From: a virus
Lineage: Duplodnaviria > Caudoviricetes
Reading direction: 5' to 3' (one strand)
Length of the DNA: 64,000 bases
IMG/VR virus record: IMGVR_UViG_3300028832_000095
Location: 96,001-160,000 of that record
Part shown: positions 1 through 64,000 of the stretch, one piece after another
How the letters are laid out: each line of letters starts with the position of its first letter
Position numbering within the stretch: the first letter of the stretch is position 1
Translations under genes and position numbers: made by a program
The notes under the pieces: generated by a model
The model's input: only the letters and a program-made list of their open reading frames with translations
Databases searched by the model: none
What the model was told of the DNA's origin: nothing

Positions 1-358
1 GAAGATTAAACGAAGATATATATATAAGGATAATGAGTATTATAACGAATTTCAACAGTGGTTAGACAACGATTATCCTAATCTTATCAGGGAAGTTGAG
101 GAATATGTAGAAGAAGGATTCACAACAGAAGCTGCAATAGAGATTGTCTGTGATTATTATGGAATATATAATGACCAAGGTGAAATTGACGATATTTGCA
201 AGTTATTTGGAGTTAGAAGAAGACGCGATTATACACCTCAGGATATGCTTCTAGCATTTGATAAAAATATGCTAGATGTTACAAATGAATACATTGATGG
301 ATATAGAGATGCCTGCAAAGGGATCAAGGAACTGTATGGAATAAATTTGAATATTTAA
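1..358 (+). CDS. Partial hypothetical protein (5' end outside window)
   Basis: Open frame from position 2 (KIKRRYIYKD...) to TAA at 356-358. Confidence 0.6.
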   Translation, partial: KIKRRYIYKDNEYYNEFQQWLDNDYPNLIREVEEYVEEGFTTEAAIEIVCDYYGIYNDQGEIDDICKLFGVRRRRDYTPQDMLLAFDKNMLDVTNEYIDGYRDACKGIKELYGINLNI

Positions 359-371
359 GGGAGATGTTTCT

Positions 372-776
372 ATGAAACTTATTATTGAAGATATTGGTAA
401 TTATAGGTTTGCCATTATTATTAAAAATGATTCTGGCAGAAGTTATAATTTTGTGGAATGGGCAGATTCTTTACAAGATGGTAAATCAACCGCTAGGGAA
501 TACTATGATAGTGATTTTTATCATCGTACTCATTCAGAGTATTGGCTTTATGATACAAAGAAACATAGAGCTTATTTACCACAAGGGTTTAGTTCTACAG
601 ATCAGCAATTTGATAATTCCTTACCTATTTATAAAGAGGATGATGAGGGTAGATATGAACTTCTTGTTGATTATGTAGATGATAAGATATATGGAATGAA
701 AGAGTCCGTTCAGCCTGATGGTAACTCGGTCAGAAAGGCATGGGCAGAAAAACTAGGAGTAGACCAAAACTATTGA
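372..776 (+). CDS. Hypothetical protein with N-terminal IIE signal (candidate capsid cargo); probably N-terminal half of a frameshifted gene
   Basis: RBS AAGGGAG; MKLIIED start, internal MKES. Confidence 0.6.
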   Translation: MKLIIEDIGNYRFAIIIKNDSGRSYNFVEWADSLQDGKSTAREYYDSDFYHRTHSEYWLYDTKKHRAYLPQGFSSTDQQFDNSLPIYKEDDEGRYELLVDYVDDKIYGMKESVQPDGNSVRKAWAEKLGVDQNY

Positions 777-1231
777 GATCTAGTTGCAAAGGAAATTCGT
801 GTACTATTACAATCAGTGCATTGAATATGTTTAGTGTATACGAAAAAGGTCTTAGTAATAAAGATATTGAAGATGCTGGAAATGATGTTATCAAAGAAAT
901 GTCATTAAATGGAAAATGTTATATCACAGATCTTGGAAATTATAGTGGAGCTAAATTAAAGTTCGAGACAGTTACAAATGAATGCATGGTTAAAGAATCT
1001 GCTATGCTGATTGGTTGGAATAAAGTAGAAGATATTTGTAATAACTTCAGATTCACAGGAGACTGGTTCAAAGATTTACATAAACTTTGGGATCGACTTG
1101 ATAAATATTATTATAATGAAGTTGAAGTTTATAATGAAAATATCATTAAAAGAATCAAGGATAAGGTAACAGAAGTTATCATTAGCAAGTATCCAGAGTT
1201 TGAAGAAGAAATTAAAGAAGAAATTTGGTAA
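740..1231 (+). CDS. Hypothetical protein, probable -1-frame continuation of 372..776
   Basis: No well-spaced RBS; overlaps upstream ORF end; contains VKES motif. Confidence 0.45.
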   Translation: MGRKTRSRPKLLRSSCKGNSCTITISALNMFSVYEKGLSNKDIEDAGNDVIKEMSLNGKCYITDLGNYSGAKLKFETVTNECMVKESAMLIGWNKVEDICNNFRFTGDWFKDLHKLWDRLDKYYYNEVEVYNENIIKRIKDKVTEVIISKYPEFEEEIKEEIW

Positions 1232-1291
1232 TAAATTAAGAATCATACAAAGTATAAAATACTTAATAAACTTAAATCTAGTATAATATAC

Positions 1292-1336
1292 AAAAATGTC
1301 ACAAGGAATTCTACATTCTTTGTGACATTTTTTATT
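1292..1336 (+). terminator. Intrinsic terminator
   Basis: aaaaatgtcacaa...ttgtgacattttt stem plus T tract. Confidence 0.75.
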
Positions 1337-1356
1337 GAAAAACTTTTAGAAAACAC

Positions 1357-1392
1357 TTGACTTTTTCTCTAAAATATGTTATACTATATTTG
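1357..1392 (+). promoter_or_regulatory. Sigma-A-type early promoter (repeat family)
   Basis: TTGACT-17-TATACT, TG extended -10, ATATTT tail. Confidence 0.85.
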
Positions 1393-1435
1393 TAAGGTAA
1401 AGGAAGCACAAACAACAAATAAGGAGGAAAAGAAA

Positions 1436-1774
1436 ATGACTACATCCCAGGAAAGAAAAGTTGATTATCTCCGTAGAGAAGCTGAGAAGATGGCTTCCGA
1501 GTATCATAACAACGGTGAGATTAAGAAGTTTGAAGTTGTAGATCACGGTTCCTTTGTTTCTGTTTACATTGAGGTTGGGGACACAAAAGACGAAGGAACA
1601 CTGGCAGCTTTTATTTGCCGAGAGAAAGCACACATCTTTATAGGCAAGCGTGGAGCAATGGAATTTCCGGTATGGGATGCTAAAAGATGTGACCAAAGAT
1701 ACAAGAAGTTCAGATCTTTGTGGTGTGCTTACTACGATCAGGAAAATAATGTGGTTAAAGGTTCTTATAAATAA
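1436..1774 (+). CDS. Hypothetical early protein
   Basis: AAGGAGG RBS before ATG 1436; the track start 1376 lies inside the promoter. Confidence 0.7.
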   Translation: MTTSQERKVDYLRREAEKMASEYHNNGEIKKFEVVDHGSFVSVYIEVGDTKDEGTLAAFICREKAHIFIGKRGAMEFPVWDAKRCDQRYKKFRSLWCAYYDQENNVVKGSYK

Positions 1775-2498
1775 GGAGGGTTTATTATGGAAGCCACTGT
1801 AAGAATTCTTATTAATGATATTGATAAACAGGTCGTTCGTGGAAAGAATAGATTTATCAAGGATTGTTTCTATAAGGTTTGGGATGAGATATATAAACCA
1901 AATAAGCCCGTCACAGATTATGATATTGTCTGGTTTAAGAATGAATTGGAATATAGATATTCGATCTTCATTCTTTGGTCGGCACTGGATAAATTCTTTG
2001 GAGAGTTTTGAAAGGAGTTTATTATGAAAATGTTTGTTGTTTACTCTCATGGAGATTTTGAGGAAGAATTTAATGCATATTCTGAAGCCAGACAGTATGT
2101 AAAAGATCTGATTAAAGGTACAGCAGAGTGCTATGGTATTACACAAAAAAGAGCTAAAGAGGAACTGGAACTCACGATTGAAGAGGTTGAATATATTTAA
2201 TTTTGGAGGTTTTGATTATGTTTACAGTGACTAGACAAGTTTATAACACCACAATGAAATATCTTTCCAAGAACGGACTTCTTTATAAATCTTATGATCT
2301 GTTTGAGTTGTGTGAATATGATCCTGAGATTCCCGAAGACATTAAACAGTGGTCTGAAAATGATGATTATTATGAGTGGGCGCAGTGTCAGCTTGACGTT
2401 ATTCTAGCTAAACATGAACTTAAAGAAGCTCAGAAACAGCTTGATAAGAAGAATAAAAATCTTATGAATTCTGAAAAGAACATACATTTCACTGATTG

Positions 2499-2530
2499 AT
2501 GATGTTTCTAAATGAAACATCATTTTTTTT
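2499..2530 (+). terminator. Intrinsic terminator
   Basis: atgatgtttc-taaat-gaaacatcat followed by T run. Confidence 0.7.
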
Positions 2531-2540
2531 CAAATCAATA

Positions 2541-2575
2541 TTGACTTTTGAACAATTATATGTTATACTATATGT
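2541..2575 (+). promoter_or_regulatory. Sigma-A-type early promoter (repeat family)
   Basis: TTGACT-17-TATACT. Confidence 0.8.
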
Positions 2576-2592
2576 ATGGAGGTGATCTGTTC

Positions 2593-2949
2593 ATGAGTTT
2601 GAAATCAATTCTTACAGATTATGGAATTAAGGATGAAGAAGGTCTTAGGTTTGTTCTGGATCAATATGGAAAGATTATTCAGGAACTAAGCCACAATGAA
2701 TTATCTAAACTAACATACGATGCAAATTATCTATTGGAACACTTTGAATATAAATTCAAAGAGTATATCAAGCCGTGGGAATATGATGGATTCCCACAGA
2801 ACTTCCGATCAATTGTTTTTGAGACAAACAAGGGGGATGTCTTCTCAGGGTATTTCGATGTTGAAAAACATTTGTTTATAAATTCTAACAAACAAACTTG
2901 TGATGAGTTCTACGAAGATGAAGTTTGTGGTTGGTTCTATGATAACTGA
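2593..2949 (+). CDS. Hypothetical protein
   Basis: GGAGGT RBS before ATG 2593. Confidence 0.65.
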   Translation: MSLKSILTDYGIKDEEGLRFVLDQYGKIIQELSHNELSKLTYDANYLLEHFEYKFKEYIKPWEYDGFPQNFRSIVFETNKGDVFSGYFDVEKHLFINSNKQTCDEFYEDEVCGWFYDN

Positions 2950-2964
2950 TATTGGAGGTAATGT

Positions 2965-3558
2965 ATGCTTATTCCGGCACAATTGAGACAGGATGAATTA
3001 AAGCAGTTATTCATAAACACATGGTATGATGAAAAGTTCAAATACTATTGGGATGGAACAGGAAGATCTGTGTATCAGAGTGATGATAACTGCTATTATT
3101 CTCGGCAGTTTACATCGGTAGATAAAGATAACAATATCATCGGATATATTGGATATTCCTATAACAATGATAATCGTTCTGCCAATAACTTTGGATTATG
3201 TGCTTTTAACGGAACAAATAAAATATTTTTTGATGATGTGATCCTGTGTATATACGAGATATTCTATAAGTTTCATCTTAATAGAGTAGAGTTCTGTGCC
3301 TTTGAAGGTAATCCTGCTATAAAAGGATATAGAGCTTTTCTTAAAAGATATGGTGGTAAAGAAGTAGCACATCTCCATGAAGTTTGTAGGCTTATGGACG
3401 GAAAGTTACACGATTCATTTATATTTGAATGTTTAAGAATGGATCTGAAAGTAGAACACCATATCAATTATAATGCTGAATATGAGTTTGAAACTGTATT
3501 GGAACGAGATGCCACAAAAATTATAGAAAGACGTAAACAGGAGGAAAATAAGAAATGA
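2965..3558 (+). CDS. GNAT (RimJ/RimL-like) acetyltransferase-fold protein
   Basis: IIGYIG strand, FYKFHLNRVEF...EGNPAI...GGKEV...DGKLHD pattern typical of the RimJ/RimL family. Confidence 0.6.
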   Translation: MLIPAQLRQDELKQLFINTWYDEKFKYYWDGTGRSVYQSDDNCYYSRQFTSVDKDNNIIGYIGYSYNNDNRSANNFGLCAFNGTNKIFFDDVILCIYEIFYKFHLNRVEFCAFEGNPAIKGYRAFLKRYGGKEVAHLHEVCRLMDGKLHDSFIFECLRMDLKVEHHINYNAEYEFETVLERDATKIIERRKQEENKK

Positions 3559-4154
3559 TTTTATCTGATAGAGGAATTAAAGAAGCAATCGAAAAAAGAA
3601 CTATTATTGTAGACCCCTGTGATGACATTTGTATTCAACCTGCCAGTCTTGACATTAGACTAGGTAGAAGTTTTGCAACACCTGAAACAAAGAAATATGA
3701 TGTTATTCCTTTCGACAAAGAAATCAAATACAAAAGAGTTATTGCAGATAGATTCATTCTAATGCCGGGTGAGTTTGTTTTAGGAACTACTATGGAAGCT
3801 ATTAGACTGCCAAATAATATCACGGCATTCGTAGAGGGAAGAAGCTCTATCGGTAGACTTGGTTTATTTGTTCAAAACGCAGGATGGGTAGATCCTGGTT
3901 TCTGTGGTGAAATTACATTGGAATTATTCAATGCCGGAAATCACTGTATTGAACTTATTGCCGGAACTAGAATCGCACAGCTTGTATTTGCCTTAATGGA
4001 TCAAAATGCTGAAAATCCTTATAATGGAAAATATCAAGGTCAGGGTGGTGCAACAGGTTCTATGATTTATAAGGATTTTAACGTACAACCAAAGCAAGTA
4101 AACTATTCAACTGATTATCCTAGTTATATGGGAATGAGAGAATATGATGACTAA
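3555..4154 (+). CDS. dcd: dCTP deaminase
   Basis: MILSD, QPASLDIRLG, EGRSSIGRLG, GWVDPGFCGEITLEL, RIAQL, YNGKYQGQ. Confidence 0.95.
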   Translation: MILSDRGIKEAIEKRTIIVDPCDDICIQPASLDIRLGRSFATPETKKYDVIPFDKEIKYKRVIADRFILMPGEFVLGTTMEAIRLPNNITAFVEGRSSIGRLGLFVQNAGWVDPGFCGEITLELFNAGNHCIELIAGTRIAQLVFALMDQNAENPYNGKYQGQGGATGSMIYKDFNVQPKQVNYSTDYPSYMGMREYDD

Positions 4155-4524
4155 TATAAAATTATATAATGGTGACTGCTTAACTGAAATGAATAACATA
4201 GAAGATTATTCAATTGACTGTATTATATGTGATCTTCCTTATGGAACAACTAAGTGTGAGTGGGATACTGTTATTGATTTTACGGACTTGTGGAATTGCT
4301 ATAACAGAATTTTGAAACAAAATTCAACAGTGGTCTTGTTTGCAAGCGGATTATTTACTTATCGGGTATATCAAAGTAATGTGAAAGATTATAGGTACAA
4401 ACTTATATGGAAGAAGAATGTTCCAACCGGAATGACAAGTGCAAAATATAGACCAATGAAATATTATGAAGAAATGTTGATATTTCAAAAAGGAAATCCT
4501 ACATACAATTTGATTCTAATGTAA
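4144..4524 (+). pseudogene. Truncated N4/N6 DNA methyltransferase (beta class), SAM-binding half missing
   Basis: GDCL...SIDCIICDLPYG catalytic motif IV; stops after PTYN with no FxGxG motif. Confidence 0.75.
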
Positions 4525-4988
4525 GTTCATGCAATCTGTTTGATCCTGAATTTAATGAGAGAGTTGAGGTTTGTGCTTCACGAGCGTTAGTTCCACATAA
4601 AATGTCTGCAAAAAATTCTATTCTGACAGAATGTTTTGATGCATCCATTAAAGATAGAATGATTAAATACGGTGAGAGATATGAAAAAGAATTCTCATGT
4701 AGATTTCAACAGATTAAAAAGGGTTGTTTTGATCGCTTAGTATATGTTATATTCTTTAAGGATGTTGCTGTTGTTTATATGACATATTCAAAAGAATTGA
4801 ATAAAGATATGGGTGTGGCTAACACACAGCATAAGAATTCAGTGAATGAGTGTCAGTTCTCTGTGAATAATTTCAATATTGCAAAACACGAAAAGAACAT
4901 CTCTGCTGTTTTTACATATGATAAGATTCTTGATTATCTAAGTTATGATGCGGAGGAAACAGAGAATGAAGCCATTAAAGCAAAGTAA
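4509..4988 (+). pseudogene. N-terminally truncated restriction-endonuclease-like protein
   Basis: Frame open upstream of ATG 4602 (LFDPEFNERVEVCASR) without start/RBS; FQQIKKGCFD, QHKN...QF resemble PD-(D/E)xK REase-like proteins. Confidence 0.4.
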
Positions 4989-5520
4989 ATATGTAATAAC
5001 AAATGGAGAAGATTATGTAGCAAATTCAACAGGAACATCTTTCAAAGTAAATAAAGAGGATGCCTATATGTGGTCAACAGAATCAGCAGCTAATAATGTT
5101 CTAATCAATCAGATGGGGCATAAGAAGTCTTATATGGTAAAAGAGATCACTGTTTATAAATCAGATATTGCTCCTGATATAACTATGGATGTAGAAGTCA
5201 TCCAGAACTTTCTTGATATAGTTATGGATAGTGCAGAACATGAAGAAGAACTAAGATCACAACTTAGAAAAACAGATAGGTCTATATCTGATATTTTACA
5301 TTATATAGAAATGACTGATCTTAATGCCCGTGATGGGTATATGGTTTATAAGCAACTAAAAGCCTATCAGAGATCGCGGAGAGAGATTAAGAATAGGTTG
5401 AAGATTGTAGAAAGTGTGAACTCACTTTCAATTGATCCACAAGTCTTGAAGTCTGTAATTTCATTTTTCAAGGAAAGAAGTTATAGACCGAGAGAACTTG
5501 ATTTTGATGATATGTGGTAA
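4966..5520 (+). CDS. Hypothetical coiled-coil phage protein
   Basis: GGAGG RBS; SDILHYIE...DGY...RREIKN...YRPR. Confidence 0.65.
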   Translation: MKPLKQSKYVITNGEDYVANSTGTSFKVNKEDAYMWSTESAANNVLINQMGHKKSYMVKEITVYKSDIAPDITMDVEVIQNFLDIVMDSAEHEEELRSQLRKTDRSISDILHYIEMTDLNARDGYMVYKQLKAYQRSRREIKNRLKIVESVNSLSIDPQVLKSVISFFKERSYRPRELDFDDMW

Positions 5521-5535
5521 ATGGAGGTAGTGTAT

Positions 5536-6771
5536 ATGAGAGCAACTATTATTTCAGAATCTACGGAAGATCAAAAGTTTAGCTTTCTTCCAAATCTAAC
5601 AAAGGCAAAAACATTTTCCGGAAAGATGGCAGCAATCTGTTATCTTAAAGATAAATACTTTAATACAAATGCTTCTGATAATGCTAAATCATATGACAGA
5701 TTTATGCGTGTAGCAGAAACAGGACATCACAGTATTGCGGATCATTATTTTGTAACGGTTCTTTTTGAGAACATTCCAAAAATGACAGCAATGATTCTAA
5801 ATAGTCTTGGGTTCTATAATACCTCCGAGAAAAGCGGAAGATATACAGTTATGAACGCCGATGAAGAAGATATGATTAAATATCATAAAAATTATGAACT
5901 GTATAACAAATGGATTCCAATCCTAACAGAACTTATTAAAAAAGAATATCCCACAATGGATGATAAACTGGTAGAAAAACTATCACTTGAAAATGCACGT
6001 TATATGCTTAGTGTATTCTCACATAGCACAACGATGTCATATACAACCTCTTTCCGGATGTGGAGTTATATTAAGTGTTATTGCGATAGGCATATTATGA
6101 CACATGAATCTAATTATGATAATATGACGCAGTTTGAAAAAGACTTGTTTGACTGTATTAAGGAACTAAGGAATTGTATTGAGGAAATGTATTTATTCTC
6201 AAATGATCTTATTGAGAATAAAGGAAGAGGTTTCTATTTCCTCGCAAAACAAACATTCTTTAATACAGACAATATGAGAGAGTGCATTGGTGATGCCTAT
6301 TTGATTAAATACGGATCATCCTTTGCCGACCTTGCACAACAGCAGAGACATAGAAACATCAAATATTATATGAACTATGACGGAAAGTACCATCAATTCT
6401 ATGTTCCAAAAATTATTAAGGACACGGAGTATGAATCACAGTGGGTAGAAGATTTAATGTCTATTGCAGAAACAACACCGATTGCAACAAAAGTTCAGGT
6501 GGTGGAGACAGGTTTTATTGGTGAGTTTTTACTGAAATGTGATGAAAGACTTTGTGGAAGAGTGCAGCTTGAAACAATGAATACTATCACACAAAATCTA
6601 ATTAGATTTGCAAGAAACCGTGGTAATTCACCGTTCATGAAAGATATGTTATCTAAATATATTGATATTGACAACTACAATGAACAAACAGTTAAGACTA
6701 AGTGTTGTAGAGTAAACTGCAAAGAACCTTGTTTCTTTGGCGCAAAGAACGGGATCACAAGAAAGATTTGA
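5536..6771 (+). CDS. thyX: ThyX-like FAD-dependent thymidylate synthase (long two-domain form)
   Basis: GHHSIADH, SEKSGRY, ENARYML, QQQRHR motifs; near dcd. Confidence 0.7.
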   Translation: MRATIISESTEDQKFSFLPNLTKAKTFSGKMAAICYLKDKYFNTNASDNAKSYDRFMRVAETGHHSIADHYFVTVLFENIPKMTAMILNSLGFYNTSEKSGRYTVMNADEEDMIKYHKNYELYNKWIPILTELIKKEYPTMDDKLVEKLSLENARYMLSVFSHSTTMSYTTSFRMWSYIKCYCDRHIMTHESNYDNMTQFEKDLFDCIKELRNCIEEMYLFSNDLIENKGRGFYFLAKQTFFNTDNMRECIGDAYLIKYGSSFADLAQQQRHRNIKYYMNYDGKYHQFYVPKIIKDTEYESQWVEDLMSIAETTPIATKVQVVETGFIGEFLLKCDERLCGRVQLETMNTITQNLIRFARNRGNSPFMKDMLSKYIDIDNYNEQTVKTKCCRVNCKEPCFFGAKNGITRKI

Positions 6772-6789
6772 TATTTAGTGATATTATAC

Positions 6790-6825
6790 AAAAACTCCTA
6801 CATCTATTTGTAGGAGTTTTATTTT
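6790..6825 (+). terminator. Intrinsic terminator
   Basis: aaaactcctaca/tgtaggagtttt stem. Confidence 0.8.
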
Positions 6826-6833
6826 ATATCCTA

Positions 6834-6869
6834 TTGACTTTTTCTTATAAATGTGTTATAATATATTTG
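6834..6869 (+). promoter_or_regulatory. Sigma-A-type early promoter (repeat family)
   Basis: TTGACT-17-TATAAT-ATATTT. Confidence 0.85.
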
Positions 6870-6908
6870 TAAACTAGATAAATAACTATCAGATCGGAGG
6901 TATTTGTT

Positions 6909-7298
6909 ATGACGTTTACTGATGCTCAGATCAATGAATTTAAGGAAAAGGTGTCCGAATTGTTTATGGATAAGTTCTATGAATTTATTGATGATGTAAA
7001 AGAAACTCGCGGAGATGGAAAAGACTTTGCATGGAAGTATGGTTTCACTATTCGCCCTAAATTCATCGAGAAGTGGACAAAGAATACAATGACTAACGCA
7101 AATAAGTTCGCATCTCAGGTTTTTAATGGAGGAACTATTGATTTCTGGATGAATAACGGTCTTGAAAAGGAAATGATCTGGAAACTGGTGTCAGAAGGAT
7201 TCCTTTCTGAATCTACTGCATGGAAAAGTGGCTCTAAGACATTCTACTTTCTCAAGCAAGATATTATAAAGGAAATTTTTAAGCAGTATAGACGATAA
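6909..7298 (+). CDS. Hypothetical protein
   Basis: GGAGGT RBS, first gene after promoter. Confidence 0.7.
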   Translation: MTFTDAQINEFKEKVSELFMDKFYEFIDDVKETRGDGKDFAWKYGFTIRPKFIEKWTKNTMTNANKFASQVFNGGTIDFWMNNGLEKEMIWKLVSEGFLSESTAWKSGSKTFYFLKQDIIKEIFKQYRR

Positions 7299-7459
7299 TT
7301 AAGAAGTATTATTTGATTAAAGGAGGATTACTGAAATGGAGTTTATTATTAGTGTTATGAGAGAGGAACTTGACAGACTTCCGGGCGGTATTGAGGATCA
7401 AGCTAGGGAGTTTCTTAGCAGAGTTTGCAAAACTGATGAAAGTGCGGAGGATAGTGAAA

Positions 7460-7795
7460 ATGATTACAATTAAGAAATCTGATTTGTCCGATCTGTTTAA
7501 CTATATTAGGTGGACTATTGATAATCCATCTCCATGTATGAAATGTTATAGTTATGGAACACCCGAATGCTGTGGATGTATTCAGGATAGTGACTATCGA
7601 GAAAAGAAACATTCTCTTCCCGGATCATCCGTATATAATAATATGAACTATCAGAAACTTGCAGATGCTTATGTAAGAAAATATATAGCAGAAAAAGCAA
7701 AAGAAGAAGCAATCAAGAATTATAATAAAGAAGCGTCAGTGTATGAATCAGTGCTACAAGAATATGATGTAGTTTGTGAAGAAACCACTAAATAA
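7460..7795 (+). CDS. Hypothetical Cys-rich protein
   Basis: GGAGG RBS before ATG 7460; PCMKC...CCGC. Confidence 0.6.
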   Translation: MITIKKSDLSDLFNYIRWTIDNPSPCMKCYSYGTPECCGCIQDSDYREKKHSLPGSSVYNNMNYQKLADAYVRKYIAEKAKEEAIKNYNKEASVYESVLQEYDVVCEETTK

Positions 7796-8262
7796 AGGAT
7801 TTTGCGTATGAATCAAAATGAATTATATGATGAAATACCTCACGAACTTAAAGAGTGTGGAAGAGTTCAGATTAAAAATATTTTTCGTGATGCTGGATAT
7901 GTTGTATTCCGTGATCATGTTGTTGATCATACTGGATATTATATATTCAAAGAAGTATTTACTAAAAATGACATTATAAACCCAATTCGTTATAAATATC
8001 TAGGTTGGTATAAACTACTTAAACAGGTCATGTATGAAATTAAAAATGATTACATGGATTCATGTAGGCATTTTGAAGTAAATGTGACTAGCGTTCTGGA
8101 GGTATATGATAATGAAGTGTCTTGAATTTCCACCAATGTTGTTTGATGAGTGTGAATTCGATTTCCCAGATGACATGAGAAGACTTCTGAATCTTCTTGA
8201 AATGGATTACTATTGGGATATTAAAGATTATGTATACAGACCTTGGGATAATGATAAGGAGT

Positions 8263-8976
8263 ATGAATAATATGTATTCAAATGTAATGGCGAATATTAA
8301 AAATAATAATAAGTTCCCTGTTTGCTGTAATCAGTCTAAGTTAAATTATAATAAATACAAACAACTCTGTGAACAGAGTCAAGAAAAAGCAGAGTTGTGT
8401 GACAAAATCAGAAATGATTTTGGTGAGGAATACACAAGTGACGCTAAGCGTGAATGGAGAAAAATCGCTAAAGACCGTGACACTGTATGCACTTGTCTTA
8501 AACTAAATAAAGTTATGGATTCTTTGATGCAAGAAATCATAGATGAATATTCTTTGGAATTTATTGGTAATGGCAGTAAGGAATGTGACGGATCGCAAGG
8601 TTTAGTTCACTTGTGGAATCATGATAATGCTTCATGTTTCAAAGCAAAAGCGAAAGATGCATATATTCTGATGGAGCACAGCGAGAATATATTCAACGGA
8701 TATTACTTCATTGATTTCGATATCCATTATGTATTTTCAAATTCAGTTGAATGTGCATTGTTGGAATGGGATTTGAGAAAGCACGATGACTATTTTAACT
8801 TTTCTGATGAACCGAATCGTATTGGATTTGTCGATCTTCATTATGATGTATATGAGAAAGCAGAATATTTTTATATGCAAAAAAAGCTAAAGGAAAAGCT
8901 TGAACAGTTCTTTGAACAACATAGGTTAGATATCATTCTTTGGGAAGAACTCGAAAATGATGAATCCGGAAAATAA
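8263..8976 (+). CDS. Hypothetical protein
   Basis: AAGGAG RBS before ATG 8263. Confidence 0.6.
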   Translation: MNNMYSNVMANIKNNNKFPVCCNQSKLNYNKYKQLCEQSQEKAELCDKIRNDFGEEYTSDAKREWRKIAKDRDTVCTCLKLNKVMDSLMQEIIDEYSLEFIGNGSKECDGSQGLVHLWNHDNASCFKAKAKDAYILMEHSENIFNGYYFIDFDIHYVFSNSVECALLEWDLRKHDDYFNFSDEPNRIGFVDLHYDVYEKAEYFYMQKKLKEKLEQFFEQHRLDIILWEELENDESGK

Positions 8977-9179
8977 CTTCTTCATATGGGATATAATCAA
9001 CAACATCCCTCATGAACTAACTCTATTTAGAATAAGTTTGAAAAGGCATACTGTATGATTAAATAAGATGACAGATATGCAACTACACATAATCTTATAG
9101 AGAATTCGTGATATTAAAAAACAACTCTATTTATTATGACGGAATCACAAGAAAGATATGATGCTTAGTAAATATATAC

Positions 9180-9215
9180 AAAAACTCATGCAAATATTTG
9201 TATGAGTTTTATTTT
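9180..9215 (+). terminator. Intrinsic terminator
   Basis: aaaactcatgcaaa/tttgtatgagtttt stem. Confidence 0.75.
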
Positions 9216-9234
9216 ATAAATTTCAAGAAAACAC

Positions 9235-9269
9235 TTGACAAAATCAAAAATATATGTTATACTATATTT
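9235..9269 (+). promoter_or_regulatory. Sigma-A-type early promoter (repeat family)
   Basis: TTGACA-17-TATACT-ATATTT. Confidence 0.85.
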
Positions 9270-9321
9270 ACAAGGTTAAGTAACGAATAATAAAGCCAAA
9301 AACATTGAGGAGGATCTAAAA

Positions 9322-9549
9322 ATGGAAAACAAGAAAACCTGTACTTTTGTGTTCTACAAGTTTATTGACAAAGAGGAAAACTATGCCAAGGTTAGATGTA
9401 CCAACTGCGGTGATTTTGCTATTGCTCAGTACATTCACAGATGGGAAACAGAAAGACTTAATGATCTTATGCGGATCAAGTTCTGTCCTCATTGTGGTGC
9501 CGAGGATACTCTGTACGATAGAGTATGGAGTGGTGAGTTTGACGATTGA
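9322..9549 (+). CDS. Small zinc-ribbon protein
   Basis: CTNC...CPHC; GAGGAGG RBS. Confidence 0.65.
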   Translation: MENKKTCTFVFYKFIDKEENYAKVRCTNCGDFAIAQYIHRWETERLNDLMRIKFCPHCGAEDTLYDRVWSGEFDD

Positions 9550-9564
9550 TGGAGGATATTAAGT

Positions 9565-9933
9565 ATGAAAATCATTGAGATTAAATATTTTGAAAACCTT
9601 AGAGAAGTAATGAAAGATCCTAAATATCGTAGAAGCCATATCGGAGTATATGTCGCTTATAAGAACTATATGGAATCCGTCAGACTTGGTGCAGAGGAAT
9701 TTGAAGTTTCTGATCCTCCGTATAATGAAGAAGATATGCGGGAATTTATCAAAACTCTGGAAGCCGCCGGAGTAAATAGATTCTGCTATACTGCCAAGAA
9801 CACCATTACAATTGATTTCCTTCATGTATGTACCGATATGTGGTGGCAGAATATTCATGTTGGATCTATTCACAGAACTAATGAAATTTTCGGAGAAGAA
9901 GATGTAAAAGGAATATGGGTAGAGATTTCTTGA
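9565..9933 (+). CDS. Hypothetical protein
   Basis: GGAGG RBS. Confidence 0.65.
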   Translation: MKIIEIKYFENLREVMKDPKYRRSHIGVYVAYKNYMESVRLGAEEFEVSDPPYNEEDMREFIKTLEAAGVNRFCYTAKNTITIDFLHVCTDMWWQNIHVGSIHRTNEIFGEEDVKGIWVEIS

Positions 9934-9947
9934 AGGAGTGTATAAAA

Positions 9948-10325
9948 ATGATTATGTGTGTTTGGTTAGATGATATCAGGGAAATTCCGGAAATAAATAT
10001 TCGTCATTGTGTTCGTGAAGAACCTGAGTTTGGAATGAACACATATATCACATACAGAGCTAAATCTGTAAATTATGCAAAATCTCTTATTGAGAGTGCG
10101 GTAAAGCAGAATAGGTATGACGGATATCTTCTTGATCTTGACCATGATCTTGGAGACTATTCAAAAGACGGCGGAGATGCCTATAAGCTGATCCTGTGGA
10201 TGATTGAAAATGGATATGTAAGCAATAAATTCAAATTCAGACTGCATACAATGAATCCGGTTGGTAGAGAGAACATGAAAGAACTTATTATCCGTTATTT
10301 TGGAAAGGAAAATTATTATGATTGA
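9948..10325 (+). CDS. Cyclic-phosphate-processing receiver-domain protein
   Basis: WLDDIR, LDLDHDLG, HTMNPVGRENM motifs. Confidence 0.75.
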   Translation: MIMCVWLDDIREIPEINIRHCVREEPEFGMNTYITYRAKSVNYAKSLIESAVKQNRYDGYLLDLDHDLGDYSKDGGDAYKLILWMIENGYVSNKFKFRLHTMNPVGRENMKELIIRYFGKENYYD

Positions 10326-11257
10326 CAGACATTGGAATGAAGTAAGAGAATTGGGTGAGAAGATCGGATATGGGAAACTAATGACAGTTGCTTCTATCCT
10401 ATGGGCATCAAAACTTATTGATGCCGGACTACCAGATAACGGAGCATTTTATCCAACAGGTTTATTTAATATGAAGGATTCGACAACAACAAAAGATCAA
10501 GTCGAATATCGTAAAGCATGGCTTGAATTTTATAGGAAGAATATAGTATACAAAGAATAAGGAGGATATAATAATGGATCTTAATCTCAAACTCAAAGAT
10601 CATACCCTTATAAAAATTACATCTGAACTTGACACAGAAAGAGTTTATGATTACTACGGTGATTATGATCGTCCAACTCAGGACATTAGATTTATTTTCG
10701 ATGACGGAATGATAGTTGATTTTTTGTCAATTAGAGATGACAGTGCTTCCTTTACATATCTTGCAAGTTTCTTCTACCAGAAAGATTTTTCAGAATACAC
10801 AAAAGATCAATTTATTTCTGAATTTTCGGAATATGTTAGTGTGAAACCATCAGTTATGAGAATAAATTGGCGTGATCAATATAATTCTAACTGCTCAGTT
10901 ATGAAGTCTGACCATTATGCAGTTTTCAGAGATATTGAATCTCCGAAAGAATCAACTGGATATGCTAACTATGACGGTAGAGAATTTTAAGGAGGACTAA
11001 CACAATGAAAACATACTATCCAATGGCTACTTATGATGGACAGACAGATAATTTTCATACGCTTACTACATACGATAGTCAATTTACTGTTAATGAGTGT
11101 TTGATTGCAATTCGTAATTGGATTTCTGCCGGGTTCAAAATTGATAAATGTTGGATTCAAGAATATGATACAGATACGAATGTTCCGAGAAATATCTCTG
11201 TTCACATTGTAGGCAGAGAACCTAAAGTTATTTATAGTAGATAAAGGGGGGTTAATT

Positions 11258-12028
11258 ATGAAAAAAGAATGGGTTGAGAAGAAAGAACAGGAACGTAAAG
11301 TAAGAATTAAAGAACTTACAAAACAAATCATGGATGCACTAACTTCTTTGGAAGATTTTACGGATAAAGAAAGAGATATGTTTGTTGAAAGATTTTACGA
11401 GATGAAAAATATTGGCATGAGTGATGCTCATATGTATATGCCGCATATTAAAGGAAAGTTCAAATACAGAGATGACCTATATAATAAGATAATGGATATT
11501 CTCAAAGAACTTCCGTTTGATCAACTTATCATGACCGAGCGTTATAGTTATGAAAATTATCTTGATTCTGAACATAAACATTTTACCGGAGATATTATTA
11601 TCACAGATCCTTGTTATATTGCAAAAGAAAATGAATGGCCCGATTATCTTGATGATGCGTATGATAATGAGGATCATCCTTTAAGGACTTTCATTGAACG
11701 TGGAACCATTTATGGTGACTGGTCTTGTACTACATTTGATACTGTTAATAGTTGGAAACCCATTGGAAACTTTTGTGCGGATGCTGGATGGGTCGGCGTG
11801 TTTGATCTTTCAGAAGTTTTAGCATATAACCCGAATTTTAACTATCATATAGAAAGACCTTGGACAACAACACTAATTAAGAATTTTGACGGTACTGTTT
11901 GGTTTGAAGTTGATGAGCACTACGATGAAGACTACGGATATGAATACTCTGTTCATGTTATTGGTAAAGGGGTTAATACAGAGACCGGAGAGCCTATTGA
12001 GTTCAGGACAACTCAGACAGGACTTTGA
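11258..12028 (+). CDS. Hypothetical phage protein
   Basis: ITDPCY, TIYGDWSC, FCADAG motifs; RBS present. Confidence 0.65.
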   Translation: MKKEWVEKKEQERKVRIKELTKQIMDALTSLEDFTDKERDMFVERFYEMKNIGMSDAHMYMPHIKGKFKYRDDLYNKIMDILKELPFDQLIMTERYSYENYLDSEHKHFTGDIIITDPCYIAKENEWPDYLDDAYDNEDHPLRTFIERGTIYGDWSCTTFDTVNSWKPIGNFCADAGWVGVFDLSEVLAYNPNFNYHIERPWTTTLIKNFDGTVWFEVDEHYDEDYGYEYSVHVIGKGVNTETGEPIEFRTTQTGL

Positions 12029-12381
12029 AAGGATTTTACATTATGAAAACTGTTTTGGTTTACAGTCTTAACGAAATTAGAGATATTCTTTTGAAATATC
12101 TTCCGCCTGATTCAGAGTCGTACATTGAAGACGCTCTGTTTGAGTGGGCTAGATATGAACGATTTATTCATATTAACGTAGATAAACTCGAAAACATTTC
12201 CGTTGAGTATGAGGAAGGTGGGTTACGCGCATCAAATGATGGTGCTGTGCCTAAGAAAATTCAGAAATGGATTGACATTATCAATGAATTGATCCTAATT
12301 ATTGAGAATATGGAACTTCCGGAAGAGTTCATTATTGACTATGAATCAGACATTTCTATTTATAAATAAAGGTGAATTACT

Positions 12382-12945
12382 ATGGTTGGATATAAAATTG
12401 CAGTTGGTATTGACTCCGTAGACGGTCCGTTTCTTGTAGTAGTTAAACTAGAGACATTACCAGAATCTACTATTGTTACACCAAATAATAAAATTCAGTT
12501 AGCAGCAGAATGTTCTATTCTCTATTACGTTGAAGAAATATTAAATGTATGTAATTTTTATTATATACCAGATAAAAAAGAAATTCAACAATATAGAACA
12601 GATGCTGCAATCGTAACGGGAATTGCACCTATTAAATTAGATTATAAACCTAATAATTGGAATAATAAGGCGTATTCTATTCACGACATTTCAAATAGAC
12701 TTGAATTGCCAGCAGCATATTCAGACAGTTCTGCTTTTACATATATGAATTGTAATAAAGTTTATTCCAATCTTGATTTAAGACCCGAAAATACTTGTGG
12801 GTATGGAATACATTTCTTTGAAAGTTTAGAGGATGCTATTTATTATTTTGCATATGATTATGAGTCTTATATAGTAAATAATTTTCGTCAGATAAAAGGC
12901 GCTTGGAGAAGAGAATCTAAATTATTAAAGGAGTTAGTAAAATGA
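12382..12945 (+). CDS. DUF5758-like protein, tandem paralog 1
   Basis: GYKIA...VKLE...RTD...CGYGIHFF. Confidence 0.55.
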   Translation: MVGYKIAVGIDSVDGPFLVVVKLETLPESTIVTPNNKIQLAAECSILYYVEEILNVCNFYYIPDKKEIQQYRTDAAIVTGIAPIKLDYKPNNWNNKAYSIHDISNRLELPAAYSDSSAFTYMNCNKVYSNLDLRPENTCGYGIHFFESLEDAIYYFAYDYESYIVNNFRQIKGAWRRESKLLKELVK

Positions 12946-13505
12946 TTGGATATAAGATTGCAGTTGGAATAGATCGAAAGAACGGACCGTTTCCAGTATT
13001 GGTTAAACTTGAAGTTCCGGAAGATGCAACAATAGTAAGACCTTTTGATGGAATTAAACTTGAAATACTGAATCGCTGTTTCTTTTCAGAAAGAACACTT
13101 CATCAATTAAGAACTGATAAAGCAAAAGTTCTTGAAATAAATCCCGTGTCAACGTGGGAAAATTATTTAGAAGACTGGAATGGAAAAGCATATTCAGTTT
13201 ATAGCTTATCAAGAGATATTAACATGAATATCTCCGGTCATGTTTTTTGTTACGAAGAAGGAAAAGAAGTTTCAAGTTATCTTGATCTCGACGAAAGATA
13301 TTCGTGCGTTCCGGGAATTCATTTATTTGAATCAAATGCAGATGCTGTTGAATATCTACTCTTTGATGATTATTTTATGAATTGCATAAATAAGTTCAGT
13401 AAAGTGTGGACATATAAAACAAATTGGAATGATCCTTGGGATGATGAAGACTACCAACAATATGCAAATTCCTGTAAAAATCATCTTATTGATCTAAGTA
13501 AGTAA
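12942..13505 (+). CDS. DUF5758-like protein, tandem paralog 2
   Basis: GYKIA...VKLE...RTDKAKV...CVPGIHLF. Confidence 0.55.
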   Translation: MIGYKIAVGIDRKNGPFPVLVKLEVPEDATIVRPFDGIKLEILNRCFFSERTLHQLRTDKAKVLEINPVSTWENYLEDWNGKAYSVYSLSRDINMNISGHVFCYEEGKEVSSYLDLDERYSCVPGIHLFESNADAVEYLLFDDYFMNCINKFSKVWTYKTNWNDPWDDEDYQQYANSCKNHLIDLSK

Positions 13506-13511
13506 AGACAA

Positions 13512-13550
13512 AATAGATGTAGAATAAACTCTACATCCATTGTTTATTTT
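13512..13550 (+). terminator. Probable intrinsic terminator
   Basis: gatgtaga/tctacatc stem then T-rich tail. Confidence 0.55.
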
Positions 13551-13610
13551 ATATAAAAAATGTGCAAATACTTTATTATTGTTTTTACATATAAAATTAT
13601 TCAAAACCTA

Positions 13611-13646
13611 TTGACTTTTTGAGCATTATGTGTTATACTATATTTA
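13611..13646 (+). promoter_or_regulatory. Sigma-A-type early promoter (repeat family)
   Basis: TTGACT-17-TATACT-ATATTT. Confidence 0.85.
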
Positions 13647-13681
13647 CAGGATAACACAATAATTCAAGGAGGATAAAGGTT

Positions 13682-13951
13682 ATGAAAAACACGATTATTG
13701 GAAATGAAACTTGGTTCGATATGTGGTTCTCCGACAAGCAGAATATGCTTGATACAATGGTAAGAAATATGCAAGCCGATCTGGATTGCGGATATGATTA
13801 TTTTGGAAAGTCTATCACTTCTCAGCGAGAGATGATTGATGAGTACAAGAAGAACTTTGATGATCAGATGGACAAGTTCAAGGAAATGGAAGATAAAGCC
13901 GTCAATAGATGGTGCTATTACGATATGAAGAAACGTGGAGTTATTGAGTGA
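13682..13951 (+). CDS. Hypothetical early protein
   Basis: AAGGAGG RBS after promoter. Confidence 0.7.
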   Translation: MKNTIIGNETWFDMWFSDKQNMLDTMVRNMQADLDCGYDYFGKSITSQREMIDEYKKNFDDQMDKFKEMEDKAVNRWCYYDMKKRGVIE

Positions 13952-14388
13952 AGGGAGGATTATTATGGTTACAGTGGTTTTGGGGTATAGTTGTCTTGTT
14001 CTATTTACATATTCTGCTATAATTACTCTTATTGTTTTCGACAAAGAACGTAAACAGAAGAAAGAACCGGAACCGGAACTTTTTGACGGAGATATAATGA
14101 GAGAAATAAGCAAGGCAAATGAGGGTATGTATAAGTTTGAATATTCTTCAGAACAGAAGAAGATCTTAAAAGAATTGGTTGCTATCATTAAAAACTCCGC
14201 CGAAAAAGGATTCACATCTGTAAACCTATTAAAATGTAGGAATCTTAATTATCGGATACAGAACTATTTTACAAGACAGCAAATTCTTGATTATTTCGAG
14301 CCTAAGAAATATACAGTAAAATTTGAAATGGATTCAGAAAATACTTCTTATATTGAGAAGATAACGTGGTAAAAAGGAGAAATAAATC

Positions 14389-14814
14389 ATGTTATTAAAA
14401 GAAGATAAACAGTTATACAGAGGTATATTCTGGATTCCGGATATTGATAATGTGAAATCATCTAATCTATATTTTACAATTCCTTGTGATGTTGATGGAT
14501 ATATAAACGATACTGAATTTCAGATTTCCGATATTGTATCTTCTACTGGATCAGATAATTATAACCATAAAAAACTGTGGAAATCTTTGGGAAATAAATA
14601 TACAAATGGAAAGGACTTTTCTTATTATCCTAGAGGTAGAGTTGAAATTAGCAATGGAATTGCAAAAGTATTTCATTCTCCACATATTCCACAAGATGAT
14701 CTTAAAAGATTTGTTATTGATAAATTTAATCTAACTCCGTCAAACGGAATCAAGAAGATTAAAATGATTGCTGATGGAAGTGACCATTATAAATGTTATT
14801 TAGATGAGGAGTGA
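14389..14814 (+). CDS. Hypothetical protein, paralog of 61975..62415; LKE N-terminal signal
   Basis: GIFW, HKKLW, YYPRGRV, HYKC shared with 61975..62415. Confidence 0.7.
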   Translation: MLLKEDKQLYRGIFWIPDIDNVKSSNLYFTIPCDVDGYINDTEFQISDIVSSTGSDNYNHKKLWKSLGNKYTNGKDFSYYPRGRVEISNGIAKVFHSPHIPQDDLKRFVIDKFNLTPSNGIKKIKMIADGSDHYKCYLDEE

Positions 14815-16755
14815 TATTATATGAATATTTACAGACTAACTATTTGTAAAATTACTTGCTATCAATACGAAGATACATGGTATGAGTGGTTTTTAACAGA
14901 AGATGAAATGAAAGCATATAAAGAGAAATATGAAAAAGAACATAGACGGGAAAACGGAGATTATATTCCACATATTACTGATATTTCATATTATGAAGAT
15001 ACAATGACATTAGAGGAAGCGAGGGAATCAGATACATTTACAGTGAATGACTTTGAAGAATTGTTTAATGTTGATGTTACAAATTTATTAACAAATGAAA
15101 CAGATTGGTATCTTGATGAGGATGGATAAATTAGATGTTCTTACTGTGACGAAAAGTCTTATATTCAGGATCCGTCTTTGAACAGAGAATGCTATTGTTC
15201 TATTTGTGGAAATAAGATGTCAAATAAAATTCTTCCAGAAAAAACTATAACCAAGTAAGAGGAGAGTATAAATTATTCCTATCAAACCGGAGGTAGATGA
15301 ATGAAAAATTCTTTGTGCGCTCACTGTCTTAATTGCAGTGAGATCAAGTATGATGGATTCTTTTGTGACGAGACTGGATATACAGAAAGTAAAGATATTT
15401 CTGATGGATGTGAAATGTTCAAAGATGATTCAGTTAAATTTTTCGCAGAAAAGTTAGCATATACGTTTAATGATAAGGAGGAGGAAGAATAATGAAAGTA
15501 ATTACAATTTATGAGGCGTTTGACGGTGAACAGTTTGATGACGAAATTGACTGCTTAGAGCACGAACTTATCTTTAAAGAAAAGACTACTACACTAAGAG
15601 CTTACGGTAAACGTAATAAACGACTTTATGATCTTTACAAAGACGATACATATAATGAAACAATGAAAATTGTTATTCCTGATACTGAGGCTCTTAAGAT
15701 GCTAATGGAACTTCAAGATTATTGTGGTTTCTATTTTGATATTCCTGCTGTTGCATCCAGCATTGGAACATGGAAGTATGATGAAAAGGAAGATCATTGG
15801 AAGAAGGTCGGATAAATTATGGCTATCATAGCAATTAAACAACCTAACGGACAATTGATGATGTTTTCATCTCTATGTTCCGTTCCAATTGAAATGATCC
15901 TTACACAAGAAGATTTTATAAGTTTAGGAGTATTGAAAATGAAATTTGAAGATTATCGTAATTGGCTAAGAGAACATGATTGGCTAGGAGCGCAAGAATA
16001 TGATTATTTAGATACACTTGATCTAGGTGTAATTCTGTGTGCAAATTCAGATAAGACTTGCAGAGAGATTATGGAAATCATTGCTGATAAGTATGAGGAC
16101 GATTATCTAGCGAAATATCCAAATGATCAGGAATTATTTAATAGTATTCCGGAAAGTGAATTTGTTGATTATATTCATTGGCGTTATGGAATTCCAGTTA
16201 GCGAGGAAGTTATATATAGGTTTAATATTGGGGAGAAAAAATAGGAGGAAATAAAAAAATGAAAATCTCTATTAAATTTCTTAATGATCTAATTGCCAAG
16301 AACAATATTCCTGAAACCGCAACACTTCAAACCGATACTGATTGGAAATGTTGGGAATGTGGTCCAGTTGATTGTTATAGTGTTTATTATAACCCAAAAG
16401 AAAATACAATCATTCTACACGGAGAAAATAATTCCATGTATCATAGAGAAGGATGTATTCAGCTATTTTCTGATGATAATCATAAAGAATCGTTTTATGG
16501 AGTTTTTCGATACTATGTAAAGGATGATACAAAAGAAGTTTGTGTAGAAAGACAGAGGTAGTATGTGATTCTAACTACTATTCAATTTGTGAAATATAAT
16601 TATATTGTAGAGTTCATAAATAAGCGTCTGAAATATTCATTATGTCCTTTTGATGATATGTTTGAGGTGTTTCAGGTAGGAGCGTTTTCAAAACCTTTGG
16701 AACCGTCCGGAGAACTTGAGAATAAACTTGTAATAGAGTGGGAAAGGGTAATGTC

Positions 16756-17238
16756 ATGAAATATTCAAACATTGAAATTCCTGAGATAGATATAAACGAT
16801 GTTTCGCCGGAAGTTTATTTTTTTGATGTAATCTGTCCTAATTGCAAATGTCCGTTATGTTCAGATGAAATTAGAGTTGCTAATATATCTACGGGGCATA
16901 GTTTTGGTAGTATTGAAACCACTTCTATGGCGCACTGTAGATGCAAAGTCTGCAAAACTAAATTTGATGCAGAAACAACTATTTACTCAAAGTTTAGTAT
17001 TGGCTTGTTTGCTCATATGATTTGTTGTATTGTGATGACCGTTGCATTTATTTTAACTGGAACGAGTCTTATCGGTATTTTAATTACAGAACTAATGAAA
17101 GAATATTCTATCAGAAACAATATATTTGCGGTTTTTATAGTTTCTTTGTGCATCTTAATTGTTTCTGGTATTATTGGCTCTATTCTGGAAACGTGTAATG
17201 ATGATTGTTGCAAATATGTCAAAACATTTAATAAATGA
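16756..17238 (+). CDS. Zn-ribbon plus two-TM membrane protein
   Basis: CPNC...CKVC followed by two hydrophobic segments. Confidence 0.55.
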   Translation: MKYSNIEIPEIDINDVSPEVYFFDVICPNCKCPLCSDEIRVANISTGHSFGSIETTSMAHCRCKVCKTKFDAETTIYSKFSIGLFAHMICCIVMTVAFILTGTSLIGILITELMKEYSIRNNIFAVFIVSLCILIVSGIIGSILETCNDDCCKYVKTFNK

Positions 17239-17335
17239 AATGAGGGTAAATGTATATGAACGCTGATATTGAAAAGCTACGAATCTTGTATAACAAAAAA
17301 GACGAGATATTATCAGAAACATAGGAGGTAATTAT

Positions 17336-17725
17336 ATGCTAACATTTATTAAATATCCAAAAGGAATAGATAGAACTGAGTTCATTAAATATATTGAAGG
17401 TGATATGGTACAGTCTGTAATGAAATGTAGAGGAATTCCTATTGTTGGACATGGATGTGTTTACTACTCAGATTCACCTAATAATTTTATTGAAGTATTT
17501 CTGTCTCCTGACAGATACCTTGGTTATGTGAAAAACATAACATTTGATCCTATCCCTCCAAATATGGATTATATTGAATTTGATTTACTTGATAACCAAG
17601 CCGGAAGACTTGCAAAAGAACTTGTCATGGATCAAGAAACAGAATATTCAATCAGTCCATGTTGCATCGTAAATCCTTTGGATGGAAGTATTAGACTATT
17701 AGGATTCACTATTCATTTTGAATAA
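17336..17725 (+). CDS. Hypothetical protein, possible degenerate prohead-protease-fold paralog
   Basis: EFDLLDNQAGRLAKELV...YSISP weakly resembles the LDTPxGxxxKxL...SSRG segment of T4 gp21-type proteases. Confidence 0.3.
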   Translation: MLTFIKYPKGIDRTEFIKYIEGDMVQSVMKCRGIPIVGHGCVYYSDSPNNFIEVFLSPDRYLGYVKNITFDPIPPNMDYIEFDLLDNQAGRLAKELVMDQETEYSISPCCIVNPLDGSIRLLGFTIHFE

Positions 17726-17738
17726 TTTGGAGGTCTTT

Positions 17739-18470
17739 ATGAAGATTGACATAAATAGTGATGTATTAAATCTATTTAATAATATAACATTGGATATTCG
17801 AGATTATATTTCCTATAAAGCGCAGGAACGGCATTGCGGTTGGGAGTGCTGTTTACAAACATATAATCAAGTTATTTTTAGTTTGTCAGATAATTATGTC
17901 ACGATTGAGATTGCAAAAGACGAGAAAGAAAGAGACTATGTAAAGCTGTTTACCGGAAACAGATATAGCAGTATTCTTCTTGTTAATACAGAACATAATA
18001 AATTTCTAGTTGTTCCATATACAGGGAAAAATAAGTTATTATATTATTGGAATGAAAAAGATTTAGATAAATTCATAGATATCGTGAGAACAAGATTTCA
18101 CGAATATTTAGTAAAGATAAATTCGGAACAAAAAGAACATAATTTCAAGCTCAGAATCATTACAGATGCTATTGATCCATATGTTGATAATTTGTCTTAT
18201 ACCGATATTGATAATCTTGTATCCCAGCTTAGATTAACATTAGATTGGGTAAGAAAGAATGAGGATAATAAAATGGTTGACGATTCTAATGTAAAATATT
18301 TGGAAGATAGAATTAAAGAACTTAAACAACAGATTGAAGAAATTGAACAAAGACATTATGAAGAACTAGATCCAGTTAAACAGGAACTTGAAGATACAGA
18401 GTGGGAGTTGGCATCCGCCCGTGTAATATTTGAGAGTCAAAAGAATGAGGATGTTGTAGATGATGAATAA
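17739..18470 (+). CDS. Hypothetical protein with C-terminal coiled coil
   Basis: GGAGGT RBS before ATG 17739. Confidence 0.6.
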   Translation: MKIDINSDVLNLFNNITLDIRDYISYKAQERHCGWECCLQTYNQVIFSLSDNYVTIEIAKDEKERDYVKLFTGNRYSSILLVNTEHNKFLVVPYTGKNKLLYYWNEKDLDKFIDIVRTRFHEYLVKINSEQKEHNFKLRIITDAIDPYVDNLSYTDIDNLVSQLRLTLDWVRKNEDNKMVDDSNVKYLEDRIKELKQQIEEIEQRHYEELDPVKQELEDTEWELASARVIFESQKNEDVVDDE

Positions 18471-18902
18471 TCAAAATAACATAGTCATTACATATGATGA
18501 CATATATAATATCTTAAAGTGGATGTACGCAAAATACAGGGAACAAAGATATAATTGTCTTGTAAATTTCGATATCGAACAAAAGCATTGGGTATTTCCA
18601 AATGTATTTGGTGTGAAGAAACTTTACCTTTATTGTCCGGAAAATAAGAAAGAGAATGAGATCGCATATATTGGATTCTGTGAAACACATATTGATGATC
18701 CAGATACAATTCTACAAGACTATCCACCTATTATAACAGTGACAGATGAAACGATTAGTTTTACATACAATAGAGATTTAATGCCAGTTTGTGAAGAAGA
18801 GTTTGTTCTTGAAATGGTAAATAACCTTATAAGGGTAAATAACCTTATAAGGGCAAATGAAGAACTATATCGTGAGAAAGAACTGCAAGAAAGTGAACAA
18901 TG

Positions 18903-18950
18903 ATACTATATCTAGTATAATATAGTATTACACATAACAACATATAGTTA
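18903..18950 (+). promoter_or_regulatory. Tandem NrdR boxes upstream of nrdD
   Basis: ATACTATATCTAGTAT (18903-18918) and TAACAACATATAGTTA (18935-18950) both match acaCwAtATaTwGtg and start 32 bp apart. Confidence 0.75.
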
Positions 18951-18981
18951 ATTCTTTACTTTATCAATAAAATAAACATAC

Positions 18982-19060
18982 AATATTTCCATCAATTTTT
19001 GTGAAAGTAGTAGAATCTAAAAATCTTGATTTTTATTTCACAAAAAGAGATGGAAATATT
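18982..19060 (+). other. Long stem-loop in nrdD leader
   Basis: aatatttccatc..tttttgtgaaa pairs with tttcacaaaaa..gatggaaatatt. Confidence 0.7.
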
Positions 19061-19138
19061 CTTATGTGACCTACTATAACAAATACAACTCCATTTGGAG
19101 GATGGGGAAATATAGAATTAAGAGAGGATTGATCCATT

Positions 19139-22100
19139 ATGTATCAAATTAAGAAACGAAGCGGAGAGTTAGAACTATTTGAACTATCAAAAATCAAGAC
19201 AGCAATAAAAAGGACATTTGATTCTTGTAATAGAAATTATCAAGAGTCTATTATAGAAACAATATCAATCAAATCAGTGGCAGATGCAGAAACAAAGATA
19301 AAGGATAATGTTCTCAATGTAGAAGATATACAAGACAGTGTAGAAAAAGTCTTAATGACATATGGATATGAAGATGTAGCAAAAGCATATATTCTATATA
19401 GAAAACAACATGAAAAAGCAAGGAATGCTAAAGAGACATTATTGAATTATAAGAAAACTATCGAAAGTTATAAGAACAGAGATGACTGGCGTGTAAAAGA
19501 AAACTCTACTGTCACCTATTCTCTTGGAGGTCTTATTCTAAATAATAGTGGAGCTATGACAGCTAACTATTGGCTTTTTGAAATATATGATGATGAAATT
19601 GGAAATGCTCATAGAAATTGTGAAATGCACATACATGATCTTTCTTTTCTATCTGCTTATTGTGCCGGATGGTCACTTAAACAACTAATACAAGAAGGAT
19701 TAGGTGGAGTACCTGGAAAAATCAGTTCAGATCCGGCATCTCACTTATCTACATTATGTAATCAAATGGTGAATTTTATAGGTATACTCCAAAATGAATG
19801 GGCAGGAGCACAAGCATTTTCAAGTGTGGATACATATTTAGCACCTTTTGTAAAAGTAGATAATCTTTCTTATAAAGAAGTAAAGCAGTGCATCCAGTCT
19901 CTTGTGTTTGGTCTTAATACTCCTTCAAGATGGGGATCACAATCACCTTTTAGTAATTTTACCATGGATTGGACAGTTCCGGATGATCTTGCAGAACTTA
20001 ATTGTATCGTAGGAGGTAAAGAGTTAGACTTCCGTTATAAAGACTGTAAACGTGAAATGGATATGGTAAATAAAGCATTTATGGAAGTTATGATGGAAGG
20101 TGATGCAAACGGTAGAGGTTTTCAATACCCCATACCGACTTACTCAATAACAAAAGAATTCGATTGGGATCCTGAAATCCCAAATAATAAACTTCTATTT
20201 GAAATGACAGCAAAGTATGGAATTCCATATTTTAGTAATTATGTTAATAGTGATATGTCCCCCTCAGATCTGAGAGCAATGTGTCTACATCCAGATACAG
20301 AAGTTAGATTTAAATACGACAAGGTTTTTGTAGAAACATCTATTCAGGATATGTATGATAATTACGATGTTAATAAGATTCAAATCCTAACAAAATTTGG
20401 TCTTAGACCTGTGAAAGAAGTACAACGATTTGGTTATACTGGAAAACTACTTAAATTTACATTTGATAATGGTACTACGTTAATCACCACACCTGATCAT
20501 GATCACGTTATTTATGAATTTACAGGTGTTCGTAGATATACCAACGGGGAAAAAGGTGGCTTCTTTGAATATGGAAAACAGCCTGAAGGTTGGTATCTAA
20601 AATCAAAATCACCTGTCATAGACGGTAAATGTCATCTTATTAAAAGAAAGGCTTCAGATCTTAAAGTAGGGGATTATTTATCTGTAAGATCTAAAAACGG
20701 TGGTGAATATCGTAGAGGAAAGACTTATGAAGAATCATACGGTGAGGATAAAGCAAAACAATTAAAACAAATGTTTAGCAAAGATCGAAAAGGTCGTGTT
20801 TCTTGGAATAAAGGTATACCAACTCCCTTAGAAGTAAGAAAGAAGATATCAGAAGCTGAAATTGGACATTATGTATCTGAGAAATGCCGTAAAGCATCCT
20901 CCGAAAGATGGAAAGGATCCAAAAACCCATATAATAAAAATGGCGTGAGGGTTTCTGGAAGAAGCGCTAGTATTAGTAACTATGAAATAGATTTTGAAAA
21001 AGAGTTATTAGCACTGGACACAGAATTTGTAAAACAGTATCCAGTTTTAAATAATAACAAAACCTATATTTGTGATTTTTATATCCCAGAAAAAAATCTT
21101 ATTATAGAACTGGAAACTGATTATAGATATAGTGAGTGTTCTTATAATAACACTGAAAAAGTTTTTATATCCCACCTGAAAAACAAATATGACGATATCA
21201 TAAGTTCCGGTTATAATCTTTTAGTAATTAATCCAAAGATAGATAAATCTTCTTATAGATGCCATATAAATAATCATACTCAAATCATAAACATTGAATC
21301 CATTGATTATGATGGTTATGTGTATGATCTAGAAGTAAATTGTGATGACGTTGGTGGTGATACTACATTATATCATACTTTCTATGCTAATAATATCTTA
21401 ACTGGGAATTGCTGTAGATTGCGTTTAGATCTTCGTGAACTTAGACGTAAATCAGGAGGATATTTCGGTAGTGGGGAATCCACTGGAAGTATTGGAGTTG
21501 TAACATTAAACCTTCCAAGAATAGCATATACATCAAAAACAGAAGAAGAATTCTTTACTAAGCTAGATAAACTAATGGATATAGCGGCAAGATCATTAAA
21601 TATAAAAAGAACAGTTGTATCACAGTTATTAGAACAAGGATTATATCCCTATACAAAGAGATATCTAGGATCTTTTAATAATCACTTCTCTACAATTGGA
21701 ATTGTTGGTATGAATGAATGTTGCTTAAATGCTAATTGGATTGGTTATGATATCTCTACAAAGATTGGGTATGAATTTTCTAAGAAGGTTTTAGATCATA
21801 TAAGGGAACGACTTTCGGATTATCAAGAACAGTATGGTGATCTATTCAACCTTGAAGCAACACCTGCGGAAAGCACTTCATTTAGATTTGCAATGCATGA
21901 TAAGAAAGATTTTCCAAATATAATCACAGCCGGAGATAAAACAGATGGAGCACCTTATTATACAAATAGTTCTCATCTTCCAGTAGGTTATACAGATGAT
22001 ATTTTTGAAGCACTGGATCACCAAGACGATTTACAAACTAAATATACTTCTGGAACTGTATTTCATGCTTTCCTAGGAGAGAAACTTCCTTCTTGGCAAG

Positions 22101-22657
22101 CTGCTATGAATCTTACTAGAAAAATAGCAGATAATTATAGACTTCCTTATTTCACATTCTCTCCCACATATTCTATTTGTCAGGAACATGGATATCTAAC
22201 AGGGGAACAATGGAAATGTCCTCACTGTGGAAAAGATACAGAAGTATATAGCCGTGTTACAGGTTATTATCGTGCTGTTCAAAACTTCAATGATGGTAAA
22301 GCACATGAGTTTATGGATAGAAAAGAATATACAGATTTTTCCAGAGAATTTGCAACACCAGAGATAAACTATTCTGAAACAAAAGAAGTAAATACAGAAG
22401 AAGTAAAACTTGAAAGACCAATTCTCTTTACCACATCAACCTGTCCAAATTGTAAAATAGTAAAACAGATTCTTGAAGAACATGGATTTGTATATGATGT
22501 AGTAGTTGCAGATCAGGATATGGAAACTGCAAGAAAGTTCAATATCAATCAAGCACCAACTCTTGTTGTTCAAGATGAAGAAGGAAATCTAATTAAAGTA
22601 GCAAATGTATCTAATATAAAGAAGTTCCTTGAAGAAACAGAGGAATCAGAAGAATAA
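19139..22657 (+). CDS. nrdD: Anaerobic (class III) ribonucleoside-triphosphate reductase with ATP cone, intein and C-terminal NrdH/glutaredoxin-like domain
   Basis: IKKRSG ATP cone, HIHDL, YCAGWS, M|CCRL active site, NLEATPAES, YSRVTGYY glycyl radical motif, C-terminal TCPNC...QAPTL. Confidence 0.95.
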   Translation: MYQIKKRSGELELFELSKIKTAIKRTFDSCNRNYQESIIETISIKSVADAETKIKDNVLNVEDIQDSVEKVLMTYGYEDVAKAYILYRKQHEKARNAKETLLNYKKTIESYKNRDDWRVKENSTVTYSLGGLILNNSGAMTANYWLFEIYDDEIGNAHRNCEMHIHDLSFLSAYCAGWSLKQLIQEGLGGVPGKISSDPASHLSTLCNQMVNFIGILQNEWAGAQAFSSVDTYLAPFVKVDNLSYKEVKQCIQSLVFGLNTPSRWGSQSPFSNFTMDWTVPDDLAELNCIVGGKELDFRYKDCKREMDMVNKAFMEVMMEGDANGRGFQYPIPTYSITKEFDWDPEIPNNKLLFEMTAKYGIPYFSNYVNSDMSPSDLRAMCLHPDTEVRFKYDKVFVETSIQDMYDNYDVNKIQILTKFGLRPVKEVQRFGYTGKLLKFTFDNGTTLITTPDHDHVIYEFTGVRRYTNGEKGGFFEYGKQPEGWYLKSKSPVIDGKCHLIKRKASDLKVGDYLSVRSKNGGEYRRGKTYEESYGEDKAKQLKQMFSKDRKGRVSWNKGIPTPLEVRKKISEAEIGHYVSEKCRKASSERWKGSKNPYNKNGVRVSGRSASISNYEIDFEKELLALDTEFVKQYPVLNNNKTYICDFYIPEKNLIIELETDYRYSECSYNNTEKVFISHLKNKYDDIISSGYNLLVINPKIDKSSYRCHINNHTQIINIESIDYDGYVYDLEVNCDDVGGDTTLYHTFYANNILTGNCCRLRLDLRELRRKSGGYFGSGESTGSIGVVTLNLPRIAYTSKTEEEFFTKLDKLMDIAARSLNIKRTVVSQLLEQGLYPYTKRYLGSFNNHFSTIGIVGMNECCLNANWIGYDISTKIGYEFSKKVLDHIRERLSDYQEQYGDLFNLEATPAESTSFRFAMHDKKDFPNIITAGDKTDGAPYYTNSSHLPVGYTDDIFEALDHQDDLQTKYTSGTVFHAFLGEKLPSWQAAMNLTRKIADNYRLPYFTFSPTYSICQEHGYLTGEQWKCPHCGKDTEVYSRVTGYYRAVQNFNDGKAHEFMDRKEYTDFSREFATPEINYSETKEVNTEEVKLERPILFTTSTCPNCKIVKQILEEHGFVYDVVVADQDMETARKFNINQAPTLVVQDEEGNLIKVANVSNIKKFLEETEESEE
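20282..21409 (+). mobile_element. Intein (376 aa) in NrdD carrying a NUMOD3-like plus DUF559/Vsr-like endonuclease
   Basis: Starts CLHPDTEV, block B TTPDH, block F VYDLEV, ends ILTGN before Cys+1; removal restores RAMCCRLRLD. Confidence 0.9.
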
Positions 22658-22664
22658 TTGTAGT

Positions 22665-22716
22665 AATAATCCACAAATAAGTTCTGAAATAATAGGACTT
22701 ATTTGTGGGTTATTTT
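22665..22716 (+). terminator. Intrinsic terminator after nrdD
   Basis: aatccacaaataagttct/ggacttatttgtgggtt stem plus T tail. Confidence 0.75.
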
Positions 22717-22719
22717 GTA

Positions 22720-22754
22720 TTGACATTTTTATGTTTTTGTGTTATACTATATTA
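22720..22754 (+). promoter_or_regulatory. Sigma-A-type promoter (repeat family)
   Basis: TTGACA-17-TATACT-ATATT. Confidence 0.8.
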
Positions 22755-22884
22755 TATAGACAGAATAATATAACTATAACATTTAATTCGGTTTAACTTG
22801 AAAAAAAAAGACAAATGATTAACAATATGTATTGAGTTCGGTAAGATACCGACAATACAATAAATAAGAAAGGTTGAATGACTT

Positions 22885-23466
22885 ATGGTAAAGAAATTAA
22901 GATTGGACGAATCAAATCAGAAACCTGTTGTAAATGAGATTTTGTCCGACAACCTGGAATTATACCTCCAAGATTTTGCACAGGAATACGGTGGTATTGA
23001 TTATAACGATATTTCAGATCTTAGTAAATGTTGGGATAAACTTGAGAATGCTACGAAGTCCAGAATCAGAAAGTTTGTTTCGGAGATCAAAAAAGCCTGT
23101 AAAGAAACAGGAATGGATGCTTACGAACTTTCCCAGGAATATCCGGAAGATAAAGAAAATTGTGAAAACCTTGTAAAGCATATCAAAAATGCTATTAAGG
23201 GATGTAAGAAAGAATCTGTAAACGGAAAGTTAAAAGAATATGTCACAGTTAGTACAAATGTTAAGGAAGAAATAAACACTACCTTAAGTAGACTTCAAGA
23301 TACTCTTAAAGGCCTGTACTTTATGAAAGACGAATTTTATAAGGACGAATATGTAGCAAGACTTGTAGATAATCTAGACACAATAAATGATTGTATATCT
23401 AGAATTCAGTATGACGAATCAGATGCTTGGCAACATGACAATAATGGAAAAGAAATAAATTGGTAA
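22885..23466 (+). CDS. Candidate capsid-cargo protein (MVKKLRLDE/S)
   Basis: N-terminal LxE signal, internal KKES...KLKE linker, structured leader. Confidence 0.6.
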   Translation: MVKKLRLDESNQKPVVNEILSDNLELYLQDFAQEYGGIDYNDISDLSKCWDKLENATKSRIRKFVSEIKKACKETGMDAYELSQEYPEDKENCENLVKHIKNAIKGCKKESVNGKLKEYVTVSTNVKEEINTTLSRLQDTLKGLYFMKDEFYKDEYVARLVDNLDTINDCISRIQYDESDAWQHDNNGKEINW

Positions 23467-23602
23467 GAAACGGTCTTAACATTAGAAATTTAATTTGTAA
23501 GAAATACAAAAAAAAAACAAATACCTACAATAAATAGTGGTACAAGAAGAGAAGTTGTTATTAGTACCACATAAAAATAATTTTAGAAAGGAATTATGCG
23601 TT

Positions 23603-24283
23603 ATGGTTAAGAAATTAAGACTAAGTGAAGCTAATACTCAAAGAATTGACCAGGTAATGACTAAAAAAACTATTCAAAACAAACTCGATGAGATTCGTGA
23701 TGATGTTTTTCGTCGAGGAACATACAGAATGGATGGAGTAGACCATAAAATTAAAAGTGTAAGATGTACCATCGAGGATGTGTGGGATGTTCCTACTAAG
23801 CCTGGTATTTGGGATATACTGGGTTATGTTGATATTAGATGGGACTACGATGAAGATTCAGATACAGTTGGAACACAAGATAATTTTAGTTTTTACTATG
23901 ATCCGGAAAAAGATGTTATTATAGAGAAAACAGACGAGTCTAAATTGAGAAAAAGATATGGGCATAGATTAAAAGAATCCGAACGTATGTTAAAAGAAGG
24001 CAACCAGGAATGGTTTGATAAACAACTAACTACCGCGAAAAGATATCTGACAGACATTATAGATGCTGCGGAGAACGCTAGAGATCAATTATCCCAGTAT
24101 GTTACAGATGTTGAAGACGAGGTAGGAATTTCTGACGACCCAGAAAGACTGTTAGCTTTGGCTGGAAACCTAATAGCTAAAGCAAATAGAAAACTTGGGC
24201 AAGCAACAGAATTAGTTAATTCGTCTGACGTTTATTTTGATTTGTATTACTATAAACATGGTGGAACAGACGATGATATCTGA
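23603..24283 (+). CDS. Candidate capsid-cargo protein (MVKKLRLSE/A)
   Basis: GAAAGGA RBS before ATG 23603; same N-terminus as 22885; DESKLRKRYGHRLKES linker. Confidence 0.6.
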   Translation: MVKKLRLSEANTQRIDQVMTKKTIQNKLDEIRDDVFRRGTYRMDGVDHKIKSVRCTIEDVWDVPTKPGIWDILGYVDIRWDYDEDSDTVGTQDNFSFYYDPEKDVIIEKTDESKLRKRYGHRLKESERMLKEGNQEWFDKQLTTAKRYLTDIIDAAENARDQLSQYVTDVEDEVGISDDPERLLALAGNLIAKANRKLGQATELVNSSDVYFDLYYYKHGGTDDDI

Positions 24284-24305
24284 TTAGTATATAGTGAATA
24301 TACAC

Positions 24306-24343
24306 AAAAACCCTTACATATATTTGTAAGGGTTTTTATTTTT
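24306..24343 (+). terminator. Intrinsic terminator
   Basis: aaaaacccttaca/tgtaagggttttt stem. Confidence 0.8.
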
Positions 24344-24349
24344 GTCCTA

Positions 24350-24385
24350 TTGACTTTTTCTATAAAATGTGTTATACTATATTTG
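24350..24385 (+). promoter_or_regulatory. Sigma-A-type early promoter (repeat family)
   Basis: TTGACT-17-TATACT-ATATTT. Confidence 0.85.
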
Positions 24386-26339
24386 TAAGTTAAACGGAAC
24401 AACAACCAACAGGAGGAAAAGAAAATGAGTAAAACAAGATGTAGGAAGACAAGATACACGGTTACGTTTGAGATATTTTCTAATAATGGTGAACACAGAA
24501 AGTTCAATGAAAACTTCTGTTCCTATGATCCTGAAAAGTACATTGAAACATATGTGAAACGTGTTAAAAGGAAGTGGGCATATGCTGGTCTTTCCATTTC
24601 CATTAAATTCTATGATCTAAAAGAAAGATAATTAAGGAGGATATCAATATGAAACAGATAAGATTTGTAATTAGTAATGATACCTTTGGAAGAAACTATC
24701 TTGCTATTAGTGCGTGGAATTGTACGTTGGATGATCCGGTCGGTGTTTTTTGGACTTCTTTTGTGAATTGGGAGATTCTTCAAAAGGAGATTGCAAAACA
24801 TTCTGATTTTGGAAGAGTTACAGCGTTCAAAACAAAAGAAGAGGCAGAATCTGTTTGTCGTGAATTTGAAATCAAAGACTATACTATCCGTGAAATTATT
24901 ATGGATGTTTAATAATATGAAATTCAAGAAATTTATTGGAAATCTCACACTTTGTATTTGACGAATAATGAATAGTCATGAACCGAATGAGGAGGTACTT
25001 TATGACATTAACAGATATTTTATCCATGCCACAAGGATACACTCCAGAACAGTGGCAGAAAGAATTAGACCGTAAAAAGAGAATTGAAAAGAAGTTGAGG
25101 AAGTTGTCTACTGATCTTGATTTCTACTTAGACGGTTATGATATGACAGGGAAAGAAAAGTTCAAAGAACAGGCAGATCAGATTAAGTTTGAAATGGATA
25201 AGTTGAAGAAGAATTTATAAGGAGGATATTATGGCAAAGGGTTTTACAGATTATGTTTTTAATAATCTCAAGAGTAGTGGTTTTTACCATAACTATGATT
25301 ATCGTCATTATCCAACGGAAACACTTCCATACGATAACCATGTGAACAGACATATTGAAATTTATCTTCTTGTCAAAGAATATGTCGATCTTTATGAAGA
25401 TGGAAAGAACGCTTCTGAAGCTACTGCGAAACTTATCAAGGAACGTCTGAATGAAATAGCTAAGAAATTAGCAAAGACTTATTATATCGTAACAGAAGAT
25501 GAGTTGAAGTGACACAATGTTATGATGAGATTATACTTATGGAAAAGTTGAGAATAGTAAGGAGTTTGTAAAATCTCCTTATACATTCTATTCTAGCTAT
25601 ATGGAAGGTAGGTAAACAAATGAACTACTATCTTATAAGAGAAACAATAGAATATAATAATAAAGTCACAACAGAAAAAATATGTGTCTCTGCCGGAGTT
25701 TTCAAAACAAAAGAATCCGCATGGAACTATGCAAAAGAACTTATTGATTCATGTGGAGAATTTGGGAAAACAGTAAGAACAAAGACATATGAAAAAATGA
25801 GACTTGTGTGTAATTATTGGGATGGAACAGAATTTACATATTCACTTGTTCCGGTAAGAGTTATGGAGTGATATAATTATGATTACAAAAGAAACATTCA
25901 AAAACGGTAAGGATACCCTTGTTGGTCTTCCGGCAAAAGAAGTGATTGAATTCATTAAAAACTCAGAAAAGTTTTCCATAGATTATATAACGGATAACGC
26001 TTATCCGATGGATTTTAATAGATATGGAAGAATTGTTTTTGATCTTCCTAGTGGATATGAACGTATTGGAGGAACTGGAAGAGGACATATCTCTATTCAC
26101 TTTAAGTATGTTCAAATAAATCCTAAATCATATCGTTTCAATGTTTCTAATCTGTTTAGAGTTATCATGGAAGTAGATAAGATCACAGAATCACAAGTAT
26201 ATCTTCCGGAAAATTTTGAGTTTTAAGAACTATGTAATTCAAAATACATTGATAATACATCTGACTATTATGATACGGCAGATGAGTTAATTAGATACTT
26301 CAATGAGATGCAGCGGAAAGGTAAGAATTATAGAGATGA

Positions 26340-26945
26340 ATGTTTGTTGAATTGAAAAGTTATGTTGCGGATACATTTTCAGTATCCGCTGATAGTATAT
26401 CCGAATCAATGTTTATACTTCCATATGATGAAGGTTCTTATCAAATAAATGAACAAATAGAAGATCCAATAAAAACAAGTATATTCTATAATGTAGATAA
26501 AGAGAATGGAATAATCAAATCAAGTATTTGTTCTGATATAGAGTATATTCCTGGTGAAGGTTATGTTAGTTTCAAATCTGCTGAGATAGAGGATTATAGA
26601 AGTTCAAGAAAACAAGAATTTTCTATTCCACAAGAACTGTTAGACATAATACCAAAAAGAGATGAACAGGGTAAAAAAGGATCTTCCGGAGCAAAAGCAC
26701 CCGTTGGTAGTTCATATTATATATTCGATGACGGAACTAATTTTACAGAAATTACATCATATGAGAATCTTGCAGATGCCGTGGATGATGAGAAACAAAG
26801 AGGCAATATATTCACAAAAACAAATATAATAGGACGAAGCGGAGGAATCTTATATATTCAATCTTGGGGATTCCAAAACATATACAAAATGATTCCATAT
26901 ATACAATTCATTCCAAGAAAGTATTTCCTATATACCGGAGAGTAA
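26340..26945 (+). CDS. Hypothetical protein
   Basis: 201-aa ORF on the coding strand. Confidence 0.55.
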   Translation: MFVELKSYVADTFSVSADSISESMFILPYDEGSYQINEQIEDPIKTSIFYNVDKENGIIKSSICSDIEYIPGEGYVSFKSAEIEDYRSSRKQEFSIPQELLDIIPKRDEQGKKGSSGAKAPVGSSYYIFDDGTNFTEITSYENLADAVDDEKQRGNIFTKTNIIGRSGGILYIQSWGFQNIYKMIPYIQFIPRKYFLYTGE

Positions 26946-27076
26946 GAAATATTCAGTTTAGGTTATAATTTTAATCAGTATTAAACACAAAAAAACCCCA
27001 AGACTTTACATTAAGTAGTGAACAGCAATTATGTTCACTACTTAATTTTTTGTAATATGAAAGGAATTGATTATAT

Positions 27077-27655
27077 ATGATAAGAAGATTGAATGAGAAT
27101 AATGCCCGTGAAGAAATGATAAAAGATGATATTGAATACATAACAAAACAGGGTGGAGATATTTATGAGGTAGCCGATTATCTTGAAAATCTTGGATTTG
27201 AAGAAGGTGGAAGCACCGCACTTAAAGATAACCAAACAGGTAAAACAGAAATAACAACATTTTACAAAGATAGCGGTAGTAATATGTCTGTTGGTGTTAC
27301 ACATGAACCTTTATATAAAGGAGGAATGGTTCTAGGTACTCGCTTTACATATGGTGGAGGAACTAGAAATAAACTTGAATCTGTAAGAAGAAAACGTATT
27401 GTAAAAGAATCAGCAAAAACAGAAAAATTTGAAAAAATACTTGATATGCTTAGTGGATTAGGTTATGAGGGTAATGTAAATATTGTTGAGGCAGATCTAT
27501 CGAAAGGTAAAACAGTAGGAACTGTTAAAATTTTCAGATCTTCATATAGAATAGATTCTGATACATATGATGAAGACGATATTCTAAATGCCACCTGTTT
27601 AGGTCTTTCTCAAAAGAATGGCGGGGCTATTGATAGATTTTATATTTCTATCTAA
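27077..27655 (+). CDS. Candidate capsid-cargo protein (MIRRLNE/N)
   Basis: LNE signal; LESVRRKRIVKES linker; hairpin leader. Confidence 0.6.
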   Translation: MIRRLNENNAREEMIKDDIEYITKQGGDIYEVADYLENLGFEEGGSTALKDNQTGKTEITTFYKDSGSNMSVGVTHEPLYKGGMVLGTRFTYGGGTRNKLESVRRKRIVKESAKTEKFEKILDMLSGLGYEGNVNIVEADLSKGKTVGTVKIFRSSYRIDSDTYDEDDILNATCLGLSQKNGGAIDRFYISI

Positions 27656-27773
27656 GTTGATCTTTATTAAACACAAAAAAAAAACAAAGAATAACAATAT
27701 CCATGTAGACTGATATGGTAAACAGTTTACATTGATATTTTTCAGTAATATGAAATAGAAAGGATAATGATAT

Positions 27774-28316
27774 ATGATTAAGAGATTGAATGAAATTACG
27801 GACGGAAAAACTTTTCTTGAAAAATCTATAGAACTCGCAAGGTGGTTATACGGTCATACTGCAAATTATGAAATGTCATCTGAGAGTAGACTGGATTTAC
27901 AGATGGAGCTTTCTAAACTTATTGCAATGATTGAAGGAGCAAATAATTATTATTTAGATGTAAAGAAAGAATCTAAATCAAGAACTAGAAAAAGAAGTAT
28001 TAAAGAAGGAATTGAACAAGTAGATGGCTATGCTGTTCAAATACATGATATGGGTAAGGGTTATATTCATCTTCTTCTTTTTAATGACGAATCGACAGCA
28101 GAAGAAGTATTAGAGTCACTTGAATATTTAGAATCAGCAGAAGATATTGATGAAGAAATGTTTTATGCCGAAGTTGATTATAATGTTGATATTGCCGATG
28201 ATGTTGTAAATGAAATTGATTGGAGAAGAGAAGTTGATAATAACGATGTATGGACTGCCTCTGACGATACAAAATACAAAATTATTGGCAGTGTTGATCT
28301 TTGGTTGTATTGGTAA
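27774..28316 (+). CDS. Candidate capsid-cargo protein (MIKRLNE/I)
   Basis: LNE signal; KESKSRTRKRSIKEG linker; hairpin leader. Confidence 0.6.
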   Translation: MIKRLNEITDGKTFLEKSIELARWLYGHTANYEMSSESRLDLQMELSKLIAMIEGANNYYLDVKKESKSRTRKRSIKEGIEQVDGYAVQIHDMGKGYIHLLLFNDESTAEEVLESLEYLESAEDIDEEMFYAEVDYNVDIADDVVNEIDWRREVDNNDVWTASDDTKYKIIGSVDLWLYW

Positions 28317-28348
28317 TTTCACATCATTGTTAATTAGTAATAATACAC

Positions 28349-28386
28349 AAAAACTTCCTAATTTATGTTAGGAAGTTTTTATTTTT
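28349..28386 (+). terminator. Intrinsic terminator
   Basis: aaaaacttcctaa/ttaggaagttttt stem. Confidence 0.8.
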
Positions 28387-28403
28387 CTATTTCAGGAAAA
28401 CAC

Positions 28404-28438
28404 TTGACTTTTTAGATTGTTTGTGTTATACTATATTT
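28404..28438 (+). promoter_or_regulatory. Sigma-A-type early promoter (repeat family)
   Basis: TTGACT-17-TATACT-ATATTT. Confidence 0.85.
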
Positions 28439-28717
28439 ACAGTAATACGTTTTAGGAGGTAACTGTAATATGCCTAATATCAAAAAACAGGAAGTAGAAT
28501 TTCTCCGGTCACTGGTTGATAAGATTGAGAACTGTAAAGATATGGAACAGGAAGCGTTCACTCTCCAAACAATCCTGAACAGACTTGATGCTAAACAGGA
28601 AGAAGCAAATAAAAGAACTCTTGAAATTGTTACAGAGAAGAGGGAACAAGATCCTTGTTACGGCAGATCAAAAGAAGAAAAGGAACGGATTAAGAATAGA
28701 AAGCGAGGTAAGAAATA

Positions 28718-29308
28718 ATGGAATCCTATGTAGTGATGGAACTTGAAAAAGAAAGACAGAAGTTATATGATGAATTCAGATCTATTGAGATTAGACTTTG
28801 TGCAATTACAAAGGAACAAATCGAAGAAAGAAAAAGAGCTATTGAGAATCCGGATAATGGATTGGTTTATATTCTGAATGCTTGTAGAGATTACTTAAAG
28901 GCATCGGATCAGTTGGAACACAGTAAATGTATCAATAGGGCAGAAGTACATCTTGCAGATTTCTTTGGAAGTAAGCAAGTATCTGTTGCTGACATTATTG
29001 GTCATGGATATGACGATAGAGAGATTACAATTAGATTCACTTGTCGGGAAAGTAATCTTGAATGGGAACTTGTAATTGCAAATCCAGAAAGTAATTATCG
29101 GATCAATGATAAGTCTGTTATTTATGCTACATATAATGATTATCTTAAAGTATTTTCTCTTACGGCAACTTTAAGGTACATAAAAAGATCTTCTGAATAT
29201 GCATCCTATTCTGTATCATTCAAAGATATATTTCTTGATAAAGATTTCCAAGAAGTTGTGATTAAAACAAATAAGGAGGATATTGAAAATGGCACTGATG
29301 AAGATTGA
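28718..29308 (+). CDS. Hypothetical protein
   Basis: Translationally coupled (TAATG) to 28470..28718. Confidence 0.6.
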   Translation: MESYVVMELEKERQKLYDEFRSIEIRLCAITKEQIEERKRAIENPDNGLVYILNACRDYLKASDQLEHSKCINRAEVHLADFFGSKQVSVADIIGHGYDDREITIRFTCRESNLEWELVIANPESNYRINDKSVIYATYNDYLKVFSLTATLRYIKRSSEYASYSVSFKDIFLDKDFQEVVIKTNKEDIENGTDED

Positions 29309-29604
29309 TTCCGGTAGAGTTAGTGCGGTAGGTCTTTTGACTTCCTCACTGGATTTGTTTAATATCTCATATGAGGTTTATTATGTTGCGGATCAGAATG
29401 GCTTTATGGTTGTATTCCCTAATTTGAAAGATCGTAAAGGTGATGTTGTTCTACACGATTTTTCCTACGGTCACGAAGGTAATCTGTTTGAAGGTTATGG
29501 GGAAATGAGTACAGTTGATGGAGATGTTTGTGTGTTTGAAAGTCTTGGGGAGATTGTAGAACTCGCAAAGCAGAAAGGTTTTTATTTTTAAGGAGGAAGA
29601 ATAA

Positions 29605-30117
29605 ATGATACCGTTAATTAAAGAAGATAGTTTTATGGAAATGGCGAAACTGATTCCAGATTATGCCGATGAATTGCTTTGTGGAGACTTTGGAGATTTT
29701 ATATATTTTTCTCCAAAACTACATCCGGCAGGTCCAAGAGTAAAGTTCTATGGTGGAACCAAAGAAACATCGACAACAAGAAAAGCACCTACACTTGCTT
29801 TTACAAATACAGGTGAAACAACTCTTGAATTAGCTAATTGGATGAACAAGAAGAATTGTCCAAATGCATTTGATTCTGAATATGTTGAAAAAGTACATAA
29901 CTTTGTAAACAGACTTCTTCCGATTCTACTTCTTGTTTGGTATGGGAAATTAGACGAAGCCCGCGCATTGAAGTATTTTGAAGGGGCTATTACATTAACA
30001 AAATTATTGTCGTATCTTAGGGAGATTCCTGAAAATCATCTTAAATATCTAAGAACTTGTGAGACATTGGATCAGATACAGGAATATTGTTTGAAGAATA
30101 ACCTATATAAATCATAA
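29605..30117 (+). CDS. Hypothetical protein with IKE/xxFME-MA signal (candidate cargo)
   Basis: MIPLIKEDSFMEMAK; HPAGPRVKF. Confidence 0.55.
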   Translation: MIPLIKEDSFMEMAKLIPDYADELLCGDFGDFIYFSPKLHPAGPRVKFYGGTKETSTTRKAPTLAFTNTGETTLELANWMNKKNCPNAFDSEYVEKVHNFVNRLLPILLLVWYGKLDEARALKYFEGAITLTKLLSYLREIPENHLKYLRTCETLDQIQEYCLKNNLYKS

Positions 30118-30131
30118 GGAGGAAAAAATAA

Positions 30132-30602
30132 ATGAGATTTGTTTCAGAACTGGAATATGACAGATGGATTACAGATATGTATGATTCATATCAAAATAGA
30201 GGTAAAGAGTTTACTAATGTTCGTGTTCTAACTTTACAGGAAAGAGAAGCAACAAAAAGAACAATTATTATGAATATTATGACAGGAAGAACATCAGTCG
30301 CAAAATGCCACAAAGATGATAAATTCTCTTATACTATTGGAGTAGCAATCGCTTGGGCAAAATATAGGAACATGGAAATTCCTATTAAATCTAGTATTGT
30401 CAGTATCCATGATCTTGAACCCGGAGATGAATTCTATTTCAGACATAATTTCTCAAAGTCACACATTTTCATCGGTTTCCACTCTAACGGAGTTGAAGGA
30501 GATGATGTTATTCTATATAAGAATACAAGAAAGTCGAAGAAGATTGAAATTGAACCCTTGTCACAGTTCAAAGAACCGTTGACAGTTTATAAGGTATTTT
30601 GA
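30132..30602 (+). CDS. Hypothetical protein, AxCHxxDxF...GxAIAWA family member
   Basis: Motif shared with 42478 and 54168. Confidence 0.6.
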   Translation: MRFVSELEYDRWITDMYDSYQNRGKEFTNVRVLTLQEREATKRTIIMNIMTGRTSVAKCHKDDKFSYTIGVAIAWAKYRNMEIPIKSSIVSIHDLEPGDEFYFRHNFSKSHIFIGFHSNGVEGDDVILYKNTRKSKKIEIEPLSQFKEPLTVYKVF

Positions 30603-31110
30603 GTGGAGGTAAATAATTATGAAGAAAACAATTGAAGTAGAAGTTCCTATTACAGTAGATGATATTGTAGAATTCCTTTCATCCGGATCAGCATCAGCAG
30701 TAAAGGAACTAGCAACTAAACTTAGCATTAATACTTTGTCTTATTTTGCATCACGATATGTAAATAGAGTAAATGAAGAAGATCCGGAAACATATGAAAA
30801 ATTCGTACAGTATCTTCCTACAATTAAGCCCACAGTAAAAACAGAGTCAAAGAATATGGAAGATAAAAAAGAAGAACAGAAACCAAAATATGAGCTTGGA
30901 TACAGGTTTAAGATACAGTTGACAAATATATTCGGTAATAAGAGTGAAACAGAGTGTTGTATCTCAGCGATTACAAGAACAGAGAGATATGGAAGATATA
31001 GATATTCATACACAATCTCAACAAACAGATTTCCTTATGAGTGGACATGGGATGAAAATACGTTGAGGAAGTACATAGAGGATGGAAAGACATTCTTGTG
31101 AAAAGTATAC

Positions 31111-31146
31111 AAAAATACCCACATAACTTTGTGGGTATTTTTTATT
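31111..31146 (+). terminator. Intrinsic terminator
   Basis: aaaaatacccaca/tgtgggtattttt stem. Confidence 0.8.
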
Positions 31147-31165
31147 CTAATTTTTTCTAAAACAC

Positions 31166-31201
31166 TTGACATTTTACTATAAATATGTTATACTATATTT
31201 G
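31166..31201 (+). promoter_or_regulatory. Sigma-A-type early promoter (repeat family)
   Basis: TTGACA-17-TATACT-ATATTT. Confidence 0.85.
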
Positions 31202-31238
31202 TAAGGTTAAGGTGTTACACGCGAACAGGAGGTACAAT

Positions 31239-32402
31239 ATGAAGACTTATACAACAACAAAGGTTAAGTTCACCGAACTGGAAAAGAAACTCAACAGATT
31301 GTTCAAGAAACTGGATGCAATCGGTGCAGACTACACATTCAATAAGATCAGAGACTTCGCAGATGATGTTCCTGTTTACGCAATTGATGAGCTCACTCAG
31401 ACCAAAGTTAAGGTTGATACTGTTAAGGTTGAGTGTGTTGAATTTGAACTGGATTTCGACACATACAAGGTTGGAGATTACAGAGTAGCAGCAGTTCTGG
31501 AAAGAACAACTGATGAGAATGACAACCTTGTTTACACTCTGGATGAAGCACTGGATTATAAGAAATATGCCCATACCGCACTCCGTTGCGATCACTGCCA
31601 TACTGCACATAACAGAAAAAGAGCAATCGTACTTATCGACAATAATAATGGTAATGAAATCGTAGTCGGTAAGACCTGTGTAAAGGACTTCATTGGTATT
31701 TGCACAGATACTTTTAGCAATTACCTTTACGGAATCACTGAGATCCTGAATGACATTGACGATGGGATTTGGGATAACGAAATGCACCTTTACACAAGAG
31801 TTATTGATCATGTTGAGTATCTGGCAAGATGCATCGAACTCACAGAGAAAAAGGGTTATTACAAGAGCCTTAAAGCAGATTCCCTTTACAACCTCAAGAA
31901 CCATGTTAATGATAAGTATTATGATCTTGCTAAGAAGGTAGTAGACTTTTACGAGAACTATGAGACTGTTGACAACTTTGAACACAATATTCGGATGTTC
32001 GTTACCGGAAGAACTCCTATCGTTGCAGAGAATGGTTTTGTAGCATACGCTTATACACAGTATGTAAAGATTCTTGATAAGCAAAGAAAAGAAGCAGAAA
32101 GACTTGCAATTGTAGGAAAGAGCAACTATGTTGGTGAAACTGGAAAGAAGTACACATTCACTGGCAAGATTGAAAGAGTTGCCGGATATGATACAGATTA
32201 TGGTTATGTCACAGTGTTTACATTCAGAACAGTTGACGGAAATGCAATCGTATGGAAAACAACATCTGATCCGCTTACAAAAGACTACACAGAAATTGGA
32301 ACAATCGAAGTCACCGGAACAGTAAAAGAACACAAAGAATATAGAGATGAAAAACAGACAATCCTTACAAGGTGCAAGATCAGAGAAGTGGTTGGAGCAT
32401 AA
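31239..32402 (+). CDS. Phage protein with Zn-binding motif and probable C-terminal OB fold
   Basis: AGGAGGT RBS; CDHC...GKTC; C-terminal YVGETG...WKT...GTVKEHKEY...QTILTRC. Confidence 0.6.
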   Translation: MKTYTTTKVKFTELEKKLNRLFKKLDAIGADYTFNKIRDFADDVPVYAIDELTQTKVKVDTVKVECVEFELDFDTYKVGDYRVAAVLERTTDENDNLVYTLDEALDYKKYAHTALRCDHCHTAHNRKRAIVLIDNNNGNEIVVGKTCVKDFIGICTDTFSNYLYGITEILNDIDDGIWDNEMHLYTRVIDHVEYLARCIELTEKKGYYKSLKADSLYNLKNHVNDKYYDLAKKVVDFYENYETVDNFEHNIRMFVTGRTPIVAENGFVAYAYTQYVKILDKQRKEAERLAIVGKSNYVGETGKKYTFTGKIERVAGYDTDYGYVTVFTFRTVDGNAIVWKTTSDPLTKDYTEIGTIEVTGTVKEHKEYRDEKQTILTRCKIREVVGA

Positions 32403-32542
32403 ATCCAACCACTTTTTCTATTTTATCAATTCTAACTACATACAGAATAAATAAACCGAATATTTGATAACAATAATACATAGTACGAATCGCCGTTTAC
32501 TATGTCTTTTTTTTTTATTCTTTATGTAGGAGATGATTTCTA

Positions 32543-34273
32543 ATGGCTGATGGAAAAGCAAAAGTTTTTTATTTAACATATGAAAGATATGAGAATTTGA
32601 AAAACTCACAAGACCCAAACGAACATATTGATGCTAATTCATTTTATGTAGTATCTGAAACATCACAACTAGGTTCTAATATGCTTTCACTTTATCTAGG
32701 TGAAGCAAAACAATGTGATCTATTAGATATTACACAAGATGTAGATGATCCTGAAAATCCTATTGATTATGTAGATTTTATAAATAATGACAATATTCCG
32801 GAAAGTTATAAGATTCCTGATAAGCTATTATTCTATAAACAAGGTACTTATGGTGTTGATGAACATTATTCAATGCTAATGTATTATGTTCCGGAAGGGG
32901 AAGATAGACAGCAAGGGAGATTTATTCAAGTAGGAGATAGTTCTTCTATAAAACCAGATAATCTAACTATACTATTAAATCAAGCTACTAATGAAATATA
33001 TGGTGTAGGTGCTAACTTAGAAGGAAAAGAAATTACATATGGTGTAAATACATATACAGGTGCCGTTGGTGCAACCGTATATAATGATTATGTTAATAAT
33101 AAAAATGCAGGACAATACTCTAATGTATTTGGAAGTAGTAATGCTGATATAAATGGTGAGTTTGACACTATCTTTGGTTATCAAAATACTGTTAGTGGTG
33201 GAACAGTTAGAGGAAATACAGTTTTAGCAGAAAATGTTTCTTTATCAGCACCAACAATAAAAAATAATTTAGTAAGTGGTTCTAGTATTACGGTCGGTAT
33301 GGGAGGAAATTGTGAACATAACACAATCATCGGGTCTAACCATAATATAGGAATGGGAAATGTTCCGTTTATAAACAATCTGATTTTTGGTTACGGTGTT
33401 GTAAGTCCGGCTGGTAGTGGTCAAAATCCAACAAAAATAAGATATTCTATTATAGGTGGTAAAGATCAAAAAATAACAGGTGCTGCTGATGGATATGTTA
33501 TATTGGGATTGAACTCTTCCTGTGTGAATTGTTATGACGGTTCTACTATTCTTGGAAGTAGTCATACAGTCACAAATGGTGTTGAGGGAATATTGGTGGC
33601 AGGTCGTTCAAATGAAGTTGACACAACACATTCACCCTATGATGACGCCGGAATAATAGTTGTGGGAGATCATTTAAATGTTTCACAATATACGAATTTT
33701 GGTTTTACTGTTCTTGGAAAATATAATGATACGTCTGTAAAAGATTCTATATTCACAATAGGAAATGGAACAAGTATAACAAGGTCAGATGTAATTAGAT
33801 TATCTAATACAGGTCTTTTACAAGTTTGTGGAACTAATGGAGATGTTGTAACATCAACAGGAAATAACTTAAACACAGAAATAAGAACAGTACCGATATC
33901 TACAACCTCTCATACATTTTTAGTTCTTCCATTTAACGGAAAAGAAACTATACTACAAAATACCGTATCACCAAATACAATATCAAGTATAGGAATATCA
34001 GACATAACATACATGAGTTATAACAATGGTCGTGGTGATACGTCTATGGCAACATCTGATGATTATAATTCGGTTATTGTATTCAAAAAAGGTTCTAGTA
34101 TGACAACAGCCGATAGTGTATTAGCAAACTTCACAGACCCAGATCTACCAAAAATATACTTGCTAAATCCAGATATTGATATTTCAACATTTGATATTCT
34201 TCACGTTATGTTATTTAATGACGGATTTCATATTTGTGCTATCGTTGCAGGATATGAGGAGGCTTCATCATGA
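32543..34273 (+). CDS. Adhesin / tail-fibre-like beta-solenoid protein
   Basis: Gly/Asn-rich short repeats (xxFG/xxIG-xxN) and TVLGKYN...FTIGNG...RSD motif typical of fibre/adhesin domains. Confidence 0.55.
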   Translation: MADGKAKVFYLTYERYENLKNSQDPNEHIDANSFYVVSETSQLGSNMLSLYLGEAKQCDLLDITQDVDDPENPIDYVDFINNDNIPESYKIPDKLLFYKQGTYGVDEHYSMLMYYVPEGEDRQQGRFIQVGDSSSIKPDNLTILLNQATNEIYGVGANLEGKEITYGVNTYTGAVGATVYNDYVNNKNAGQYSNVFGSSNADINGEFDTIFGYQNTVSGGTVRGNTVLAENVSLSAPTIKNNLVSGSSITVGMGGNCEHNTIIGSNHNIGMGNVPFINNLIFGYGVVSPAGSGQNPTKIRYSIIGGKDQKITGAADGYVILGLNSSCVNCYDGSTILGSSHTVTNGVEGILVAGRSNEVDTTHSPYDDAGIIVVGDHLNVSQYTNFGFTVLGKYNDTSVKDSIFTIGNGTSITRSDVIRLSNTGLLQVCGTNGDVVTSTGNNLNTEIRTVPISTTSHTFLVLPFNGKETILQNTVSPNTISSIGISDITYMSYNNGRGDTSMATSDDYNSVIVFKKGSSMTTADSVLANFTDPDLPKIYLLNPDIDISTFDILHVMLFNDGFHICAIVAGYEEASS

Positions 34274-34560
34274 ATAATAGAATGAAATTATTAAAGAGAT
34301 ACTATTGTAGTATTCCTACCAAAACAGAACCAGAACCGGAATTTACATATACAGTATCAAATAATGAAGCCACAACAGAATTTTATTATGGAACTAAAAC
34401 ATCTGTAACTGTTCCAAATACTCTTGGCGGATATCCGGTAAAAGAAGTTGGAAACACCACATTCAGTCTTGGAGCTTTAAAATTAGAGGATCTTGAAAAA
34501 CCAGATACAACACAAACAATCACATCTATCACTTTCTCAAACGGAATAGAAAAAATTTAA
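34270..34560 (+). CDS. Short protein resembling the N-cap of BspA-type leucine-rich repeat proteins
   Basis: FTYTV...YYGTKTSVTVPNTLGGYPVKEVG...ITSITFSNGIEKI. Confidence 0.55.
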   Translation: MNNRMKLLKRYYCSIPTKTEPEPEFTYTVSNNEATTEFYYGTKTSVTVPNTLGGYPVKEVGNTTFSLGALKLEDLEKPDTTQTITSITFSNGIEKI

Positions 34561-34726
34561 GCAATTCACTTGACTTTTTGAATGTAGTGTGTAAGTAACA
34601 GTTTTTGTTAAATATAAAAATTATAATAGTTATTTACATTATTTATAAAAATTATTCAATAAATAGTAGATAAATATAAATTGGAATAACTATATAAATA
34701 ACAACAAGATTTGGAGGTTGTTATTT

Positions 34727-35410
34727 ATGGTTAAGATAAGTGATCTCAATAAAGATTGGTATACTCCTGGTGATGTGGCTAGTATGCTCGGTGTTGTTCC
34801 TATGACAGTTATAGGATATGATAAGAAAGGTATTATGTCATTTGAGAGAACACCAACAAACAGAAGAACCATATCCAAATATAATCTTATTAAAAGTTTG
34901 AAAGAACTAAAAATTTTAGTGGATGATTCTTACAATAAGTTTGATGCCATATACGCAAGAGTGTCTACTCAAACACAATCTAAACGGGGTGATTTGGATC
35001 ACCAGATAAATACATTGTTATCTTTTTGTGCAGCAAAAAATCCAGTCAATCTTCAGATATATAAAGATGTTGGTAGCGGACTCAATGATAAAAGAAAAGG
35101 TATAATAAAACTTATTCATGATATAGAATCAGATAAAATAAGCAGATTATTTATTATGTATAAGGATAGATTAACAAGGTTTGGATTTAATTATTTATCT
35201 GAAATTTGTGTGACACATAATACAGAAATTATACAAGTCTCAAAGGAAGTCGTTACAAAAACAACGCAAGAGGAGTTGGCGGAAGATTTGTGTGCAATAA
35301 TACACTCTTTCAGTGGCAAATTATACGGGCTTAGAAAATCTCAAATAAAAGATATTAACGAAAAATTAAGTTTTTTGAGGGAGGTGAATGAGAATGATGA
35401 CTCTGGTTGA
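34727..35410 (+). CDS. tnpA: IS607-family transposase (HTH + serine recombinase)
   Basis: N-terminal HTH (RTPTNRR), YARVST, DVGSGLN, DRLTRFGF, ELAEDL...FSGKLYG. Confidence 0.92.
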   Translation: MVKISDLNKDWYTPGDVASMLGVVPMTVIGYDKKGIMSFERTPTNRRTISKYNLIKSLKELKILVDDSYNKFDAIYARVSTQTQSKRGDLDHQINTLLSFCAAKNPVNLQIYKDVGSGLNDKRKGIIKLIHDIESDKISRLFIMYKDRLTRFGFNYLSEICVTHNTEIIQVSKEVVTKTTQEELAEDLCAIIHSFSGKLYGLRKSQIKDINEKLSFLREVNENDDSG

Positions 35411-36605
35411 AAAACATATAATTAAAAGAAACCATAGATATTACAATAAAATAGATCATATTTGCTTTCTTTCAAAGAATCTATACAATTCAACATTGTA
35501 TGTTATCAGGCAACATTATAAAAATACAGAAGAATATCTTAATTATAATGAGGTAAATAAAATATTTACAGATAAAAAACAGATAGATTATTGTGCTTTG
35601 CCAAGAAAAGTGAGTAAATGCACCCAAATGCTTGTTGATAAAAATTATAAAGCATTTTTCAGTAAACACAAAAACGGAGATATGAGATGCCGACCTCCAA
35701 AATACCTAGATAAGATAAATGGTAGACAAGTTACTATGTACTGCAAACAAGCGTTATCTTTTAAAAGAATAGGATTTGTTAAACTATCAGGAACAGATAT
35801 CTTTATAAAAACAGACAAAGATGTTCAGTTTGTGCGTCTTGTTCCTAGAAATGGTTATTATATTATTGAGATTGGATATAATATACATTCAAACGATATT
35901 AAGATAGATAATAGCAGATATGCTAGCATTGATTTAGGAGTTAATAATCTTGCAACAATAACATCAAATGTATTTAGTCCAATTATAATAAATGGAAAGC
36001 CTGTAAAGTCTATAAACCACCACTATAATGAACTTGTTGCGAAATACAAGTCAAAATTACAACTGATAAATAATAAGAAAACATCAAATAGAATAAAGGC
36101 ATTCGGACGAATAAGAAATAATAAGATAGATGATTATTTTCATAAGGTATCCAGATTTATAGTGAATCATTTAGTTTCCACAAATGTTAATACTCTCATA
36201 ATTGGATACAATGAGGGATGGAAACAAGACACTAAAATGCACAAGGATGATAAACAAAACTTCATCTATATACCGTTTCTAAAATTTGTAAGAATGCTTG
36301 AATACAAATGTAATCTTGTTGGTATATGTGTTATTGTTCACGAGGAATCATATACATCCAAATGTAGTTTTATGAATCAGGATGTAATGCCTACATATGG
36401 AAACAAACTAATTGATTTTAATCCAACTGGAAAACGGATAAAACGTGGATTGTATAGAAATAATGATCTTTCTGCGATAAACGCAGACGTAAATGGATCA
36501 TACAACATAATGCGCAAAGTTCTTACTGAAAAAGCAGCATGGAACGAGAATATTTTCTCGAACTGTGTAGAGGTGTGCAGTACACCATTAGTTAAATCAT
36601 TTTAA
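35388..36605 (+). CDS. tnpB: TnpB RNA-guided endonuclease
   Basis: SKNLYN, RuvC-I SIDLGVNN, IGYNEGWKQ, EESYTSK, RuvC-III NADVNGSYNI. Confidence 0.92.
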   Translation: MRMMTLVEKHIIKRNHRYYNKIDHICFLSKNLYNSTLYVIRQHYKNTEEYLNYNEVNKIFTDKKQIDYCALPRKVSKCTQMLVDKNYKAFFSKHKNGDMRCRPPKYLDKINGRQVTMYCKQALSFKRIGFVKLSGTDIFIKTDKDVQFVRLVPRNGYYIIEIGYNIHSNDIKIDNSRYASIDLGVNNLATITSNVFSPIIINGKPVKSINHHYNELVAKYKSKLQLINNKKTSNRIKAFGRIRNNKIDDYFHKVSRFIVNHLVSTNVNTLIIGYNEGWKQDTKMHKDDKQNFIYIPFLKFVRMLEYKCNLVGICVIVHEESYTSKCSFMNQDVMPTYGNKLIDFNPTGKRIKRGLYRNNDLSAINADVNGSYNIMRKVLTEKAAWNENIFSNCVEVCSTPLVKSF

Positions 36606-36625
36606 CTATGAATTAGATTTTTATA

Positions 36626-36654
36626 TTAACTATGAAAATCTAAACTGTTATAAT
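36626..36654 (+). promoter_or_regulatory. Hybrid promoter: IS-derived -35 plus native -10 for the clpP-like gene
   Basis: TTAACT (36626-31)-17 bp-TATAAT (36649-54) with TGn extension. Confidence 0.55.
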
Positions 36655-36675
36655 AATTTTATGGAGGTGGTTGAT

Positions 36676-37323
36676 ATGCCAGATAATTCCTTTATTCTTC
36701 AACAGCCAAATGATTCAAGAATCCTTTACTTGAATGGTGATGTTGAAGATACAAACATTTCGCAAGTATGCAAAGATCTACTCAATATCATTGAAGAAGA
36801 TAAGAAAGGGCTTGAAAAATTCAGAGATTACAAGCTACTCCCGATCAAACTCTATGTGCAGTCTTATGGTGGATCAATAAATGATATGTGGGCATTGATT
36901 GATATTATTGAATCAAGTACAACACCTATTATTACATATTGTTCCGGATACTGTATGTCAGCAGCAGCACTTATATTCCTTGCTGGACATTATAGATGTA
37001 TGTATAAACACTCGTCAATTATGTTCCATCAAATGTTTGTTGCTACATTTGGAAAGATCATGGACTTCAACCTAGAACAAAAACAGTTTGATAATATGCA
37101 TCGGGATATGATTAAATACATCAAGAAGCATACTAAACTGACAAAGAAGTTCTTTCATAAGATGGTTGATATGAAACGTGATATGTATTTGGATGCTAAA
37201 CAGTGTTTGAAACATGGTGTCTGTGACAGTATTATTGATAACTCAGATATCCGGAGTGATATCAAAAAGCAACTTACTATTATCCTAAATCAACAGGAAT
37301 GTGGAGGATTAGAGGATGAATGA
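36676..37323 (+). CDS. clpP: ClpP-like peptidase (S14)
   Basis: YVQSYGGS, GYCMSAAALIF (catalytic Ser), IMFHQ (His), DMYLDA (Asp). Confidence 0.8.
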   Translation: MPDNSFILQQPNDSRILYLNGDVEDTNISQVCKDLLNIIEEDKKGLEKFRDYKLLPIKLYVQSYGGSINDMWALIDIIESSTTPIITYCSGYCMSAAALIFLAGHYRCMYKHSSIMFHQMFVATFGKIMDFNLEQKQFDNMHRDMIKYIKKHTKLTKKFFHKMVDMKRDMYLDAKQCLKHGVCDSIIDNSDIRSDIKKQLTIILNQQECGGLEDE

Positions 37324-37565
37324 TAAAAAGTATTGGATTGTAAGACCTATCATCAATGGTTTTGAAACTTGTATGTGTCTTTATGGCACAGAGGAAGAAC
37401 TTAGACAGTATATTCAAGTAATGCTAAACGGTGTGACAGCTTATGCAGAAGCTACTGAGGATATTGCACAGATGTTCCTAAGACTAGCAATGAAAGTTTA
37501 TATGTGTCCAAATATTATTCCGGAAGAACAGAAACAAAAAGAAACAGAAGAAAATGTATAATATA

Positions 37566-37602
37566 AACAAAAACGATCTACTTCAAGTGGGTCGTTTTTG
37601 TT
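37566..37602 (+). terminator. Intrinsic terminator
   Basis: aacaaaaacgatctac/gtgggtcgtttttgtt stem. Confidence 0.75.
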
Positions 37603-37634
37603 ACCTATAACATATGATATTTTTCAAAAATAAC

Positions 37635-37669
37635 TTGACTTTTTCGAGAAAGTGTGTTATACTATATTT
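37635..37669 (+). promoter_or_regulatory. Sigma-A-type early promoter (repeat family)
   Basis: TTGACT-17-TATACT-ATATTT. Confidence 0.85.
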
Positions 37670-37887
37670 AAGTAAATGTGTGGGAGAAGAAAGGTGACTG
37701 TTATGAAGAAGTTTGTACCTTATGAAAAACTATCAAAAAAGAAGAAAAAAGAGATCAACAACAAAAAGCGCAATACATGGGGAGATATGAATCCTGAAAC
37801 AAGGATTATCAATAAGAACTTTAAGAAGTTGAAGCAGATGGAATATGAAGATAGTCTTGATTATTAAAAATAAAAGGAGTTATTATT

Positions 37888-38100
37888 ATGAGAAAATATA
37901 AGATATCATTAAATAGTGATGAAGATCATGTTCGTCAGATTAAGGAAGGGCTTGCATCTAATGATGGATACTGCCCATGTCGTATCGGGAGACTTCCTGA
38001 AAATAAATGTATGTGTCAGGAGTTTAAGGATCAGTTGAAAGACGATAACTTTGAGGGTCTTTGTCATTGTGGTCTTTATCTTAAACAGTTTAAGGAGTAA
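37888..38100 (+). CDS. Ferredoxin-thioredoxin reductase catalytic (beta) subunit-like protein
   Basis: GYCPCR...KCMC...CHCGLY, the CPC/CxC/CHC signature of FTR-c. Confidence 0.85.
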   Translation: MRKYKISLNSDEDHVRQIKEGLASNDGYCPCRIGRLPENKCMCQEFKDQLKDDNFEGLCHCGLYLKQFKE

Positions 38101-38103
38101 TGT

Positions 38104-38568
38104 ATGGACATTATTGGAAAACGGTTTGGAAAGTTAGTTGTTCTATCTAACGATCCAAACAGGAAATATTATGTTATGTGTCAGTGTGATTGTGGTAACA
38201 TAAAGTCTATTCGCTCTTGGAGCCTTACAACTCACGGCAAAAGACCTGTTCGTTCTTGTGGATGTGAAAAGGAAAGGGCTTGTTTAGAAAACGCAGAATC
38301 CCATAACAAAGTAGATAAGGCTTTCAATACAAAGTTTGGGATCATAGAAAGTGATAAACCTTATATCAACAATAAGAGTGGATATAAGGGAGTATGTTGG
38401 GATAAGCGTAGGAACAAGTGGTGTGCTGATATTCGCATTCAAGGCAAACGATTCAGATTAGGTAGATTTGATAATATCGAAGATGCTGTAAAAGCAAGAA
38501 TAGAAGCAGAAGAAAAACTACATGAACCTGTAATCAGATTAAAGGAGGAAAAATTAGGTGAACATTAA
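38104..38568 (+). CDS. AP2-domain DNA-binding protein (homing-endonuclease-associated type)
   Basis: GKRFGKLVV, CQCDCG, SCGC, NNKSGYKGVCW...W.A.I...LGRF. Confidence 0.75.
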   Translation: MDIIGKRFGKLVVLSNDPNRKYYVMCQCDCGNIKSIRSWSLTTHGKRPVRSCGCEKERACLENAESHNKVDKAFNTKFGIIESDKPYINNKSGYKGVCWDKRRNKWCADIRIQGKRFRLGRFDNIEDAVKARIEAEEKLHEPVIRLKEEKLGEH

Positions 38569-38888
38569 AGAAAACTATATGGGATTTTCCGGAACTGTTA
38601 TTAGTGCTTTACGATATTGTTTAGGGAGAATGACATATATGCCGTCACTTGTTATTGAATTTGTCACTCCGTATCTACAAGAAATGGAAACGAAGGATTT
38701 GTATGTTATTCAACGAGACATTGTTGAACATGGTAAATTTGTAGTAACTCCACAAAAAGTAACACTCACATATGACGAACGTGGATTGTGTAAAGAGTGT
38801 TATGGTGATGAATGTGATTATAGAACATGGATGGATTTTCTGGAAAAGGTAGAAGCTGAACTTTATAACAGAAAGGAAGACACAGAAG

Positions 38889-39260
38889 ATGAATCTTAAT
38901 GAAGCCATTGAACATCTGGAAGAATTGCTTAATGACACAAACAGAGAGTGGAACTGTGAAGAATGTAAAAATGAACATGAAGAACTTTATAACTTTCTAA
39001 AAGAACTTCAAACAAGAAGAACTCAATCTGATAACAGTTGGCATAATTTCAAAACAGATCCTCCACCGGAGAATGAGACTGTTCTTGTGGTGTTTGAATA
39101 TTTCAGATACGGTGATTATAATAGAATGTATAAAGACATTGGCTTATATGAACATCCATACGATCATTTTATAAACGGACAATCTGGTTGGAAAAATCTA
39201 AGAATCATCAAGTGGAAACATCTTGGAATTACAAACTATGATATTATTTCTGAAAAGTGA
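38889..39260 (+). CDS. Hypothetical protein (DUF551-like C-terminus)
   Basis: WHNFKTDPPPENETVLV...IIKWKHL. Confidence 0.45.
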   Translation: MNLNEAIEHLEELLNDTNREWNCEECKNEHEELYNFLKELQTRRTQSDNSWHNFKTDPPPENETVLVVFEYFRYGDYNRMYKDIGLYEHPYDHFINGQSGWKNLRIIKWKHLGITNYDIISEK

Positions 39261-39605
39261 GGTAAATAATTATGAGTAAGATCAAACTAGGTCAGGTTGT
39301 TGATTGTATTATCACATCTATCTGGACTGCTATTGGGGCTTTCTGTTCAGCAAGAGCCGCAACGACAAATAGCATGGATGCTGTATTTATTTACTTTGCT
39401 GTAGCAGTTGCAAGTTTCTATTTTATGTCACATTGTTTATCTAAAACAATCCATAAAAATGTAGAGCGTGATTATTTCTTTGAAGATGATATGACAAAAT
39501 ATCCATAATGTAGAATTAAACTCACTACAAACATATATAATCAAACTCCTTCAAACATATATAATGTGGATGTTTTCCGCAATTTGTTGAAAGGAGTTTT
39601 TGACT

Positions 39606-39980
39606 ATGAAATTGTTTATTAAAGAAGGACGTTACGAAGATGATATGGCTGTTGCAAGACATATGTCAAAGTGGCTTGAACCAGATCCAGTAGATGATCC
39701 TGAAATGAGATACACCAGTGCAAAAATCACAGTGAGTTGTCTTGATACGGATGAGGATTATGAAACTGAGTTTGATTTCGATGTTTATAACTCTAAGAAG
39801 TTACCTAACGAAGATTTTGAAGAATATGTAAACAAGAATGCTTCACTTCTCGCACAGCAAGAATGTGAACAGGAAGGTTCTCTGGAGTTTATCGGAGTAA
39901 CAGATATTCAGTTTGAAGAAGAACCTTATTATGAAGATAAGTACGAGAACGATGATTTTTACGATCCATACGAATATTGA
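39606..39980 (+). CDS. Acidic candidate capsid-cargo protein (MKLFIKE/G)
   Basis: IKE signal; RBS sequestered in a hairpin. Confidence 0.55.
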   Translation: MKLFIKEGRYEDDMAVARHMSKWLEPDPVDDPEMRYTSAKITVSCLDTDEDYETEFDFDVYNSKKLPNEDFEEYVNKNASLLAQQECEQEGSLEFIGVTDIQFEEEPYYEDKYENDDFYDPYEY

Positions 39981-40013
39981 TTGATTGTTCTTCACATTAT
40001 AATTATTTATTCT

Positions 40014-40048
40014 AAACGTCACATTTATTTGTGGCGTTATTTTTTTTT
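40014..40048 (+). terminator. Intrinsic terminator
   Basis: aacgtcaca/tgtggcgtt stem plus T run. Confidence 0.7.
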
Positions 40049-40059
40049 GAAATTTCCTA

Positions 40060-40095
40060 TTGACTTTTTTGAGTTATTGTGTTATAATATGTTTA
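40060..40095 (+). promoter_or_regulatory. Sigma-A-type early promoter (repeat family)
   Basis: TTGACT-17-TATAAT. Confidence 0.8.
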
Positions 40096-40775
40096 CGGAG
40101 GTGTTGTATATGAATGAAATGCAAAGTAATTCATTAAAAAACATTAAAAGACAGGCTAATGAATATGCTGACAGTATTTTTGGAAGAGGACATATAAGAA
40201 CAATGAAATTAGATTCTTTGGAATATTTTATTTCTGCATGGTTTGAAATTTCTCCAATTGATGATGATATTGAAAAGTTTCCATACCCAACAGCACATAT
40301 TTATATTTATCCGGATGGTTCACTCAGATATCCAGTTCACATAAACCATGATATTTATGATGAAGATTACATAGATTTTAAGACAACTATTGAGTGTCAG
40401 TCGGCTAGAAATAAAAATATAAGAAAGGATGATCTATACTATGAGTAAGAAGAAAGAAACAATTGAACCGGAACAGATTGGAGTTATTCTTAAAATTCCA
40501 AAAGGATGTAAAAAACTAACCCTTACAGCAATCATAGAGCAAGACGGAAAAGAATTGTCGGTATCTACTACGCTTAAAAAGAAAGCCCTTAAAACTGCTA
40601 GAAAAGACTTCCTTGATAATGTTGAATTTGGTGATGATTATGATGAAGTCTATGCTCTTACAGACGAAGGTAAAGCATACCTTAACAGTCCGGAAGGTAT
40701 GGCAGAATTGCGCAGAATCATCGAGGAAGAATTAGACAAAGAAGATAATTAAATAATAAAATTTTCTAAAAACAC

Positions 40776-40810
40776 TTGACTTTTTCCTTATAATGTGTTA
40801 TACTATATTT
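40776..40810 (+). promoter_or_regulatory. Sigma-A-type early promoter (repeat family)
   Basis: TTGACT-17-TATACT-ATATTT. Confidence 0.85.
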
Positions 40811-41205
40811 ACAAGATATTATGAAGGAGGAAGTCACTATGTTAGATCCTAATAGACTGTTTGAGGAAGGTATCGTTACAAAGGATATCAAGAAAATTCG
40901 TCAGGCTCAGTATGAGTATGAGATTCTTTTGGAACAGGAAATTATGCTTGACAATGAAGATCACTATGACCTCCGTGAAGATATCTCTAACTATGAGGAA
41001 TGTGGGTGGTGTGCATGACAGACAGTTATTTCAATATGTTTGCCAGAGAAGTTATTTCTGACAAACAATATACAGATGATTCAATAATAGATTATATACA
41101 AGAAGGTTTACATGAAATAGAATATCCAAATCCTAGAAATATTCCAAGATATCCAATTGATCCTTATGAATGGATTCATATAGTAGTATTACCTTGATAT
41201 AGGAG

Positions 41206-41901
41206 GTGAGTTTTCAAGTGTTTTATTATGCAGTCCGAAACGGACGAAGAACAGGAGTTTTCACAACATGGAAAGAGTGTGAGGAATCTGTTAAAGGTTA
41301 TTCTGGATCTATCTTTAAGAAGTTCACAGATTCAGAATCAGCATGGAACTTTGTAAATAATGTTCCCGAAAAACCTTCTCACAATACAGATGTTCCTACA
41401 TTTACAGAAACAGGATCAGATTGCTATTGTTTTGTTGACGGTTCATTTAATGCTGATACTGGTTTCTATGGATATGGTGGTGTTTTGTTTGATGGAACTA
41501 AATACCATCTTATTCAGGGAAGTGGTAATGATGTTGACATGGCTTCTATGCGCAATGTAGCAGGAGAAGTTATGGGAACAATGGAAGCATTAAAATGTGC
41601 ATCCAGTATTGGCATCAAGGATATCACCATATACTATGACTATCAAGGAATAAGAGCATGGGCAGATAAATCTTGGAAAGCTAAAAGAGAAGGAACTGTT
41701 GCCTATGTTCAATTTATTCGTGGACTGAATATGAATCTAAACTTTCAAAAAGTAGAAGCACATACCGGAGTTATAGGGAATGAATACGCTGATGTTATTG
41801 CAAAGAAAGCTGCTGCGATCAATCTAACAAGAGCACAGAGACTTCTTTATTTTGATGCCTTAAAACTTTGTGGACTTACAGTTACGGAGGAAGAAGAATG
41901 A
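41206..41901 (+). CDS. rnhA: Ribonuclease H1 with N-terminal hybrid-binding domain
   Basis: YYAVRNGRRTGVFTTW, FVDGS, RNVAGE, YYDY, KVEAHTG..GNEYAD. Confidence 0.92.
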   Translation: MSFQVFYYAVRNGRRTGVFTTWKECEESVKGYSGSIFKKFTDSESAWNFVNNVPEKPSHNTDVPTFTETGSDCYCFVDGSFNADTGFYGYGGVLFDGTKYHLIQGSGNDVDMASMRNVAGEVMGTMEALKCASSIGIKDITIYYDYQGIRAWADKSWKAKREGTVAYVQFIRGLNMNLNFQKVEAHTGVIGNEYADVIAKKAAAINLTRAQRLLYFDALKLCGLTVTEEEE

Positions 41902-42473
41902 TAAAGAATATCCTTTATTGGATTACAATCACTGCTTGTATGTGTGGACTTCTTATCTTAGGATTTTTGGTAGGAGTGACATATAAGAACTATGAACATA
42001 TAGATAACTTTGAATCAAGTTTTGAACAATCAAGTGAAAGCTATATTAAAACAGAAGATATGACAAAAAACGATAATTTTGAATGTGTTCAAGCATTTAC
42101 TTTTTCCGAAATACCTCATATGGATTTATTTGGAGTGGATACGTTAAAATCTGAAACCGCTACACCAACAAGTATTCGTTTTATATGTGATGAAGGAACA
42201 TTTATTGTGTATAAAGCATTTTGTGTTGTTGATTCTGATGGGTACATTGTTTCAGAATATAGTTCAGTTGCTCAGTTTATAGATACATATGGGAATAAAA
42301 CAACAATAGGTGAAGATAGTTTTAATGATGTTGTTATTGTTCCAAAAAACGAACAATTTAATCTTGGTGATAGAACATTTCTCGCACACAATGGTTGGTA
42401 CATTATATATAATGGAAATTATTATAGAATAAATAAAATTGAATCTGTGGATTATAGATATTGGGAGGATTGA
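41898..42473 (+). CDS. Membrane-anchored hypothetical protein
   Basis: N-terminal hydrophobic helix; ATGA coupling. Confidence 0.55.
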   Translation: MIKNILYWITITACMCGLLILGFLVGVTYKNYEHIDNFESSFEQSSESYIKTEDMTKNDNFECVQAFTFSEIPHMDLFGVDTLKSETATPTSIRFICDEGTFIVYKAFCVVDSDGYIVSEYSSVAQFIDTYGNKTTIGEDSFNDVVIVPKNEQFNLGDRTFLAHNGWYIIYNGNYYRINKIESVDYRYWED

Positions 42474-42477
42474 TATT

Positions 42478-43500
42478 ATGACCAGACAAGGATTTGAACT
42501 ATGGTGCAAAAAGATGTTTGATAACTTTTCATATGAGTATAAAACATCTACAGAAAGATTGAAAGAGATGATTGTAAATAATACAAACAACTATGATCGA
42601 AGAATGATTCTGAGAACATTGGATGATGGAACTCATAGTCCATTTGTTATAGCTATTGACATTAAACACGGTGATATTAGGATCACAAATGTAAAGACAG
42701 GTAAAACAGGAAAAGCCCATTGTCATCCAAAGGAAGAATTTGATCCAATTAAAGGAATTGCTATTGCTTGGGCAAGATATACAAAAACAGATATTCCAGA
42801 AATTACTCCGGAAAAGATTGAATTCCTTGCTCCGAGTGATAAAGCACGCCTAAAAGAACTTGTTTCATCTATAGCAGATTATCACAATTGCACAAAAGAA
42901 AATGTACTCAGTCTGATGTATAAGTATATTTCTGGAATGGTAATTGAAACAGAGGAAAAGAAAGACAGGGATATTTTCACAGTAGATCCAAAGTCATTCA
43001 TCAATACAAAAGAATTCAAGGATGTAATGAAACACAGCAAACACGAATATAAAGACACAGATTTGTTTATATTTAATGTAAAGTTATTGGACAGTTATAT
43101 GGAAGATAATGAATGTCTTTCTTATCATGAGATTGAGGAACTTCATAATAAAAAAGTTTTTAATGGAAAATTGATTTACTATAAAAGTAAACCTGTTGCA
43201 AGAATTTTTCATACACTTTTGATTAGTGACAATGATTATAATCTTAATCCTCAAAGAGAATTAAGAGCATATGCATACACTGTACGTCATGCAGGAAATG
43301 ATGATATTATTGAAAAGATCATATCAGGTAAACTTGATAAATGTTATGTTGTATATACATTTATGAGAAGAATATGTTCCATTTGTGGGGAGAATTATTG
43401 TTCTGCACATAGAAAGGGTGGGACGTATGACGGTAAGGTAGCACAGGACACGATTGAGGAAGTTACTGGTATCCATGATATTTATTTTGTGGAGGATTGA
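42478..43500 (+). CDS. Multi-domain hypothetical protein (AxCH...AIAWA domain; C-terminal CSICG...H..G..YDG)
   Basis: GGGAGG RBS before ATG 42478. Confidence 0.55.
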   Translation: MTRQGFELWCKKMFDNFSYEYKTSTERLKEMIVNNTNNYDRRMILRTLDDGTHSPFVIAIDIKHGDIRITNVKTGKTGKAHCHPKEEFDPIKGIAIAWARYTKTDIPEITPEKIEFLAPSDKARLKELVSSIADYHNCTKENVLSLMYKYISGMVIETEEKKDRDIFTVDPKSFINTKEFKDVMKHSKHEYKDTDLFIFNVKLLDSYMEDNECLSYHEIEELHNKKVFNGKLIYYKSKPVARIFHTLLISDNDYNLNPQRELRAYAYTVRHAGNDDIIEKIISGKLDKCYVVYTFMRRICSICGENYCSAHRKGGTYDGKVAQDTIEEVTGIHDIYFVED

Positions 43501-44524
43501 TTTATGTCTCTCAGTTATGGAAAAACACTAAAAGATAAAGCTGCTGCATTTTGTGTAAACAAATCTATCGAACTTGAAGATATTGTAGAACAGATGCAAT
43601 CTCTTTATGATGAACTCAGTCCGGAAGATGCGTTGCTTATAGGTCTTACTATGAGATCAGTAGAAAAAGCATCTGAAGCATTACATACAGCCGCAGATAA
43701 ATTATATGAGGATAATTGAATATGAGAATTTTTAGAAAGCTATCAGGTTGGGAATACTCTGTATATGAATATGATAAGTTATTCATATACACAATAACAA
43801 TTAAGAATTCAGGACAGCACCTTGTAATTATAAATACAAATAAAGATGTAGATGGATGTATCTTTATTGGTCTTGACCCTTATATTGATATGGAAAAAAC
43901 ACTTAAAAGATGGATATCATCCGGAGTTATAATGCTTGATGAAGTTTCTTTTTATAGGTGTGTGACATTAGATCCATTAAGAACAGCCGATTATATATAT
44001 CTAATGGATAACGCTCTATATTATATGCAGAGTTGGTTAGAGTTTGACAGGTCGCAAATAACACCCGACAATTTTCAAAAAGAGGTTAGCTCTGAGATTA
44101 AGGAGGTTGGTAAGGATGAGAGCATTTGAATCCTATGAACAGGAGTACAAGAAAAACCTAAAATTCACATATCCCGAAGAAATGAAAACAATTATTGATT
44201 ATATAGAAAAGAGTGGTAAATGCAATCTGGATTATAAGAATTTGGAAAAGGCGTGGTATGTTTTCTCAGAAATTTATGATGCTACATTCCTAACTCCTGA
44301 TGATCAATTACTTCATGATTTCGGAGAATGGCTTACAGACTATGATGTAGAGGAAATCCGTAAGATGAATTACTATGGATATATGGAAGACACACCCTAT
44401 GAACCGTGGAAAGATGATTTTGAATATAAGGATTAAAAATAAACAAAAATAGATATCATACATAATGTTAAAAACGTAACTATATGTATGATATCTATTA
44501 TTTTATAAAGGAGTTGTTTTTTCT

Positions 44525-45319
44525 ATGGTATTATACTATGAGAACATAATTACAGATTTACGCAGAAACAATATTAAGGTGACACAGAAGGTATTTGACT
44601 ATTTGAATGAGTATGTAGATTTACAGAATTCAACAATAGAAAAAATGGAGCCGGAGACATATAGAGATTTGAAAGACAAGAATGTTCTTGTTGTTGACGA
44701 TTCAAATGTTATTGCTGTATATGGGCAAAATAAGTTTATGTATAATCCAAATAAGATAAAGGCTTCTGCTATTCCTGAGTATGATGTTTATGAGGTTATT
44801 CAGGGCGGTGTGAATGTTCAAAATAGGAGAGAACAAAGAAGAGATTACTTAAAAGGATTGTCAAGTACAAAAGATTCTAAATTCAGTAATGTTCCAAGAT
44901 CATCTAATTATATTTGGGATAAAGACTGGAATCCAGAAGTCAATAAGCGTTATTACACAAAGTTATTACAACAGAATCATCTTGGTAAATATGCACAACA
45001 GTTAAATGATGCCTATGATGTTGTTAAAGAACTAATAGATCAACGTAGAGAAAGATTGACTGGTAAGAGGTCTGAGTATGATAGAATCATAACTGATATA
45101 TCTAGGCAAATCAGTCGTATTGAAGATGAAATGGTAGCTGCCGAAAGAGATTTTAGTTTTGATCCAGATAAACTTAAAAAGGAAATTTCAAAACTACCAA
45201 GAATGATTAGCAATGCACAGTTCTTTATTGATACAGAGAATAAGGAATTTGCCATTGCTGCAAGATATAATGGAACAGGTAGACGTAAACCTATTCCATA
45301 TACTAAGATCGAGAAGTGA
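44525..45319 (+). CDS. Hypothetical helical protein with hairpin leader (possible cargo)
   Basis: MVLYYE/N start; 16-bp stem upstream of RBS. Confidence 0.55.
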   Translation: MVLYYENIITDLRRNNIKVTQKVFDYLNEYVDLQNSTIEKMEPETYRDLKDKNVLVVDDSNVIAVYGQNKFMYNPNKIKASAIPEYDVYEVIQGGVNVQNRREQRRDYLKGLSSTKDSKFSNVPRSSNYIWDKDWNPEVNKRYYTKLLQQNHLGKYAQQLNDAYDVVKELIDQRRERLTGKRSEYDRIITDISRQISRIEDEMVAAERDFSFDPDKLKKEISKLPRMISNAQFFIDTENKEFAIAARYNGTGRRKPIPYTKIEK

Positions 45320-45352
45320 TTAAGTTAAATAAAAAACTTTTTCAAAAAGTCC

Positions 45353-45389
45353 TTGACAAATCTCCTGATAATATGTTATAATATGTTTA
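45353..45389 (+). promoter_or_regulatory. Sigma-A-type promoter (18-bp spacer variant)
   Basis: TTGACA-18-TATAAT. Confidence 0.7.
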
Positions 45390-45870
45390 TAGTATAATGT
45401 GTGATTGGAGGAAATAAGTCATGATTAAGAAGTATATGAATCAACTCTATAAGGAAATCATGTGGTATAAGAAAAAGATTGATAATGGTAAGCTCCAATA
45501 TTTCGGGAAGAAGGATATCGGAGACACTAATTGTTTTACTGTTATTTTGAAAGACGGTTCGTATTTTTATATCAATATTGGAACTGATAAGATTCCGTAT
45601 GTTCAGAAAAGACAAGTAGCGTATATCTTTAAGGAATTGCACAGAAGAGATGACAGACTTAATAAGTGGTATTTGGATTCCATAGATTCTGACCGTGGGT
45701 ACTATTGTTACAAAAAAGAGGATATATACGGACAGAGTAACTATGTGACAGAAAAAATGAAATATTATAAAGTTGACTATAATAAAGAATATGATACTGG
45801 TTGTTGGGATTGAACGAAACCTATATTGAATAGATATTAAAAATGAGATTATGAAGAGGAATGATGATTT

Positions 45871-46440
45871 ATGATAACCCTGATGAATGAAGATGTATTA
45901 TTTGAAAAACTAACTGGAAAACAATTCTTCCAATCACTTCTTGAATATCTAACAAAAGATACGATGATTAAATACGCCGATGATTATATTCCTAATTTTG
46001 ATAAATCAAAGAAACAGAAATATGCAAAAGAGTATCCGATCAAAGATATCAAAGATGATATCGCTTCTTTTATAGATGACTGGTTAAGCGAAATAAAGAC
46101 CGAGTGTGACGTTTACTCTATGAAAAATAATCGTAAGTCTGATTCCTATGGATTCTCAAATTATATAACACTATCCTTTAATCGTCCTGCTGATAGAAGA
46201 CTGTATCAGTTCTACAAGGATAACGATGAACTATATAACAATGTGAAATTCCGTTTCTCGGAACACGAATCCAGAAATGATGATTCTGATATTGAGGATT
46301 GGGTAAACTTCACTGGTAAAACATTTAACCAAGCAGCAGAAGAAATGAAGTATAAGATTCAAAACTATGTCGTAGACCTTAGATCAAAAGAAAAGCAATA
46401 TTTGAAGAAACTGGATAAGAAGAATAAGAAAAGATGGTGA
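45871..46440 (+). CDS. Hypothetical protein with LMNE/xxLFE signal (candidate cargo)
   Basis: MITLMNEDVLFEKL; KFRFSEH motif. Confidence 0.55.
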   Translation: MITLMNEDVLFEKLTGKQFFQSLLEYLTKDTMIKYADDYIPNFDKSKKQKYAKEYPIKDIKDDIASFIDDWLSEIKTECDVYSMKNNRKSDSYGFSNYITLSFNRPADRRLYQFYKDNDELYNNVKFRFSEHESRNDDSDIEDWVNFTGKTFNQAAEEMKYKIQNYVVDLRSKEKQYLKKLDKKNKKRW

Positions 46441-46446
46441 TTATAT

Positions 46447-46722
46447 ATGATTATTCTTGAGGATGTTGGGGTTAAAGACAACCATATTAAAAAAATATAT
46501 GATATAATCAAACAAAATTTCGATAATAAAAACTATAAGTTCGAGGAAAAAATAGAAGATTATGTTATCTGGTGTGATAACGATAAAGAACGTGCTGTAT
46601 TCATTCAGGCAAAAGATGGTTCATGCTATGGAACTGTCTGTAAGAATGATATTGATACTGGTTCGGAAGCTGATATTTTAGATTATATAAAAGATCAGCT
46701 TAACGATACAAAAGACGATTAA
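46447..46722 (+). CDS. Small hypothetical protein (MIILE/D)
   Basis: ILE signal at N-terminus. Confidence 0.5.
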   Translation: MIILEDVGVKDNHIKKIYDIIKQNFDNKNYKFEEKIEDYVIWCDNDKERAVFIQAKDGSCYGTVCKNDIDTGSEADILDYIKDQLNDTKDD

Positions 46723-46740
46723 GGAAGGGAGTTATTTATT

Positions 46741-47034
46741 ATGACTACTACTCACGAATTTGATATTAGAAAAGATTGTTGGGGCGGGGCAGAAGACAGA
46801 ATCAAAGAACTTACAGATGATCAAATTGATGAACTGGAAGCCGTATTAGAGGATTATTTTATTGATGCTGATAATATTCCAAGCGATACAGATGTAAATG
46901 ATTTCATTTGGTTTGAGGAAGAGACATGGAAAGAATGGATCGGACTTGGTGAAACCGATGAAGATGAAGATTTCTATGACGAATACGAAGATGAAGAATT
47001 TGAAGATTTCGATGATGAAGAATTTGAAGATTAA
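46741..47034 (+). CDS. Small highly acidic protein
   Basis: D/E-rich throughout with EDF-repeat tail. Confidence 0.65.
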   Translation: MTTTHEFDIRKDCWGGAEDRIKELTDDQIDELEAVLEDYFIDADNIPSDTDVNDFIWFEEETWKEWIGLGETDEDEDFYDEYEDEEFEDFDDEEFED

Positions 47035-47056
47035 ATAATCATAAAACATAGTATAA

Positions 47057-47090
47057 GGCACATCCTTTATAGGGTGTGCTTTTTTTGTTT
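47057..47090 (+). terminator. Intrinsic terminator
   Basis: ggcacatcct/agggtgtgct plus T run. Confidence 0.8.
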
Positions 47091-47116
47091 AATAATAAAA
47101 ATATTTCAAAATCCTA

Positions 47117-47150
47117 TTGACATTTTCTAAGTTTTGTGTTATACTATAAT
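47117..47150 (+). promoter_or_regulatory. Sigma-A-type promoter (repeat family) for ligA
   Basis: TTGACA-17-TATACT. Confidence 0.8.
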
Positions 47151-47179
47151 TACACTATTATATCATGGAGGTTGATATT

Positions 47180-49231
47180 ATGTCCTATTCAAAAACAATC
47201 AATGAACTTGTGGAGTACCTTAATGTATGCCGTGATGCTTATTATAATCTAAATAAACCTATTATTACAGATCAACAATATGACGATTTATTTGACAAAC
47301 TTACAGAACTTGAAAAGGAATCCGGTATTGTTCTAAGCAACTCCCCGACACAGACAGTTGGTTATACTGTTGCATCGGAGTTTAAGAAAGTAAAACATTA
47401 TAAACCACTTCTTTCATTAGATAAAACAAAATCCTACGAAGACATTGTAGCATTTTGTGATTATAGAGATGTTCTGTTCATGCATAAACTAGACGGACTC
47501 ACAATTCAATTGACATATGAAAATGGTGAGTTTGTTCGTGCTGAAACCCGTGGTGATGGTTTTATTGGTGAAGACATTACAGATAATGCAAAAACATTCA
47601 TTGGAGTTCCTAAAACTATTCCGGTAGATGGAACAGTTAGGATCACAGGTGAAGCGATCATCAATAAAAATGATTTTGAATATATCAATAGTAAACTTCC
47701 AGAAGATGAGCAGTATGCCAATCCTAGAAATCTTGCGAGTGGGTCTGTTAGACAACTTGATAGCAAAGTGTGTGCTTCCCGGAAAGTACGATTCATTGTA
47801 TGGAATGCAAATGATCTTTCCTCAGACGGAACAATGCTTAGTGGTATTGTAAAAGCGCATGAATACGGGTTTAACATTGTTCATTTCTGTGAAGCTAATA
47901 AAGTGAATGATACTTCTTATGTTGAAACAGTTTTCAACAATATGAAATCTGCTTCTACAACAAATGGAATTCCTATTGATGGTATCGTTGTAATGTTTAA
48001 TGACATTAGCTATGGTGATCTTCTTGGAAAAACGGCACACCACTTTAAGAACGGTATTGCTTTTAAGTTCTATGATGAAGGATCAATTACAGTTCTTGAA
48101 AACGTAGAATACACAATTGGAAAAACAGGTGTATTGACACCTACTGCTGTATTTAGTCCTGTGGAACTTTGTGGAACAACTGTAACAAGAGCAAGTGTTC
48201 ATAATATCTCAATTCTTAAAAAGTTGAATCTTAAAGTCGGAGATGAAATTGAAGTATATAAAAGTAATGAAATTATCCCCCAGGTAAGATGTAATAATAC
48301 ACTCCACAACAATGAAAAAGAATATACATACACAATTCCAAAGACTTGTCCATATTGTTCGTTCCCAACGGAGATTAAAACAAATAGAGTTAGAATAAAT
48401 AAAGATACTGAAAAAGAAGTATCTGTTCTGATGTGTACTAACCCAAAATGTCAGGGAAGACTTCTTAGAAAGCTCACGGCATTTGTTTCCAAACAAGCAA
48501 TGGATATTAAGGGTTTGTCAGACAAAACACTTGAAAAGTTTATTGAGCTTGGCTATCTGAATACATATGCGGATATTTATACTCTTATGGAAAACTACGC
48601 ACAAGCTATTAGTAAACTTGATGGGTTCGGGGATAAGTCTGTTTCACAATTAAATAAATCTATTGAGGATTCTAAAAATACTACTTTTGACAGAGTTCTT
48701 ACGGCATTGAATATTGATGGTGTTGGCGTAAATGTAGCAAAAACTATTTGTAAATACTTCAACAATAGTGTCGATAAGTTCTTGGAAAGTGTTGAAAATA
48801 AAACCTTGTATGCTTCACTTAATTCAATTAAAGGTCTTGGAGACTTTGTAGCATCCAATGTAGCAGAATATTTCAATGCACAAAGCACATATAATGAGTT
48901 TAAGAACCTTGTTTCTTACCTTACTCTTTATACGGGAGAAACAGTATCCGGAACTAAATTAAGCGGTAAGACATTTGTAATCACAGGTTCTTTGGAGTAT
49001 TATGCTAATAGGGATGAGTTAGTTAAAGAGATTGTTGATAATGGTGGAAATATTGATCCGTCTGTAAAGAAAACAACTTCATATCTTATCAATAATGATG
49101 TGACAAGTAATTCCAGCAAGAATAAGAAAGCAAAGGAACTTGGTGTAGCCATTATTTCCGAAAAAGAATTTATTGATATGCTTGGAAGCACAAAGGATAT
49201 GAAGCCTAAAAAGTCAGGCAAACTGTTCTAA
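47180..49231 (+). CDS. ligA: NAD-dependent DNA ligase
   Basis: YY...D..YD, KLDG adenylation motif, TRGDG, NPRNLASGS, DGIV, Zn finger CPYC...C, HhH, BRCT (FVITGS). Confidence 0.96.
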   Translation: MSYSKTINELVEYLNVCRDAYYNLNKPIITDQQYDDLFDKLTELEKESGIVLSNSPTQTVGYTVASEFKKVKHYKPLLSLDKTKSYEDIVAFCDYRDVLFMHKLDGLTIQLTYENGEFVRAETRGDGFIGEDITDNAKTFIGVPKTIPVDGTVRITGEAIINKNDFEYINSKLPEDEQYANPRNLASGSVRQLDSKVCASRKVRFIVWNANDLSSDGTMLSGIVKAHEYGFNIVHFCEANKVNDTSYVETVFNNMKSASTTNGIPIDGIVVMFNDISYGDLLGKTAHHFKNGIAFKFYDEGSITVLENVEYTIGKTGVLTPTAVFSPVELCGTTVTRASVHNISILKKLNLKVGDEIEVYKSNEIIPQVRCNNTLHNNEKEYTYTIPKTCPYCSFPTEIKTNRVRINKDTEKEVSVLMCTNPKCQGRLLRKLTAFVSKQAMDIKGLSDKTLEKFIELGYLNTYADIYTLMENYAQAISKLDGFGDKSVSQLNKSIEDSKNTTFDRVLTALNIDGVGVNVAKTICKYFNNSVDKFLESVENKTLYASLNSIKGLGDFVASNVAEYFNAQSTYNEFKNLVSYLTLYTGETVSGTKLSGKTFVITGSLEYYANRDELVKEIVDNGGNIDPSVKKTTSYLINNDVTSNSSKNKKAKELGVAIISEKEFIDMLGSTKDMKPKKSGKLF

Positions 49232-49244
49232 GGAGGAATAAGAT

Positions 49245-50058
49245 ATGATACTGAACGATGGTATATCAAAAAATTTTGAAGGAAAATACGATTTTTGATT
49301 ATACACAGGATTTAGATACAGATATTTTACATCTATCAACAGATGAGAGTGGTGTTAAAACAGCTAACGGTCTTACATATTTCTACGCATACCAATTCAA
49401 TCCGAAAGCGGATTATAACGAAGTAAAAACATTTAGAAAATTATTCAACTATAATTATAGAGATTCACATTATTTTTATAATGACGATGTTTTTGATTTC
49501 ATTGAGGTTGGAATGCTTCATATGGATCATTTCAAAAAATTAGAATCCTTTGATATTGTGTTCATGACAGATTTTGGAAACGGTACATCTGCAGGAGTTA
49601 TGGCATTGCTAGATAGTATGTTGTTAGAATATACAAATGGATCATTTCTTGATGTAAGACTTGTTAAAAAGACATATGAAAATGTTAAATTTGACAGGGA
49701 TAAAGCTAAACAAGCAATACTAAGTACAAATAAATATTCTAATGAATATCAGGCTGAACGTGCTGTAAGATCTATGGAGGATACATTTAATCAGTTGAAA
49801 ACAAGTGGCGAATTGTTCAAGATGAAAAGATATCTTCCGGCAGCTGGTAGAGTAGGTTTTTACAATTTTCTAAAATTTGATACAGAGGAGCATAAAAGTG
49901 CTTTTATGTCTATGGAAAACGGATCAGAAGCCCTTATATGTGATGATCTAATAACATCAGGTTCTACAATAAAAGAAATAAAAAGATATTTACACTCAAT
50001 AAATCCAAATGTAAATATAACAGTGTTTGTTCTTATAGATCAGATGAGAGAATATTGA
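49245..50058 (+). CDS. Phosphoribosyltransferase-fold protein; start ambiguous (49245 with +1 frameshift or 49258)
   Basis: ALICDDLITSGSTI PRPP-binding loop. Confidence 0.55.
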
Positions 50059-50072
50059 TATGGAGGACTAAC

Positions 50073-50579
50073 ATGAAAAAATCCAATTTTCAAAAACCTT
50101 TATTCGGTGTTTCGGACAAGAAAGATACTAAGGCAATAGAACAGCCAAAAAGAAGAGGAAGACCGCCGAAGCAGAAACAGGACAAAACACTTAAACAAAA
50201 TACTCCTAAAAAGGATTCTCCTAAAATCGTATCGAAAATAGGAGAAAAGAAAAAATTAGGAGAAAAAATAGTAGAAAAATCTACCCCGCAAAAATCAAAT
50301 GTAAAGGCAAATAAAGGATGGAAAGACTATAACACATCAAAACCAGAACTGATGCATCCTTGTGAATTCTATACTCAGGATGATAAAGGAAAACAATATA
50401 TGTTCTATGGGTATTTGGAATCAGATGGATGGGCGGTTACGGATGATCCATATAAGCTAGTGGTTCTTAGAAAGAAGTTTGGCAATATGTTTTATCGGGA
50501 GCTTCCTTGTAAAGATTTGTCAAACTGTAAAGATAACTTCCCACATTGTAAAACTTGTAAACTAAATAAGGAGAAATGA
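50073..50579 (+). CDS. Basic protein with AT-hook-like motif
   Basis: KRRGRPPK in Lys-rich N-terminus. Confidence 0.5.
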   Translation: MKKSNFQKPLFGVSDKKDTKAIEQPKRRGRPPKQKQDKTLKQNTPKKDSPKIVSKIGEKKKLGEKIVEKSTPQKSNVKANKGWKDYNTSKPELMHPCEFYTQDDKGKQYMFYGYLESDGWAVTDDPYKLVVLRKKFGNMFYRELPCKDLSNCKDNFPHCKTCKLNKEK

Positions 50580-51057
50580 TTATGGGGCTTGAAAATTCAA
50601 TTTATCTAACTATAAGAGATAAAGAAACACACATAACGCAATATGAGGTAAGCGTTGCATACTGGCGAAAGTATTTTGGTGTTCGTGATACCCTTCTAAG
50701 ATTGTTTAAGAATGAACGATATTTGATTGAACAGAAGAGTGAATACTTGTTTATTTGTAGTCCAAATATTCTAACAAGTGTTATCTCAGAACTTATGGAA
50801 CATATAGGTACACTTGATTGTGAACTATGGACTAATTCATTCTGGGAGCCTGTAATTTCCCGTGACAGAACAATTCGCAATGTCGCAAATCTGTACGCTC
50901 TGCAAGCATGGATTTATGATCCGGAAAATGATGATGCACTGAATATTTGTAGATATGATACCGATGAAGATATTGGATGGTATGAAACTTATTTGAAAGA
51001 TAAAGATAAATATGAAATACTTATCACATTTGAAGATAGCTATTAAAGGAGGTTACA

Positions 51058-52206
51058 ATGAATATTAAGGAAGCTATATCCGGACAAGAATATTCGTTTC
51101 TTGTAGACTGTGAGTATTTACACAATATACTATTTCTTTGTTTTGGAGGAAGTCACGCTTACGGTCTGAATACAGAAACATCGGACGTTGATATTAGAGG
51201 ATGTTGTTTTCCTCCAATGGAAGGAATAGTTGGTTGTGGATTCTTACAGGAGAAAACAGAGCCTTATGTTATTCTCGGTGAAAACGGATTTGAACAAATA
51301 ACAGAAACAAACACAGATACAACCATTTACAGTTTCTATAAACTTCTTAAACTGCTTTATAACTGTAACCCAAATACAATTGAGATGCTTGGGTGTAGAG
51401 AACAAGATTATATTATTTATCATCCGGCAGGACAATATTTGATTGATCATAGTGAAGTGTTTTTATCTAAAATGGCATACAGATCCTTTGCTGAGTACGC
51501 ACGAGGACAGTTTCAACGACTTAAAAATGCCCTCGGTAGACAAAGACAAGGAAATTTATCTAATTGTCTGTGTATGACAGATGCAATAGGAAGAATGCAA
51601 AAACATCTTGAACGGGAGTACAGCGATTATAATTCTAATATGGTAAATGTTAGAATAACAGATAAAAGTGGAAATCCTGTTTATTGTGGTGTAAAACAAA
51701 TTGTCCCGGATGATGTGGAGCTTCTGTTTTATGATAACTATAAAGAACTTACAGTAAACGGAAAACCAATTAAAGACGAGGACATTCAAGTTACATTTGA
51801 TGTTCATGTAGATGGTCTACCTTCAAATCAGTTTACATCTGTTATGAATGAAATTGGTTCTAATATAAAAGAATTTAACAAAGTTCTTGGACACCGAAAT
51901 CATAAGAAAGATGATTACCATCTCTCGAAACACGCAATGCACTTGCTCCGTCTGTATATGATGGGTAGGGAGATTCTTGAAAATCATGTCATCAATACAT
52001 ATAGAGTCCATGAACACGACTTCTTAATGTCTGTTAAAAACGGAGCATATTTCAACGGTGAGTCTTTTAGCAAGGAGTTCTTTGATATTGTTTCAGAACT
52101 TAGTGTAAAACTGGATGAAGCATATAAGAATACAACACTTCCAGATACTCCGAACAAAAATCATATTATACAACTATCTAAAAAGATATCATCTTGGTTC
52201 TTCTAA
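51058..52206 (+). CDS. DNA polymerase beta-superfamily nucleotidyltransferase (RNA-repair-associated RlaP-like)
   Basis: GGSHAYGLNTETSDVDIRG, NPNTIEML, KHAMHLLRL. Confidence 0.8.
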   Translation: MNIKEAISGQEYSFLVDCEYLHNILFLCFGGSHAYGLNTETSDVDIRGCCFPPMEGIVGCGFLQEKTEPYVILGENGFEQITETNTDTTIYSFYKLLKLLYNCNPNTIEMLGCREQDYIIYHPAGQYLIDHSEVFLSKMAYRSFAEYARGQFQRLKNALGRQRQGNLSNCLCMTDAIGRMQKHLEREYSDYNSNMVNVRITDKSGNPVYCGVKQIVPDDVELLFYDNYKELTVNGKPIKDEDIQVTFDVHVDGLPSNQFTSVMNEIGSNIKEFNKVLGHRNHKKDDYHLSKHAMHLLRLYMMGREILENHVINTYRVHEHDFLMSVKNGAYFNGESFSKEFFDIVSELSVKLDEAYKNTTLPDTPNKNHIIQLSKKISSWFF

Positions 52207-52222
52207 AAAAAGGAGGGTTATT

Positions 52223-53212
52223 ATGAATAGTCTAACTGCAAAAGTAATTAAAGATTATGATATTCCGATTCAAACTGTTTCAAATAAACATATGGAATAT
52301 GCATTAACTGAATTCAAAGAATTTGATAAGTATAAAGACGCATTCTTCTTCGCTAAAAAGTATACGGAGACAGAAGGATTAAATACAGAACAATTTGATG
52401 CTAAAACACATGAAGTATCCGATAGATGCATTCAATCAGTTATGAACCTTGATTCATATAAGTATTTTTGTATGAAGAATTTACCAGTTCTTGATAAAGA
52501 AACAACTCCATTTCCGCAGTATAGCAAAGGATTAGATATCTACAAAAATCAAAATAACGGAAAGAGATTCATTTCTATCGACCTCACTCATGCCAATATA
52601 CAATCACTTAAATTTTCAGATGCTTTGTTTGAACCTAAGTTTGCAGATCAGGTTGATAATTTTGCAGAATTCATAGAACACTTTGGAACTTGCACGAACT
52701 ATTATTTGAAACAGTATATTTCTAACAGCAAGAGAATGCGCCAAATCATATTCGGTAATCTGAATCCAAAACGCCAACAGCATATGGAAAGATACATGGT
52801 TGAATCTCTTATAAAAGAACTAATTGATTGGAAAGTGTTGAAACCGGAAGATTTTTACGGATATACAACAGATGAAATAATCTTAAATGAAACTCCAAAT
52901 ACAATAGTTCTTGCATACAATAAATTCGATTCTATTTATAATATTACGACTAGCGGAGAAATTGTAGATGAAAATAATGTTGGCAAAGAGATAACAGTTC
53001 ATATCGAGGATTTCAACTTGGAAAAACTAGAACCCTATGATTTTTGGGTGAAGAAAGACCACTATGGAAATATACTGTCAATTAAGAAAGTTCCTATCGT
53101 ATACTACTTACAGGTATTGAAACATCTAAATAATAAACCATTGATCGAGGAAGATATGATGTTCCTGTATGAGAAAGTTCCATGCAAGTTTATTGATCCC
53201 TTGTGGAAATAA
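52223..53212 (+). CDS. Hypothetical protein with polymerase-palm-like motifs
   Basis: FISIDLTHAN, SKRMRQIIFG, TTDEII. Confidence 0.4.
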   Translation: MNSLTAKVIKDYDIPIQTVSNKHMEYALTEFKEFDKYKDAFFFAKKYTETEGLNTEQFDAKTHEVSDRCIQSVMNLDSYKYFCMKNLPVLDKETTPFPQYSKGLDIYKNQNNGKRFISIDLTHANIQSLKFSDALFEPKFADQVDNFAEFIEHFGTCTNYYLKQYISNSKRMRQIIFGNLNPKRQQHMERYMVESLIKELIDWKVLKPEDFYGYTTDEIILNETPNTIVLAYNKFDSIYNITTSGEIVDENNVGKEITVHIEDFNLEKLEPYDFWVKKDHYGNILSIKKVPIVYYLQVLKHLNNKPLIEEDMMFLYEKVPCKFIDPLWK

Positions 53213-53239
53213 TTAAATAAAAAAATTTTTATAAACCTC

Positions 53240-53274
53240 TTGACATTTCCGGAAATATGTGTTATACTATATTT
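53240..53274 (+). promoter_or_regulatory. Sigma-A-type early promoter (repeat family)
   Basis: TTGACA-17-TATACT-ATATTT. Confidence 0.85.
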
Positions 53275-53695
53275 ACTAGGATATGTCAGGATGTTATTAT
53301 ATGTCACTTAGAGTTATTCAAGTTATCGTTATGGCTTTCGCATGTTTCTACAACTTCTTTCAGGCTGTGGAAGAAAAGAGTCATAAGAAAAGTGTTCAAT
53401 ACGCATTTGTTAGTGGATGTTGTTTTATGACTCTTGTTATCTATCTTGTCTTTATTGTGGGGAGGTATTTCTAATGAGGGCATATACAGTTAATTATAGA
53501 CTTCATCCATATGACGAACATGAGACACAAATTTCTTTTCTTGCAAAAAATAAGCAAGATGCTTATGATAAAGCTGTATTTGAGATCATCCCACAAATGG
53601 AAGGTGAATCTCCTTATCACGCTTATGTTTATTCTGTGACTTATCAGAATGGTAATTATAAGATTTTTAATTGGTAAGGTTATAAGAGGGACTGA

Positions 53696-54151
53696 ATGGG
53701 AATGAGAATGTGGCATTACAAGTTATTGGACGTTCTTCCTGAACTTCAATTTAGAGGACAGTTGAGGGAGTTAGTTGCAATCTGTTCTAATATTCAACAG
53801 TTTGCAACTCCCCGACACCTTCTTGTTAATATTCTTCAGCAATATCCACCTGAACATCTTGCAACATATATTGATTACTATATCAGTATATATGAAAAGT
53901 GGTACGGTAAGAAGCCTAATAGTTATGATAAACTTCGAGAGTTTATTTATGATTTCCTAAATGTAAAGCCGTATGAAACTGTTGACGGAATATATTCTGA
54001 GTGGCATAACAGAGAATATTTACGAGTGTGTATGGCAAACCTTTATGAGAAGTTTGCATACAGTGATGGAAAATCAAAGATCAGTGAAAGTGACTGGAAA
54101 CGTCTTACAGATCGTTATTTAGAACTTACCGGACATAACTATATTATTTAA
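53696..54151 (+). CDS. Pyrimidine-dimer DNA glycosylase (DenV/Pyr_excise-like)
   Basis: MRMWHYKLLDVLP...GQLREL...HLLVN; EHN/CxxNLxEK-like C-terminus. Confidence 0.65.
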   Translation: MGMRMWHYKLLDVLPELQFRGQLRELVAICSNIQQFATPRHLLVNILQQYPPEHLATYIDYYISIYEKWYGKKPNSYDKLREFIYDFLNVKPYETVDGIYSEWHNREYLRVCMANLYEKFAYSDGKSKISESDWKRLTDRYLELTGHNYII

Positions 54152-54167
54152 TTGGAGGTAAAATAAA

Positions 54168-54608
54168 ATGAGAAAGAATTGCAAGACATTTAAGGAATGG
54201 ATTGATTCTCAAGTAGCTGAATTTAATGCAGCTCACCACGGGGATGATCACGGGTATCATCTGTCTGCTAGTATTTGGTCTACTCCTCTTGGTGGATCTG
54301 TGAGATGTATGATCATAAATGATAGAAGAAACAAAACAGGATTTGCTTCTGTATCTGCAAAAGCATATAATGATCCTACTCAGATTGCAATCGGTCTGGC
54401 ATGGGCAGATTATAAGGGAGAGGAAATTCCTGATTTTAGCATTCCGCTGTATAAGTTGGGTAGAATGGATAAGTTTGAATACGGCGGCGAAACATATAAA
54501 TACCTTACAACAAATCCTTGTCTACCTGATAATATCATTGTATGTGATTATAAAGGATTTCCTTTTAATTTTAATCGGAATACAAAAGTTAGAATTAAGG
54601 AGGTGTAA
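54168..54608 (+). CDS. Hypothetical protein, AIAWA family member
   Basis: KTGFA...AIGLAWADYKGEEIP. Confidence 0.55.
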   Translation: MRKNCKTFKEWIDSQVAEFNAAHHGDDHGYHLSASIWSTPLGGSVRCMIINDRRNKTGFASVSAKAYNDPTQIAIGLAWADYKGEEIPDFSIPLYKLGRMDKFEYGGETYKYLTTNPCLPDNIIVCDYKGFPFNFNRNTKVRIKEV

Positions 54609-54612
54609 GGAT

Positions 54613-54966
54613 ATGACACTTACAGATTCTAAAGGAAGAGAATGTACTCCGGTTATGATTTCTACATCATTTGGAGCAGGATTTTCTACATGGCATTATG
54701 GATCCGCTACAGATGATCGACTTATTACATATTTATTTAATAATTATCAGCAGGAGCTTGGAACATATTGCTGTGAGTATTCCGAGCATGAGTTTGATTG
54801 CTACGAGTTTGAGCACAGACCTCTTTTTCCAAAAGGGATGAACGGTTTCATTGATGATGATATTACTGTTGTTCTTATTCCAAAAGGAACTGCTTATCGT
54901 ATCAATGAGTATGACGGACAAGAGAGTATTGAAATTTATTGTCCGGGAGGATACTCTATTGCATAA
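54613..54966 (+). CDS. Hypothetical phage protein
   Basis: SFGAGFSTW...YRINEYDGQES; RBS before ATG 54613. Confidence 0.6.
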   Translation: MTLTDSKGRECTPVMISTSFGAGFSTWHYGSATDDRLITYLFNNYQQELGTYCCEYSEHEFDCYEFEHRPLFPKGMNGFIDDDITVVLIPKGTAYRINEYDGQESIEIYCPGGYSIA

Positions 54967-55514
54967 GATGTGTATAGTATGAACGAATTGGGTAACTTTA
55001 TAATTGAGGTAAGATGTGATGGATAATCCATGTTATGATAAGATTACAAAAACATCGTGCTCAAGGCGGTGTGCTGGTTGTTCTATAGACTGTCCGGATT
55101 GGAAGCTATATGAATCAGAACGAAACGAGAAATATTATCAGAAGAAAACTGAATACAGTCATGTTGCAAATAGCTATGAGATACAAAGAACTCAAAGAAT
55201 TAAGAAAAAGATGAAAAGACATGATTGGAATAGGTATTAAGCTGGAGGAGTTATTATGTCTAAAGAATTTGAGTTGAACTCAATTACCAATGAAGATATT
55301 TCTTCAATCATTCAGTTATGTGCAAGACAAATCGGTATCTTGCAAACTCAGGTTAATGAGCTGCAAACTATTATCGTTGAATTGGAAAATAGAGTTGTTT
55401 CTAATGAGAAACTTCTTGAAAATGTATGTACTCAGTATAATAATCATATATGCGGTCAGGAATCTTTTTTAGTTGACATTGATGCTGATTATTAAATTAA
55501 AGGAGTGTTGAAAA

Positions 55515-56288
55515 ATGGCAATGTTTGATTATGGATATATTTTACTTCGTGATGGAAAACTTATTGATTGTACTGATAATCATATGTTTATGGAAGTATC
55601 TGATGTAGAAATTCCTCCGGTAGAAGAAGCATATGATTATTATAATAAACAACATAGCATTAGAGGAAACTATTTCGCATATGTTGGTGACGAAAATCTT
55701 ATGCTATGTTTCTATAAGACACACATCAAACTTGTTCGCGGTGATAGAGTATTAGGAACTATTTACTGCGGTCATTATAGTGAAAAATATCCAGATGATA
55801 AGAATGTGTATTACTCCACAATGCCCATTGAAACTCTTTATAATCCATTTAACTGTGGTATTGATATTAAGATTGATCTTCTTGATAGGAACTACTATCT
55901 TATGGATTGTGGCACAGTACGGGATGATGGTTTAACTTTTTGGGAATATTATAAGAAGTGTATTGGTTGGGAAAACGAAAGAACAAGTGCTTATACTGAA
56001 AGAGAGCATAAGAAATTCCTTAAAAATATGAGAGCAAGAAAAGTTCTTGAAAAAATCTACAAAGGTAGAGATTTGTGGGAACTTCCAGATGCTTATGTAA
56101 ATAATGATCAAAGTCATAAATTTGATGTAACATTTACTTTGAACGGATTTGAATATGAAATTATTTTTGGATATGGAATTAAAGGATTCAAAGAACACTA
56201 TCCTATAAGTTATACGGCGCAGGAAGTATGGAGCTTAATGTGTGCTGATCCAAATGCAACTATCCCTAAATATCCGAACTGGTGGTGA
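55515..56288 (+). CDS. Hypothetical phage protein
   Basis: MAMFDYG...GNYFAYVGD...FGYGI; AAGGAG RBS. Confidence 0.6.
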   Translation: MAMFDYGYILLRDGKLIDCTDNHMFMEVSDVEIPPVEEAYDYYNKQHSIRGNYFAYVGDENLMLCFYKTHIKLVRGDRVLGTIYCGHYSEKYPDDKNVYYSTMPIETLYNPFNCGIDIKIDLLDRNYYLMDCGTVRDDGLTFWEYYKKCIGWENERTSAYTEREHKKFLKNMRARKVLEKIYKGRDLWELPDAYVNNDQSHKFDVTFTLNGFEYEIIFGYGIKGFKEHYPISYTAQEVWSLMCADPNATIPKYPNWW

Positions 56289-56293
56289 TAATA

Positions 56294-56806
56294 ATGTCTA
56301 ATGTATGGTTTATTTCAGATACCCATTTTGGACATGAGAATATAATTAAATATTGTGACAGACCATTTAAGGATGTACCCCAAATGGATCAATACCTGAT
56401 CAAACAGTGGAACTCTGTTGTAAAGAAAAATGATACAGTTTATCATCTAGGAGATTTTTCATTAGGACATCCAAAGGAAGTTGTGAAAATGATTGTAGAG
56501 GAATTGAACGGCAATATCAAACTTGTAAAAGGTAATCATGATACATGGAGCAATGAAGTCTATCGTGAACTTGGATTTAAGGAAGTATATGATAAACCAA
56601 TCCTTATAAATGAATTTTTACTTCTTTCACATGAACCAGTACCATTTAGGATCAGTTCAATGTTTGTAAATATATATGGTCATGTTCATAATAGTAATCT
56701 GTTTGATACATATAAAGATGGATTCTTTTGTGTTTGTGTTGAAAGACATAACTATACTCCGATTAGTCTTAAAGATATTGGAAGAATCGTGGTGAGTGGA
56801 ACATGA
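56294..56806 (+). CDS. Calcineurin-like metallophosphoesterase
   Basis: SDTHFGH, HLGDF, GNHD, SHEP, GHVH. Confidence 0.92.
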   Translation: MSNVWFISDTHFGHENIIKYCDRPFKDVPQMDQYLIKQWNSVVKKNDTVYHLGDFSLGHPKEVVKMIVEELNGNIKLVKGNHDTWSNEVYRELGFKEVYDKPILINEFLLLSHEPVPFRISSMFVNIYGHVHNSNLFDTYKDGFFCVCVERHNYTPISLKDIGRIVVSGT

Positions 56807-57379
56807 GGAATTTGACAACAAAAGAAAAGCAAGATTGCTTTGATAAGTATAAAGATATACAAAATAAAGTACAAGTACATGACTTCCAGTCTGCAATAGA
56901 AGCGTGTAAGCAAAAAGTATGTCAGGCTGTTCGCAAAAAACATAGAGATGATAAACGCAGATGCCGGAAATATGGAAATGGTAAGTTATCAGACTATAAC
57001 TATCGGGGAAAGATTCTTAGGGGGAGATACATCCTCCATGCGCAGAGAATACAAAAAGATTTGTAGCAATCATGAAAAATAAATATGGATCTGTTGAAAA
57101 CTATCACATTCAGAGAAAGGTTTATAAGGTGTTGAAAAATGGATAAAGAACTGATTTTGTCAGCTACAAAACAACCTAAGAATGATAAAACATATATTTG
57201 TCCTATTTGTGGAAAATCATTTTATGTTTCGGATAGGAATTATATTTATAAGAAGAAAAACAAGGAAGGTTTTACAAGATGGACTTGTAGCTATTCATGC
57301 AATAATAGATTAGGTGAAATTATTGAGGAATCCAAACATAATTACTATTGGTTAAAATAAAAAAATTTTTGAAAACCTA

Positions 57380-57414
57380 TTGACAAAACGATAAAAATAT
57401 GTTATACTATATAT
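57380..57414 (+). promoter_or_regulatory. Sigma-A-type early promoter (repeat family)
   Basis: TTGACA-17-TATACT. Confidence 0.85.
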
Positions 57415-57828
57415 GTAAGTTGAAGGACTTACGAAACAAAAATAATATAAAGTGAGGTACTTATTATGAAGATGTTTGATGCAGGAAGATCCAGTATTTA
57501 CAGTATTCTCGAAAAGAATGGATTCACATACTATAAGGGATATGAGAGTGTGTGGATCGCAAAGACACCTATCGGTTATATCACTGTTGACGGTGATGAT
57601 ACAACAGAACTTTGGACAAAGAAGGATGGAGTTTTTGTGACGGATGAGATGTTTGTCGAAGCCGTTACCGGTTCGGACATTCAGATGTATGAAAATGTGA
57701 GAGATATGTTCGTCATCGAAAATGTTGGAATCCTTTATGCACTTGGTATTGCAGAGGACTGACAATTAAACAGGAACAATTAACCATAGGATTCAAACTC
57801 CTCTGGTTAATTGTTTAGGAGTGATTGT

Positions 57829-58920
57829 ATGTTAAAAGTATCTAAGTTTATTCGTGACAACAATAATTGGGAAGAGTTGTTACGGTCTGATCCATACAAT
57901 GTATCAATTAAACATCAAAATAACCTCATTCTTCTTAATTATATTCAAGGAGCATCTACTGTTTGTGATATAACAAATGAGTGTAGAGGTCTTGTTCTTG
58001 ACATTGCAGATGAAAGAAATCCAAAAGTGGTTCGGTGTGGATTTTATAGATTCTTCAATCTTGGAGATCCTAATGCAGTTACTATTGGAAATCATATTAC
58101 AGCATATGAAAAAGTTGATGGATCACTTGTGTTCCTTTACTTTGTAAACGATAAATGGTGTTTTGGAACAAGAAATACATTTGATCTTGAAGTAGATGAA
58201 GTTACAGCCGGAAATACACCTAAACTTAGAAAAATGGCTAAACAGATTCGCAGTGTACTGAATCCAAACATTTTTGATTCCCTCAATAAGAACTTTACAT
58301 ACTGTTTTGAGTTTGTATCTCCTGATTTCCAAATTATTGTTCCTTATGAGAAACCGGATATGTATCTACTTATGATTAGGAATAATAATACATTGGAAGA
58401 GGTTGAAACTGCTATTTCTGTTGAATTCAAAAAGCCGAAAGTATATAGTCTTAATTCTATTTCTGAAATTGAAAAGTATGTATCTCAATTCTCGGCAACT
58501 GAGTTTGAGGGCATTGTTGTCAAAGACGAAAACAATAATCGTATTAAGATCAAAAACCTTAATTGGCTTCAACTTCACTATCTGTATAATAACGGTCAGT
58601 TTTCAGATAGATACTTTATTCATTTGTATATGAATGATGACTATCAGGAGCTTTTAAGTTATTTCACAAACCTGAAAGAACGGTTTAACAAGGTTGTGAA
58701 TAGATATAACACGATTAAAGAAGCTGCCAGATTGATGGATAATATTCCTGTTAATACTATTATGACTAAAAAACAATTCTTTGAACTTGTAGATAGAACA
58801 GTTAAAGACAAAGGTTTTCAAATGCTTGCTTTGAAGTCCTATAATAATTGTGCATATAACTGGTTTTGTATGTTAGATGAACATTGGTATTCACATTATT
58901 TTGTAGGAGAAGAAAGATGA
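57829..58920 (+). CDS. RNA ligase, T4 Rnl1 family
   Basis: ECRGL, RFFN, EKVDGS, FEFVSP, EGIVV, RIKIK. Confidence 0.9.
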   Translation: MLKVSKFIRDNNNWEELLRSDPYNVSIKHQNNLILLNYIQGASTVCDITNECRGLVLDIADERNPKVVRCGFYRFFNLGDPNAVTIGNHITAYEKVDGSLVFLYFVNDKWCFGTRNTFDLEVDEVTAGNTPKLRKMAKQIRSVLNPNIFDSLNKNFTYCFEFVSPDFQIIVPYEKPDMYLLMIRNNNTLEEVETAISVEFKKPKVYSLNSISEIEKYVSQFSATEFEGIVVKDENNNRIKIKNLNWLQLHYLYNNGQFSDRYFIHLYMNDDYQELLSYFTNLKERFNKVVNRYNTIKEAARLMDNIPVNTIMTKKQFFELVDRTVKDKGFQMLALKSYNNCAYNWFCMLDEHWYSHYFVGEER

Positions 58921-59840
58921 TTACTTTATTTATGACAATTGGACTTCCCGGTTCTGGAAAATCTCATTGGGCATCTGAACAGGATGCAAAAGTTGTATCT
59001 TCGGATGCTATCAGGGAAGAACTGTTTGGAGATGTAAATGATCAGAATTATAATAATGAAGTATTCAACGAAGTACATAACCGTATTCAGAACTACCTTA
59101 AACAGCGGTTTAATGTAGTTTATGATGCAACCAATCTCAGCAGTAAGAGAAGAAAAGGATTTCTTAATACTGTTCCTGAATTTGTAAGAAAGGTTGCTGT
59201 TGTATTCTGTACTGATTATAGTATTTGTCTTAAAAGAAATGCAGAAAGAGAAAGACACGTTCCGGAAGAAGTTATTGAACGTATGTATAAAAGAATCACT
59301 CTTCCTACACATTTAGAAGGATTCGATCAGATTGAATATATTTTCTGTCCGGAAAATGATAAAACAGAACTTGACTATTATCTTGAAACAGTTGGTTATA
59401 ATCAGGATAATCCTCATCACAGTCTTACTCTTGACAAGCATCTTGAAAAAGCATATAATCTTGCTCATGAAAAAGGATCTGACCTTAATGATTATGATAA
59501 AGAAATTCTTTGTAGGGCTGCTTTGATGCATGATGTTGGAAAGCCTGTTTGTAAAACATATGAACTTTTCTCCGGAAAAGTAGATGATCATGCACACTAT
59601 TATAATCATGCTAATGTAGGAGCATATAAGATTCTTTGTTCAAGACCTATTATTTTTGGGTTAGATAAAATTCATAATAGAATGGAAAGACAGAAATTAG
59701 TCGCTATTGCTACACTTATTCAGTTACATATGAACTTCTTTGACAGCAACTTCTCACTTAATGAATATAGAAAATACTACGAAAATAACCTCATTACACT
59801 CCTTGAAATTTTACATGAGTGTGATGTAGAAGCGCATTAA
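58917..59840 (+). CDS. Polynucleotide 5'-kinase (P-loop) fused to HD phosphohydrolase
   Basis: GLPGSGKS, SSDAIR, YDATN, RNAER; H...HDVGK...H...LHM...D; ATGA-coupled to RNA ligase. Confidence 0.9.
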   Translation: MITLFMTIGLPGSGKSHWASEQDAKVVSSDAIREELFGDVNDQNYNNEVFNEVHNRIQNYLKQRFNVVYDATNLSSKRRKGFLNTVPEFVRKVAVVFCTDYSICLKRNAERERHVPEEVIERMYKRITLPTHLEGFDQIEYIFCPENDKTELDYYLETVGYNQDNPHHSLTLDKHLEKAYNLAHEKGSDLNDYDKEILCRAALMHDVGKPVCKTYELFSGKVDDHAHYYNHANVGAYKILCSRPIIFGLDKIHNRMERQKLVAIATLIQLHMNFFDSNFSLNEYRKYYENNLITLLEILHECDVEAH

Positions 59841-59860
59841 AAAAAGGAACTGATGACTTA

Positions 59861-60616
59861 ATGAAGAAAAAAATATTTATTCTTATTATGCAAATAACAA
59901 TTATTATATTGTTATTTGCTGTAACCGAAAAGAAAAACACTATCAAGAATGATTCAACAGCATCAATTGAAACAGTATTTATTGATACCTGTATATACGA
60001 AACTACGGCTTGGGTTTCTACCATATCAACTTATCCGGAAACAACTACCACAACTATACAGGAGACAAGCACAACCTCTGTTCCTGAAACCAATACAACG
60101 ATAACAAATACAGAAGGATCAACTAAAAAGACAACAAATACGACCACAAAAAGATATACTACTACTTCAAAAACTACCACAAAAATAACTACAACAAAAA
60201 CAACCACATCAACTACAAAAACAACTACTACCACAACACAGAAAAAAGAATCTAATAATATGGAGCTAGTTGGAACATTCAAACTAACATACTATATTCC
60301 TACATCAAAACAGAATCCAAATACTCTTGTTGGTGGATCAGGTAGGAAACTAATTGATTGTTCTATGGGTGATGGAACAGTAAAAGGATCTGTTGCTTGT
60401 CGCGCTGTGTACGAAAAATATGGATATAAATATAACGGAAAAAGAACTATGATATATTTGGATGTACCGAATTTCAAATATTTAACCGGATATTATTATG
60501 TAGACGATTGCTGTGGTGGAAAAGCAACTGTTGATATTTACTATAATTCTAAGAATAATTGTCCATTTAAGAATATCGGCGTTATTCGTGGGGCTAAGTG
60601 TTATATTGTTAAATAA
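59861..60616 (+). CDS. Secreted/anchored Thr-rich protein with 3D-like C-terminal domain
   Basis: N-terminal hydrophobic helix, long Thr/Lys linker, LTYY...SVA...YYVDDCCGG...VDIY. Confidence 0.55.
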   Translation: MKKKIFILIMQITIIILLFAVTEKKNTIKNDSTASIETVFIDTCIYETTAWVSTISTYPETTTTTIQETSTTSVPETNTTITNTEGSTKKTTNTTTKRYTTTSKTTTKITTTKTTTSTTKTTTTTTQKKESNNMELVGTFKLTYYIPTSKQNPNTLVGGSGRKLIDCSMGDGTVKGSVACRAVYEKYGYKYNGKRTMIYLDVPNFKYLTGYYYVDDCCGGKATVDIYYNSKNNCPFKNIGVIRGAKCYIVK

Positions 60617-60635
60617 AAAACATATTCCAAAATAC

Positions 60636-60670
60636 TTGACATTTTGGAATAGTTGTGTTATACTATATTT
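60636..60670 (+). promoter_or_regulatory. Sigma-A-type early promoter (repeat family)
   Basis: TTGACA-17-TATACT-ATATTT. Confidence 0.85.
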
Positions 60671-60699
60671 ATAAGTTATTCTGGAAAGGACTATCATAT

Positions 60700-61323
60700 A
60701 TGATTCTAATTCTATGCGGTAAATCCGCAAGTGGTAAAGATACAATCCTAAATGATTTTATTCAAGATGGGTTTGTTCATAAGATTGTATCCTACACAAC
60801 AAGACCTAAAAGAGATGGCGAAGTAAACGGAATTGATTATAATTTTGTTACAGAACGTCAGTTCATTGACATGATGAATGAAGGATTGTTCTTCCAAACA
60901 AGACAATATAATACAAATGTTAATGGACATCTTGATACTTGGTATTATGGATCGAAAAAGGTAGAAATTGATAAAAATATTCATTTTGGTTGTATTGTTG
61001 ATATGGGTGGAGTTAGAGATTATGTGAATACATACGGTAAAGAAAATGTGTTTGTTGTTTATGTTGATGCTCCGGATGAAATACGAAAACAGAGATGTAT
61101 CAAGCGTGGATCTTTTGATGAAACTGAATGGAACAGACGATTAGAGGATGACACAATTAAATTTGATATCAACAATCCAGAAGTATATAATCTAATCAAT
61201 AGGGTTGTTGAAAACACCGGAGATATCCGTGATGCTAAATTTGAAATCTCTTATGATTTTTATAACTACATCATGGATAGATATAAAAATGAAAATCATA
61301 CACGTTTTGGAGGAAACAAATGA
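60700..61323 (+). CDS. gmk: Guanylate kinase
   Basis: GKSASGKDT P-loop, SYTTRPKRDGEVNGIDYNFV, WYYG. Confidence 0.9.
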   Translation: MILILCGKSASGKDTILNDFIQDGFVHKIVSYTTRPKRDGEVNGIDYNFVTERQFIDMMNEGLFFQTRQYNTNVNGHLDTWYYGSKKVEIDKNIHFGCIVDMGGVRDYVNTYGKENVFVVYVDAPDEIRKQRCIKRGSFDETEWNRRLEDDTIKFDINNPEVYNLINRVVENTGDIRDAKFEISYDFYNYIMDRYKNENHTRFGGNK

Positions 61324-61974
61324 AAGTATCAACTAAAAAGAAGATGGGTGAACTCAAAGAATACCTTGAAGAACTTGGTCTGTTTATCTGGCAACTTAAT
61401 CAGAAGGATGATGAGGAACTGAAAGAACTTGCTAAAAAGATGCAACTCTGCTATACTGTATGTATGAAGCAGATCAAACAAATCACCAAGGAGGAATTTG
61501 AATAATGTATCTGGTATCAAAACGACATAAGTTGTTTAATGATCCACCTGAAAATCTTAAAGTATTTCAAACAGAATCCGCAGCATTATCATTTATAAAT
61601 AGCCTTGTATCAGATAGCGATTATGTGTACTGTATGACAGAAATTCGCAGTGGTAATGATTATCATATGCACTATGGATATCGGTATAGAGTATATGTTA
61701 CATGGCATATGATATATTTCTGTGTTGAAAGAGTTGAAGTTCTTGACAGATGTGAGATTAAAAATGATTGTTTATATCTTACAAATGTAAAGAAAGATGA
61801 TTATGAATTCTGTTTTGAGATTGAAACAATGTATGAACTTCATACAGATGAATGGATTGAAAGTCATGGATATTGTAGCAGTACAATTTCAGACGATATA
61901 CTCAGACAGAATAAACTTCCGAGGTTGATTGAAAAGTTATATTCAATTAAATAATTACTTTATGGTGATTAAAT

Positions 61975-62415
61975 ATGATTAAATTATATGTCGAAAGACG
62001 AAAGAGGTTATCAGAAAGTCTTGATGCCCCGTGTGAAGGGATATTTTGGATTATTGATAATGAACTAATCGCATACACAGATCAGGTTGATACATCTGGA
62101 AAATTATCTACCACTCTTGAACATAGGAAGATATGGAATGAGATTAAAGATAAGTACACAGATGATGAAATGCAATTAGTTCCTTATGATTATTATCCTC
62201 GTGGAAGAGTTATGGTGAATCCTATTTATAAAGATGGGAAGTTCGATCACTATAATGCATATATTTATATGGATGAATGTATCAAAACATATGAAAACAT
62301 AACTGATATAATCTATGAGTTTAGGCTTAAAAATAATTGTGATATTAAGTATGTTGGTTCATCTGGTGGTGTTGAATCAGGTCATTATGTATGTCATAAC
62401 TGCAAAGGAGGATGA
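61975..62415 (+). CDS. Hypothetical protein, paralog of 14389..14814; RKRLSE/S signal
   Basis: GIFW, HRKIW, YYPRGRV, HYVC. Confidence 0.7.
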   Translation: MIKLYVERRKRLSESLDAPCEGIFWIIDNELIAYTDQVDTSGKLSTTLEHRKIWNEIKDKYTDDEMQLVPYDYYPRGRVMVNPIYKDGKFDHYNAYIYMDECIKTYENITDIIYEFRLKNNCDIKYVGSSGGVESGHYVCHNCKGG

Positions 62416-63295
62416 TACAGTGGATCCTATTTGTGTAAATATTGCGTGTAGACAGAATGGTATGTGTGATACTTGCATTAAAGAATGTCAATTTTATACA
62501 GATATAGACTCTTTACTTAGAGTTCTCAGTTCGACAAAATATGGATTTGATGTTATCAGTGATGCTCATGAAATGACAATTCAGGAATACTATAATGATA
62601 TTGAAACGGAACTGATATTTTGAAAAGAGATAAGGAGGATTAAGATGGATATTAGAATTCTTGGTTACGCCGGAATTATTTGTTTTGCAATTCTTGTAAT
62701 TTGTGCTTTATATGCTGTTATTATGATCGCAGCAAACACTAAAAGGATTGCGGATGAATTAAAATATCTTAACAGGAATGTTTCTGACTTAAAACTCAAA
62801 ATGACGGGCAAGGATAATAAAACAGGGATTTATGATGATCTTGGAGGTGAATAAGATGGATTCTAAAGTAACAAAACAAATCATGGCAGTTTCTATCTGT
62901 CAACTTAGCAACAGTATCTCGGATCTCGGAAAGTTGCTACAAAATGATGAATTCACAGACACACTGTTTTTTAAAATGGAAGATGATTTGGAAGATTTCA
63001 TCATTGAGGTTTCAGATAAAATTATGGATGTTACAAGAAAAATGGCTTTAATGAAACTATCGGAGGGTAAGAATGAAGTTTAAGTTGATAGGTAGCTGCA
63101 AGAATTGTGATAAAGTTATCACTATGACACAAAGATTTGATATTCCTGAAACTGAAAAAGAATTCAGTGAAGCTGAAATTCTAAATGCTATTGCTTGTAA
63201 AGTACATAATGAAATTCATAAATGTTCTGCCGGAAGTCCTAATGTATTTGGTCTTGTAGAACCTTTTCAAATTGTAAAGGAGGATTGAGTCAAAA

Positions 63296-64000
63296 ATGCT
63301 CTATGTTAGTTTAATTATCATTGGATTTCTTTTATGTGTTTGTATTTATTTAATATATCAACTTAAAGGATCTGGTTCAAAACATAACAATGATATGAAA
63401 GATCTTGATAATAGTTATGTGAAAAAACAAGAGCAACTTCAAAAAGACTTTGAATCTCGTGTAAATGATATAAATGCTAGATTTTATGAGATTCAACAAT
63501 CATATATACAAAAGGAACAATCTTATGATGTTGAGATACAAGATATATTATTTCGGCTAGAGAACTATAAAGAATTAGAAAATAAAGTTGTTGAAAAGTA
63601 TAAACAAAAAGAGATTGATGAGAAACAAAGAGATTTTTATAGAATCATCCTAGAAAAGTCTGATCTCTCTGATGTTGAAAAGTTAAATGCTTTTGCCCCA
63701 CAACTTTCAAAGCCAGTTGTATTGTATAAACTAATGTATGAGGTATATTACAAATCTAAATTGGAGGAACTATTTAAGAGGTTGATACCTAGTGATTGCA
63801 CATCTGGAGGAATATATAAAATAACAAATATAAAAAATAATAAATGCTATATTGGAAGAACAACTAATTTTCTAACTAGGTGGAGAGATCATGCTAAGTG
63901 TGGGATAGGTGCTGATTCCGGAGCGCAAGTAAGGAATAAGTTTTACGAAGCAATAAAAATGGATGGTATTGAAAATTTTACATTTGAAATTATTGATAGG
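63296..64000 (+). CDS. Partial membrane-anchored coiled-coil GIY-YIG endonuclease (runs off window; not in ORF track)
   Basis: AGGAGG RBS; MLYVSLIIIGFLLCVCIYLIY TM helix; GGIYKITN..NNKCYIG..TNF..RW..H...GIENFTFEII. Confidence 0.8.
   Translation, partial: MLYVSLIIIGFLLCVCIYLIYQLKGSGSKHNNDMKDLDNSYVKKQEQLQKDFESRVNDINARFYEIQQSYIQKEQSYDVEIQDILFRLENYKELENKVVEKYKQKEIDEKQRDFYRIILEKSDLSDVEKLNAFAPQLSKPVVLYKLMYEVYYKSKLEELFKRLIPSDCTSGGIYKITNIKNNKCYIGRTTNFLTRWRDHAKCGIGADSGAQVRNKFYEAIKMDGIENFTFEIIDR

What the first reader, a model, noticed from the sequence alone, without database searches (positions are those of the whole stretch)
372..62415. Dispersed family of putative protease-processed capsid-cargo proteins sharing an N-terminal [LIV]-x-E signal and cleavable linkers
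Seen: about 13 proteins, mostly with unrelated bodies, start with a short basic/hydrophobic peptide ending in Glu. They are MKLIIE-D (372), MLLKE-D (14389), MVKKLRLDE-S (22885), MVKKLRLSE-A (23603), MIRRLNE-N (27077), MIKRLNE-I (27774), MIPLIKE-D (29605), MKLFIKE-G (39606), MVLYYE-N (44525), MITLMNE-D (45871), MIILE-D (46447), ILKE-N/MILND-G (49245-49258) and MIKLYVERRKRLSE-S (61975). Four also carry an internal linker between domains: KKES-VNGKLKE, DES-KLRKRYGHRLKES, LES-VRRKRIVKES and KES-KSRTRKRSIKEG. Established: the T4 prohead protease gp21 cleaves after L/I-x-E, and T4 internal proteins carry a short N-terminal capsid-targeting sequence removed at that site; IPI* is an injected anti-restriction protein. 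Inference: this phage has a modular cargo system in which a signal peptide plus repeated linkers load polyproteins into the head, where they are cut into separate domains and injected as effectors (anti-defence or host takeover).
Basis: partly seen in the sequence, partly recalled or inferred. Interest (0 to 1): 0.85.

Follow-up and report, generated by a model that had tools for sequence, protein, structure and literature searches.

The report
Head-protease tags on phage cargo proteins
A 202-kb uncultured phage with a T4-type head puts a short leader ending in glutamate, and matching basic linkers, on many unrelated small proteins; these look like cut sites for its own head protease, so the proteins are probably loaded into the capsid and cut apart there, though no cutting or packaging has been measured.

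Summary
Twelve of the 13 listed ORFs start with a basic/hydrophobic peptide ending in [LIVMF]-x-Glu. The 49245/49258 entry is a frameshift artefact. All four internal linkers are present.

- **Not chance:** 54 of 261 genes carry the motif against 22 expected (z 7.5). Three related uncultured phages repeat this (z 5.8-7.4). Phage K, T4 and GXN1 show no excess, and LIS04 only a modest one (z 2.9).
- **Glu-specific:** Asp in the same place shows no excess.
- **Protease link:** The genome encodes a gp21-type (Peptidase_S77) protease fused to a scaffold. That protein is the richest in hydrophobic-x-Glu-Ser sites. The capsid protein has the motif at its T4-equivalent maturation site.
- **Modularity:** In metagenomic homologues of three linker proteins, each domain occurs alone behind an N-terminal leader, or fused to other domains through a linker. 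The Glu before the shared domain is invariant in one alignment.

The best reading is T4-style head cargo cut by the head protease, extended to small polyproteins. Packaging, cutting, injection and effector function remain untested, and expression timing is ambiguous. The scan reached the same reading earlier, elsewhere in this genome and in other T4-like phages.

The parts
22885..23466 (+). 193-aa two-module protein. Leader MVKKLRLDE|S is at nt 22885-22911. The weak linker ES-VNGKLKE|Y is at nt 23212-23238.
   Evidence: In homologues the N-module lies first, last or alone. Every homologue with a following module has C-K-x-E-S, a short spacer and hydrophobic-x-E at this boundary.
23603..24283 (+). 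226-aa two-module protein. Leader MVKKLRLSE|A is at nt 23603-23629. Linker ES-KLRKRYGHRLKE|S is at nt 23936-23980, followed by ERMLKE|G at nt 23981-23998.
   Evidence: In P0044 the N-module plus linker (93% identical) is joined to a different C-module. In P0045 the C-module stands alone behind MIRRLNE|G.
27077..27655 (+). 192-aa two-module protein. Leader MIRRLNE|N is at nt 27077-27097. Linker ES-VRRKRIVKE|S is at nt 27377-27412.
   Evidence: No homologue search was run for this one. Its transcription unit lies between terminator-like hairpins at 27010-27046 and 28349-28380, with no sigma-70-like promoter.
27774..28316 (+). 180-aa two-module protein. Leader MIKRLNE|I is at nt 27774-27794. Linker ES-KSRTRKRSIKE|G is at nt 27969-28010.
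   Evidence: the C-module occurs alone behind MVILIKE|S or MIRLIKE|S, or behind six other N-modules via linkers, and the Glu before it is invariant in 11 sequences. The AF2 model has two folded parts, with the linker (residues 62-73) at pLDDT below 50 and pTM 0.54.
61975..62415 (+). 146-aa member of the 'EGIFW' paralogue family (four copies in the genome). It has a two-part leader: MIKLYVE (nt 61975-61995) and RRKRLSE|S (nt 61996-62016).
   Evidence: about 20 metagenomic homologues keep M-hydrophobic...VE-basic-[LIM]-x-E|[SGA], 4-5 residues before the invariant domain start. The two most distant homologues lack the Glu. In the AF2 model (pLDDT 85) residues 4-9 form a low-confidence strand.
14389..14814 (+). 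141-aa 'EGIFW'-family paralogue with leader MLLKE|D.
   Evidence: The G001 orthologue (81% identical) starts MKLLVE|D: the leader sequence differs but the rule is kept.
44525..45319 (+). 264-aa protein with leader MVLYYE|N.
   Evidence: the orthologues start MILAVE|N (G001) and MISLVNE|N (G002). The Glu and the following Asn are kept while the residues before them vary.
45871..46440 (+). 189-aa protein with leader MITLMNE|D.
   Evidence: the G002 orthologue starts MKLIRE|D.
46447..46722 (+). 91-aa protein with leader MIILE|D.
   Evidence: the G002 orthologue starts MRLFE|S. G002 also has MIILE|D and MIILE|E proteins.
372..776 (+). 134-aa ORFan with leader MKLIIE|D. Candidate member, weaker.
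   Evidence: It matches the core motif. No homologue was found in the related phages, so conservation could not be tested.
29605..30117 (+). 170-aa ORFan with leader MIPLIKE|D. Candidate member, weaker.
   Evidence: It fits the strict motif only. No homologue in the related phages.
39606..39980 (+). 124-aa very acidic protein (net charge -25) with leader MKLFIKE|G. Candidate member.
   Evidence: G001 has unrelated proteins starting MKLFIKE|S and MKLFILE|D. No orthologue was found.
49245..50058 (+). PRTase-like gene, not a member. The 'ILKE-N' reading is out of frame because of a T5 run at 49292-49296.
   Evidence: The true N-terminus MILND-G ends in Asp, not Glu.

Best explanation
The short N-terminal peptides, of the form M-[basic/hydrophobic]-[LIVMF]-x-Glu, and the internal basic linkers that end in the same rule are recognition and cut sites for the phage's own T4 gp21-type (Peptidase_S77) head-maturation protease.

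In T4 this protease works only inside the assembled prohead, so its substrates must be head-loaded. By analogy, the leader takes the protein, or a chain of two or three unrelated small domains, into the prohead. The protease then cuts after the Glu residues, freeing the domains and short basic peptides. This would make them internal head proteins like T4 IPI-III and Alt.

Shown here:
- The motif is real, specific to this lineage and specific to Glu.
- It is shared with the head proteins.
- It marks the module boundaries.

Inferred:
- Cutting itself.
- Head loading.
- Later injection.
- Any effector role.
For: 1. T4-type head module: Portal_T4 (4.8e-51), Peptidase_S77 (residues 6-167 of a 568-aa protease-scaffold fusion) and Gp23.
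2. The protease N-terminus VLIE|T aligns with T4 gp21 LLIE. PMC9026906 notes that gp21 has LIE-9, which fits its own cleavage logo. A second site, LKLNE|S, is invariant in 4 orthologues.
3. The capsid protein has [LM]-x-E|[AST] about 20 residues before the conserved VVPNLI block in six related phages. This is the position equivalent to T4 gp23 LTE|A.
4. Density of [LIVMFA]-x-E-S sites: the protease-scaffold ranks first in this genome and in G001 (2.1 per 100 aa against a mean of 0.21). The same regex ranks first in T4 the 269-aa ORF between gp21 and gp23, which by gene order is gp22, a known gp21 substrate. Nothing head-related stands out in phage K, which lacks S77.
5. N-terminal motif excess: own z 7.5, G001 7.4, G002 6.2, G003 5.8. 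Phage K gives -1.2, T4 1.2 and GXN1 0.1.
6. With Asp in place of Glu there is no excess (z 1.3, -0.9, -1.0, -1.5), although D and E are about equally common in residues 2-15. In T4, Asp at the P1 position of the capsid-targeting sequence blocks processing (PMC9026906).
7. Orthologues change the leader sequence but keep hydrophobic-x-Glu. Shared leaders differ by synonymous codons, and the upstream DNA is not conserved.
8. Leader and linker are equivalent, and modules are shuffled, for three of the four linker proteins.
9. The linker is predicted disordered between two folded domains.
10. The cultured relative GXN1 has four small proteins starting MRLV[KR]L[NT]E[SD]. Three of them lie just after its capsid gene.
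11. A conserved 385-aa protein in the structural module carries the same ES-basic-x-ES linkers.
Against: - There are no virion proteomics, no cleavage assay and no expression data.
- The 22885/23603 unit has a strong early-type sigma-70 promoter (22720-22748), and 193113 in the genome has one too. Late co-expression with head genes is therefore not established. The 'GAAAGG' upstream signature shared with head genes is only a loose association (pooled OR 3.5, p 4e-5, but not significant for this genome alone with the core motif; a refined version failed).
- The first 'x-E-S' edge of the linkers has no consistent hydrophobic P3.
- P1' is often Asp in the looser group, which is not seen at the head-protein sites.
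- About 22 of the 54 matches are expected by chance, and obvious non-cargo proteins also match (ligase, TnpB, tail sheath).
- The window genes lie 80-140 kb from the head module.
- AF2 places residues 4-9 of the EGIFW-family leader as a strand (pLDDT about 64), so it could be part of the fold.
- GXN1 and LIS04 have the protease but little or no general excess.
Confidence: 0.6

Rival explanations
1. The sites are cut after Glu, but in the cytoplasm by some other protease. This would be a polyprotein strategy for making several small early proteins from one gene, with no capsid loading.
For: Some carriers sit behind early-type sigma-70 promoters. The window genes are far from the head module. 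Nothing shows packaging.
Against: No other candidate site-specific protease was found. Trypsin_2 and Peptidase_S78 are absent, and the only other protease is a ClpP homologue, which is a processive degrader. The same rule marks the capsid protein, the protease and the scaffold. In GXN1 the tagged genes lie in the head module.
Confidence: 0.12
2. The N-terminal peptide is not cut. It would be a recognition tag, for example an N-degron of the Met-basic-hydrophobic type for ClpX working with the phage's own ClpP, giving timed turnover. Or it would be a binding or localisation tag.
For: The phage encodes ClpP (window 36661-37323, 1.8e-29). ClpP is also present in G001 and G002, which have strong motif excess, and absent from GXN1, LIS04 and phage K. 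Several leaders fit Met-basic-hydrophobic x3; the ClpX N-motif is recalled from memory and was not checked.
Against: A degron does not need a Glu, yet the excess is strictly Glu-specific. It does not explain internal linkers that stand in for leaders. Many leaders lack a basic residue (MIILE, MVLYYE, MITLMNE). The capsid protein and scaffold share the rule.
Confidence: 0.1
3. The proteins are cut by the head protease and loaded, but they are disposable core or scaffold-like fillers, or DNA-packing components. They would not be injected effectors. The excised basic peptides or acidic domains would serve head assembly or DNA condensation.
For: The conserved 385-aa structural-module protein has the same linkers. 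The linkers release very basic peptides. The T4 core proteins gp22, gp67 and gp68 are cut in this way (established knowledge; PMC9026906).
Against: The window members are fast-evolving ORFans: only 33% of core-motif genes have a G001 homologue against 52% of the rest. Their modules shuffle freely. Both are more typical of accessory genes than of assembly parts.
Confidence: 0.13
4. Composition or translation artefact: AT-rich codons at gene starts (Lys, Ile, Leu, Asn, Glu) give such N-termini by chance.
For: The genome is 33% GC. A loose [LIVM]-x-E occurs in 16% of internal 12-residue windows.
Against: Phage K (30% GC) and T4 (35% GC) show no excess. Shuffles that keep each N-terminus's composition give 22 against 54 observed. 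The excess is specific to Glu over Asp. Synonymous variation is present. The internal linkers are not explained.
Confidence: 0.03

Closest known systems
T-even phage internal proteins (IPI/Ip1, IPII, IPIII, Alt and 10 or more other Ips) with the capsid-targeting sequence, processed by gp21 (PMC9026906; PMC12373910)
   Same: Otherwise unrelated small proteins share only a short N-terminal leader that ends at a hydrophobic-x-Glu site. The phage encodes a Peptidase_S77 protease. The protease, the scaffold and the capsid protein carry the same rule. The genes are variable accessory genes.
   Different: The leader has no sequence likeness to T4 MKTYQEFIAE; it is basic/hydrophobic and only 5-14 residues long. 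There are an estimated 30 or so carriers per genome, against 3-10 in T-even phages. Domains are chained through basic linkers and shuffled between phages. The protease is fused to the scaffold. The host lineage is a gut or rumen Firmicutes-type phage, not a Tequatrovirus. Nothing has been shown experimentally.
Head-protein processing in phiKZ, 201phi2-1 and SPN3US (gp175, gp245; PMC10052503, PMC9026906)
   Same: An S77-related protease cuts after Glu at a three-residue motif. SPN3US prefers Ser at P1'. Propeptides hold several redundant sites. Many head and ejection proteins are substrates.
   Different: There P3 is Ser, Ala or Gly, and most propeptides are long (111-254 residues). No short shared leader or module-joining linker is described.
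Polyvalent proteins of phages and conjugative elements (Iyer et al. 2017, PMC5512222)
   Same: Several unrelated conflict-type domains lie in one polypeptide thought to travel with the DNA and be released by proteolysis. Domain combinations are shuffled between elements.
   Different: Those proteins are large (2-15 known enzyme domains) and carry their own embedded peptidase domain. Here the modules are small and of unknown family, there are 2-3 per chain, and the presumed cutter is the head protease acting in trans at a defined linker.

Membership tests
T4-type capsid-targeted, gp21-processed internal head proteins | The phage encodes a gp21-type (Peptidase_S77) prohead protease in a T4-type head module. 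| tested here: met
   Pfam Peptidase_S77 1.2e-12 and 1.5e-14, Portal_T4 4.8e-51, Gp23. PHROG head maturation protease 4.4e-40.
T4-type capsid-targeted, gp21-processed internal head proteins | A short N-terminal propeptide ending in hydrophobic-x-Glu, shared by otherwise unrelated proteins. | tested here: met
   12 window ORFs. The excess has z 7.5 and is repeated in 3 relatives. Bodies are unrelated by BLASTP.
T4-type capsid-targeted, gp21-processed internal head proteins | Strict need for Glu (not Asp) at P1. | tested here: met
   There is no excess with Asp in the same place in any of the four lineage genomes. The Glu before the shared domain is invariant in 11 homologues. This is statistical evidence, not enzymatic.
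T4-type capsid-targeted, gp21-processed internal head proteins | Sequence homology to the T4 capsid-targeting sequence or to the IP/Alt families. | tested here: not met
   No Pfam or PHROG family hit for any cargo body. The leader is unlike MKTYQEFIAE (a T4 sequence recalled from memory). This is an analogue, not a homologue.
T4-type capsid-targeted, gp21-processed internal head proteins | Late expression together with head genes. | tested here: inconclusive
   The GAAAGG-type upstream signature shared with capsid, protease and scaffold genes is associated with the motif when pooled (OR 3.5, p 4e-5). However, the 22885/23603 unit has an early-type promoter, and a refined signature failed.
T4-type capsid-targeted, gp21-processed internal head proteins | Presence in virions, cleavage after the Glu, and injection with the DNA. 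| not testable with these tools
   This needs virion mass spectrometry and infection assays.
Polyvalent proteins (Iyer et al. 2017) | An embedded processing peptidase (for example MPTase) and known conflict domains in one large polypeptide. | tested here: not met
   No Pfam domain in any of the linker proteins. The chains are 180-312 aa with 2-3 modules.
ClpXP N-terminal degron substrates | An N-terminal Met-basic-hydrophobic tag recognised by ClpX, with no need for a following Glu. | tested here: inconclusive
   A phage ClpP is present, and its presence matches the genomes with strong excess. However, the Glu-specificity and the internal linkers do not fit.

The most novel reading that the evidence does not exclude
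More than a tenth of this phage's genes would encode virion-delivered proteins that can be recognised from sequence alone by a 5-14-residue leader. The phage lineage would use a true polyprotein logic: a single leader loads a chain of interchangeable modules, the head protease cuts them apart, and the excised highly basic linker peptides themselves act inside the head (for example as DNA counter-ions, in the manner of adenovirus mu peptide). This would be a plug-and-play cargo system in which evolution swaps modules at the linkers.
Probability: 0.3. Interest if true: 0.85.

Novelty: new variant of a known kind. Interest (0 to 1): 0.65.

Why it matters
If the reading is right, the leader and linker rule gives a sequence-only way to list the proteins a large uncultured phage carries into its host. 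That set is where T4 keeps its anti-restriction proteins: Ip1-3 block GmrSD nucleases (PMC12373910). It would point to dozens of new small domains of unknown fold as candidate counter-defence or takeover factors.

It would also show that tailed phages use polyproteins cut by the head protease, an arrangement I did not find in five full-text literature searches. Finally, it would provide a short packaging tag for phages of Gram-positive or rumen bacteria.

If the reading is wrong, the Glu-specific leader shared by unrelated proteins still needs an explanation.

Tried and rejected
- **Complex prediction**, protease domain (residues 1-230, alignment A3) with the 27774 protein (alignment A2): no verdict, score 0.00, controls not run. 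This is evidence neither way.
- **Foldseek against PDB** for the EGIFW-family model and the 27774 model: no match at E <= 0.001, so cargo function stays unknown.
- **PHROGs and Pfam** on all listed proteins: nothing above cut-off except the PRTase.
- **DNA searches** of the phage collection with the 22885-24283 region: no match. The search for related loci with the 23603 protein found no relative in viral contigs, and it had no match in G001-G003.
- **Net charge** of carriers is no different from the proteome, so 'acidic cargo' is not a general rule here.
- **A refined 'late promoter' signature** (TAWAW + 0-8 nt + RAAAGG) did not separate motif genes in this genome. Only the cruder GAAAGG test did, when pooled.
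- **GXN1:** no paper on this phage was found.
- **Literature:** the T4 genome review could not be read, so the expression timing of the T4 ip genes is not cited.
- **Clostridium phage c-st:** a 1.5-kb locus was opened as a possible control and not used.

Full report
**Setting.** The window is bases 96001-160000 of a 201,895-bp virus record with 33% GC. Almost all genes lie on the + strand. Outside the window, at genome 6.3-15 kb, lies a T4-type head module:
- a terminase carrying an intein;
- a Portal_T4 protein (4.8e-51);
- a 568-aa protein whose first 170 or so residues are Peptidase_S77, the T4 gp21 family, and whose remainder is coiled coil (a protease-scaffold fusion);
- a Gp23-type capsid gene split by introns.

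It does.

**The observation.** Translation reproduces 12 of the 13 listed N-termini and all four linkers. The thirteenth, 'ILKE-N' at 49258, is an artefact. The orthologue in the related phage G001 reads through in a single frame (MVIKDGISKNFEGKYDFDYT...). The window has five T's at 49292-49296 where G001 has four. The true N-terminus is therefore MILND-G, which ends in Asp. By BLASTP the bodies are unrelated, apart from the paralogues at 14389 and 61975.

**Is it more than chance?** I called genes by ORF length and ribosome-binding site only, then counted proteins whose first acidic residue is Glu at position 5-14 with L/I/V/M/F two residues before it.
- This genome has 54 of 261. Shuffling residues 2-15 within each protein gives 21.9+/-4.3, and the internal-window rate is 8%.
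- The same test gives no excess in Staphylococcus phage K (30% GC, no S77 protease; z -1.2), T4 (z 1.2) or Streptococcus phage GXN1 (z 0.1). Listeria phage LIS04 shows a modest excess (z 2.9).
- Three uncultured relatives, found through the protease (64%, 50% and 39% identity) and fetched whole, repeat the excess: z 7.4, 6.2 and 5.8.
- A tighter motif, with only K, R, L, I, V, M, F or Y before P3, gives 21 against 5.1 here, 31 against 7.0 in G001 and 17 against 2.4 in G002.
- Linkers of the form E-S, a basic stretch, hydrophobic-x-E-[SGAN] occur 7 times here against 0.6 expected, 10 against 0.7 in G001, and never in the four other phages.

About 22 of the 54 matches are expected background. 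The ligase, TnpB and ThyX-like proteins and the tail sheath match without being plausible cargo.

**Protein-level or DNA-level signal?** The shared leaders MVKKLRLDE, MVKKLRLSE, MAVKKLRLRE and MVKKLKE use different Leu, Val and Lys codons. The DNA upstream of the start codon is not conserved beyond the ribosome-binding site. Orthologues change the leader but keep the rule:
- MLLKE|D and MKLLVE|D;
- MVLYYE|N, MILAVE|N and MISLVNE|N;
- MITLMNE|D and MKLIRE|D;
- MIILE|D and MRLFE|S.

In about 20 metagenomic homologues of the 61975 protein, a two-part leader (M-hydrophobic...VE, then a basic stretch ending [LIM]-x-E|[SGA]) sits 4-5 residues before the invariant start of the domain.

**Link to the head protease.** There are four lines of evidence.
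1. The protease begins MGKKVLIE|TRMNSLKLNE|S. VLIE aligns with T4 gp21 LLIE, which the T4 literature notes as LIE-9, a match to gp21's own cleavage logo (PMC9026906; alignment). Both sites are invariant in four orthologues.
2. The capsid protein has [LM]-x-E|[AST] about 20 residues before the conserved VVPNLI block in all six related phages. This is the position that corresponds to the T4 gp23 maturation site (the T4 site is from established knowledge).
3. Ranking every protein by density of [LIVMFA]-x-E-S puts the protease-scaffold first here and in G001, at ten times the proteome mean, and a conserved 385-aa structural-module protein third. The same regex puts first in T4 the 269-aa ORF lying between gp21 and gp23. 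By gene order that is gp22, a scaffold that gp21 is known to cut up. Nothing head-related stands out in phage K.
4. The N-terminal excess is strictly Glu-specific. With Asp in that place the four lineage genomes give z 1.3, -0.9, -1.0 and -1.5, although Asp and Glu are similarly common in residues 2-15. In T4, Asp at the P1 position of the capsid-targeting sequence blocks processing (PMC9026906).

**Linkers as module joints.**
- *27774 protein.* Its C-domain (VDGYAVQ...WLYW) occurs alone directly behind MVILIKE|S or MIRLIKE|S. It also occurs behind six different N-domains through ES-basic-hydrophobic-x-E|S linkers, and in three-module chains. Its N-domain occurs with two other C-domains. The Glu before the C-domain is invariant in all 11 sequences.
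- *23603 protein.* A 93%-identical N-domain plus linker is joined to a different C-domain, and the C-domain occurs alone behind MIRRLNE|G.
- *22885 protein.* Its linker is the weakest. The N-module is found first, last or alone, and all eight homologues in which another module follows it have C-K-x-E-S, a short spacer and hydrophobic-x-E at the boundary. One partner module is the same one that is joined to the 27774-type N-domain elsewhere.
- *Structure.* An AlphaFold2 model of the 27774 protein has two confident parts with the linker at pLDDT below 50 and pTM 0.54.
- *Not tested.* The 27077 protein was not searched.

A leader and a linker are thus the same device in two positions.

**What this supports and what it does not.** The simplest reading is a T4-style system. 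In T4, gp21 acts only inside the assembled prohead, so proteins bearing its sites are head-loaded, and the IPs and Alt are then injected (PMC9026906, PMC12373910). The cultured relative GXN1 adds support: three of its four MRLV[KR]L[NT]E[SD] proteins lie just after its capsid gene.

Nothing here shows cutting, packaging or injection. No cargo domain matched any family or solved fold, so 'anti-defence effector' is an analogy only.

Expression timing is ambiguous.
- The 27077/27774 unit lies between two terminator-like hairpins, with no sigma-70-like promoter. Its upstream region resembles those of the capsid and protease genes.
- The 22885/23603 unit has a strong early-type promoter of the family repeated about 23 times in the genome.
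- The upstream-signature association is loose.
- The first 'x-E-S' edge of the linkers has no consistent hydrophobic P3, so it may follow a different rule or not be cut.

**A rival worth noting.** The window encodes a ClpP homologue (36661-37323). ClpP is present in G001 and G002 and absent from GXN1, LIS04 and phage K. That pattern tracks the strength of the N-terminal excess as well as the S77 lineage does. An N-degron reading could fit leaders such as MKLIIE, but it explains neither the Glu requirement nor the linkers. I give it about 0.1.

**Comparison and novelty.** Unrelated proteins sharing only an N-terminal packaging leader are known in T-even phages, where at least 10 Ips are reported (PMC12373910). 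Cutting after Glu by S77-type proteases is known in T4, phiKZ and SPN3US. What differs here:
- a different leader, in a distant phage lineage;
- the scale, an excess of about 30 genes;
- small polyproteins whose joints are the protease motif and where modules are exchanged.

Five full-text literature searches found no description of that arrangement. The nearest concept is the 'polyvalent proteins' of Iyer et al. (PMC5512222), which carry their own peptidase.

The scan itself reached the same reading earlier for genome 189.9-201.9 kb of this phage (e1-5708817) and for several other T4-like phages. This window adds the Glu-versus-Asp test, the site-density ranking with T4 as a positive control, the cross-genome controls and three new shuffling cases.

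**Verdict.** This is a new variant of a known kind. Confidence in the head-protease cargo mechanism is about 0.6.

Noticed in passing
window 49245-50058 (T run at 49292-49296): The PRTase-like gene is frameshifted relative to its G001 orthologue (T5 here, T4 there). This is either a sequencing or assembly error in a homopolymer or a real frameshift. A paralogue lies at genome 1904-2725.
   Followed up: partly
window 36661-37323: A phage-encoded ClpP-family protease (Pfam 1.8e-29) lies far from the head module. It is also present in relatives G001 and G002, and absent from GXN1, LIS04 and phage K.
   Followed up: partly
window 34718-36605: A serine-recombinase (Resolvase) ORF is followed by a TnpB/OrfB_IS605 ORF with a Cas12f-like TNB domain. 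This looks like an IS607-type element inserted just upstream of the ClpP gene.
   Followed up: no
window 19139-22657: A 1172-aa anaerobic ribonucleotide reductase (NrdD) has an ATP-cone, an intein and a C-terminal glutaredoxin domain. The terminase at genome 6318-8750 also carries an intein.
   Followed up: no
genome-wide; in the window at 22720-22748, 24350-24378 and 28404-28432, among others: About 23 copies of a near-identical early-type promoter: TTGACA, 17 nt, TGTGTTATACT, followed by ATATTTACA.
   Followed up: partly
window 14389-14814 and 61975-62415; genome 70891-71316 and 198628-199059: A four-copy paralogue family has invariant G-F-W, YPRGRV and a C-terminal H-Y-x-C-H-x-C motif, probably metal-binding. 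The AF2 model has pLDDT 85 and no PDB fold match. Dozens of metagenomic homologues exist and there is no Pfam family.
   Followed up: partly
genome 19053-20210 (L002:53-1210): A conserved 385-aa structural-module protein has a zinc-ribbon (CKCAICG...CPVCGE), a long acidic run and the same ES-basic-x-ES linkers, and ends ...VLSES|VRRRRK. It is likely a processed head core protein.
   Followed up: partly
genome 5026-5445 versus G001 25430 and G002 24480: A conserved C-terminal domain (YSFEDANDLYERGYDV...GMNGALLKMRDTGELMAI) just upstream of the terminase is preceded by a very basic linker. In this genome it lacks the leader-bearing N-domain that the relatives have; the start may be miscalled or the N-part lost.
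   Followed up: no
L020 (GXN1 record PQ819873.1, 132585-134706): The cultured Streptococcus phage GXN1 has three small ORFs (80, 116 and 101 aa) starting MRLV[KR]L[NT]E[SD] right after its capsid gene. They are not among the record's 40 annotated features. This makes GXN1 a practical system for testing the tag.
   Followed up: partly
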